Origin: Isurus oxyrinchus
Lineage: Eukaryota
Assembly: GCA_026770705.1 (NCBI GenBank)
Contig: JANJGN010000071.1
Span: 2,418,001 to 2,482,000 of the forward strand
Reading direction: 5' to 3'
DNA length: 64,000 bases
Shown: one piece after another, positions 1 to 64,000 of the stretch
Position numbering within the stretch: position 1 is the stretch's first letter
How the letters are laid out: every line of letters begins with the position of its first letter
The notes under the pieces: model-generated
Told to the model about the DNA's origin: nothing
The model's database searches: none
Seen by the model: the letters and a program-made list of their open reading frames with translations, nothing else
Made by a program: the position numbers and the translations under genes

Positions 1-23583: not shown

Positions 23584-25219
23584 CAACTTTTGTCTTCGCA
23601 AAGTGTCTGGCTTGGTATTTCAGGCTACTTGTCTCTCCCTCACCCTCCCCCCCAACCATGCCCCCCACACCAGGGAACAATTGTCCCCCCTTCCTCTGAA
23701 GTTCTGGGTAAAGATCAGCTTTGTTCAATGCAAAATGTTCCGACATCGAGAACGTTGTTACAAATATCTCACAAAGGGCACACGCCATGATAGCCCACTT
23801 TCAACAGATTTTACCAGTTGACCAGGTTGAAAACCTTTTCATAAACCACAACGTAGGTGTTCAATTCTTGCTGCTGTTTGCTTAATGCTCTCATAACTGC
23901 TATAACCTCTCTAGTTCCACTACATAACAACACAAACATAAATAAACAGAAGCAGGAGTAGGCCTTTTGGCCCCCCAAGCCTGCTTGTCCTTTCAATTTG
24001 AACCTGGCTCCTGCTGAAAGTTATTTAAGTTGAAGCAATAAAGCCATCAGGTGCAGGGATTAAAATGTAAGCAAAGGAAAAATAATACTTAGACATGAGA
24101 TTTAAAATCAGTTTCTGTCAAGTATCATAGTGAGGCCCATTGCTCTGGATTCCTTCTTTCCAGAGTGAAGGGTTTGAAACTAGGAGTCACATTCAGCAGC
24201 TGCATTGTCTTCTCTAGTCGACTGTTTGGAGGTTGCCTGTAGATGTGAATCAGCAGGTCAGCAGCTTTGAGGAGTGAGTGAAGGTCCCTTTTATTTAAAG
24301 GATCTGCCACAGGATGTGCAGGAATATTCCTGCTGAATCCCCCATCCTTGTATTCATGAAGGTTTTGAAACTGGAAGTCATATTCAGCAGCTGCAATGGC
24401 CTTTGTAGTCAACTGTCTGGAGGTTGCCTGCACAGGTGGACTCGGCATGTCAACAGCTTTGTTGGGCGGGGGACACGGGTAGTGAAGGTCCCTTTTCTTT
24501 AAAGGCTCTGCCAGTGCAAAACTTGATGATCCTGGGTCAAAATCATGTATCTCCCTCCCCAACAGCACTGTGGGTGTGACCTATGGAGGGTCCTTGGCTT
24601 CGACAAGCAGCCTACCAGCTCTGCTCTCAATTCCTCTTCGCACTTGCTTCCTTCCTCCTCTGGTCTTTACTTTGTTATAGTGTTAGTGTCCGCTCTGCCT
24701 TTTTTGTTGCTTTCCCAATTCTTCCCACCAACTCTCTCTGGCTTGATCCTTCTCTGTGCTCATCTCATTGGTTTGAGTTTCTATCCGTTCATTGACCTGG
24801 TGTAATCTGAAACTGGTGCAATCAGGTAGGGGTGGGGGGGTTGGCGCTGGCCGTGGGTGGTGATACAGGGCTACCTTTTTACCAAAATTGTTTCACGGGA
24901 TGTGGACAGCGTTTGTTACCTGTTCCTGACTGACCCCTTGAGAAGGGGGTGCTGAGCTGCCTTTTCGAAGTGCTGCAGTTCGCCTGGTTTGACTGGTCTG
25001 TGGCGGGTTTTGATATAACTCAGTGGCTTGCTCGGCCATTTCAGGGGCCAGTTAAGAGTCAACCACATTGCTGTGGGTCAGGAGTCACACGTAGGCCAGA
25101 ATGGGTAAGGACGGCAGGTTTCCTTCCCCAAAGGGCATTAGTGACCCAGATGGGTTTTTGCAACAATTGGCCTTAGTTTCATGGTCACCATTACTGAGAC
25201 TAGCTTCGCATTCCAGATG

Positions 25220-26300
25220 TCACATCCAGTCGTGGACAATTAAACAACTCACTGGAGGAGGAGTCTCCACAAATATCACCATCCTCAATGATGGAGGAGC
25301 CCAGCACATCGGTGCAAAAGACAAGACTGAAGCATGCGCAACAACCTTCAGCCAGAAGTGCTGAGTGGCTGATCCATCTCGGCCTCCTCCGGAGGTCCCC
25401 AGCATCACAGATGCCAATCTTTAGCCAATTCGATTAATTCCATGTGATATCAAGGAAGGGCTGAAGGCACTGGATATTGCAAATGCTCCAGACCCTGACA
25501 TTATTCCGGCAATAGTACTGAAGACTTGTGCTCCAGAACTTGCTGCGCCCCTAGCCAAGCTTTTCTGGAATTTTCTAGTACAGCTGCAACACTGGCAACT
25601 ACCTGTCTATGGGTTACGTCCTGTACACAAAAAGCAGGACAAATCCAACCCAGCCAATTCCCCAGCAGTCTATTCTTGATCATTACTAAAGTGATGGAAG
25701 GGGTCATCAACAGCGCTTGCAAGCAGCACCTGCTTACCAAGAACCTGCTCACTGACGCTCAGTTTGTGTTCCACCAGGATCATTCAGCTCCTGGCCTCAT
25801 TACAGCCTTGGTTCAAACATGCACAAATGAGCTGAACTCCAGAGGTGAGGTGAGAGTGACTGCCCTTGACATCAAGGCAGCATTTGACTGAGTGTGGCAA
25901 ATCAAGGAGCCCGAGCAAAACTGGAGTCAATGGGAATCGGGGGAAAACTCTCCGCTGCTTGGAGTCATACCCAGCACAAAGGACGATGGTTGTGATTATT
26001 GGGGGTCAATCATCTCAGTTCCAGGACATCACTGCAGGAGTTGCTCAGGGTAGTGTCCTAGGCTCAACTATCTTCAGCTGCTTCATCAATGTCCTTCCTT
26101 CCATCATAAGGTCAGAAGTGGGGATGTTTGCTGATGTTTGCACAATGTTCAGCACCATTCACGGCTCCTCAGATACTGAAGCAAGTTATGTCCAAATGCA
26201 GCAAGACCTGGACAACATCCAGGCTTGGGCTGACAGGTGACAAGTAACATTCATGCCACACAAGTGCCAGGCAATGACCAGCTTCAACAAGAGAGAATCT
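25220..26300 (+). mobile_element. Non-LTR retrotransposon (CR1/L2 group) reverse-transcriptase fragment
   Basis: Motifs ALDIKAAFD, GVAQGSVLG and MFADV; frameshifted; same family at 57580-58570. Confidence 0.85.
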
Positions 26301-26779
26301 CATTGAAGGTGCAGAAAATTTGGATTTATTTTAAAGAGCCAGCCAGGACTAGCAGCTAGGGTGACAAAGCGTACACAGACAATCACATCCTTACGTGAAA
26401 GCTAAAAACCTGTACAAAGGGTTCAGCTGTAAATTTGCAATGAGGAAATGGGAGACACACACACAAGGACACAGGGTGACTCAATCAAGAAATGGGGAAG
26501 GTTATTTCACACCGTCCGATGGCCTTGAACCACATCCAGTCAGCCTCCGGAAACCTTTTGTATTGAACAAACATAGATTCTTTGCTGTCTCAAAAGGACA
26601 ATAGCCAGTTTCTGCCCTGTAATTACTGTACAAGCACACAATTATCAGCCCACCGGAGGGTCATTGTGCTGTGGCCTTTGTCTAACTAATACCATTACCT
26701 TGTAACTGAGAGTAAAAATATATAAACTGTGCTCATTTGAACCTCGGTGGAGAAGCACCTGGACTGCCCAGGAATGGCG

Positions 26780-27720
26780 GCTAAATGAGCTGCTGACACA
26801 AAGATAGGTTGGAAAGTAAATTGTGAAGAGGATGTAAGGTGGTTAGAAAGTGACATCGATAGGTTAAGTGAGTGGGCAAAGATCTGACAAATGGTGTATA
26901 ATGTGGGCGCATGTGAAATTGTTCATTTTGTCAGAAAGAACAAGAAGGAAGATTATTATCTAAATGGTGAGAGATGGTAGAGCTCTGAGATGCAGAGGGA
27001 TCTGGGTGTCCTCGTGCATGAATCACAAAAGGCTGGTTTGCAGATACAGCAGGTCATGAGGAAAGCTAATGGGATGTTATAATTTACTGTGGGGGAATTG
27101 AATAGAAAAGTAGGGAGGTTATGTTCAGTTGTACAGGGCACTGGTGAGACCACATCTGGAGTACTCTGTGCAGTAAGGTCACCTTACTTGTAGAAAGATG
27201 TAAATGCATTAGAAGCGGTTCAGAGAAGGTTTACTAGACTAATACCAGGAATGGGTGGTTTGTCTTATGAGATCAGGTTGGACAGGTTAGGCTTGTATCC
27301 ACTGGAGTTTAGAAGAGTAAGAGGCGACTTAATTAAAACCTTTAAGATCCAGGGGAGTCTTGACAGGGTGGATATGGAGAGGATGTTCCCTCTTGTGTGA
27401 GAATCTAGAACTAGGCGGTCATGGTTTAAAAATAAGGGGTCGCTCATTTAAGATAGAGATGAGACGAAATGTTTTCGCTCAGAGGGTAGTAAGTCTTTGG
27501 AACACTCTGCCTCAAAAGGCAGTGGAAACAGGGTCTTTGAATATTTTTAAGGCAGAGCTAGATAGATTCTTGATTAACAAGGGGGTGAAAGGTCATTGGG
27601 GGTAGACAGGAATGTGAGGTTGAGGTGACAATCAGATCAGCCATGATCTTACTGAATGGCGGAGCAGGTTCGAGGGGCTGAGTGACCTACTCCTGATCCT
27701 AACTCAGATATCCATATGTT
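26780..27720 (+). mobile_element. CR1 LINE 3' fragment
   Basis: GHGLKIRGRSFKIEMRRNVFAQRVVSLWNTLP and CR1 tail. Confidence 0.85.
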
Positions 27721-28094
27721 CTCAAAGGCAATTGGGGATGGGCAACAAATACTGGCCTAGTCAGCGACACCAACATCCCTGAAATGAATAAGAAAAAAAT
27801 GTATCAATCAATTAAATTTATTGATTAATCGAATCTAAATTCCTCCAGCTGCCGTGGTGGGATTTGAACCCTTACCTCCAAAGCATTCACCTGGGCCTCT
27901 GGATCACTGGCCTAGTGCCATTCCCATTGTGCGACTGTCTGCTATCATCATGGCTCTTTCACATCGATGTGGAAGTCCTGATAACAGAAGCATTGGACGA
28001 GGTACAGAAAGGTGACAAATCAGGAGATCCATAGCTCAATAGGAATGGAAAATAAAGATAAATGAACATAAACCTTCCAGTCGCTAATTAGTGA

Positions 28095-28310
28095 GGTAGT
28101 GCAGCACTATCGGAGGATCAGTACTGAGGGAGTGCTGCACTGTCAGTGGGTCTGAACTGAGGGAGTCCTGCACTGTCGGAGGGTTTGAACTGAGGGAGTG
28201 CTGCACTGTCGGAGGGTTTGAACTGAGGTAGAGCTGCAATGTCGGAGGGTTTGAACTGAGGGAGTGCTGCACTGTTGGAGGGTTTGAACAGAGGGAGTGC
28301 TGCGCTGTCT
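28095..28310 (-). repeat. 33-bp SINE-derived minisatellite
   Basis: ctgagggagtgctgcactgtcggagggt units. Confidence 0.85.
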
Positions 28311-29004
28311 AAAGAACATTGTACAAATTGTACAAAATTGCTTCTGATGCCTGTGTCTCATGCTAACATGAAGTTCATGCACATAACAGGAATATTTCTC
28401 GCTGTTTCTGAGCAGCAAGGCAGCCTTCATATCGCACCACCCACTGGCAGGTGTGTGTGCAGCTGCAATGTGACATGTTTACTTTGGAAATTTCTATTAT
28501 AAAGATGGGCACAGGAATTCATCTGATTGGAAAACGTGACAACATGAAGTAATGTCTTTGAGCCAAGAATTTGGCAGCAAAATAAGAATTTTAATCTATA
28601 AATAGCTACAGAACAGCCTGAGCATTTTAATCACTTGTGTTAATCAATGTAATTTTATTCATAACCCAAATGCTTCTTACAATCTATCGCAGCATGAAAA
28701 AGGTGCAGCATTCAGAAAGCACATTCCAATCAGAGAACAGAGTTTAGCAACGTCACATTTCTGTTCATTCCTATTCGACCATGTTGGCTGCACACAGCCA
28801 GACAATGCCGTGGTTATGATGTGTCCACACAGCAGGACTGGGGAGCACCAGGTATAAGGAAAAGTTTCAGCTTGCTGAGGAGAAGAAGGAGAATCTCTCG
28901 TTCCAGGTTTCTCTCCGTACATTAAGAAGCAGGCATGCCGATGTTTCATTGCACTCTGTCTGCTGATGGGAGTCCGCTTGGAAATTGCTGTTTGTGCTGA
29001 TGGA

Positions 29005-29620
29005 AAGAATAAGCTTTTCATAAATCGAGGGATTGAGTACAAACACAGGGAGGTTATGCTGAACATTTATAAAGCTCTGGTTAGGTCACAACTAGAGTAT
29101 TGTGTCCAGTTCTGGTCTCCTCACTTTGGGAAGGAAGTGAGGGTCCTTGAGAGGGTGGGGAGGAGATTGAGCAGAATGGGTCCAGGGATGAGGGATTTTA
29201 GCTACAAGGTTGGGTTGGAGAAGCTGGGGTTGTTCTCCTTGGAGCAAAGGAGATTGAGGGGGGATCTGATCGAGGTGTACAAGATGATGATGGGTTTAGA
29301 TCAGGTAGACGAAGAGAAGCTGTTGCCATTAGCTGATGGGACAAGGACTGGGGGACACAGATTGAAGGTTGTGGGCAGAGGGGGGATGTGAGAAGGAACT
29401 TTTTTACACAGCGAGTGGTAATGAGCTGGAACTCGCTGCCTACCAGGATGGTGGAAGCGGAGACGATGAACGATTTCAGAAGGAAATTGGATGGACACTT
29501 GAGGGGAAATAAACTCACAGGGATACGGGGATAGAGCGGGGGAATGGGACTGACTGGATTGCTCTACAGAGAGACAGCATAGACTCAATGGGCTGAATGG
29601 GCTCCCACTGTGCTGGAATG
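29005..29620 (+). mobile_element. CR1 LINE 3' fragment (duplicated at 46605-47210)
   Basis: EVMLNIYKALVRSQLEYCVQFWSPH...LEQRRLRGDLIEVYK. Confidence 0.9.
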
Positions 29621-29759
29621 CCTCTCTGATACGAAGGTGATTCTAACCAGGACACTGACCAGTTTCATTACAACTTAACACAACATCACACGTTATTTGT
29701 CCACACTGACTGACCAGATTGTTGCTGTACAAAGCTTCAAACAGGCTGTCGACTTCCTT

Positions 29760-29875
29760 TCACTGTTTGTCTCTCCCAGACACAGACTCCAGTGATAGTG
29801 ATACCACAGCCACAAGGAATATCATAGCTCGTATTCCCAGGATCAGGATCACGTGCAGAATCTCTCCTCCACTGT
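29760..29875 (-). CDS. Siglec-like gene A TM/terminal exon (Y)SGGEILHVILILGIRAMIFLVAVVSLSLESVSGRDKQ*
   Basis: tctAG acceptor; phase 1 matches the preceding C2 exon; hydrophobic stretch with Arg; 1-nt deletion relative to the gene B copy. Confidence 0.8.
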
Positions 29876-31575
29876 CTAGAGAACACACAGAAAGAAATCA
29901 TCACTGACACTCCGCTTTCAATCTCTCACTCTGGCTGAACAATCAAGCTTCATATCACTGCAACATTTGCTGTAATATTGACCCATCCACTGGGATTCAA
30001 TGTGGAATGAATGTTTTCATTGTAAACACTCTAAGAGTGGACAATCGGAACTTTCCCCTTAGCGTGGAACATTGGTGAGAATGGATCATTGTGCTGTTGG
30101 ACTCCCTGTCCAATGTTTCTCTCCATCGCTGTGTACAGGATTGTGCTGTAGAAAATTCTGGAAACGTTTAGTGCAGGGTGGAAATCCATCTCGGACGCGT
30201 GTGCGAATCGGACAGGATCGAGATGGACTCCCCCATGGAATTACACCCCCCGCTTAATAAACAGTTCCAATCATTACCCAGAGAGAGGGGAGAATGTGGA
30301 ACTCACTCCCACTGGGAGTGGTTGAGGTGAACAGGATCGATGTATTTAAGGGGCAGGAGGGTCGGTAACCAGAGGGACACAGATTGACGAACCGGAGGGG
30401 GAGATGAGGAGAATTTGTTTTGACAGAGTGAGTTGTTGTGATCTGGAAGGTGCTGCCTGAAAGGGCGGTGGAAGCAGATTCAATAGGAACTTTCAAAAGG
30501 GAAATTGGATAAACACTTGAAGGAGGAAGATGGGGGCAAAGTGGAGTGGTGGTTAGTGGATCTGATTGGATAGAACATTGGAAGACCTGGCACAGGCACA
30601 ATGGGCTGAATGGCCTCCTCCTGTGCTGTATCATTCTCCGCTTCTATGATCTCTCCCCCAGTTAGTAACCACTCCAGATCCCTCTTGAAGGCAACAGAGA
30701 GACAGCAACCACCACACCCACTGACAGCACATTCCCGAGGATCCCTACTCTCTGGGAAAAGATGAACTCCCCAACATCCAGCCTATTCCTGCTTCCTGGA
30801 GAGTGTAAACCCTTCCCAGAGCGCGGATGAACCTTTCAATAAACTGTATTATCAAATCTACCATTTGATATATAAGTTAATTTCGATGAACTTACAGCAT
30901 GTGTTGCAAATTGTGAAGTGAAGTTGGCTGAAAAGCTGGGAGGTGCAAGGTTAAGCACCACAGTGCCATCACTGGTGGGAGGATGTAAAGACAGTGTGAC
31001 GTTTACATATGTTGCCCCCATTATAAACAGGGTCATTGGACATGATGGCAAAACTGAACACTGGAAAGGTGAGAAAATGAAGTAAGTTCTTCACTAACAG
31101 GAAATCCTTTCCTAAACTTCCTTATCTCTCCCTTTCTCTCAGATACACAAAAAATTTGACACAGGGCATTATAAGGAGGAGTTAGGGCAGGCAAGAGTTA
31201 GGGATTAGGAAGCTTCTTAAAGGAGGAGAGAGATACACGGAGAGTTGGGGAGTATCAGTTGGAATCTTTGTGCATGTGAGTTTCTGGAATAGACTTTGTA
31301 ATTTGGATATTCTTCGATAAATATGAATGGGAACACATATCCCAGAATCCAGGAGAACTCTCCAGTGCAGTACTGAGGGAGGTCAGGTAACTCACAGGGA
31401 AGTGTGTACTACTGTGTTTGTGTGAGTGTGTCTTTCTGTGTGCTCATGAGTGTGGGATTGTGTGTGTGCATGCAGTTTGGGTCTGTACATTTGTGAGTGC
31501 TTGTGTGTGTGTGGGAGAGCATCTGAGTATATGTGTTTGGAGATGTGAGAAATATTAAAGTCTGTGTACACTCAC

Positions 31576-31857
31576 ATTCCACAGTAATGGTTAGGAACCC
31601 CTCCATTGCTCCATGTTCATTCTCTGCCACACACTGATATTCTCCAGTGTCCCTGGATGTAACGTGAGGAATCACCAACCACAGCTCATTGTTGGAACTT
31701 GTTCTGTTCATTGGGACATTAAGATGTCGCCACGTCAGGTTAGAAGCTGGGGAGCTCTCGACAGAGCAGATTATCACTGCAGAATTCCCCTCAATTATAT
31801 TGATCGATGAAGCGTTAATCATATCTGGAGAAGTAATTGAGAGATTCCGTGGTGCGT
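31576..31857 (-). CDS. Siglec-like gene A second C2/I-set Ig exon (DAPRNLSI...CSVESSPASNLTW...DTGEYQCVAENEHG...TVE)
   Basis: 282 nt, phase 1-1, AG/GTGAGT; canonical C-W-YxC. Confidence 0.92.
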
Positions 31858-31989
31858 CTAAAAACAAATACAGATCAGTTAACTTACACTGACTGTGAAG
31901 CACTTTGAAAGACACTGAGAATGTGAAAGGTGTGATGTCAATGTAGGTTCTTTCACCACATAGCCCGTAATCCAGGCAGACACTTCAGT

Positions 31990-32390
31990 TCAGTATTGAG
32001 GGCGTGCTGCACTGTCAGAGGGTCAGTACTGAGGGAGTGCTGCACTGTCAGAGAGTCAGTACTGAGGGAGTGCTGCACTGTCGGAGGGTCAGTAGTGAGG
32101 GAGATCTGCACTGTTGGAAGGTCATTACTGAAGGAGTGCTGCACTGTCAAATGTTCGCTTCTGAGGGAGTGCTGCACTGTAGTAGGGACAGGGAGTGCTG
32201 CACTGTAGGAGGGACAGTACTGTGGGAGCGCTGCACTGTTGGAGGTTTACTGCTGAGGTAAAACTGCACAGTCAGAGCGTCAGTTTTGATTGACCAGTGC
32301 AATGTTGGAGGAGCACTACTGAGGGATCATTACACTATTAGAGAGTCAGTAATGAGGGAGTGCTGCACTGTAGAAGGGTCAGTGCTGAGG
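31990..32390 (-). repeat. 33-bp SINE-derived minisatellite
   Basis: Paralogous position to 60390-60880. Confidence 0.85.
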
Positions 32391-32402
32391 AGGCAAACAT
32401 GC

Positions 32403-32650
32403 TGTTATGTGTGTACTATAGGCCTCATGTGATAATGTGGAGTGCCAGGTACCTTTAAGAGAATACAAGTGGATAAACCATGTGACAGTACTGACCAATC
32501 ACTGGACAGTGTGGGCCACTGGTTAACTGTAAGTCTAGAGCTGGAGGTGGCTGTGGGAGCAGGCAAGGATTTAGTGCTCTGCCCTCTGTTACAATAAATA
32601 ATCAGCTTGTTCTAATGTCGGTCTCTCTTGGTTATTGATAGCGAGCATCA
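32403..32650 (+). mobile_element. Short solo-LTR-like element
   Basis: TGTT...ATCA termini and internal AATAAA; no clear TSD. Confidence 0.4.
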
Positions 32651-32659
32651 ACTAAGAAT

Positions 32660-32860
32660 AACTCAACAGGTCTGGCAGCTTCGGGGGAGAAGAAAAGAGT
32701 TGATGTTTCGAGTCCTCATGACCCTTCGACAGAACTGAGGTCATGAGGACTCGAAACGTCAACACTTTTCTCCTCCGCCGATGCTGCCAGACCTGCTGAG
32801 TTTTTCCAGGTAATTCTGTTTTTGTTTTGGATTTCCAGCATCCGCAGTTTTTTTGTTTTT
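32660..32860. mobile_element. Penelope-like short element with about 60-bp inverted repeat and degenerate hammerhead-like core
   Basis: actcaacaggtctggcagc...tttcgagtcctcatgacc / ggtcatgaggactcgaaa...gctgccagacctgctgagt; related pieces at about 12640-12730, 50160-50295 and 53905-54115. Confidence 0.55.
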
Positions 32861-32979
32861 ATCAACTAACAAGTGTATATGAAGGAGTGCAATTCGAGTT
32901 TACTCAACCAGTGAACTCATAGACTCAAGATATAAAACCAACAAACAGTCAGGGAGAGATGGACAATCCAACATGTGAT

Positions 32980-34200
32980 CACATTTCAGAGATGTGTAAG
33001 AATAATAAAGCAGTAATACTCAGGGATTTTAACTACCTAAATATTAATTGGGACAGCTTTAGTGAGCAAGGTAGGGAGGGAGAAAAATTCTGAAGTTGCA
33101 TCCAGGAGAAGATTTTTAGCCTGTGCATAGAAAGCTCAACAAGGGAGGGGACAGTTCTGGACCTAATATATGAAAAAGCGCCGGGGAAGTTGGAAAGCGT
33201 ATCAGTAGGGGAGATAGTGACTGTAACTCAACTGGATTTAGGACAGTTATGGAGAAGGATAAGTTTGTGCTGGGAATAAAAATTCTAAACTGGGGAAAGG
33301 CTAATTTTACTAAGATGAGATATGATTTGGCCCAAGTGGACTGGGAGAAGCTCTTTGCAGATAAAACTGTGTCAGAGCAGTGGGAGGCATTCAAGGAGGG
33401 AAGAGCGAGAGTACAGAGCAGATATCTTCCTGTAAAGACAAAGAGGGAGACCAAGTCTGGAGAACCCTGGAAGACAAGGAACATAAAGGTTAGGACTGAG
33501 AAAAAAGAGAAGCTTATGGCAGATACTGAGGGCTCAATACAGCAGAGTCCCTAGAGGAGTATAAATAGTGCAGAGGGGAACTGAAAAAGGACATGAGGAA
33601 AGATAAGAGAGTGCATGAGAAAGCACTGGTGGGTAGAATAAAGCAAAACCCAGAGGGATTTTTTAAATATGTAAAGAGCAGCAGAATAACTTGGGAAAGA
33701 GTGGGGCCGATTAGGGGCCATCGGGGTAATGTGTGTGTGGACCTGGAAGACGTGGGTACAGTCCTCAATGAATACTTTGCATCAGTCTTCACAATGGAAA
33801 AGGATGATGCAGGTATAACATCAGGGTGGAGGACAGTGAAATATGAGAGGAAATTAACATAGAGAGAGGAGGTACTAGTGGGTTTAGTGGCCTGAAAAGT
33901 GGATAAATCCACAAGCCCAGATGAGATGAATCCAAAGCTGTTGAGGGAGGAAAGGGAAGAGATATCAGGGGCCCTGGCAGTAATTTTCAAAACCTCTCTG
34001 GCCACAGGTGAGGTGCCAGAGAACTGGAGGATGGCTGATGTTGTCCCATTATTAAAAAAAGGAGGAAGGGATAGATCAGGAAATTACAGGCCAGTCAGTC
34101 TAACCTCGGTGGTGGGGAAGTTACTAGTAAGAATTCTGAAGGACAGAATGAACCAGCATGGACATGATGGACTAAATGGCCTCCTTCTGTCTAGGAGTCT
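32980..34200 (+). mobile_element. CR1 LINE ORF2 fragment (endonuclease end to RT start)
   Basis: GDFNY motif, LNEYFASVFT and NWRMADVVPLLKKG...NYRPVSLTSVVGKLL. Confidence 0.88.
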
Positions 34201-34378
34201 ATGAGTCCATGATGCACTGTCGGAGAGTCAGTAGTAAGGATGTACTGCCTGTCAGGGGTCACTTTTTACCAGTTAAAGACCAATGGTCTGTTGGTAAACA
34301 AAGTGCAGTGTGTGGGAGCTTGCTGTGCACATTTTATACTATTCCAGCGAATGTAGAATGAAGGATGTCGGTACTTAC

Positions 34379-34675
34379 CCTGCACAGTTAGTACGAGGGT
34401 CCGCTCCGATGAAACAGATGGATGTCTCACTCTGCAGCTGAGAGTGTGTCCGTGGTGTTTGAGTGATGGGATCAGGGTCAGAACAGAAGTATAGGTCAGA
34501 GTGACACCATGCTGAGTTACAGTGTTTGAGACTGATCCAGGTACGTCAGTGGGAATGTCCCAGGTTAAGACAGGTGCTGCTGTTCCATTGCACGTTGTGT
34601 TGAAGGTGCAGCTTACATCCACACGCTTTCCTGCAATAATTTCCGCAGGGAATATCGTGGGTTTATCTGTGAAAT
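34379..34675 (-). CDS. Siglec-like gene A first C2-set exon (DFTDKPTIFPAEIIAGKRVDVSCTFNTTCNG...LSCRVRHP...LTVQ)
   Basis: 297 nt, phase 1-1; extra Cys (TTC) typical of the Siglec domain-2 interdomain disulfide. Confidence 0.92.
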
Positions 34676-35403
34676 CTAACAGACAGAGAATGGATCCTTT
34701 TAGAGAAATATAACGTGAAGCATCAGTTCAAATAGAAACCACAGTCCCACAGGAGAAAGTACTTTTACAAGGATGATATCAGAACTGAGAGGTTACAACG
34801 ATCAGGAGAGAATTTCCTGCTTTCAGACTTTGGTGTTTCTGTCTCTCAGCTTAATACACATTCACTCCGAGACACTTGAACTGATAATAGTGGGTGAGGG
34901 TGAAGGAGCAGACCAGAGTTTGGAGTGCACTACCCCATCAGTCACTCAGCGATCTGGGCCATTTAGTACTTTGCAATTTGTGGGAGCTTGCTGTGCGCAA
35001 ATTGGCTGCTGTGTTTCTCACATTACAACAGTAACTACAATTCAGGAATCAGCTCATTGGCTTTGAAGTGATTTGGTCCATGCTGAGGTGGTGAAAGGAT
35101 CTACAGAAATGTGAATCTTTCTTCTGTCGATATGTCAGACTTCGAGACAGGATTAGAGAGATCGATGGGAGTGGATAACCTGAAAACATTGATGGACACA
35201 GTCAATATATTTAATCATTGATATTAAAGTGAGTATTAGATGTTGCTTTAGGACTGAACTGGAAGCTATCACCATGTTATTGAGAATCAGACAGTGTGTT
35301 ATAATAAGCTGTGTTTTGTGTTAATATGTAAACGTCACAGTTTGTGTTATTTCCCTTTGAGTGTTGAATGTGAATTGTTGAGTAATTATAACACAGCACT
35401 TAC

Positions 35404-35440
35404 CAGAAACGTGAAGCTGGGTTACAGCATAGCAGCTGTA
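35404..35440 (-). pseudogene. Remnant 3' end of a second V exon (YSCYAVTQLHVS) inside the gene A intron
   Basis: Retains the GTAAGT donor and downstream intron colinear with gene B 50520-50800; upstream part replaced. Confidence 0.8.
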
Positions 35441-35479
35441 ACAGGGCGTTCGTGAGATTGTAACAGGATCATTGTGTAC

Positions 35480-35960
35480 AGGCAGTTCAGAGAAGCTTCA
35501 CCGGGCTGATTCCTGGGATTAAAGGGCTTGTCCTGTGAGGAAATGTTGAGCAGGTTGGGCCTGTATCCATTGGAGTTTAGAAGAATGAGGGGTGACCTTA
35601 TTGAAACATATCCGATTCCGAGGGGGCTTGACAGGGTGGATGCTGGGAGGATGTTTCCCCCTCGTGGGGGAATCTAGAACCAGGGAGCACAGTTTCGGAA
35701 TGAGGCCTCTCCCATTTAAGACTGAGATGAGGAGGAATTTCCTCTCTCAGAGGGGTGCTAGCCTGTGGAATTCTCTTCCCCAGAAAGCATTGGAGGCTGG
35801 GCCATTGAATAGACTCAAGGCTGAGTGAGGCAGGTTTTTGATCGACAAGGGAGTCAAGGGTTTGGGGGACAGGCAGGAAAATGGAGTTAAGGCCACAACC
35901 AGATCAGTGAGAGCAGGCTCGAGGGGACGAATGGCCTGCTCCTGTTCCTATTTCTTATGT
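35480..35960 (+). mobile_element. CR1 LINE 3' fragment
   Basis: FKTEMRRNFLSQRGASLWNSLPQ and CR1 tail. Confidence 0.8.
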
Positions 35961-36479
35961 TCCTACATTCTTACCATCTTAAAATATTAAAGCTGCAGAA
36001 TAAACATGCAAGTGACTGACCCGCTCGACCCACCTTCCATCTGGGGGTCCCATGGGGAGGACCCTTCCTGAGCCAGGTCCACCAGCCAACATGGTCTGGA
36101 TCCGAGCACAGGAGACACGGGGGGGAGTGACTAACAGGCTCCTTGTGACAGGCCCCATCTGTCCAATGGCTGGCTTTCAGCTGCCAAGGCCAGAGTGGTC
36201 CTTGCTAAAACCAGCTCAGGACAGGCCAGGACCCCTGTGCAGACCCCCTCCAGCGCTGCAGCCTCTGTACAAACCCCTCATGCGCTTGTGGAGAGACACA
36301 AACAAGGCTGCACATTACCGAGGAGAATCCCCTCTACGGACTAAGGGGCTGACTCATCACCTCAAACTCAGCAAATGAGGAGGCTCTCACTCGGTATCGG
36401 GGCTTGGCATTGGCTCAATAAAAATAATCAAATTACATTTTGGTCAGAAATCTAAGGATGTTGTACATTCCCTCAAAAA

Positions 36480-38140
36480 TAAGACTCAAGGCTGAAGGCA
36501 CAGCTGCTGATGTTGGAGTGATGGGATCGGGGGATGGTCAAGAGGCTGGAATTGGAGGAGCGCAGAGACCTCAGAGGGTTGGAGTGACTGGAGGAGGTTA
36601 CAGAGATAGGGAGGGTTGTAGGGGCTGAAAAAGTTAAGAGAGATTGGGAGAGTGTAGGGTCTGGAGGAGATTACAGAGATAGTGAGGGTTGTAGTGATTG
36701 GAGGAGTTACAGAGATAGGGAGGGTTGTAGGGGCTGGAGGAGGTTACAGAGATAGCGAGGTTTGTAGTGATTGGATGAGTTATAGCGATAGGGAGGTTTT
36801 TAGGGGCTGGAAAAGTTAAGAGAGATTGGGAGAGTGTAGGGTCTGGAGGAGTTTGCAGAGGTAGGGAGGGTTGTAGTGACTGGGGCAGGTTACAGGGGCA
36901 GGGAAAGTTGTCGGGACTGGAGCAGGCTACAGAGATACGGAAGCTTTTAGGGGCAGGAGGAAGTTACAGAAATAGGGAGGTTTGTAGTGGCTGGAGGAGG
37001 TTGCAGAGATTGGTAGGTTTGTTGGGCAGGATGAATTTACAGATATAGTGAAGTGGTAAAGGCTTGAAGAGGTTACAGAGAATGAGATGGTTGTAGGTCC
37101 TGGAGGAGGACGAGGAGATTACAGAGATAGTGAGGAATCAAAGATGAAAATTGTGACATTGAGACTTTGCTTGACCAGGAGCCAGTCTCGGTCATCGAGC
37201 AGAGCGGGTGATAAGGGAACGGGACTTGGTGTGAGTAAGGACGTGGTCAGCATTTTTGGATGGCCTCAAGTTTATGGAGTGTAGACCGTGTGTTGGAACA
37301 GTCGAGTCTGGAGGTAATGAAGGCGTGGATGAGGGTTTCAGCAGCAAATGAGCTGAGACAGGGTGAAGTCGTGCGATGTTACGGAGGTGGAAATAGACGG
37401 TGTTAGTGAGGGCGCAGATATGAGGCCGGAAGCTCATCCCAGGATCAAATGGGACAACAAAGCTGTGAACAGATTGGCTTCAATCTCAGAGAGCTGCCAG
37501 GGAGAGGAATGGAGTTGGTAGCGAGGGAACAGAGTTTGGAGCGGGGAATGAAGACAATGGCTTCAGTCTTTCCAATATTTAATTGGAGGGAATTTCTGCC
37601 CATCCAGTACTGCATGTTGGATAAGCAGCCTGATAATTTAGCAGCTGTGGAGGAGTCGAGAGAGGTGGTGGTGAGGTAGAGCTGGGGATCCTCAGTGGAC
37701 AGGTGAAAACTAACACTGTTCAGATGATGCTGCAAAGCCATTGCAAGTGATTCTCTGGCTACGATGAGATGGATAAGAATGGAGCCAGGGGAGAGCAGTC
37801 CCACCCAGCTGGACGACAGTGGAGAGGTGTTGGAGGAGGATGGTGTGGTCGAGCGTGTCAAAGGCTGCAGACAGATCGAGAAGGACGAGGAGGGAAAGTT
37901 GACCTTTGTCACAGTCACACAGGATGCCATTTGTGACCTTGATAAGAGCTGTTTCAGCACAGTGGCTGGGGTGGGAACCTGATTGGAGGGATTCAAACAT
38001 GGAGTTCCGGGAAAGATGGGAACGGATTCGGGAGATGGAAACACGTTCAAGGACTTTGGAGGGGAAAGAGAGGCTGGAGATGGGACGGGGGTTTACACGG
38101 ACGGTGTGAGGGGTGGAAGGTGTAGTGGGGAGGAGATACT
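36480..38140 (-). mobile_element. L2 LINE fragment with embedded 37-bp minisatellite (36585-37130)
   Basis: RPISSLSFPSKVLER, HCAETALIKVTN, LVLLDLSAAFDTLDH and LQLNIGKTEAI; 37275-38140 duplicated at 61875-62745. Confidence 0.88.
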
Positions 38141-38364
38141 TCACTCAGGGGGGAGGTGTCATCACCCCTCAGCTCGGTTTACGTTACAGCTATGATGTGG
38201 ATTCAATCACACACAATAAGCTCATGGATCTGGGAGCAGAAATAGACAAATCATTAAAAATAGTGACGCTGGTTAACACGGCCAAAAAACAAGCAAATCA
38301 AACACTATTATTTCCCATTGAGTGTTGGATGTGAATTGGTGAGTAATTATAACACAGCACTTAC

Positions 38365-38742
38365 CAGAAACATGAAGCTGGGTTTCAGGGTAATAGTTAT
38401 GGCTCGGACCATTGTCAAATTTTATTGTGAACAAATAACGTCCGGCATCTTCCCATCTGATGTTGTTAATAATCAGGGAACAGTCGCCATCTTTCAGGTC
38501 TCCAGACAGTCGGCTCCGATGGTGGAACTGTGGTAACTCGTGACTGTGATCCTTGGAGTGAAAGGCTACAGACCATTTAGAATATTTGTTCCGTATGTAC
38601 CTTCTCATATACCAGATTCCAACATGTCGTTTCTTTACCAAATCTGATGGATAACTGTAATGACATGGAATCTGTACACACGAAACTTCCTGTGCTGTCA
38701 ACGCTCGTGGAGTGTCACCTTTCCACTCTTGTGACAGTCCAA
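38365..38742 (-). CDS. Siglec-like gene A V-set exon
   Basis: 378 nt, phase 1-1; Siglec cysteine pattern CVQIPC...W...GDLKDGDCSL; F strand reads YLFTIK (essential Arg absent). Confidence 0.92.
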
Positions 38743-38984
38743 CTGGGGAGAGAAATATCAATATTTAACTCTGGATGGTTTGTAGATCCACTAGACTCGA
38801 TATCCACCCTCTCCATCACTGGGGCACAGTGGCTGCAGTGTGGACCATCTACAGGACACACAAGGAACTCCCCAATGTTTCACAATGGATGGAAGAGAAT
38901 CCTGGAAACAGGAGTGGACTAGTTCATTCTACATTGGCTCATGTCCTCAGGACCCTGTTTGTGCACAAGCCCGCTATCCAACAG

Positions 38985-40667
38985 AACTGAAGTTGGGGAA
39001 AATCCATTTGGAATTCCACTGTCCAGGGCATTGGGTTAACTTGCTGAGTTTGTTTTAAATCTAACATCTATCTTTGGTCTGTTGCCTTAAAGGGAGTGTA
39101 ACTGGGAGTCAGGTTAATTAGGAATTTTAGGAGTTATTATAGCAGTCATTGTAGTTTTATGTATGTGCTTGAAATCTTTTATTTTGATGACAAATATTTT
39201 ACTTTATTGTTTTAAATCTGTAAAGGTCTTGGTGTAATTATTGCTTCTGAATTCAGTGCACATATCTCATAATAAATACAAATTGCAAAATCATTATGAT
39301 CATGTGACCAGGTTTCTCTCATGGACTTGGTCTGCCTGGCACACATCACCTGCCAAGTGATAACACTGTTGTAATATGCCTTTCAGGGACAGCAGCATGA
39401 CATCACTCGAGGGGAAGTGTGTCATGTGATTTTTAGGAACTGGAGTTGGCTTAAGTAAGTTCGATGTGTATTTGTGTGCGTTAGGCATAAGGTCTATCTT
39501 TAAGTTCAAGTTTAGTTTGTATTTCTGTATTTGGGTGTTTAGAAAAGGGGGAACTTGACTTAAAAAGAAGCCAGCATTCCATTGAGGTTTTATGTCTCTT
39601 GAAGGGAAGTCAAAACAAATACAAGGTGTAAGAAACTGTGCTGTTGCCTAGTAACAGTGATCCAGAGGGAAGGACCCACAGAGACAGAGAAAAACAGAAA
39701 AGTACTTTCAGTTCTGTTGAAAGGAGTTGCCAGGAGAAGCAGCAAAGGATTGGGACAGATAGTCAGTCCCAAAGTAAAGAAGGAGCCAAAACCATCGAGT
39801 GGAACAGGAGAAAGGGCCCAAGAAAACCTTCTTGTCAAATCTGGAAAAGGCCCTGTTAAGTGAAGTTAAGAGTGAGGAGCAGAAGAAGGCTTCAAGCTTA
39901 AAGGAAGAAGCAGCAGGACACAGGCCTAAAGCAAAATAGGCTTGTGAGAAGCCAGAAGATCCTAGGAGACACCACAGGTTGGTGACTCATTACTACGGCC
40001 ATGTGAAGCCATGGTGTTCCATTGACACGGCTGAGCATTGGAGAGACAGGGCGTGGAAGGAAGGCTGAATGCACGTGGCGATCCAGGGAACAGGAACATG
40101 GGAAGGAGAGTTTGAAATAGTGAAAGTGGTCCCTTGTGGAAGGTGTCTGAGTGAAAGTGTCATGTTGGAGAAGATTCCAAAGCGTGTCCTTGAAGAGTGG
40201 ATACTGGAAACCCTCATATGGATATCTCAGTTCAGTGAGACTGGTTGGCTCACAGTGTAACAAGCGTCTGGGGTCAGATGAGGAGGGAGACATAGCATTT
40301 GTTTCAAGTGGGTTCTGGCAATTGCTTTAAGAGTGTGGTGTCCCTGACCCCAGGTCGTCTATTGGTTTACATCGACTGTGTACTTAGTGTGAACATGAGA
40401 GTATAAGATAGCTATTGTAACTTGTGTTCTACTTATGAATCTGTAAATGTATAGGTCTGGGTGAAGGAGTAATGTAATATAGTTTGTCTTTCCTAGTTTA
40501 ATAAATGTTTTATTCTTTTGTTAGACGTTCATCAGATGATTCCTGTGACTCTGTTCAGTAGCCGCACTCCACATTCCAAAATAAAAAATAAAAGTTAGGA
40601 CCTATCAAGCTGAGCTCCACCCTGGGATCTGACTTGCCCAGTAGTAACATCAGCTGGGATGATAACA
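38985..40667 (+). mobile_element. Two adjacent LTR-like elements (3' part ending TAACA at 39365; about 1.3-kb solo LTR 39367-40667)
   Basis: TGTT...AACA termini, AATAAA near the 3' ends, absent from the paralogous gene B intron. Confidence 0.6.
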
Positions 40668-40669
40668 CC

Positions 40670-42650
40670 ATCCAGTCCAAGTTTCACTTTGGCCTGTGAG
40701 CAGAACACAGCTCACACAGTTTGGCTGCAGGTGTCTCCCAGCTTTCTATCCTTGTTCTCATGTCCCTGTTCTTAATAAATGAACCCACAATGTATTTACC
40801 CAATTCCGTATCAGTTGTTGGTGCCTTTATATCATTATAAAAACACAACATGGTGATCAGCGGTGGCCAAACATTCTGGCAGCAAGATTCAGTACAGGTA
40901 TGACGTGGTGAACAGCCTTAGATCGAGCTACATGACATGAGACGACCCTCGACGCTTTGGTCAGACCACAACAGAGACACAGCATCAGAGAGGGTTGAAA
41001 TCGCAGTGTACTGACTGCTCAGGAAACCTTTGAAGACACAGTGACGGGAAAGAGCTCAAGTAAAGAGCTGGGGAGCAGACGGATCCCTCGTGGTGAGATT
41101 ACAGCACACGGCCTGTAGGTCAGTGAGTGGGACAGTGTGTATCGCCAGGACCAGCAGCGGGTTAGCTCAGTCAGGGAAGGCGAGTGACCAGGGTGTGGGC
41201 TGGATCGATAGTGAGCGAGGGAGAGTCAAACACACAAAAACCATTATAAAAATCAGCCCAGAGAAGTTAGTGATTTTAACGGGCGGCTTCGAGATTGCTG
41301 AACAGCAAATTGAATAAAAAACAAAGACTCCATTACTCCGTGGTGTGTTCCTGCCACAACCCGTCTTCGTGGGCGGAGCTTCGGAAAAGCACACAAAAGG
41401 GGCTAAAGCGACACTCATCCCAGGTCCTGTAGGAGAAGGAAGGTCAAAGGAATATTGTCAGAATGTCCACGAAATTCCCCAGTTTGAACTGGGATGTAGC
41501 TGACCGACAATCTGAATTCAGAATGTTTAAACAGCGTACAGAGCTCTGGTTTCCTGATTCAGCTGTGACTGAACCAGACGAGCCACCCATAAAAATTCAC
41601 CTCGCGATTGGGAATGAAGGTCTACACAGGCTGAACACGTCAGGATTAACAGCAGAAGAGCGAAAGGATCCCCAATAGATATGGACGACATTGGAAGACA
41701 GGTTCAGAATCAGGTGAAACTCCATATTCATCAACTAGAGTTTATGTCATTTCATCAGCCTACACAATCCATAGACCACTTCATCAGCCGATGTAGAGAA
41801 AAGGGTACGCACTGTGATTTCAAACACAGAGCCTGCAGACAGAGTTGTTGAGTTGGTGATCGCATCCACTCCCATGGAAGCCTTCCAGAAAGATCTGCTA
41901 GATAAGACCAAAACCTATAGCATTGAAGAGCTACTCAAGGATGGACATAAATACGAAGTGATCCTCGCAGGTCAACGAAGCTTACAGGTCCTCAGTACAA
42001 CATCAATTATTGACACACTCACTAGAACATCCAAACCTAGTGAGACGTGTGGAAGGTGTGGCCTTCTGCAGGCACCATGGAAATGCCCAGCTTTCCACCA
42101 ATCCTGCAAGGCTTGTGGCAGAAAGGGCCTTTGACAGCGGCAGGGCACTAGAGCAAAGGCTGATGCAGCTACAAAGAGCCGTGCGCTGATCCAAACAAAC
42201 CCTGCACAATGGGGAACCTTCAAGCAATAAGAATGACCATCCGCTATCCCATCAGGAACATATACATGTGGTGACTGACAAGCCAGGAAATGGCGATGAT
42301 GTACACGACGAGACTAGGAGCGGTGATCAATATTCCACCTCTCACACATATCCTGACGTGGCTTGCCAAATAATTGTGGATTGTGGTCCTTATTGATCTC
42401 TCTTGGCACATCAAATAAACTGAAAATGTCCCATAGGGGTGGGATTTTCTGGCCCCACCCACTTCCATGATTGTCCAGTCCGGCCAAAAGCCAATGGATT
42501 TATGTCTGTCCCAGTCTATCCCATCAGCTCAGTTCATGACATAACATTGAAATATGCAGAAAGATTCAACAATATTGGCAGTTTCAAAGGAGCTGCAACA
42601 TTACACCTGCAGGACAATGCAAGTCTGTCAGACTCCTTGCATTAAAATTA
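40670..42650 (+). mobile_element. Ty3/Gypsy 5' LTR end, PBS and degenerate gag
   Basis: LTR end ACAACA then TGG PBS-like at 40851; gag MSTKFPSLNWD...FRMFKQR; knuckle CGRCG...CPAFHQSCKACGRKG. Confidence 0.8.
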
Positions 42651-44017
42651 ATACAATCCAACTTTGCCACGCGATCTTGAGCCTGAAATGGCCAATAATT
42701 TCTATGCCTTCCAGTTTCATTTGCTCTCTCTTCTAATTTTGGCTGTGCATCTCTCTCTGTTGAACCTCCTCTCGGGATCCCATCCCCTGCCATATTAGTT
42801 TAAAGCCTCCTCAATTGCATCAAGGGTATAATGTCAATTGAAACCAGGGACAACATCGAAGAATGACAATCCCACAGATCAATGTGAGCAATTAAAGAAA
42901 CCTCCAGACAACTTTGCCACCACAAGATCTCGACATAACAGCAGATTACCTCTACGCTTTAGAGACTCAAATATTCAACAGATCTATACACTTATGTAAT
43001 TGTCAAGAAATATGAAAATGATACCAGGAACCTCTTGTTCCCTGTCCTTCTCAAAGATCCATCCCTGCAGCAGGAGCCTGAAGAGTTACTGATGTGGGGC
43101 TTAATTTATCAGATTGTAGAATGATCCGGAAATGAAGGATGCCATTTGGCCCATCGAGCCTGTGCTGGGCCTTTGAAAGATCTGTCCAATTAGTCCCACT
43201 CTAACCTCTGCTCTCTCCTCCACAGCCCTGCAAAATGTCCCCTTCAAGTATTTATCCAGTTCCCCTTCTGAAAGTTCCTGTTGAATCTGCTTCCACCGCC
43301 CTTTCAGGCAGTGAGTCAATGGTCTCTCTCTGAGCTGCAAAGTGCTAATGTTCTGAGAACTTTAAACTCTGCAGCAGATCAGAGACAATCATGATAACTC
43401 AGAATATTTGACAGTTTTACACACGGACAGCTTTACCTTCCTTCTCTCTTTCAGTTATCTTGCTCCCTTATTGAAGTATCTAGCAAGGTGAGAATGGACA
43501 GGAAGTGTGACACTGAACAGCCTGTCTATTCTAGGAGCTGCTGTGTTGTCTTCATGGGAAATTCTGACAAAATCAGCAAAAGACACAAAATTTCAGGGCA
43601 TTGTTATCCGAGTCCCAGCATCAGGATAGACCTCATCCCCCAGTTGGTATTCCTGATTCTCTATGCAGCCGATCGCTCCCCTGTCACTGGCTGAACTACA
43701 CTGACTCCCAGTCCAGCAATGACTCAAATTTCAAATTCTCATCATCGATTTCTTACCCCACCATCCTCCCTCTACACTCCCGATCCCTGTAACCTGCTCC
43801 AACCCTAAAACCCTCTGAGATCTCTGCTCTCCTCCAATTCTGCTGTCAGACAGGGAGTCAGTGTATATCAGTGAGCACAGGGGTGATGGGTGAATGGGAC
43901 TTGGTGTGAGTTTGTACACTGGCTCACTGCTGAATCAGTTCCCAATCACACTCAATAAGAATGATCTTTTACAAAGACTATTAGCCATAAACCTGTCCGA
44001 GCTGACAACGTTATTAC

Positions 44018-44057
44018 CTTCGAGAAGTGACAGGAGGAAGTAGGATTTCCCGATCAT
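44018..44057 (-). CDS. Siglec-like gene A signal-peptide exon MIGKSYFLLSLLE
   Basis: Acceptor tttcacAG before 44097; ATG 44057; phase-1 donor GTAATA; in frame with the V exon; assembled protein 370 aa. Confidence 0.82.
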
Positions 44058-44507
44058 TGTCCACTCCCAGGTACTTCATAAGCTTCTGACTCTCAAACTG
44101 TGAAAGAGAAAGGAGTTAATGAGACCTCACCTCTTGTCCGACAGCTCTCAAGAGATCAGAACTGTTTTTGGACAATGTCTTTACAGACTAATTTGATTCT
44201 CTGTGGGATGATAGGTGCTCTGCAGAGAGTTACAAGGCTTTAAGAAAGAAAAACATTAAAGGATTTGCATTTCTATAGCACCTTTCACCACCTCAAGACG
44301 TCCCAAAGCTCATGTCTCTGCACTTCCCTCATCCCTTGAGCTAGAAAGATGTTCTGTACAACAGACTTGAGTCTCACACCCAGATCTCAATAATCAGTAG
44401 AAATCTTTCAAAGGCATCAATCATTGGAATCTGTCTTTATAAAGTCACAACATCAACAAAGGACGGTGTTGGTGGTGGAAGTGAATTCCAATCGTTCCGT
44501 TACTTAC

Positions 44508-44592
44508 CCAGGACCTGTCCGACTGCTCGCCTGGGGAGGAACTGCCCACACGCTCTGCTTGGGCTGAATGACCTCTTCCTGTGCTGCTCCCT
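44508..44592 (-). other. Putative 5' non-coding exon of gene A (copy of the gene C 85-nt cytoplasmic exon)
   Basis: GTAAGT donor; one visible difference from 56505-56589. Confidence 0.5.
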
Positions 44593-44628
44593 CTGTGTGT
44601 TTAATTAGAAAGGGTGGATGTGTCACTG

Positions 44629-44650
44629 TGAGACAAAATGAGGAAGTGGG
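44629..44650 (-). promoter_or_regulatory. PU.1/ETS site upstream of the gene A leader
   Basis: AAAATGAGGAAGTG (core 44640-44648); neighbouring AP-1 site degenerate (TGAGACA). Confidence 0.45.
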
Positions 44651-44869
44651 TAATCAGTGAGAAGATCGAGGATGTTTTGTGCTCTCAGCAAAACGTTTAC
44701 CATGTGTGATCTGTCAGCTCATATTTGGGCAGCTGTAGTCATGAAGCTTCTCCATTGGCTCCGTGGGATTAGACTCCTCCCCCTCACCACAGAGGCTGAA
44801 ACTCAGGCGATAGAGTCCCCAATACAGGTCTCGGGCCGTATGATACATTTCAACGACCCCTGTTATCAT

Positions 44870-45890
44870 TACGGAGGGAGTGCTGCACTGTCAGCGGGAC
44901 TCTACTGTGGGAGTGCTGCACTGTGGGAGGGTCAGTAATGTGGGAGTGCTGCACTATCAGAGGGTCAGTAATGGGAGAGTGCTGCACTGTCAGAGGGTCA
45001 GTAATGAGGGAGTGCTGCACTGTCAGAGGGTCAGTAATGTGGGAGTGCTGCACTGTCAGAGGGTCAGTAATGAGGGAGTGCTGCACGGTCAGAGGTTCAG
45101 TACTGAGGGAGTGCTGCACTGTCAGAGGGTCAGTAATGTGGGAGTGCTGAACTGTCGGCGGGTCTGTATTGAGTGAGTTCCGCACAGTCAGAGGGTCAGT
45201 ATTGAGGGGGTGCCGGACTGTGGGAGGGTTAGTACTGAGGTAGAGCCGAGTGTGAGAAGATATCCTTTCATGGCAAAGTTTAACTGGAATTTATTTAAAC
45301 AGAATTCTTGTACTGTGTGTTATTGCAAAAGAAAGGATTTGAGGAACTAAGTCTTGTTCCCGTAAGCCTAAAAATAATTTTCACCGATTCAATGATTTAG
45401 CATTGAAACCTCCCTCTTTGGGCACCAGTCTTGATTGAATCAAATCGAACAGCACCGTGGGAGGGTGAGTACTGAGGGAGTGCAGCACTGTGGGAGGGTG
45501 AGTACTGAGAGAGGGCTGCGCTGTGGGAGGGTGAGTACTGAGGGAGTGCTGCACTGTCAGAGAGTCTGTACTGAGGGAGTGCTGCACTGTCAGAAGGTGT
45601 GTACCGTGGGAGTGCTGAACTGTCGGAAGGTCAGTAGTGAGGGAGGGATACAGTGTCAGAGGATGAGTACTGAGGGAGTGCTGCACTGTGGATGGATGAG
45701 TACTGAGGGAGTGCTGCACTGTCAGATTGTCAGCCATGAGGGTGTGCTGCACTGTCAGAAGGTCAGTGCTGACAGGGTGCTGCACTTGAAAAGGGTCAAT
45801 AATGAGGTAGTGCAGCACTGTCAGAGGGACAGTAATGAGGGAGCGCTGCACTGACCGAGGGTCAGGATTGAGGAAACGCTGCACTGTCAG
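44870..45890 (-). repeat. Two 33-bp SINE-derived minisatellite arrays (44870-45240 and 45455-45890)
   Basis: Directly visible; they lie at the boundary between the gene A and gene B blocks. Confidence 0.88.
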
Positions 45891-46604
45891 TTCTGTGCGT
45901 GGTCTGCAATGTCCTAAGTGCATTCTAGGCACAGCCCAAGATTCCGCCTGATGTCTGTGTAACAACAACATCATGTACATGTCGAGAATAATTCTCACTG
46001 TGTTGGTGCAGCAAGACAGTTTTGGAATGGCACCACCACTGGCAGGAGTGTGCAGCTGCAATGTGACGTGTTTACATTGAAAATTTCCATTATAAAGATG
46101 GCCACAGGAATTCATCTGACTGGAAAAAGTGACAACATGAAATAATGTCTTTGAGCCAAGAATCTGGCAGCAAAATAAGAATTTTAATCCATAAGTATCT
46201 ACAGAAAAGGCTGAACATTTTAATCACTTGTGTTAATCAATGTAATTTTATTCATAACCCAAATGCTTCTTACAATCTATCGCAGCATGAAAAAGGTGCA
46301 GCATTCAGAAAGCACATTCCAATCAGAGAACAGAGTTTAGCAACGTCACATTTCTGTTCATTCCTATTTGACCATGTTGGCTGCACACAGCCAGACAATG
46401 CCGTGGTTATGATGTGTCCACACAGCAGGACTGGGGAGCACCAGGTATAAGGAAAAGTTTCAGCTTGCTGAGGAGAAGAAGGAGAATCTCTCATTCCAGG
46501 TTTCTCTCCGTACATTAAGAAGCAGGCATGCCGATGTTTCATTGCACTCTGTCTGCTGATGGGAGTCCGCTTGGAAATTGTTGTTTGTGCTGATGGAAAG
46601 AATA

Positions 46605-47210
46605 AGCTTTTCATAAATCGAGGGATTGAGTACAAACACAGGGAGGTTATGCTGAACATTTATAAAGCTCTGGTTAGGTCACAACTAGAGTATTGTGTCC
46701 AGTTCTGGTCTCCTCACTTTGGGAAGGAAGTGAGGGTCCTTGAGAGGGTGGGGAGGAGATTGAGCAGAATGGGTCCAGGGATGAGGGATTTTAGCTACAA
46801 GGTTGGGTTGGAGAAGCTGGGGTTGTTCTCCTTGGAGCAAAGGAGATTGAGGGGGGATCTGATCGAGGTGTACAAGATGATGATGGGTTTTGATACGGTA
46901 GACAAAGAGAAGCTGTTGCCATTAGCTGATGGGACAAGGACTGGGGGACACAGATTGAAGGTTGTGGGCAGTGGGGGGATGTGAGGAGGAACTTTTTTAC
47001 ACAGCGAGTGGTAATGAGCTGGAACTCGCTGCCTACGAGGATGGTGGAAGTGGAGACGATGAACGATTTCAAAAGGAAATTGGATGGACACTTGGAAATA
47101 AACTTGCAGGGATACGGGGATAGAGCGGGGGAATGGGACTGAGTGGATTGCTCTACACAGAGACAGCATAGACTTAATGGGCTGAATGGTCTCCTACTGT
47201 GCTGGAATGC
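46605..47210 (+). mobile_element. CR1 LINE 3' fragment (paralogue of 29005-29620)
   Basis: Near-identical translation. Confidence 0.9.
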
Positions 47211-47325
47211 CTCTCTGATACGAAGGTGATTCTAACCAGGACACTGACCAGTTTCATTACAACTTAACACAACATCACACGTTATTTGTCCGCACTGACT
47301 GACCAGATTGTTGCTTTACAAAGCT

Positions 47326-50300
47326 TCAAACAGTCTGTCGACTTCCTTTCACTGTTTGTCTCTCCCAGACACAGACTCCAGTGATAGTGATAACCACAGC
47401 CACAAGGAATATCACAGCTCGTATTCCCAGGATCAGGATCACATGCAGAATCTCTCCTCCACTGTCTAGAGAACACACAGAAAGAAATCATCACTGACTC
47501 TCCGCTTTCAATCTCTCACTCTGGCTGAACAATCAAGCTTCATATCACTGCAACATTTGCTGTAATATTGACCCATCCACTGGGATTCAATGTGGAATGA
47601 ATGTTTTCCTTGTAAACACTCTAAGAGTGGACAATCGGAACTTTCCCCTTAGCGTGGAACATTGGTGAGAATGGATCATTGTGCTGTTGGACTCCCTGTC
47701 CAATGTTACTCTCCATCGCTGTGTACAGGATTGTGCTGTAGAAAATTCTGGAAACGTTTAGTGCAGGGTGGAAATCCATCTCGGACGCGTGTGCGAATCG
47801 AGCAGAATCGAGATGGACTTCCCCACGGACTTACACCCCCCGCTTAATAAACAGTTCCAATCTTTACCCAGAGAGAGGGGAGAATGTGGAACTCACTCCC
47901 ACAGGGATTGGTTGAGGTGAACAGTATCGATGTATTTAAGGGGCAGGAGGGTCGGTAACCAGAGGGACACAGATTGACCAACTGGAGGGGGAGATGAGGA
48001 GAATTTGTTTTGACAGAGCGAGTTGTTGTGATCTGGAAGGTGCTGCCTGAAAGGGCGGTGGAAGCAGATTCAACAGGAACTTTCAAAAGGGAAATTGGAT
48101 AAACACTTGAAGGAGGAAGATGGGGTAAAGTGGAGTGGTGGTTAGTGGATCTGATTGGATAGAACATTGAAAGACCTGGCACAGGCACAGTGGGCTGAAT
48201 GGCCTCCTCCTGTGCTGTATCATTCTCCGCTTCCATGATCTCTCCCCCAGTCAGTAACCACTCCAGATCCCTCTTGAAGGCGACAGAGAAACAGGAACTA
48301 CCACACCCACTGACAGCACATTCTCAAGGATCCCTACTCTCTGGGAAAAGATGAACTCCCCAACATCCAGCCTATTCCTGCTTCCCAGAGAGTGTAAACC
48401 CTTCAGGGAGGCACTGAGGAAGTTTTCAATAAAATGAATTATCAAATCTATCATTTGAGAAATAATTTAATTCTGATGAACTCACAGCTTGTGTAGCAAA
48501 CTGGGAAGTGGAGTTGCTTGAAAAGCTGGGAAACACAAGGATTAAGTGCTACAATGCCACCACTGGTGGGAGACTGTAACTACAGCGTGACGTTTACATA
48601 GGCAGTCATCATTATAAACAGGGGCATTGGACATACTGGGAAATATGTGCACTGGAAAGGTGAGTAAATGATGTAAGATTTTCACCAGCAGGAATTCTCT
48701 AACTAAACCTCTCCACTTCTCTCTTACTCTCAGATACACAAACAAAATCACACAGAATCAGATAAGGAGGAGTTGGGGCCGGTGATTGTTCGAAGGGTTA
48801 GCTTTCAGGAAGCTTCTTAAAGGGAGAGAGAGAGTTGGAGAGGCAGAGAGTATCTGTGAGTGTCTCTATGCATCTGAGTGTCTGTAATAGACTTTGTAAT
48901 TTCCATTTCTTCCATAAACATGATTGGGAACACAAATCCCAGAATCCAGGCCAACTCTCCAGTGCAGTACTCAGGTAAGCCACAGGGCAGTGTGTGCTAG
49001 TGTGTTTGTTTGTGAGTGTGTCTTTGTAATTGCTCATACATGTGTGTCTGCATGTGTCTATTTAGTTCTGTATATTTGTGTGTGTTTGTGCAATGTTTGA
49101 ATCTGAGAGAGATGTTGATGTCTGTGTACACTCACGTTCCACAGTGATGGTTATGAACCCCTCCACTGCTCCATGTTCATTCTCTGCCACACACTGATAG
49201 TCTCCAGTGTCCCGATATGTAATGGGAGGAATCACCAACCACAGCTCATTGTTGGAACTTGTTCTGTTCATTTGGACATTAAGATATCAGGGCAGGAATC
49301 AAGAAGCCCGTTCGCAGGATTACCAACAGAAAGAGAACCACAATTTATACTTAATGGGAAGAGAGTGCTGATTGGTTGGCAAGTGGTCTCTGATAGGTGG
49401 AGGTGTTGCCATGGAGAATGGTGTGTGCGAGATGTAAACTTTAGACAGCTTGTCTCTTTATTCAGTAATAATCAAATAAAGATCAATTAACTTCAATCGA
49501 CTGTGAAGCACTTTGAGAGGTCTGAGAATGTGGACACTGAGAACGGGCTGCACTGTCAGAGGGTCAGCGCTGAGGGAGTGCTGATGTAGAATGAAAGGTG
49601 TATGTACTTACCTTGCACAGTTAGTACGAGGGTCCGCTCCGATGAAACAGATGGATATCTCACTCTGCAGCTGAGAGTGTGTCCGTGGTGTTTGAGTGAT
49701 GGGATCAGGGTCAGAACAGAAGTATAGGTCAGAGTGACACCATGCTGAGTTACAGTGTTTGAGACTGATCCAGGTACGTCAGTGGGAGTTTCCCAGGTTA
49801 AGACAGGCGCTGCTGTTCCATTGCACGTTGTGTTGAAGGTGCAGCTTACATCCACATGCTTTCCTGCAATAATTTCAGCAGGGAATATCGTGGGTTTATC
49901 TGTGAAATCTAACAGACAGAGAATGGATCCTTTTAGAGAAATATAATGTGAAGCATCAGTTCAAATAGAAACCACAGTCCCACAAGAAAAAGCACTTTTA
50001 CAAGGATGATATCAGAACTGAGAGGTTACAATGATCAGGAAAGATTTTCTTGCTCTTTGGCAGTAGTGTTTCTGTCTCTCAGCTTAATACACGTTCACTC
50101 CGAGACATGTGAATTGAGAACACTGGATGAGAGAAGAGGCTCAGACCAGAGATTGGAGTTAAAAGCAGAATACTGCGGATGCTGGAAATCTGAAACCAAA
50201 ACAAAAATTGCTGGAAAGACTCAGCAGGTCTGACAGTATCAGTGGAGAGGAAGACAGGGTTAACGTTTCGAGTCCGTATGACTCTTCATCAGACCAGAGG

Positions 50301-51884
50301 TTTGAGTTCACTGGCTTCTCATTTCCTCAGTGATCTGGGTGATTTATCACCTTGTGGTTTGTTGGATCTTGCTGTGCACAAACTGCCTGCTGTGTTTTAC
50401 ATCTGTGACTACAATTCAGGAATAATTTCATTGGCTGTGAAGGGATTTGGATCCTCCTGAGGTGGTAAATTGCGCTGCAGAAATGCACATCTTTCTTTTA
50501 TCGATACGTCAGACTTTTAAACAGAACAGGAGAGATTGATGGGAGTGGATAACCTGATAATACAGTTAATGCTTTTCATCATCGATAGTAAAGTGAGTAT
50601 TAGAGGTTGCTTTAGGACTCAACTGGAAGTTATCACCAGGTTATTGAGAATCAGACAGTGTGTTATAATAAGCTGCGTTTTGTGTTAATATGTAAATGTC
50701 ACAGTTTGTGTTATCTCCCATTGAGTGTTGAATGTGAATTGTTGAGTAATTATAACACAGCACTTACCAGAAACGTGAAGCTGGGTTACAGGATAGTAGC
50801 TGTATCTATTCCAGCTGTCAAATTCTATTCTGAAAAAATAAGGTCCTGCATCTTCCCGTCTGATGTTGTTTATAATCAGGGAACAGTCGCCATCTTTCAG
50901 GTCTCCAGACAGCCGGGTACGATGGCGGAATCTTTGATCCCTGTGACTGTGACCCTCGGAATGAAAGGCTATAGACCATTTCGGCTGTGGGTTCCCATCT
51001 ATTCCTTTCAAGCAGATTCCGACACGTGATCTCCCTACGAAATTTGATAAGTAACTGTAATGACATGGAATCTGTACACACAACCATCCTGCGCTGTCAC
51101 CTCTCGTGAAGTGTCGCCTTTTCAATCTTGTGACAGTCCAACTGGGGAGAGAAATCTCAATATTTGACTCTGGATAGTTTGTAGATCAACTAGACTCGAT
51201 ATCCACCCCCTCCATCACTGGGGCTCAGTGGCTGCAGTGTGGACCATCTACAGGACACACAAGGAATTCCCCAAGGTTTCACAACGGATGGAAGAGAATC
51301 CTGGACACAGGAGTGGACAAGTTCATTCTACATTGGCTCATGGTCCTCAGGACCCTGTTTAGTGAAGCCAGTCTTCCACCCAACACAGTGTCTACAAGAT
51401 ACACAGGGAAACTGTGTAAACATCTCATCTCTCTACACTGACTGGTTTGAGCTTCAGTTTAACTTTCAGTATTTTTAAATTTCCATATTGTGGTTGCTAT
51501 GGTGAAACTGTGCAGGAAGTGCGAGGGCTGGACTCTCTGTCTATTCTCACTGCAGCTGTGATGTGGTCGTGGTGATTCTCAGTAAAATGAAACCCTCTGA
51601 GCTCCTCCATCCCCGAGGTTTAGGGAGTGAATTCCAGAGCTCAGGCCCCAGGCAGCTGAAGGCCCGGCCGCCAGTATTGGAGTGATGGGAATCGGGGGAT
51701 GGTCAAGAGGCCGGAATTGGAGTAGCACAGAGATCTGGGAAGTTGTTTGGGTGAGTTGCAGGAGGTTACAGAGATAAAGAGATAAGAATGATCTTTTACA
51801 AAGACTGTTAAACATAAATCTGTCCAAGCTGACGATGATATTACCTTGGAGAAGTGACAGGAGGAAGTAAGATTTCCCGATCAT
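47326..51884 (-). pseudogene. Siglec-like gene B, activating-type pseudogene. Exons: signal 51884-51845, V 51141-50768, C2 49908-49612, partial C2 49285-49136, TM 47465-47326
   Basis: V exon has TGA at 51124-51122, a 1-nt deletion (374 nt) and Trp->Cys; second C2 exon lacks its 5' half and acceptor; TM exon intact: SGGEILHVILILGIRAVIFLVAVVITITGVCVWERQTVKGSRQTV*. Confidence 0.88.
50258..50295 (-). ncRNA. Minimal type-I hammerhead ribozyme-like core in a Penelope-like short element
   Basis: Minus strand ggt-CTGATGA-a-gagtc-atacg-gactc-GAAAcgtta-acc; stem I only about 3 bp. Confidence 0.4.
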
Positions 51885-52334
51885 TGTCCACTCCCGGATA
51901 TTCCATCCACTTCTCACTCTCAAGCTGTGAAAGAGAAAGGAGTTAATGAGACCTCACCTCTTGTCCGACAGCTCTCGAGAGATCAGAACTGCTTTTAGAC
52001 AATGTCTTCACAGACTAATTTGATTCTCTGTGGGATGATAGGTGCTCTGCAGAGAGTTACAAGGCTTTAAGTAAGACAAACAATGATTGATTTGCATTTC
52101 TATAGCACCTTTCACTATCTCAGGACATCCCAAAGCTCATGTCTCTGCACTTCCCTCATCCTTTGAGCTAGAAAGATGTTCTGTACAACAGACTTGAGTC
52201 TCACACCCAGAATTCAATAATCAGTAAAAATCTTTCAAAGGCATCAATCATTGGAATCTGTCTTTATAAAGTCACAACATCAACAAAGGACGGTGTTGGT
52301 GGTGGAAGTGAATTCCAATCGTTCCGTTACTTAC

Positions 52335-52475
52335 CCAGGACCTGTCCGACTGCTCGCCTGGGGAGGAACTGCCCACACGTTCTGCTTGGGCTGAATGACC
52401 TCTTCCTGTGCTGCTCCCTATTTGTGTTTAATTAAAAAGGGTGCATGTGTCACTGTGAGTCAAAATGAGGAAGTG
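52335..52475 (-). promoter_or_regulatory. Gene B leader-exon copy with adjacent AP-1 and PU.1/ETS sites
   Basis: TGAGTCA 52456-52462, GAGGAAGTG 52467-52475, GTAAGT donor at 52334. Confidence 0.45.
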
Positions 52476-52584
52476 CTTGGTACCAAGTGAGAAAGCAACT
52501 CTTTGCCTCGCACTGTTAGAAAACTGTTAACCCTTTGCGTGCCAATAATGTGGTTGAAGGGCCATCGACTGTTCATATGCAACA

Positions 52585-53900
52585 AGCTCGAGGGTTTGAA
52601 TGGGCCTCCTCCTGTTCCTGTGTAACAGGCTCGAGGGGTCTAAATGTGCCTCCTCCTGTTCCAGTGTGACATGATTGTGTGGCTGATTAAGCCTCCCCCT
52701 GTTCCTGTGTAACAGTCTTTGGCAGGGCTGAATGTGCCTCCTCCTGTTCCTGTGTAACAGGCTCCAGGTGCTGAATGCCCTCCCCCTGTCCTTGTGTAAC
52801 AGGCTCGAGTGTCCGAATCGGCCTCCTCCTGTTCCTGTGTAACAGGCTCAAGAGGCTGAATGGATCTCCTTGTTTTCCTGTGTTACAGGTTAGATGGTCT
52901 GAATGGGCCGCCTCCTGTTCCTGTGTAACAGGTTCAAGGGGACAGAATGGGCCTCCACCTGTTCCTATCTAACAGGCTTGAGTGGCTGAATGGGCCTCCT
53001 CCTGTTCCTGTGTAACAGGCTTGATGGGGCTAAATGGAGCCCCTAATGTTCCTGTGTAACAAGCTTGTGGAGGCTGAATGGGTCTCCTGTACCTGTGTAA
53101 CAGGCTCAAGGGGACAGAATGGGCCTCCTCCTGTTCCTGTGTAACAGGCTCGAGGGAACAGAATGGGCCTCCTCCTTTTCCTGTGTAACAGGCACGAGGG
53201 ACTGAATGGGTTTCCTATTCCTGTGGAAGTGGATTGAGAGTCTGAATGTCCTCTTCCTGTTCCTGGGTAACAGGCTCGAGGAGCTGAGACTCTCTCCTGT
53301 TCCTGTGGAAGGGTGTTGAGGGACTGAATGTCCTTTTCCTGTTCCTGTATAATAGGCTCAAGAGGCTGATGGGCTTTCTCCTGTCCTCATGTAACAGGCT
53401 TGAGTGGCTGAATGGTCCTCCTCCTGTTCCTGTGTAACAGGCTTGAGGGAATGAATGGGCCTCCTCCTGTTCCTGTGTAACAAGCTCGAGGGGGCTGAAT
53501 GGGCCTCCTCCTGTACCTGTGTAACAGGCTCGAGGGAATGAATGGGCCTCCTCCTGTTCCTGTGTGACAGGTTCGAGGGGGCTGAATGGCCTCCTGCTGT
53601 TCCTGTGTAACAGGATCAAGAGGCTGAATGGGCCTCTTCCTGTTCCTGTGTAACAGGTTCGAGAGGGCTGAATGGGCCTCCTCCTGTTCCTGTGTAACAA
53701 GCTTGAGGGGCTGAATGGCCTCCTCCTGTTCCTGTGTAACAGGCTCGAGGGGGCTGAATGGGCCTCCTCCTGTTCCTGTGTAACAGGCTCGAGGGGCTGA
53801 ATGTGCCTCCTCCTGTTCCTGTGTAACAGGCTCGAGGGGGCTGAATGGCCTCCTGCTGTTCCTGTGTAACAGGATCAAGAGGCTGAATGTCCTCCTGTCA
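52585..53900 (-). repeat. About 40-bp CR1-tail-derived minisatellite
   Basis: (cctcctcctgttcctgtgtaacaggctcgaggggctgaatgg)n, about 30 units. Confidence 0.9.
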
Positions 53901-54453
53901 TTAAAAATAAATACTGCAGATGCTGTAAATCTGAAATAAAAACAGAAAATGCTGCATTAACTCAGCAGGTCTGGTAGCAGCTGTGGAGAGAGAAACAGAC
54001 TTCTTGCTTATAGACTCTGAAGAAGGGTCATAAGGACACAAAATGCTAATTCTGTTTATCTCTGCACAGATGCTGCCAGACCAACTCAGTTTCTCCAGCA
54101 TTTTCTGTTTTTGTATCAGGTGCCCTCTTGTTCCTGTGTAGCAGGTTCGAGGGGGCTGAATGGCCTCCTCCTGTTCCTATTCAATGGGCAGTCAAAGAAT
54201 GTCTGATTTTGGACCTCGAACCCAATTCTGTCCTCAGGACATTGACAGAAGGAGAGACCAGTTACAGGTTAATGCCGGAGGATTATTTATTTTCCCAATC
54301 TTTTATCCAAGTATCTCATCAAACACAGAGCAGAACCAGGATCAAGGATGTTGGTCTCTGTGATCTGTAACACATCGCACAGTCCACCCATCCACTCAGC
54401 CTTCAGGATGGATGCTCATTGTACTCTCAAAGTGTGAAAGACTAAAATGATGG

Positions 54454-54459
54454 TTTATT
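54454..54459 (-). terminator. Candidate polyadenylation signal of gene C
   Basis: AATAAA on the minus strand about 780 nt after the stop. Confidence 0.35.
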
Positions 54460-55234
54460 GCAGCTATATCTCATTCTGTTGTCAAAGCTGTCTCATCCAT
54501 CCATGACATATTGAAGAAGGTAAACCTGCAACCAATTTTTCACATCATAATTTCCTATGTTCATTGGCAACATCAATGTAAACATGTCACGCTGAAATGA
54601 TGTCCTGCCACCAGTGGTGGCACTGTAGCACATCTGTTATCCTCTGAGCTGCAGAGAATTTCTCAAATCTCCAATCAAATTGTTTCCCTGTTTCCGGGAT
54701 TGCTGATGGTTTTGCTCTTTAACGATGAAGTGTAAAATCCAAATATATATCTGAAAATACATTTGACTACAAAATGGTGAGTAAATTTTACCAATCTCCT
54801 CTGCTCCAATTATCCACCGATCCTGCATTTCATGATGTCTACACTGGCTGATGAATATTCTGTGAACACTGACAGACAGGAAGGTGAATAACTGAATGAA
54901 AATTAACTCATAATCACGGACACGGGATTGAATTTGTCCGTTCTGGGTCCTGGTACATCATCGAACGATACCTAAAGACATTTACAATCAGAATGGAGAG
55001 AATGATGTTTCCAACAGTGAGGGACAATTCTGAAGGAGGATGTTCAAATTGAAACCCACAGACAACCATCCTGGATAGATTATTCCGAAGAAATTCCATC
55101 AGATTGTAACAAGAGGTTTAAATCTATTTCCTGGGAGTGAGTTCCTGTGGATATTAGGAAGGTAAATTGGAGTTTTGAATGATTCTCCCGTTCTGTATTC
55201 TCCCCACACTGTGTGTGTCTCATTCTTGCTCAGT

Positions 55235-55351
55235 TTATAAATTCCCATAAACAGAATCCTTGGCAAAATCACAGTTTGCGTAAAGATCATCATCTGCATC
55301 AGGATTGACTCCGCGGTGAGATTTCATTTCCAGATCCTTCTCATCTTTCTT
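55235..55351 (-). CDS. Siglec-like gene C terminal cytoplasmic exon KKDEKDLEMKSHRGVNPDADDDLYANCDFAKDSVYGNL*
   Basis: ctattacAG acceptor; phase 0; two tyrosine motifs; TAA 55237-55235. Confidence 0.85.
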   Translation of the reverse strand, partial: KKDEKDLEMKSHRGVNPDADDDLYANCDFAKDSVYGNL

Positions 55352-55449
55352 CTGTAATAGAAACAGAAATGATCAGAGTGACAATCAGAGTGATCAGTGT
55401 TTAGTATTATTGATCCAAATCAAAAATTGCACCCACAGTAGATACATTA

Positions 55450-55760
55450 ATTATTGATACTGAATGCGGTTTGATTATTGAAACTGAACGGGGTTTGATT
55501 ATTGAATCTGAACGGGGTTTGATTATTGATTCTGAACGCGGTTTGATGATTGATACTGAAAGGGGTTTGATTATTGATACTGAACCGGGTTTGATTATTG
55601 ATAATAATCGGAGTTTGATTATTGATATTAAATGGGGTTTGATTATTGATTCTGAACGGTGTTTGATTATTGATACTGAATGGGGTTTGATTATTGATAC
55701 TGAACGGGGTTTGATTATTGATTCTGAACGGGGTTTGATTATTGATTCTGAACGGTGTTG
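55450..55760. repeat. 24-bp minisatellite (ATTGATACTGAACGGGGTTTGATT)n in the last intron of gene C
   Basis: About 13 units, directly visible. Confidence 0.9.
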
Positions 55761-55888
55761 GGTGTGAGTTTGGTTGGGTTTGGGAGTGACTGTATAAAAC
55801 ATTGCAGATACAGGACTGGAGCAGCCATATCAATAACCAGGCTACTGGAGCAGCTGAGAGGCTGGGGATCCTGTGGTGTGTGACTCAC

Positions 55889-55993
55889 CTGATTCCTCAA
55901 AGCCCAACCACGCTCACAATTTTCATAAACAGGACCTCGATATTCATCAACACGATGGTTCGATTTGATTCCTGCTTTCCCCTCGCCTCTCTT
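55889..55993 (-). CDS. Siglec-like gene C cytoplasmic exon KRGEGKAGIKSNHRVDEYRGPVYENCERGWALRNQ
   Basis: 105 nt, phase 0-0, ctattacAG / CAG|GTGAGT. Confidence 0.85.
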
Positions 55994-56504
55994 CTGTAAT
56001 AGAGATGGAAATGGACAGAGTGACAATCAACATGATGTGTATTCGGTGTTGGGTTTGATTATTAGGGAGAGGGTTCCAGATTTCCACTCCCCTTTGTGTG
56101 AAGAAGTGCTTCCTGACATCACCCCTGAACGGCCTGGCTCCAATCTGAAGTTCCAGCCCCCTTGTTCTGGACTCCACCCGACCCCCACCACCCACCCCCA
56201 CCCGAGGGAATAGCTTCTCTCTATCGACCCTATCGAGTGTTTAATCAGTTTGAACCCCTCAGTTAGATCACTTCTTAATCTTCTAGACCCGAGGGAATAT
56301 AATCGTAGACTGTGTGTAACCTGTCTGCACAATTTACCCAGAAAGATGTTCTGTACAACAGACTTGAGCCTCACACCCAGATCTCAATAATCAGTGGAAA
56401 TCTTTCAAAGGCATCAATCATTGGAATCTGTCTTTATAAAGTCACAACATCAACAAAGGACGGTGTTGGTGGTGGAAGTGAATTCCAGTCGTTCCGTTAC
56501 TTAC

Positions 56505-56589
56505 CCAGGACCTGTCCGACTGCTCGCCTGGGGAGGAACTGCCCACACGCTCTGCTTGGGCTGAATGATCTCTTCCTGTGCTGCTCCCT
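56505..56589 (-). CDS. Siglec-like gene C first cytoplasmic exon (K)GSSTGRDHSAQAERVGSSSPGEQSDRSW
   Basis: 85 nt; the only candidate found that bridges phase 2 (TM exon) to phase 0 with an open frame; GTAAGT donor; weak acceptor. Confidence 0.6.
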
Positions 56590-57243
56590 CTGTGTGTTTA
56601 ATTAGAAAGGGTGAATGTGTCACTGTGAGTCAAATCAGGAATTGGGGAACAATTGTGAAAACCCTTTCACTGAAACGTAGGGCCTTAGTGTTGTGTTGTA
56701 AGCAAACTGTTAACCCTTTGTGTCCTGACTCTGTGACGTGATTCCTGTGTAAAGCTGAGCAGTCGTTGAGCGAGTTTCAATTCACTGCTCACTCCAGGTG
56801 TTGAGGTGGATCTTCTGAAGGAGCATATGTTGCTCAGCGCTCCTTAAAAATGTGAGAGACTGAACAACGTGTAAGAGGACGAGAGAGAGAATGAGAAGGA
56901 GAGCATTAGTGGAGATTGGAGAGAGAGTGAATGAAACATGGAAAATGGAAAGAGATTGCATTCACTAACAAAAGAAAGGTTTTTATTTGTATAGCAGCAT
57001 TCACAAACTCAGGAGGTCACAAGGTATTTTATGGTCCAGGTCAACACTGCCAGTTACAGGACTGAGTTGTGAAACAGTGAGTGTTGGATGAGATGTTAAA
57101 CAGTAGGTGAACATCAAAGCTCTTCAGGGGCTGTGGAGGGTTTTGGATTGTAAAAGGTGCTATAGAAATGCAAGTTCTTTCTATAAGGAGAGAAGTTTGA
57201 AGAAAACATGTTCAAAAACAACCAATTAATCCTTCACACTTAC

Positions 57244-57340
57244 TTTCTCACACACTTGAAGATGAAGAATCCACTCAGTCCAACACTCAAACAGATTCCA
57301 GCTCCAAGCAATCCTGCTTTCCATTCATTGGAATCTCGCC
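57244..57340 (-). CDS. Siglec-like gene C TM exon (R)RDSNEWKAGLLGAGICLSVGLSGFFIFKCVR(K)
   Basis: ttttacAG acceptor; 97 nt; phase 1-2; GTAAGT donor; uncharged TM followed by basic stop-transfer residues. Confidence 0.88.
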
Positions 57341-57579
57341 CTGTAAAATCAGCCAATGAATGACTCCGGTACAGTTTGAGAATGGTTCCCTATGTACATG
57401 TAGTAATTCTGAACTTGTGAAGTGATATTGTCTATGCATGAAAGGTCTATACAAATAACATTTATCTATGTAATATTTATTGATAATATCCATGTACATG
57501 CAGGTTTCTATAAGGAGGATTCACATATAACAGAGGTGCCAAGCTGCTGAGGTGACACACAGGACTACATACACACCAA

Positions 57580-58570
57580 ACAGCGGAAACAACATGCTAT
57601 AGACAGAGCAAAGCGATCCCACAACCAACGGGTCAGATCTAAGCTCTGCAGTCCTGCCACATCCAGTCATGAATGGTGATGGACAATTAAAGATCTAACA
57701 GGAGGAGGATGTTCCACAAATATCCCCATCCTTAATGATGGGGGAGCTCAGCACATCAGTGCAAACGACAAGGCTGAAGCATTGGCAACCATGTTCAGCC
57801 AGAAGTGCTGAGTGGATGCTCCATCTCGGCCTCCTCCAGAGGGGCCCAGCATCACAGATGTCAGCTTTCAGACAATTCGATTGACTCCACGTGACATCAG
57901 GAATCAGCTGATGATACTGGATACAGCAAAGACTATTGGCCCTGGTAACAACCCGGCAACAGGAAATAATGTGGCTACAAGAGCGGGTCAGAGGCTGGGA
58001 ACTCTGTGGTGAGTAATTCAACTCCTGACCCCCCAAAGCCTGTCCACCATCGGACAAGGCACAAGTCAGGATTGTGATGGAATAATCTCCACTTGCCTGA
58101 ATAAGTGCAGCTCTAACAACACTCAAAAACCTCAACACCATCCAGGAGCAGCTTGTTTGATCGACAGCCCATCCACCAGCATAAACATTCATACCCTCCA
58201 CCACTGGCACACAATGGCAGCAGTGTGCACCATCTACAAGATGCACTGCAGCAACTCACCAAGGCTCCTTCGACAGCACCTTCCAAACTCTAAACCTCTT
58301 CCACTGAGACAGTTCCAAGTCAGTGTGGTGTGTGACTTGGAGGTGACCATGAGCTGGTGGTCTGCCCTGGGACTTGGAACTATATCGGCCGTTCCTTCAC
58401 CGTCGCTGGGTCGAAATCCTGGAACTCCCTCCCTAACAGCACTGTGGGTGCGCCTGCACCACATGGACTGCAGTGGTTAAAGAAGGCAGCTCACCACCAC
58501 CTTCTCAAGGGGCAGTTACAGATGGGCAATAATTTCTGGCTTTGTAAACAATGCCCATATCCCATGAGCT
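57580..58570 (+). mobile_element. Non-LTR retrotransposon fragment with internal deletion
   Basis: Same family as 25220-26300; 3' end AGSKSWNSLPNSTVG. Confidence 0.8.
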
Positions 58571-58605
58571 AATAAAAACAGAATGTTCAATTCTGTGTAA
58601 CTCAC

Positions 58606-58887
58606 GTTCCACAGTGATGGTTATAAATCCCTCCACTGCTCCATGTTCATTCTCTGCCGCACACTGATAGTCTCCAGTGTCCCTGGATGTAACGTGAGGA
58701 ATCACCAACCACAGCTCATTGTTGGAACTTGTTCTGTTCATTGGGACATTAAGATGTCGCCACGTCAGGTTAGAAGCTGGGAAGCTCTCGACAGAGCAGA
58801 TTATCACTGCAGAATTCCCCTCAATTATATTGATCGATGAAGCGTTAATCATATCCAGAGAAGTAATTGATGGGTTCCGTGGTGCAT
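58606..58887 (-). CDS. Siglec-like gene C third C2/I-set exon
   Basis: 282 nt, phase 1-1, intact. Confidence 0.92.
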
Positions 58888-59973
58888 CTAAATACAAATA
58901 AAGGTATCATTGTGAGCAAACACAGTGCACAGCAAGACTCCATGATACATCTCTCTCTATTTGGTGTCTATGTGCATTTCAAGGTTCTTTCCTGTTTTAA
59001 GTTCCTATGTCAACTTTTATGATGGTCACTGCCAGCGGTTTCCTTTCTGTCCATTCATGGGAAGTGGATGTATCTATCTAGACCAGCATTTACGACCCAT
59101 TCCTAATTGCCCTTGAGGAGGTGGTGGTGAGTTTTTCACCCCCACAGAATTCCCAGCCTCTGATCTGCTCCTGTAGCCACAGTATTTATGGCCGGTCCAG
59201 TTAGTAGTTTGGTTAACATCCCCCAGGATGTTGATCATGGGGGATTCAGCGATGGTAAAGTCACTGAATATCAAGGGGAGATGGTTAGATTCTCTCTTGT
59301 TGGACATGATCACTGCCTGGTGCTTGTGTGGCACGAACATTACTTGTCATTTCTTAGCCCGTGTTGAGTGTTTTTCAGCTCTTGCTGCATGTGGATATGT
59401 AAACTGTCACGCTGTAATTACAGCCTTCCACCAGAGGAGACACTGTCAGGCTAGAAGAAAAGAAAGTGTCTTTCACATCATCAGGATGTTCACGGGGATT
59501 TGACAGTGGAGGAATTGCTTTAGAAAAATGGGGTATTGAGTGATAAACCTACAATTCTCTGTGCAGGTGATTGCTTGTCCAATACAGGGTCTAGTTCAGC
59601 TGATGTCGTCAGTGTTTCAGAGCAGAATCTGGAGCAACACTCCAGTGCAGCACAGGGAGAACAGACAACTCACACATGTCTGTGTGTGTGTGTGAGCAAG
59701 CACACGTGTGATTCTGTGTATGTTTCCTTCTGTGTGTGAGCATGCAGGTGTGCACACCTGTGCACATGTGGGATTGCACATGAATGCTTGTTTGTGTGCA
59801 CCTGNNNNNNNNNNNNNNNNNNNNNNNNNNNNNNNNNNNNNNNNNNNNNNNNNNNNNNNNNNNNNNNNNNNNNNNNNNNNNNNNNNNNNNNNNNNNNNNN
59901 NNNNNNNNNNNNNNNNNNNNNNNNNNNNNNNNNNNNNNNNNNNNNNNNNNNNNNNNNNNNNNNNNTAACTCAC

Positions 59974-60255
59974 ATTCCACAGTGATGGTTATGAATCCCT
60001 CCACTGCTCCATGTTCATTCTCTGCCACACACTGATAGTCTCCAGTGTCCCTGAATGTAACGTGATAAATCACCAACCACAGCTCATTGTTGGAACATGT
60101 TCTGTTCATTGGGACATTAAGATGTTGCCACGTCAGGTTAGATGCTGGGAAGCTCGCGACAGAGCAGATTATCACTGCCGAATTCCCCTCAATTATATTG
60201 ATCGATGAAGCATTAATCATATCAAGAAAATTAATTGAGAAATTCTGTGGTGCAT
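59974..60255 (-). CDS. Siglec-like gene C second C2/I-set exon
   Basis: 282 nt, phase 1-1, intact; donor lies next to an N-gap. Confidence 0.9.
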
Positions 60256-60389
60256 CTATAAACAAATAAACATCAATTAACTTAAACTGACTGTGAAGCA
60301 CTTTGAAAGACACTGAGAATGTGAAAGGTATGATATCAATGTAGGTTCTTTCACCACAAAGCCCGTAATCCAGGCAGAGACTTCAGTTC

Positions 60390-60880
60390 AGTACTGAGGG
60401 AGTGCTGCACTGTCAGAGGGTCAGTACTGAGGGAGTGCTGCACTGTCAGAGAGTCAGTACTGAGGGAGTGCTGCACTGTCAGAGAGTCAGTACTGAAGGA
60501 GCACTGCACCGTCAGAGGTTCAGTACTGAGGGAGCGCGGCACTGTCAGAGGGTCATTACTGAGGGAGTGCTGTACTGTTGGTGGGTAAGTACTGAGGGAG
60601 TGCTGCACTGTCAGAGAGTCAGTACTGAGGGAGTGCTGTACTGTCAGAGGTTCAGTACATAGGGACAGCTGCACTGTCTGATGGTCAGTACAGAGGGGGT
60701 GCTGCACTGTCGGAGGGTCAGAACTGGGGGGGTGCTGCAGTGTGGGAGGGCCAGTTCTGAGGGAGCACTGCACTTTTGAAGGGTCAGTACTGAGGGAGTG
60801 CTGCACTATAGAAGGTTCAGTACTGAGGGAGTGCTGCAGTGTTGGAGAGTCAGTATTCAGGGACTGCTGCAGTGTCAGAG
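60390..60880 (-). repeat. 33-bp SINE-derived minisatellite
   Basis: Directly visible. Confidence 0.88.
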
Positions 60881-61000
60881 GTGAATTTGTATCAGTTAAA
60901 GACTGTTGATTTGTTGTTAAACACAATGCAGTTGTGGGATCTTGCAATGTGCTATGTAGAGCTTTTTAGCTAATGTAGAATGAAGGGTGTCCGTTCTTAC

Positions 61001-61297
61001 CTTGCACAGTTAGTACGAGGGTCTGCTCCGATGAAACAGATGGATATCTCACTCTGCAGCTGAGACTGTGTCCGTGGTGTTTGGGTGATGGGATCAGGGT
61101 CAGAACAGAAGTATAGGTCAGAGTGACACCATGCTGAGTTACAGTGTTTGAGACTGATCCAGGTACGTCAGTGGGAGTGTCCCAGGTTAAGACAGGTGCT
61201 GCTGTTCCATTGCACGTTGTGTTGAAGGTGCAGCTTACATCCACACGCTTTCCTGCAATAATTTCAGCAGGGAATATCGTGGGTTTATCTGTGAAAT
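61001..61297 (-). CDS. Siglec-like gene C first C2-set exon
   Basis: 297 nt, phase 1-1; 5 aa differences from the gene A copy. Confidence 0.92.
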
Positions 61298-61874
61298 CTA
61301 ACAGACAGAGAATGGATCCTTTTAGAGAAATATAACGTGAAGCATCAGTTCAAATAGAAACCACAGTCCCACAAGAGAAAGCACTTTTACAAGGATGATA
61401 TCAGAACTGAGAGGTTACAATGATCAGGAGAGAATTTCCTGCTTTGAGACTTTGGTGTTTCTGTCTCTCAGCTTAATGCATGTTCACTCCAAAAAACTTG
61501 AACTGATAATAGTGGGTGAGGGTGGAGGAGCAGACCAGAGTTTGGAGTGCACTACCCCATCATTCACCCAGCGATCTGGGCCATTTGTTACTTTGCAATT
61601 TGTGGGAGCTTGCTGTGTGCAAATTGGCTGCTGTGTTTCTCACATTACAACAGTAAATACAATTCAGGAATCAGCTCATTGGCTGTGAAGTGATTTGGTA
61701 CATTCTGAGGTGGTGAAAGGTGCTATAGAAATGTGAATCTTACTTCTGTCGATATGTCGGACTTCGAGACAGGATTAGAGATTGATGGGAGTGGATAACC
61801 TGATAACATTGATGGACCAGTCAATATATTTAATCATTGATATTAAAGTGAGTATTAGAGGTTGCTTTCGGACT

Positions 61875-62745
61875 GTGGAGTGTGGAGCGTGTGTTGGAAC
61901 AGTCGAGTCTGGAGGTAATGAAGGCGTGGATGAGGGTTTCAGCAGCAGATGAGCTGAGACAGGGTGATGTCGTGCGATGTTACGGAGGTGGAAATAGACG
62001 GTGTTAGTGAGGGTGCAGATATGAGGCCGGAAGCTCATCTCAGGATCAAATGGGACAACAAAGCTGTGAACAGATTGGCTTCAATCTCAGAGAGCTGCCA
62101 GGGAGAGGAATGGAGTTGGTAGCAAGGGAACAGAGTTTGGAGCGGGGAATGCAGGCAATGGCTTCAGTCTTTCCAATATTTAATTGGAGGGAATTTCTGC
62201 CCATCCAGTACTGGATGTCGGATAAGCAGCCTGATAATTTAGCAGCAGTGGAGGAGTCGAGAGAGGTGGTGGTGAGGTAGAGCTGGGGATCCTCAGTGGA
62301 CAGGTGAAAACTAACACTGTTCAGATGATGCTGCAAAGCCATTGCAAGTGATTCTCTGGCTACGATGAGATGGATAAGAATGGAGCCAGGGGAGAGCAGT
62401 CCCACCCAGCTGGACGACAGTGGAGAGGTGTTGGAGGAGGATGGTGTGGTCGAGCGTGTCAAAGGCTGCAGACAGATCGAGAAGGACGAGGAGGGAAAGT
62501 TGACCTTTGTCACAGTCACACAGGATGCCATTTGTGACCTTGATAAGAGCTGTTTCAGCACAGTGGCTGGGGTGGGAACCTGATTGGAGGGATTCAAAGA
62601 TGGAGTTCCGGGAAAGATGGGAACGGATTCGGGAGATGGAAACACGTTCAAGGACTTTGGAGGGTAACGAGAGGCTGGAGATGGGACGGGGGTTTACACG
62701 GACAGTGTGAGGGGTGGAAGGTGTAGTGGGGAGAAGACACTTCAC
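61875..62745 (-). mobile_element. L2 LINE fragment shared with the gene A intron
   Basis: Near-identical to 37275-38144. Confidence 0.88.
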
Positions 62746-62965
62746 TCAGGGGGGAGGTGTCATCACCCCTCAGCTCGGTTTACGTTACAGCTATGATGTG
62801 GATTCAGTCACACACAATAAGCTCATGGATCTGGGAGCAGAAATAGACAAATCATTAAAAATAGTGATGCTGGTTAACACGGCCAAAAAACAAGCAAATC
62901 AAACACTATTATTTCCCATTGAGTGTTGGATGTGAATTGTTGAGTAATTATAACACAGAAATTAC

Positions 62966-63340
62966 CAGAAACGTGAAGCTGGGTTTCAGGACGGTCGTTG
63001 TATCTATTCCTGTTGTCAAATTCTATTCTGAAATAATAATATCCTTCATCTCCCCATCTGATGTTGTTTATAAACAGGGAACAGTGACCATCTTTCAGGT
63101 CTCCAGACAGCTGAGTCCGATGGTGGAACCGTGGTAACTTGCGATTATGATCCTTGGAGTGAAAGGCTATAGACCATTCATTCCATGTTTCCCAATTCCT
63201 TCTCATATACCAGATTCCGACAGGTGATCTCGATACTAAATATGATGGATAACTGTAATGACATGGAATCTGTACACACAAACCTTCCTGCGCTGTCACC
63301 TCTCGTGGAGTGTCACCTTTCCACTCTTGTGGTAGTCCAG
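62966..63340 (-). CDS. Siglec-like gene C V-set exon with essential Arg (YYYFRIEF)
   Basis: 375 nt, phase 1-1; CVQIPC / GIW / GHCSL / YYFR Siglec signature; signal exon not found within the window. Confidence 0.93.
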
Positions 63341-64000
63341 CTAGGGAGAGAAATATCAATATTTAACTCTGAATGTTTTGTCAATCCACTAGACTTGATA
63401 TCCACCCCCTCCTTCACTGGGGCACAGTGGCTGCAGTCTGGACTCACAATGAGTGCCCCAAGGTTTCACAACACAATGAAGAGTATCCTGGACACAGGAG
63501 TGGACAAGTTCATTCTACATTGGCTCATGGCCCTCAGGAACATGTTTAGTTAACCCAGTCTTCCACCCAACACAGTGTCTACAAGACGCACTAATTGAAG
63601 TGAGTTCACTGCTGATTTACAACGTAGGACAATGGATTAGGAGCCTTCAGAATTCCCCCATTATCACCATCATGAATCATGAATTGGCCTAGCTGTCCAA
63701 GATCCTCAGTGTCTAAGGCAGTGGTTCCTATTGTGATGAAAGTATAATAATTTTCATAATATTTTATAGTATATTGTGAAGTAGGTTTATGGGGGTACGC
63801 ATGATGGGTCTGCATGTGATTTAAGTACATTTGGAGTTAATTAGATTGGAAGTTTAAAATGATCAAAAGGAGCTAGGTGCTTGACATGCTATTGAGGAAA
63901 CATGGATGCTGCTTAGCATGGAAGGTATGACGAGAATTTGCATTTTTCTATCAATGAAGGGGTTGTTGGATTTCAAAGGAATCTTAGCTTGTTTACAACT

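Follow-up and report, generated by a model that had tools for sequence, protein, structure and literature searches.

Do cartilaginous fishes possess paired activating and inhibitory Siglec receptors resembling mammalian SIGLEC5/SIGLEC14 and SIGLEC11/SIGLEC16? The question is raised by a stretch of 64,000 nucleotides from Isurus oxyrinchus (hereafter, the window), in which three Siglec-family genes, named A, B, and C, are arranged in tandem, head to tail on the minus strand, and linked within 35 kb. The initial annotation had interpreted them as an independently evolved paired system, and all motifs and exon borders it relied upon were found on the minus strand where it had placed them. Position 29760 is the final base of the gene A stop codon and position 63340 the initial base of the gene C V exon, while the motif LGIRA is found at two places (29826-29840 and 47416-47430) and SVYGNL at one (55238-55255). 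We consider it reasonably probable that the locus is a tandem Siglec cluster with an intact inhibitory-type gene C and an alternative, activating-type module in genes A and B, characterized by an arginine in the transmembrane segment (Arg-TM) (Table 1).

Table 1. Exons and other features of the Siglec-family locus in the window (TM, transmembrane; RNA joint, exon junction observed in RNA contigs, with runs in brackets)
Feature	Position	Strand	Description
Gene A leader exon	44018..44057	-	MIGKSYFLLSLLE, phase 1
Gene A V-set exon	38365..38742	-	Open; essential arginine replaced by threonine (LFTIKF)
Gene A C2-1 exon	34379..34675	-	Open
Gene A C2-2 exon	31576..31857	-	Open
Gene A Arg-TM exon	29760..29875	-	1-nt deletion relative to gene B and other sharks, giving the end …VAVVSLSLESVSGRDKQ and stop
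85-nt exon copy upstream of gene A leader	44508..44592	-	Probably a 5' exon
Gene B leader exon	51845..51884	-	MIGKSYFLLSLLQ, phase 1
Gene B V-set exon	50768..51141	-	Broken in the leader frame (TGA at five codons and 1-nt deletion); remainder open, YFFRIEF
Gene B C2-1 exon	49612..49908	-	Intact
Gene B C2-2 remnant	49136..49285	-	3' half only; acceptor site absent
Gene B Arg-TM exon	47326..47465	-	Ancestral open frame (…ILILGIRAVIFLVAVVITITGVCVWERQTVKGSRQTV and stop)
85-nt exon copy upstream of gene B leader	52335..52417	-	98-99% identical to gene C cytoplasmic exon 1
Gene C	63340..55235	-	Intact in the window; leader outside
Gene C V-set exon	62966..63340	-	Phase 1/1; arginine kept (YYFRIEF); Siglec three-cysteine pattern
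Gene C C2-1 exon	61001..61297	-	C2-set_2, three cysteines; RNA joint 61001 to 60255 (X1)
Gene C C2-2a exon	59974..60255	-	Intact; RNA joints 61001 to 60255 and 59974 to 58887
Assembly gap (N)	59805..59965		In the intron between C2-2a and C2-2b
Gene C C2-2b exon	58606..58887	-	92.9% identical to C2-2a; RNA joint 58606 to 57340 (X5, X6)
Gene C transmembrane exon	57244..57340	-	Uncharged (AGLLGAGICLSVGLSGFFIF KCVRK); phase 1 to phase 2; RNA joints on both sides
Gene C cytoplasmic exon 1	56505..56589	-	85 nt, GSSTGRDHSAQAERVGSSSPGEQSDRSW; RNA joints 57244 to 56589 (X5, X6, X7) and 56505 to 55993 (X5)
Gene C cytoplasmic exon 2	55889..55993	-	105 nt, KRGEGKAGIKSNHRVDEYRGPVYENCERGWALRNQ; placed by RNA joints 56505 to 55993 and 55889 to 55351
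Gene C last coding exon	55235..55351	-	…DDLYANCDFAKDSVYGNL and stop; C-terminus fits an ITIM

Judged by sequence comparison, A, B, and C are members of the Siglec family. The best 17 PDB matches of the gene C V exon are all Siglecs, the best solved structures being Siglec-5 (E-value 7.9e-14), sialoadhesin (2.1e-13), Siglec-10, CD33, and MAG (3.6e-10), with CD22 at 1.4e-3. The Pfam matches of this exon are V-set (3.2e-13) and Ig_CD22 (8.9e-09), and across the genes the domains V-set/Ig_CD22, C2-set_2, and Ig_3/I-set were found. The sialic-acid carboxylate is bound by the essential arginine of strand F (YFFRxE); the gene C motif YYFRIE aligns on YFFRVE of Siglec-5, and the arginine is also present in the broken V exon of gene B, whereas gene A carries threonine. 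Genes A and C have, as read from the sequence alone, the V-domain three-cysteine pattern (…CVQIPC…CSL…), comprising C-x4-C and a strand-E cysteine with no cysteine in strand F, and an extra cysteine of the interdomain-disulfide type in C2-1 (…SCTFNTTCNG…SCRV).

The three genes share their C2 exons, as initially noted, and differ in their V exons. Nucleotide identity is 97.6-98.0% for C2-1 (95-96% in amino acids) and 92-95% for C2-2, of which gene B retains only half, versus 82-85% for the V exons. The V domains of A and B are 63-69% identical in amino acids to that of C; dS is 0.18-0.38 in V, well above the flanking introns, compared with 0.01-0.04 in C2-1. The existence of two unrelated 3' ends was borne out by BLAST within the window, where the TM exon of gene A matched only gene B, and no second copy was detected for the TM, 105-nt, and last exons of gene C. 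The cluster genes would have arisen via unit duplication and exon exchange, as part of a tandem, fast-evolving shark Siglec multigene cluster whose closest relatives appear to be in the great white shark and the basking shark.

Gene C, intact and transcribed, encodes a type-I receptor with a sialic-acid-type V domain, three C2 domains, and an uncharged TM. Six canonical GT..AG joints in RNA contigs of three or four runs coincide exactly with the predicted borders, confirming a neutral TM followed by three cytoplasmic exons that end in SVYGNL, with this tail spliced to the gene C ectodomain. The RNA contigs differ from the window by 1-4% and therefore may derive from alleles or very close paralogues. 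The assembly gap starts 8 nt past the GTGAGT donor of the intact C2-2a exon; it lies within the intron that separates two phase-1/phase-1 exons, so the reading frame is not affected. One C2-2 copy abuts this gap, the window contains four gaps, and single-base indels are present in A and B, so the adjacent C2-2 exons could reflect the double assembly of a single exon, and the frameshifts could be sequencing errors. We regard such artefacts as very improbable, since identity between the two C2-2 copies is only 92.9%, their upstream flanks differ, RNA contigs cover both and join one to the other (one contig, with a side of 21 nt, spans the gap), and the orthologous basking-shark and white-shark models carry two C2-2-type domains as well. 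Moreover, the stop in the gene B V exon is a substitution, and the loss within its C2-2 exon is a 130-nt replacement.

Genes A and B carry the alternative 3' module of the family, in which one exon codes for both a TM helix, with an arginine at mid-membrane, and a short tail. As the initial annotation proposed, the TM of both (ILHVILILGIRA…) contains LGIRA and is followed by a tail without tyrosine, 9 residues in A (...VAVVSLSLESVSGRDKQ) and 12-17 in B (...VAVVITITGVCVWERQTVKGSRQTV), the difference being due to the 1-nt deletion in A. The acceptor and phase 1 of the Arg-TM exon are compatible with the donors of both C2-1 and C2-2. In the present assembly, gene B is a pseudogene-like copy, because its V exon is interrupted by a stop and shifted in frame, and only half of its C2-2 exon remains. 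Gene A may still be working, despite the loss of the canonical sialic-acid arginine and the derived deletion in its TM exon. Alternatively, A may be decaying like the clearly broken B, leaving C as the only functional gene of the locus, with the activating type surviving elsewhere in the genome; the two derived changes point in this direction, as do 5 kb of inserted DNA in the leader-V intron of A and a reverse transcriptase (RT) fragment in the next intron. We assign this alternative some weight but think it unlikely, given that neither the leader nor any of the four coding exons of A is interrupted and their splice sites are good, that its shortened TM retains 24 hydrophobic residues including the arginine, and that working Siglecs, like other members of this family, have commonly lost the arginine.

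Both tail modules are conserved in other sharks. The family itself is not new, being already annotated in RefSeq for many sharks and rays: 116 elasmobranch RefSeq proteins match at E<1e-20, under the names Siglec-10/12/13/14, CD33-like, or MAG-like. These annotated proteins have the family, the exon modules, and three tail types in common with the window genes, while their V domains are 60-75% identical to those of the window, less than the Arg-TM exon. Since the best V match among the listed proteins is only about 75%, the window genes appear to be either unannotated or from a species other than those listed. The Arg-TM exon is 78-93% identical, with its stop unchanged, in the white shark, two catsharks, and two bamboo sharks, representing three shark orders; that of gene B is 93% identical to white shark P0172 and P0175. 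In RefSeq shark models this exon follows a Siglec ectodomain and is joined to C2-1 or C2-2, most annotated models having two Ig domains with C2-1 leading directly to the TM. The white shark protein P0254 matches the 3' half of gene C at 86-97% (97% in the TM exon and 97% in cytoplasmic exon 2), P0260 is 100% identical in the TM exon, and basking shark P0167 has the gene C architecture from the leader through to ...SVYGNV. On a single white shark scaffold, the Arg-TM protein P0197 and the ITIM-tailed P0151 have ectodomains of ~90% identity, with divergence setting in precisely at the TM exon. Descriptions of activating forms of the shark and ray Siglec family were not found in the literature.

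As a general rule for immunoreceptors, TM modules of the Arg-TM kind are activating and pair with DAP12- or FcRgamma-type ITAM adaptors that have an acidic TM. By this rule, the Arg-TM form would pair with such an adaptor and act as an activating receptor. Gene C would most likely damp signalling, with its tail becoming phosphorylated on tyrosines and recruiting SH2 phosphatases, perhaps together with Grb2. Its tail of 101 residues contains three tyrosine motifs (VYENC, LYANC, and SVYGNL), and the C-terminal SVYGNL fits the ITIM consensus (S/I/V/L)xYxx(I/V/L). The CD33-related pattern, an LxYAxL ITIM followed by a membrane-distal TEYSEI, is absent from A, B, and C, although other-shark family members carry LLYANINF…TEYAQIRF. 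Tails whose C-terminus is Y-x-N followed by a hydrophobic residue are recurrent in sharks, rays, and skates.

In all three gene C motifs, asparagine occupies the +2 position, a pattern compatible with Grb2 and with an ITIM alike, and CD22 has a Grb2 site with a YxN motif that these motifs resemble. A turtle CD22-like protein has similar endings, and the cluster has as neighbours hepcidin and a V exon of the MAG/sialoadhesin type, a setting that corresponds to the human HAMP-MAG-CD22 neighbourhood. The two tails might therefore not form an activating/inhibitory pair at all, the Arg-TM form being a non-signalling, decoy, or other-partner receptor, and the gene C tail acting through Grb2 (pYxN) like part of CD22. 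This interpretation seems improbable to us in view of the ITIM fit of SVYGNL and because no part of the protein is better conserved across shark orders than the TM arginine and its surroundings, a pattern typical of an adaptor contact. Any adaptor for the shark Arg-TM segment is only putative, since a 2014 survey did not find the FcRgamma chain in sharks (PMC4016189). The resemblance to CD22 (Siglec-2) and MAG (Siglec-4) includes, besides these neighbours, the Ig_CD22 matches of the shark V domains; however, these domains score far better with Siglec-5, Siglec-10, CD33, and sialoadhesin (7.9e-14 vs 1.4e-3), and CD22 has 7 Ig domains versus 3-4 in the shark genes.

Is the cluster, then, a paired system in the mammalian sense? 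Like SIGLEC5/SIGLEC14 and SIGLEC11/SIGLEC16, it comprises linked Siglecs, one of which (C) has a long ITIM-carrying tail, whereas the others (A and B) have a short, motif-free tail and a TM with a basic residue; in mammals, too, activating copies tend to become pseudogenes and to lose the arginine. This part of the paired-receptor proposal, two tail types on shared C2 exons, holds, but it is weakened by the state of B, the changes in A, and the divergence of the ligand-binding domains. In mammalian pairs the V domain and the first C2 domain are kept near-identical by gene conversion, the V domains being >99% identical (PMC13358205), while in the shark only C2-1 is homogenised. Amino-acid differences of 31-37% between the V domains, together with a dS clearly exceeding that of the flanking introns, make a common ligand for A/B and C unlikely on this comparison. 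It is accordingly quite improbable that A/B and C are strict paired receptors with matched ectodomains that bind one sialylated ligand and send opposite signals, even though the tandem linkage, the 98% identity of C2-1, and the opposite tail modules agree with such an arrangement; the threonine in A and the broken V exon of B also argue against it. As to the proposed independent origin, the data are compatible with it: no similarity was found between the shark Arg-TM and the mammalian Lys-TM Siglec segments, the shark arginine lying in an LGIRAVIF context, and the shark inhibitory tail is YxN-rich where the mammalian one has an ITIM and TEYSEI.

Paired families have been described in lower vertebrates, including teleost NITR and LITR, skate MDIR, and Xenopus CEACAM (PMC5112662). 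Those multigene clusters likewise mix ITIM-tailed members with short-tailed members that have a charged TM, but they belong to other Ig families, none of which is a sialic-acid-type V-set lectin.

The copies of the 85-nt exon near the leaders of A and B are 98-99% identical to cytoplasmic exon 1 of gene C. A bolder reading, which we consider doubtful, is that the Arg-TM exon represents an activating Siglec module that is old, shared across sharks, and independent in origin of the mammalian Lys-TM, and that the 85-nt exon has a dual role, as a coding exon in the tail of C and, in its copies, as a 5' exon joined to the next gene's leader. If so, cartilaginous fishes would possess an acidic-TM ITAM adaptor, and hence the balancing of activating and inhibitory Siglecs would date to early jawed vertebrates; a dual-role exon could couple the transcription of neighbouring genes of opposite sign.

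The locus illustrates the swapping of tail exons in receptor families, as well as two fates of activating copies, decay (B) and loss of the sialic-acid arginine (A). Decay and loss of sialic-acid binding have likewise been reported for primate activating Siglecs. The LGIRA helix provides a concrete bait for a putative shark ITAM adaptor missed by the 2014 survey. Activating Siglecs are usually viewed as recent mammalian counter-measures against pathogens that exploit inhibitory Siglecs; an Arg-TM module conserved across shark orders beside ITIM-type relatives would mean that the same solution arose in cartilaginous fishes.

Self-BLAST divides the locus into three paralogous units, corresponding to genes A (~28.3-44.6 kb), B (45.9-52.5 kb) and C (55.2-63.6 kb), which are 88-94% identical outside the exons, including the flanking non-coding DNA. 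In a six-frame reading, the Ig exons all fall on the minus strand, and a plus-strand reading of the locus was rejected for this reason. Exon borders were set by paralogue alignment and splice-site reading, and homology searches were run exon by exon, separately. The Ig exons, comprising the V-set exon (V) and the C2 exons, are uniformly phase 1/1, so that skipping or repeating any of them keeps the frame. The LGIRA motif of the Arg-TM exons lies at 29826-29840 and 47416-47430, and the SVYGNL end of the C tail at 55238-55255. A leader exon of C was not found within the window, which has four N gaps, only one of them (59805-59965) inside the locus.

Table. Exons of genes A, B and C, and splice joints of gene C seen in RNA contigs (X1, X5, X6 and X7 are RNA runs)
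Feature	Position	Strand	Remark
A leader exon	44057..44018	-	
A V exon	38742..38365	-	
A C2-1 exon	34675..34379	-	
A C2-2 exon	31857..31576	-	
A Arg-TM exon	29875..29760	-	
B leader exon	51884..51845	-	
B V exon	51141..50768	-	
B C2-1 exon	49908..49612	-	
B C2-2, 3' half	49285..49136	-	
B Arg-TM exon	47465..47326	-	
C V exon	63340..62966	-	
C C2-1 exon	61297..61001	-	
C C2-2a exon	60255..59974	-	
C C2-2b exon	58887..58606	-	
C TM exon	57340..57244	-	
C 85-nt exon	56589..56505	-	
C 105-nt exon	55993..55889	-	located from RNA joints
C last exon	55351..55235	-	
Joint, C2-1 to C2-2a	61001 to 60255	-	X1
Joint, C2-2a to C2-2b	59974 to 58887	-	X1, one contig, short side 21 nt
Joint, C2-2b to TM	58606 to 57340	-	X5, X6
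Joint, TM to 85-nt exon	57244 to 56589	-	X5, X6, X7
Joint, 85-nt to 105-nt exon	56505 to 55993	-	X5
Joint, 105-nt to last exon	55889 to 55351	-	X5, X6

Several other features mark the locus and its surroundings. A 33-nt tandem repeat array occupies introns and flanks of A, B and C, as well as other parts of the window (8275-8760, 28089-28309, 31990-32390, 44866-45890, and 60386-60880), and it delimits several of the paralogous similarity blocks. The V-to-C2-1 intron of A contains an RVT_1 reverse-transcriptase fragment (37713-38144, minus strand; Pfam, 4.4e-09, scanned in the A copy), and the same intron of C carries a paralogous stretch (62314-62745, minus strand) that B is without; this shared position indicates that the insertion is older than the A/C duplication. 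An out-of-frame ATG located 22 nt 5' of the leader ATG (44057-44080 in A, 51884-51910 in B, minus strand) reads MKYLGVDNDREILLPP… in A and MEYPGV… in B, and some RefSeq models of other sharks begin at it. The cluster has a hepcidin gene next to it, represented by its last exon (22657-22806, plus strand, …QKRMGRQQRCRFCCNCCNWREPNETCGICCRF*; Pfam Hepcidin, 1.7e-07), an arrangement resembling the human HAMP-MAG-CD22 neighbourhood. On the opposite strand to the cluster, a further Siglec-type V-set exon (13209-13616, plus strand) has its best matches to sialoadhesin (2.5e-10) and MAG (4e-09) and shows near-identity to the N-terminus of the white shark Siglec-like protein P0254; its open frame ends at the site of the essential arginine, and gag-like retroelement ORFs start there (13567-14690).

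Membership in the Siglec family is supported by domain content and by sequence matches to solved structures. In Pfam, the V exons are assigned to V-set and Ig_CD22, C2-1 to C2-set_2, and C2-2 to Ig_3/I-set. The first 17 matches of the C V exon among solved structures are all Siglecs, with Siglec-5 the best (7.9e-14), followed by sialoadhesin, Siglec-10, CD33, Siglec-8, Siglec-7, and MAG. The Siglec V-domain three-cysteine pattern is present, as is the extra cysteine of C2-1, and YYFRIE of C aligns with YFFRVE of Siglec-5, the site of the essential arginine.

Gene C contains two C2-2 exons, C2-2a and C2-2b, with the N gap between them. C2-2a is a complete exon whose open frame runs from an acceptor to a GTGAGT donor, and the N run begins 8 nt past this donor; the gap is thus intronic, between two phase-1/1 exons, and the frame is independent of its length. 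Logan contigs from four RNA runs (X1 with organism label A; X5, X6 and X7 with organism label B) were aligned to 55201-61200; such contigs show joints and give no expression levels. The C joints are canonical GT..AG on the minus strand and fall exactly at the predicted borders. A single X5 contig spans C2-2b, the TM exon and the 85-nt exon, and another joins the 85-nt, 105-nt and last exons to ~0.8 kb of 3' UTR. Contigs from X6 and X7 cover both C2-2 exons, and two contigs of X7 reach their end at 59974 and carry there the first 8 nt of a C2-2 exon. The two exons are just 92.9% identical and their upstream flanks differ. Two C2-2-type domains are also present in each of P0167 (basking shark) and P0254 (white shark). 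Based on the RNA joint, the RNA coverage, the different flanks and these two-domain proteins, we conclude that both sides of the gap form one gene with four Ig domains. With 1-4% divergence from the window, the RNA contigs may stem from alleles or from a very close paralogue. A joint from 57340 to 59975, connecting the TM exon with C2-2a and skipping C2-2b, was set aside as ambiguous, since the last 29 nt of C2-2a and C2-2b differ at two positions.

The three cytoplasmic exons proposed for C in the initial annotation were borne out, the 105-nt exon having been revealed by the RNA joints. Direct splicing of the TM exon to the last exon was rejected, as it is out of frame and the RNA puts two exons between them. 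Exon by exon, the tail reads KCVRK / GSSTGRDHSAQAERVGSSSPGEQSDRSW / KRGEGKAGIKSNHRVDEYRGPVYENCERGWALRNQ / KKDEKDLEMKSHRGVNPDADDDLYANCDFAKDSVYGNL*. Its end, SVYGNL, matches the ITIM consensus, and Asn occupies position +2 in all of VYENC, LYANC and VYGNL; Asn at +2 of the tyrosine is the preference of the Grb2 SH2 domain. One X1 contig only joins 57244 to 55993 (minus strand), skipping the 85-nt exon, which shifts the frame and would give a 32-residue tyrosine-free tail ending in REARGKQ…VVGL*; this contig could represent an isoform lacking the ITIM, or else noise. Copies of the 85-nt exon (56505-56589), 98-99% identical and sharing its GTAAGT donor, also lie at 44508-44592 and 52335-52417 (minus strand), in each case ~0.5 kb 5' of the leader exon (of A and B, respectively). 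A contig from X6 ending at 56505 runs on into leader-exon sequence (compared by eye only), and the white shark model P0260 has the order TM, 85-nt exon, leader exon. Given these three observations, the 85-nt exon may also be a 5' exon, or part of a read-through between neighbouring genes.

The Arg-TM exon of A and B has a strong pyrimidine tract and a phase 1 acceptor, and encodes SGGEILHVILILGIRA(V/M)IFLVAVV…. In B the frame continues to …ITITGVCVWERQTVKGSRQTV*; the A exon is one T short, so that its end becomes …SLSLESVSGRDKQ*, with the old ending readable one frame over. Comparison with the Arg-TM exons of other sharks shows the B frame to be the ancestral one. Local BLAST against 260 fetched proteins gave identities of 93% to white shark P0172 and P0175, 89% to P0197 from the same species, 78-82% to Scyliorhinus torazame, 79% to S. 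canicula, and 80% to Chiloscyllium punctatum, and the final residues are mostly the same in these sharks. The exon is better conserved than the V domains (60-75% identical); a helix in contact with a partner would be expected to show such conservation. Among the fetched proteins, no similarity was detectable to mammalian Lys-TM segments (E about 50), and the stingray Arg-TM (P0252) was likewise not detectably similar to the shark exon (E about 50). In a word-indexed search, for which it was too short as a query, the 48-residue Arg-TM end of the fetched protein P0006 retrieved two catshark proteins only. In RefSeq models, the exon follows either C2-1 (…TVQ-D-SGGE) or C2-2 (…TV(E/Q)-Y-SGGE), and both junction codons are compatible with the C2 donors of the window.

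In the B V exon, TGG is changed to TGA five codons past the acceptor and a 1-nt deletion follows 16 codons further, and the 5' half and acceptor of its C2-2 are gone. Rescue through an upstream ATG, whose frame is open through the V exon, was rejected because it gives an N-terminus without a signal peptide, and B is best regarded as an Arg-TM-type pseudogene. Gene A is open throughout; its essential arginine is now Thr (AGA to ACA) and its TM exon is frameshifted, and what is left of the helix (ILHVILILGIRAMIFLVAVVSLSL) might still be able to cross the membrane.

The initial annotation had proposed an independently evolved paired activating/inhibitory Siglec system; its observation was confirmed, and the interpretation is supported in part. 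Nucleotide identities among A, B and C are 97.6-98.0% for C2-1, 92-95% for C2-2, and 82-85% for V. By the Nei-Gojobori method, dS is 0.18-0.38 in V versus 0.01-0.04 in C2-1, and dN/dS in the V exons is 0.6-1.3. Taken with the 88-94% identity of the non-coding flanks, these values indicate older, separate histories of the V exons and homogenisation of C2-1. In SIGLEC5/14 the V domain is kept identical, whereas here the opposite is seen, with C2-1 homogenised and V divergent. The predicted pairing is one at the family level, and not that of a same-ligand couple. A closer pair is found in the white shark, where a single 1.8-Mb scaffold carries P0197, of the Arg-TM type, and P0151, whose tail has an ITIM plus TEYAQI; their ectodomains are about 90% identical, with divergence beginning at the TM exon.

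A HMMER search against 1.84 billion representatives gave 933 matches, the best being elasmobranch proteins with the RefSeq names Siglec-10/12/13/14, CD33-like, and MAG-like. Three tail types occur among the proteins compared here: the short Arg-TM tail, in sharks only; the C type, with Y-x-N and a hydrophobic residue at its end, in sharks as well as rays and skates, and resembled in its ending by a turtle CD22-like protein; and a tail with ITIM plus ITIM-like motifs, LLYANINF…TEYAQIRF, which the tail of mammalian CD33-related Siglecs resembles. None of the fetched proteins exceeds about 75% identity to the window V exons, and for this reason the window genes seem to be unannotated, or to belong to another lamniform species. 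A 2025 review discusses Siglec pairs for mammals only (PMC13358205), and in a 2014 survey the FcRgamma chain was not found in sharks (PMC4016189). The full-text literature searched, with subscription journals outside it, yielded no paper on cartilaginous-fish (shark/ray) Siglecs with activating forms. The locus represents a new case of a receptor organisation of a known kind; the family to which it belongs is annotated already and apparently undescribed.

Follow-up and report, generated by a model that had tools for sequence, protein, structure and literature searches.

Gene A of a large Siglec-like cluster in Isurus oxyrinchus as a probable member of a shuffled receptor family with the remnant of an internal V exon

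The KIR and LILR clusters, in which domain number varies and activating/inhibitory chimeras form through unequal crossing-over, belong to another Ig family and hold far fewer genes than the shark family described here. The human CD33-related Siglec cluster has about 15 genes, whereas we estimate ~550 for the shark family, with up to six V exons per gene and a class of internal V exons bearing an extra Cys; both combine V-set and C2-set domains, the Siglec cysteines, occasional loss of the essential Arg, and ITIM plus ITSM tails. The primate genes SIGLEC5/SIGLEC14 and SIGLEC11/SIGLEC16, like the shark family, place near-identical ligand-binding ends on an ITIM tail or a charged transmembrane (TM) segment. 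They are, however, two fixed neighbouring pairs, whereas the shark genes form a network of hundreds with two inhibitory tail types and, unlike SIGLEC5/14, vary in V and C2 number and have introns more conserved than their V exons. Head-to-tail fusions such as SIGLEC14/5 and often broken activating copies are further traits that the primate pairs and the shark family share (PMC4042635, PMC5701461, PMC6288428); in the CD33-related cluster, Siglec-12 has two V-set domains and human XII has lost the Arg (PMC6288428). The Xenopus CEACAM paired receptors are likewise an expanded IgSF family outside mammals whose ITIM-bearing and activating members are adjusted by conversion (PMC5112662); in them it is limited to the N exon, with divergent introns, whereas in the shark family introns are homogenised and V exons diverge. 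For fish, a study gives, with regard to teleosts, a Siglec set smaller than that of mammals, with clear orthologues of the conserved Siglecs only (bioRxiv 10.64898/2026.08.25.746757). Our literature search found no earlier description of this shark family. NCBI-annotated shark ‘Siglec-10/12/13/CD33-like’ proteins (in Carcharodon, Cetorhinus, Scyliorhinus, Mustelus and others, the names being automatic only) have the same signal peptide, a V-V-C2 layout and all three tail types.

Genes A, B and C lie in the 64,000-nucleotide stretch of Isurus oxyrinchus DNA analysed here (the window) and are members of a very large family of Siglec-like paired receptors with predicted activating and inhibitory forms. 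The V domains of A and C match Pfam V-set and Ig_CD22, and the best PDB matches of the gene C V domain are Siglec-5, sialoadhesin, Siglec-10 and CD33 (E 8e-14 to 5e-12). C2-set domains follow the V domain, with a single TM segment, and the Siglec cysteine pattern is present (two Cys near strand B, one on E and a partner in domain 2): CVQIPC, DCSL and CTFNTTC align with the cysteines of Siglec-5 and MAG, and presumably form the corresponding bonds. The essential strand F Arg is found in gene C, where YYFRI aligns with Siglec-5 YFFRV, and is Thr in gene A. By score only, a shark V-C2-C2 relative does as well against MAG as against CD33-related Siglecs (MAG 162/130 bits, Siglec-8 134, CD33 89–97, CD22 46–49, chain lengths differing).

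Exact motif counts in the assembly (G000), where the cluster occupies at least 17 contigs, gave 452 C2-set exons, 223 Arg-bearing TM exons and 310 uncharged ones; calibrated, they correspond to about 530–580 genes, a figure that may include haplotype duplicates and that puts gene A in a set of Siglec-like immune receptors estimated at ~550 genes. Contig C34 carries members at about 15.13–15.19 Mb, with long flanking sequence on either side. From these we sampled 43 gene models, five of the blocks being chosen for likeness to A or C. Genes carry 1–6 V exons, many having 2–6 in tandem, and at least two V donors precede the first C2-set exon (C1) in 23/42 genes, counting the gene A stump described below. 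An additional cysteine marks 37 of 40 internal V exons and none of 40 first V exons, defining what appears to be a distinct class for which a V-V disulfide is predicted. The essential Arg is kept in all 38 intact internal V exons and missing from 15 of 34 intact first V exons. Among 20 TM exons read, 17 have Arg and 3 Gln. The family has three types of tail, the Arg-TM class and two inhibitory types; the second inhibitory type, also seen in annotated homologues, ends LLYANP...TEYAQI and contains an ITIM and a distal ITSM-like motif. In the variable loop of the first V exon pN/pS is 1.1 (pN 0.32), against 0.51 elsewhere; these values are uncorrected and confounded by recombination, and on that account we do not claim positive selection. 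In one contig from a presumed RNA run, a V exon with 43 differences from that of gene A is joined straight to a C1 exon, which shows splicing of a relative only.

Gene A (Table 1) is predicted to encode an activating receptor of the Arg-TM class. Its product would consist of signal peptide, V1 (Thr), two C2 domains, TM segment (Arg) and short tail, the stump being skipped, and would signal via an ITAM adaptor (DAP12 or FcR-gamma). Because the essential Arg and V2 are both missing, the protein probably does not bind sialic acid in the canonical manner, but could still engage a ligand by a basic, aromatic C-C' loop. The signal peptide is that of annotated shark homologues. In inhibitory genes of the C type, the first cytoplasmic exon has 95% identity to exon 1 of A. 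Of the copies of this exon, 42 of the 46 at gene heads are accompanied by the ETS-like site upstream, which we take to be of PU.1 type, as against 0 of the 6 in tails. The V1 intron has a median identity of 98.0% among 21 genes; its reverse-transcriptase fragment (Pfam RVT_1, E 4e-9, within 37275–38960) presumably derives from an L2/CR1 element, and we refer to it as the L2 intron.

Table 1. Features of genes A, B and C, in window coordinates
Feature	Position	Strand	Remarks
ETS/PU.1-like site (GAGGAAGT) upstream of gene A first exon	44640..44647	+	function presumed
Gene A exon 1, predicted 5' UTR	44508..44592	-	
Gene A exon 2, predicted non-coding	44131..44221	-	acceptor approximate
Gene A exon 3	44018..44097	-	ATG at 44057; signal peptide MIGKSYFLLSLLE; phase 1
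Gene A leader intron, 5 kb	38743..44017	-	also in C and in roughly half of the genes sampled; B lacks it
Gene A V1 exon, open, Siglec-type V-set	38365..38742	-	essential Arg replaced by Thr (YLFTI)
Gene A V1 intron with LINE reverse-transcriptase fragment	37275..38364	-	common family type
Gene A remaining V1-V2 intron	35441..37274	-	lost in C
Stump, last 37 nt of internal V2 exon	35404..35440	-	~650 bp upstream deleted
Foreign tract, 765 bp, V2 end and V2-C1 intron	34676..35440	-	
Gene A first C2-set exon (C1), 297 nt, open	34379..34675	-	
Gene A intron insert, 1.8 kb	32400..34209	-	shared by only 3/42 sampled genes; missing in B and C
Gene A second C2/I-set exon, 282 nt, open	31576..31857	-	B retains only 3' half
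Gene A TM exon with Arg (ILHVILILGIRAMIFLVAVV)	29761..29875	-	1-nt deletion, tail shorter than family form
Gene B, Arg-TM class pseudogene	47330..52475	-	
Gene C	55217..63340	-	leader outside window; all frames open
Gene C deletion junction, removing V2 and most of its upstream intron	61875..61876	-	

Gene B has a stop and a frameshift in its V exon (50768–51141), where the essential Arg is retained, and half a C2 exon (49137–49288); the stop also occurs in its twin on contig C323, from which the frameshift is absent. Gene C has a V exon with Arg, three C2-type exons, an uncharged TM exon (57244–57340) and cytoplasmic exons at 56505–56589, 55889–55993 and 55217–55351, the tail carrying SVYGNL and two imperfect motifs, VYENC and LYANC; its leader lies at C71:2489045–2489681 of the assembly. 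Its deletion joins the equivalents of gene A positions 37275 and 35256, confirming that C is without the 2 kb that bears the stump in A; the exact junction motif is found once in the assembly and has no microhomology. Gene C lost V2 separately from gene A.

In the preliminary description, gene A was a mosaic, C-like in the middle and B-like at both ends. The blocks behind this reading exist: A 43955–44663 matches B 51782–52493 at 93.1%, A 28364–31728 matches B 45960–49288 at 90.6%, and A 37275–38960 matches C 61876–63547 at 98.3% and 97.3% in its intron parts. A further block, taken as an intron next to C2 shared by A and C, does match (A 31570–31989, C 59968–60387, 92.6%), but its positions 31730–31857 are the 5' half of A's C2-type exon, lost in B. 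The supposed B-like leader dissolved once the gene C leader, outside the window, was included: this is about as close to A as that of B, informative sites are interleaved (27 A=B, 20 A=C, 14 B=C), and the leader intron joins A with C, not B. By approximately unbiased (AU) tests, the grouping A+B is rejected for the leader (p 3e-12), for the V exon and for the 3' UTR. The grouping A+C is rejected for the leader, for the V exon (p 2e-34) and, marginally, for the C2 exon (p 0.037), but survives in the L2 and pre-C1 introns (p ~0.15), where C ranks only 12/20 and 8/18, respectively; there was too little signal to place A in the trees built from C1, from the L2 intron or from the middle of the leader intron. 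In these tests, three models that fuse two genes were kept without a label. Across 54 windows along A, B came first in none, C in three (two of them ties) and A's twin on contig C189 in 17; against 42 paralogues B was never the best match, and C was mid-table in every shared segment. On this sample we reject a B-C-B ancestry of gene A. Both the L2 intron and the 3' block belong to types widespread in the family; A has closer relatives than B and C, and the three genes form neither pair nor trio. The C-like look of A's middle is mainly owed to common intron types retained in both genes, together with a C2 exon that stayed intact in them and was lost in B; its B-like 3' end reflects the Arg-TM class to which A and B both belong.

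The stump had been taken for a B-type V exon displaced by replacement. A 37-nt stump is indeed there, but its type is the family default: the intron type after it follows the last V exon in 41/42 genes. Its donor, GTAAGT, is present and nothing resembling an acceptor lies within 117 nt, the ~650 bp deleted upstream having comprised the acceptor and most of the V2 exon, and its exact junction motif, with 2-nt microhomology, is found once in the assembly. The C189 twin (V1 99.2%) is collinear with A and holds a full-length V2, itself frameshifted, at the stump position; the best genome-wide matches to the stump region contain a full V exon in 29/29 cases, and those covering the stump from its first base have the internal-V cysteine in 15/15. 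Given these complete V exons at the same place in the twin and in every one of the best matches, we read the stump as most likely what remains of a normal internal V2, not as a displaced V. The foreign tract that includes the stump is 95–97% identical to other paralogues, while its C1-proximal 230 nt are only ~85% identical to gene A's three closest 3' relatives; over 230 nt it is 95.2% identical to C, which is in the same intron class. The best matches among the copies examined reach 96.6–96.7%.

Segment swapping between activating and inhibitory classes is, on our sequence comparisons, real at the family level. For each of four markers all four combinations with tail class were found among 37 genes (three fused models and one cut by a block edge having been removed), and no intron marker is confined to one tail class, although some combinations could have arisen by repeated deletion instead of crossover. 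A PHI-type test on 73 V exons gave no value as low in 2000 permutations. Near-identical promoter-to-V1 regions are carried by opposite tail classes: C52:2995001–3006805 (uncharged TM) and C52:1986957–1998760 (Arg TM) share 99.5% identity along 11.8 kb, with identical V1, and then diverge. A gene on C323 is A-like over 4 kb, then C-like through V1. Tail class is nevertheless clustered on the V1 tree (6 changes against a shuffled mean of 12.3), and therefore shuffling is not free. The comparisons are unrooted, and exchange is meant here regardless of direction.

We favour, with a probability of about 80%, the reading that gene A is an Arg-TM member of a shuffled Siglec-like cluster of an estimated 530–580 genes and that its stump is the part of an internal V2 spared by the ~650 bp deletion. 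Introns that are near-invariant (about 98%) around diverse V exons may act as crossover platforms, and unequal crossing-over together with conversion would alter V number and transfer heads to other tails. Gene A would have acquired its 765-bp tract from an internal-V2 paralogue, and, given the microhomology, tract gain and V2 deletion were possibly one repair event.

That an activating B-type gene A had its ectodomain converted by inhibitory C, the new V replacing an old one and leaving the stump, is very unlikely. Such a conversion would fit the matches within the window, to C in the V intron, pre-C1 intron and C2 exon and to B at both ends, as well as the class of the tract and the survival of A+C in two introns; against it are the rejections of A+B in the leader and of A+C in the V exon, the middling rank of C, the full V2 of relatives and the absence of the stump from C, which cannot be its source. 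The SIGLEC5/14 parallel drawn for A survives for the family only: near-identical ligand-binding regions on opposite tails occur in it, but not between A and its neighbour C, whose V exons are 82% identical. Still less credit goes to a history free of exchange, in which ancestral introns and independent deletions account for all three genes. Losses of the leader intron, the L2 intron and half of C2 in B, and of V2 in C and A, explain most of the contrast, yet they leave unexplained a tract unlike A's three 3' relatives, the PHI result and the abrupt changes of likeness along the C323 and C52 genes. Somewhat less improbable, if still unlikely, is an error of the assembly: collapse, chimeric reads or unpurged haplotypes could have produced the stump junction and tract, or a large share of the copy number. 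Each deletion junction is found once, the cluster is divided among many contigs, and many sampled blocks have partners at 98.8–99.5% over 10–29 kb, as unpurged haplotypes would give. No sequencing run contained as many as half of the words sampled from 34300–38800, none of the runs listed with such words is recorded as RNA, and among the contigs listed for four runs none spanned the gene A junction, a result that speaks neither for nor against it. Repeat collapse, however, should produce a seamless hybrid and not the junctions seen in A and C; the tract is 3–4% from every copy examined and a copy of none; the gene A frame remains open; several near-identical pairs sit on one contig, C52, which alone has 65 Arg-TM and 95 uncharged-TM motif matches; and other sharks have annotated proteins with the same multi-V design and tail classes.

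In a recombining immune cluster, a single-gene mosaic such as A is nothing special; what is unusual is the surrounding family. Tentatively, and at slightly less than even odds, we propose that no Siglec repertoire known is larger than that of this shark, with modular paired receptors (1–6 V, variable C2, three tails) that number several hundred and are mostly intact. In multi-V members the outer V, hypervariable and often devoid of the Arg, would probe non-sialic ligands or those of pathogens, and the disulfide-locked inner V domains would retain the sialic-acid site. The family predicts a V-V disulfide, a division of labour between outer and inner V, and adaptor use by the Arg TM. If this is true, the pairing of activating with inhibitory Siglecs is no novelty of mammals but either an ancient strategy of jawed vertebrates or something that sharks invented independently. 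A cluster of this kind in a shark, with rapidly shuffled multi-V Siglec-like genes in paired forms by the hundred, would revise when and how often evolution in the style of the CD33-related Siglecs arose.

Three genes, A, B and C, were found on the minus strand of the window, with V exons whose best matches are Siglec V-set domains, followed 3' by C2-type exons. Their annotated homologues were from sharks and rays only, with near-identity to Carcharodon in the C2-set and transmembrane (TM) exons, and NCBI annotation already labels family members in other sharks as Siglec-like. A carries a Thr in V at the essential-Arg position, one Arg in its TM and a shortened tail. B has a TM with Arg, but its V exon carries a stop and a frameshift and its C2 exon is half only. 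In C, the V domain carries Arg and the TM is uncharged; the gene has three C2-type exons, and its three cytoplasmic exons bear tyrosine motifs. The second C2-type exon of C is duplicated in tandem (58606-58887 and 59974-60255, both open). An intact second C2 exon is missing in most Arg-TM genes (13/19), as it is in B (half exon, 49137-49288), and two annotated Carcharodon proteins have C1, the first C2-set exon, spliced straight to an Arg-TM-class TM exon.

Exons of gene A and long tandem arrays in the window
Feature	Position	Strand	Remarks
A signal	44018-44057	-	phases fit, frame open
A V exon	38365-38742	-	open, phase fits
A C2-set exons	34379-34675 and 31576-31857	-	open, phases fit
A TM exon	29761-29875	-	open, phase fits
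Long tandem arrays	1-2379, 52569-53896, 8305-8763, 31990-32239, 44874-45886, 60388-60881		

The preliminary description took a 37-nt stump in A (35404-35440) for what is left of a B-type V exon after V-exon replacement. The stump exists, as do the similarity blocks among A, B and C and the junction in C, all at the stated positions, but it is most likely, as judged from sequence, the remnant of a lost second V exon (V2), since relatives have a full V exon at the same place, with the cysteine typical of internal V exons. On contig C189, a twin collinear with A at ~97-99%, from promoter to far downstream, has a full-length V2 exon where A keeps 37 nt. All 29 best non-self matches to the stump region contain a full V exon; 25 of these, among them every one of the 15 whose match begins at the first base of the stump, encode an extra B-C loop Cys, which is present in 37/40 internal and 0/40 first V exons (one unread per class) and in 25/32 later V domains of other sharks. 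Siglecs have a disulfide bond from the V domain to the C2 domain; by analogy, the extra Cys of internal V domains is predicted to connect V1 with V2. In intact genes, 690-692 nt separate the position equivalent to A's breakpoint from the V2 donor that follows it, so ~650 bp are missing from A, at a junction where GT is common to both sides. C's nearest V relative, on C323, retains V2 and C's deletion junction is unlike A's; the loss of V2 in C was therefore separate or involved a further deletion. The exact junction motifs of A and of C each occur once in the assembly. Having lost V2, A is predicted to act as an activating receptor without a canonical sialic-acid site. The C189 block collinear with the window lacks gene B (G000:C189:590707-591443, G000 being the whole assembly); between the C-like tail and the twin it holds just a portion of the 3' region of an Arg-TM gene.

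The proposal that A joins a C-like ectodomain to B-like ends proved mostly wrong. When 54 windows of 300 nt were compared with 42 genes, B ranked first in none and C in 3, and per-segment AU tests rejected both A+B and A+C in the leader and V, and A+B also in the UTR. C's leader, which lies beyond the window, was fetched and gave 27 A=B, 20 A=C and 14 B=C informative sites with no blocks, contrary to a B-like leader; A's 5-kb leader intron is common to A and C and absent from B. The block next to the C2 exon is indeed common to A and C, although not purely intronic, part of it being the 5' half of the C2 exon, lost in B. Counting against this rejection of a B-C-B mosaic, A+C was not rejected in the LINE-containing L2 intron or the pre-C1 intron, and in the 200 nt before V A+B was not rejected (p 0.19; 19 A=B vs 5 A=C sites). 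B is only 20th of 41 in closeness to A over those 200 nt. A-C identity in the L2 intron is 98.1% vs a family median of 98.0%, and in its V-proximal part the others among the 40 matches listed, self excluded, are 99% identical to A. A is nevertheless a mosaic locally. Just upstream of C1, three genes with A's 1.8-kb post-C1 insert are mutually 97-99% alike and 85% to A, which there matches another intron class at 95-97%. Because the flanks of this 765-bp tract (34676-35440) match the twin, A is likely the recipient of a tract from an internal-V2 gene; C has the same intron class, yet better matches exist and C lacks a V2 end. Overall, the earlier observation was partly confirmed and its interpretation partly supported; what truly happened locally in A is modest.

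Exchange between activating and inhibitory classes, as had been suggested, was clear family-wide. For each of four markers, all four combinations with tail class were present (37 genes; 'inhibitory' denotes TM class, with cytoplasmic exons read for two genes and annotated homologues), and in a PHI-type test 0/2000 permutations were as low. Among switching genes, one on C323 is A-like over 4 kb and C-like after, and an inhibitory-class gene on C52 is 99-100% identical to an Arg-TM gene over 9 kb before continuing as another inhibitory gene. The V1 tree needs at least 6 tail-class changes vs 12.3 for shuffled labels, so exchange is frequent yet constrained. The C323 crossover falls in the leader intron (window 39000-43950), whose middle part is 96-99% identical among carriers and by eye looks retroelement-derived. 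G000:C52:2995001-3006805 (inhibitory-class) and C52:1986957-1998760 (Arg-TM) are 99.5% identical through promoter, leader and V1, then switch, a clean likeness to the SIGLEC14/5 pair; a third copy of their common region lies at C71:2501015-2512817. Homogenised introns flanking diverse V exons would favour misaligned crossover, which would alter the number of V exons and the pairing of heads with tails.

Almost all genes begin with an exon that shares 93-97% identity with the first cytoplasmic exon of inhibitory genes of the C type (GSSTGRGHSAQAERVGSSSPGEQSDRSW), with window copies at 56340-56660, 52170-52494 and 44343-44653; such homology could promote gene fusions. Tail copies form a single clade, and an ETS-like site is found mostly on head copies (42/46) and on 0/6 tail copies. 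In one case, near G000:C52:763900-766000, only a partial copy of this exon stands between a TM exon and the head of the next gene, later cytoplasmic exons being absent. Among the tandem arrays, a 33-bp minisatellite is repeated inside and between window genes.

Own-genome searches with window features each gave at least 40 matches at ≥92% identity. Exact motifs counted 568 V donors, 452 C1 exons, 223 Arg-TM and 310 uncharged-TM exons (160 TM matches on C52 alone), with 0 occurrences of reversed control motifs. Calibrated by motif recovery of BLAST-found features over 1,134 kb (V 62/91, C1 40/47, Arg-TM 19/22, uncharged-TM 21/22), the family is estimated at ~830 V exon ends and 530-580 genes, a gene count that unpurged haplotypes could halve. 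Among 43 gene models, from four long contiguous blocks and five short blocks chosen for likeness to A or C, 42 have a C1 exon, preceded by one V donor in 19 and two to six in 23. One gene (G000:C52:3101856-3124900) has six tandem V exons at ~2.3-kb spacing; other genes have seven intact C2 exons each. All 38 intact internal V exons keep the essential Arg, which is lost in 13/21 first V exons of multi-V genes vs 2/13 in genes scored as single-V (one cut by a block edge), counts that, given kinship among genes, reflect a few events. A few family motifs lie at G000:C34:15134586-15186053, on a >15-Mb contig, a possible synteny anchor.

The literature consulted comprises PMC4042635, PMC6288428, PMC13358205, PMC5112662, PMC5701461 and bioRxiv 10.64898/2026.08.25.746757, together with PMC8455134, which contributes one mention of Siglecs. 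No description of a shark Siglec expansion was found in the literature searched, most subscription journals lying outside it. The interest of A's region lies in the family that A exposes rather than in A's own history.

Follow-up and report, generated by a model that had tools for sequence, protein, structure and literature searches.

Has an activating-type shark Siglec that lost its essential arginine been repurposed by selection, or is it on its way out? The question arises from a 64,000-nucleotide stretch of Isurus oxyrinchus DNA, analyzed here as a whole and called the window. Six-frame reading finds three related immunoglobulin-domain genes on its minus strand, running C, B, A from the right end leftward, and on its plus strand fragment D, the remnant of one Siglec-like gene (Table 1). 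All 74 longer-protein matches in a protein search with the V domain of gene A are from sharks or rays, and most bear Siglec-, CD33-, CD22- or MAG-like names, so that, judged by its sequence relatives, the window is a shark Siglec cluster, probably a lamniform one. Closest to the V domain of A are Cetorhinus and Carcharodon proteins (75–77% identity), while the C2 exons are 93–97% identical to Carcharodon proteins. From the 74 proteins we extracted 124 V domains, 103 of them unique and full-length.

Table 1. Siglec-like genes and gene fragments of the window, with their exons and selected sites.
Feature	Position	Strand	Remarks
Gene A, signal-peptide exon MIGKSYFLLSLLE	44018–44057	-	Glu; Gln in 19 of 21 homolog variants, Glu in none
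Gene A, V-set exon (V1 type)	38365–38742	-	open frame; Thr105 at essential Arg site; AG/GT, phase 1
Gene A, Thr codon	38426–38428	-	ACA (AGA in B and C); single G>C change at 38427
Gene A, intron after V exon	37280–38364	-	97.9% identical to intron after C V exon
Gene A, second-V-exon stub	35404–35440	-	37 nt; donor intact; upstream junction is a repeat also at 13051–13112
Gene A, C2-set exon	34379–34675	-	intact; 0 departures at 64 conserved columns (homolog mean 2.2)
Gene A, I-set exon	31576–31857	-	intact; 2 departures at 49 conserved columns (homolog mean 1.7)
Gene A, TM exon	29760–29875	-	Arg in LGIRA; 1-bp deletion near 29803; new stop 29762–29760
Pseudogene B, signal-peptide exon	51845–51884	-	
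Pseudogene B, V exon	50768–51141	-	Arg codon retained (50831–50829); early stop and 1-bp deletion
Pseudogene B, C2 exon	49612–49908	-	open
Pseudogene B, I-set exon	49136–49288	-	3′ half only
Pseudogene B, TM exon	47326–47465	-	Arg in TM; ancestral frame
Gene C, V exon (V1 type)	62966–63340	-	Arg retained (63029–63027)
Gene C, C2 exon	61001–61297	-	
Gene C, first I-set exon	59974–60255	-	
Gene C, second I-set exon	58606–58887	-	
Gene C, TM exon	57244–57340	-	uncharged
Gene C, three cytoplasmic exons	55235–56589	-	56589–56505, 55993–55889, 55351–55235
Fragment D, signal exon and most of V exon	12452–12497 and 13318–13607	+	

The interval singled out in the preliminary description coincides exactly with the V-set exon of A, and the F strands read as given there: YLFTIK in A, YYFRIE in C and YFFRIE in B. 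The arginine is indeed lost in A and kept in C and B. In phmmer alignments Thr105 of A stands opposite Arg97 of sialoadhesin and the Arg that ends the YYFR motif of MAG. Across the 124 shark and ray V domains the site is occupied by Arg in 116, Lys in 5, Tyr in 2 and Ser in 1, and never by Thr; among the 103 unique full-length domains, 98 have Arg. The change to Thr is real in this sequence and rare, and it is very likely disabling for canonical sialic-acid binding. We defined conserved columns on the 103 domains as those with at least 95% identity. A departs from these 26 columns at three (G19V, T76S and R105T) and C at none; at least three departures are found in 6 of the 103 homologs.

Apart from this residue, A looks like a Siglec. 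Its N-terminal V-set domain has the Siglec fold and is followed by a C2-set domain; Pfam reports V-set and Ig_CD22 in the former and C2-set_2 in the latter. An AlphaFold model of the V domain (29-sequence alignment) has a mean pLDDT of 84.3, with strand 100–108 carrying the site, and its best structural matches by Foldseek are sialoadhesin and MAG; the best PDB matches of A by sequence and fold are MAG, sialoadhesin and Siglec-5/7/8. C21 and C26 (near strand B) and C87 (strand E), which we take to be the disulfide cysteines, align with cysteines of MAG and sialoadhesin, and strand F has no Cys. The essential F-strand Arg is present in B and C and absent from A. A Roman-numeral naming convention separates Arg-less Siglecs from bona fide ones, according to PMC6288428; by it, A would be a Siglec-family gene and not a bona fide sialic-acid-binding Siglec.

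The F-strand Arg binds the sialic-acid carboxylate and is described as essential (PMC13358205). By established Siglec chemistry, a V domain without it would be unable to form this salt bridge, so that canonical sialoglycan binding by A would be lost or much weakened. The earlier claim that A avoids sialoglycans stands to this extent, since loss of canonical binding follows from Siglec biochemistry (PMC13358205, PMC6288428); the selective story attached to it fares less well, as set out below. Residual binding of sialylated glycans by A, whether weak or by way of a second site, seems to us quite improbable. Trp6 and Tyr116 are retained, two F-strand residues, Arg101 and Lys107, lie on either side of the site, and Siglec-6 is reported to bind glycolipid independently of the canonical pocket and its Arg (PMC10122656). 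Yet Lys107 and Arg101 occur in 5 and 7 of the 103 homologs, beside an intact Arg, so neither is a compensating novelty in A, and loss of the Arg is reported to abolish binding by Siglec-XII and ape Siglec-5/14 (PMC6288428 / PMC7379906).

The preliminary description took A for the surviving activating gene; a derived frameshift in its TM exon and a deleted second V exon argue otherwise. The frameshift is a TT>T deletion that gives A a new tail by recoding its last 13 codons. All 13 Arg-TM homolog proteins, collected by the V-domain search and a search with the TM exon of B, keep the frame of B, matching it at 7/13 to 19/21 residues; by this comparison the deletion is derived in A. None of the 13 positions of the shifted tail is matched by the Arg-TM homologs, and no 6-mer from it occurs in any of the 92 proteins of the set classed below. 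A hydrophobic 23-residue window with Arg at position 11, as before the shift, survives (KD 2.47, against 2.84 in B). A has the basic TM and the motif-free tail, without Tyr, of an activating Siglec, but the C-terminal half of the TM and the stop-transfer tail are not preserved as in homologs. Splicing, through AG/GT sites throughout, gives 370 codons of uninterrupted reading frame, and the shifted stop falls within the final exon.

Our evidence for the second V exon comes from its stub and from homologs. The intron after the stub is 96–97% identical to the intron after the V exon of B. In a V-domain tree of 54 rows (lamniform domains and a subset of other sharks; the bootstrap is rough and not settled), A, C and 10 homologous domains form one group, V1, with support 90/80; the tree resolves this group only, not the ortholog of A. 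Nine of the 10 homologs directly precede a second V domain, and nine carry Arg at the site and one Lys. A was most likely V1-V2-C2-I-TM ancestrally, to judge from this arrangement, and would have lost V2 later; a fusion between two adjacent genes would look no different. C is without the 2-kb segment that holds the stub in A (35257–37274; junction in C at 61875/61876, minus strand), and so C too seems to have lost its second V exon, and cleanly. A single V exon is all that C and B show in the window as well, so that loss of V2 alone is no mark of death. In A, deletion of V2 would leave no Arg-bearing V domain and hence no canonical ligand. An AG in the stub could create a 32-nt exon (35435–35404) that, if spliced in, would end the frame of A with a stop after 143 codons (codon 144). 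Among the 14 acceptors that we scored, that of this exon has the poorest pyrimidine tract (10/17, against 11–14 in the others), which makes skipping plausible.

We put at roughly 55% the probability that A is a recently relaxed, decaying activating-type copy in a birth-and-death cluster, in the manner of SIGLEC12 and SIGLEC17. The cluster would evolve by duplication, exchange and loss, and A, with its TM Arg and no tail motif, would recently have come under relaxed selection, its lesions being the Arg>Thr change, G19V, the TM frameshift and the loss of the second V exon. It would then be in retirement, either turning into a pseudogene or persisting as a surface protein without ligand, and B would be an older casualty that died through other lesions. 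B is the pseudogene it was said to be, with a stop and a 1-bp deletion in its V exon and half of its I-set exon missing. For retirement we count the death of two further Siglec-like genes in the window (B, and D, which is cut in its V exon), the departures of the A V domain at 3/26 columns, the Glu in its signal peptide (found in 0/21 homolog variants), the V2 stub and the derived TM deletion. Against it we count the open 370-codon frame, the canonical splice sites, the Arg-bearing hydrophobic span, the normal V fold and the undecayed C2 and I-set exons; moreover, T76S is a conservative V-domain departure, and R105T is simply the Arg change. Wider decay across the Ig exons was not found in C2 or I-set, where A has 0 and 2 departures against homolog means of 2.2 and 1.7. 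Decay, if occurring, would thus be recent in onset. An indel-rate test is uninformative here, as two indels in 2023 non-coding A/B bases give P ~0.11 for a neutral indel in the TM exon.

Single-base lesions in a draft sequence with four N gaps raise another reading, in which the Thr codon, the TM deletion (TT>T) or both are an assembly error or a private allele and the usual A is an ordinary Arg-bearing activator. The Arg>His change of ape SIGLEC5 and SIGLEC14 is reported as polymorphic (PMC6288428, PMC7379906), so there is precedent for an allele. We consider this improbable: the 3113 coding bases that make up 15 further exons of A, B and C are free of indels (95% upper bound ~0.11 per exon of this size), the deletion of V2 is impossible as a single-base error, and several independent oddities converge on A.

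Whether C is an inhibitory partner of A is a separate question. The frame of C is open from V exon to stop for 545 codons; no signal-peptide exon for it was found within the window. The tail Tyr motifs are DEYRGP, PVYENC, DLYANC and SVYGNL, of which all but the last are counted as YxN, a Grb2-type motif. SVYGNL, at the terminus, is alone in fitting the ITIM consensus (as given in PMC7226832), and 6 of 13 homologous tails fit it at the same place. A separate shark Siglec tail class carries LYAN- and EYAQ-type motifs. This two-motif tail, which we take to resemble the classic pair of ITIM and ITIM-like motif, is absent from the window. C may be inhibitory, its tail suggests, but with one ITIM-like motif and the rest YxN the statement that it is so is not clearly borne out.

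The introns after the V exons of A and C (61880–62965 in C, minus strand) are identical at 97.9% over 1085 bases with no indel, pointing to recent exchange. The V domains themselves are 69% identical in amino acids and 84.8% in nucleotides (dS 0.29), against a dS of 0.027 for C2. The step from 97.9% to 84.8% places an exchange boundary at the exon end, with V exons shuffled as modules. The V domain of A is as near to other lamniform paralogs as to C (up to 77% over full length). A is a mosaic, with a B-like 5′ block (93.4%), a B-like TM block (96.5–97.6%) and the C-like intron. Paired Siglecs are marked by near-identical V domains maintained by gene conversion, which A and C do not have; they are neighbours exchanging DNA, not a matched pair. 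Like SIGLEC5/14 and SIGLEC11/16, they are adjacent genes, one with a charged TM and one with a tyrosine-bearing tail, that show traces of sequence exchange. However, the converted block of SIGLEC11/16, 97–99% identical, is reported to take in the V exon (PMC5701461), unlike the 84.8% of A and C, and in ape SIGLEC5/14 the Arg change affects both members (PMC6288428 / PMC7379906), whereas here it affects the activator alone.

Positive selection on the V domain of A was considered from the A–C comparison (dN/dS 0.68) and rejected: a dS of 0.29 beside an intron only 2% divergent marks the two V exons as paralogs of older date that exchange has reshuffled, and the ratio is uninformative on A's own branch. 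The C2 and I-set exons, with 1–7 synonymous differences, have too few for dN/dS.

Do shark activating-type Siglecs tend to lose the arginine? We took the unique V domains of 92 proteins and assigned each to a class by whichever TM motif follows it first, on automated models that often fuse neighbours. The site reads 16 R, 1 S, 1 K and 1 Q in the Arg-TM class (n=19), 39 R, 3 K and 3 Y in the ITIM-type class (n=45), and 22 R and 1 Y in the YxN-type class (n=23); unclassed domains (29 R, 2 K, 1 S; n=32) were left out of tests. With distant subfamilies included, Arg loss is not significantly enriched in the Arg-TM class (p=0.61–0.68). Same-subfamily tests drop six distant domains (two in P0080 and four Tyr-type), which leaves 15 R, 1 K and 1 S among Arg-TM domains (n=17); neither non-Arg residues (2/17, against 3/64 for non-charged TMs; Fisher p=0.28) nor, among homologs alone, non-basic residues (1/17 against 0/64, p=0.21) are then significantly enriched. 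Adding A and C brings the non-basic count to 2/18 against 0/65 (p=0.045), where A is the case that prompted the test. The two non-basic cases are the Thr of A and a Ser in Scyliorhinus torazame P0075. This is a hint, which would fit repurposing of activators and their faster decay alike. A tail-based control search for inhibitory genes yielded 12 new proteins, four with a V domain (two Arg, two Tyr).

The selective explanation would make A an expressed activator that dropped its Arg to ignore self sialoglycans, took a protein or other non-sialic ligand and signals through an ITAM adaptor recruited by its TM Arg. We hold this to be unlikely. It accords with the open frame, the intact C2 and I exons, the retained Arg-bearing TM and the normal fold, and with the p=0.045. 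It also has a model in rodent Siglec-H, which like A has a charged TM and no ITIM: Siglec-H is DAP12-coupled, and in the account of PMC4986536 no sialic-acid binding was found, a pathogen ligand is hypothesised, and the rat protein has Ser at the Arg site where A has Thr. Siglec-5/14, too, are reported to bind a streptococcal protein without sialic acid (PMC6288428). Siglec-H, however, is expressed, conserved and functionally characterised, with Lys as its TM residue, whereas A has Arg there and is known from its sequence alone. The p=0.045 counts A, a gene chosen for the trait, and gives way to 0.21 with homologs alone and to 0.61–0.68 with distant subfamilies; the P0075 model is truncated at its N-terminus. 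Neither the TM frameshift nor the loss of V2 is predicted, and with V domains only 69% identical A would be no decoy for the ligand of C.

The wider story told in the preliminary description, in which an Arg-less activator survived and the Arg-keeping one was killed, thus meets activating-type relatives that mostly keep the Arg (15/17) and an A that is itself lesioned. Its suggestion that A binds a pathogen protein is unsupported, given the TM frameshift, the lost V exon and the lack of a homogenised V domain shared with C. Distinctly unlikely is a broader version, in which repeated replacement of the Arg by a small hydroxyl residue in shark activating-type Siglecs (Thr in A, Ser in P0075) would amount to convergence on rat Siglec-H. 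A would then be a live, sialic-acid-blind activating receptor with one V domain, a newly frameshifted tail and a non-sialic ligand.

Retirement has closer counterparts. Human SIGLEC17 and SIGLEC12 are like A in that the essential Arg is mutated together with damage to the frame; their lesions truncate the ORF, whereas the shift in A rewrites the last 13 codons only. Siglec-17 is reportedly DAP12-coupled. One review calls it inhibitory. Its gene carries Arg>Trp and a 1-bp deletion (PMC6288428, PMC7379906). Siglec-XII, placed among the inhibitory Siglecs, underwent R122C and then acquired common null alleles, a course read as retirement (PMC6288428, PMC7379906). The parallel with SIGLEC12 drawn earlier therefore points the other way: an inhibitory Siglec lost its Arg in retirement, with null alleles after. 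A differs in being of activating type, and we take the origin of its lesion as independent. Null alleles of activating Siglecs are reported as common in humans (PMC6288428 / PMC7379906), and Arg loss in Siglecs is covered in PMC7911748 and PMC8615218 as well.

The closest Arg-TM relatives keep what A has lost. The Carcharodon carcharias "Siglec-12"-like models P0018 and P0024 and the "CD33-like" P0032, all from RefSeq annotation, share with the window genes the cluster type, the V and C2 domains and the Arg-bearing TM exon (95–97% identical in C2, and 89–93% to the TM exon of B). Unlike A, they have Arg in 5/5 V domains and the ancestral TM frame; P0018 and P0024, also unlike A, carry a pair of V domains but lack an I-set domain, and each of these two models starts inside V1.

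Fragment D belongs to a different line. It is 92% identical to Cetorhinus P0084 over 104 residues; its V exon ends just before the Arg-equivalent residue, replaced by unrelated sequence, and no later exons were found in the window. P0084 and P0089, both from Cetorhinus, have Tyr at the Arg site and an ITIM-type tail, and Tyr is also found there in Pristiophorus P0016 and Heptranchias P0030. The oldest Arg-less shark lineage observed thus appears to be that of these Tyr-type relatives of D, and not an activating one. It is old and conserved, and arguably a better candidate than A for a sialic-acid-independent receptor.

The loss of the arginine holds at residue level, and the interpretation built on it is partly supported. 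Arg loss in Siglecs is, in the sources cited, already well documented, and a live Arg-less activator would have its precedent in Siglec-H. If A is decaying, it is a shark example of Siglec clusters shedding members, often by Arg loss together with frame damage, and of modest value. Should A turn out to be expressed and under conservation, it would represent a natural activating Siglec blind to sialic acid, found in a lineage whose split from mammals came very early, and a one-codon system in which selection for Arg loss in activators could be tested; a live Arg-less activator would mean that Arg loss as a counter-trap strategy arose in cartilaginous fish independently of mammals. A wider point, possibly weightier than A itself, is the expanded shark Siglec family, with charged-TM genes, two-motif ITIM-type tails and YxN-type tails. 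A teleost study describes fish as without inhibitory CD33-related Siglecs and makes no mention of sharks (PMC7226832). Among the open-access matches listed, no paper is devoted to shark Siglecs.

Several minor features of the locus deserve record. ORFs 41775–42131 and 13567–14457, both on the plus strand, resemble retrotransposon gag fragments by eye; Pfam gives no match for 41775–42131 or 13567–14082. The former sits in the 5.3-kb first intron of A and the latter interrupts D. Both A and B are preceded, ahead of their signal exons, by a copy of the first cytoplasmic exon of C together with its donor site (44594–44505 and ~52430–52345, minus strand), in blocks 93–97% identical to 56340–56660; its role may be that of a 5′ untranslated exon. 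In Cetorhinus, models P0035 and P0036 run through a comparable layout. In A and B an out-of-frame ATG precedes the signal-peptide ATG by 22 bases (44079 and 51906, minus strand), and some automated homolog models begin at its position. Finally, the shark Siglec models P0001, P0002 and P0003 have four to seven tandem V domains with Arg in all; they are either genuine multi-V receptors or fused gene models.
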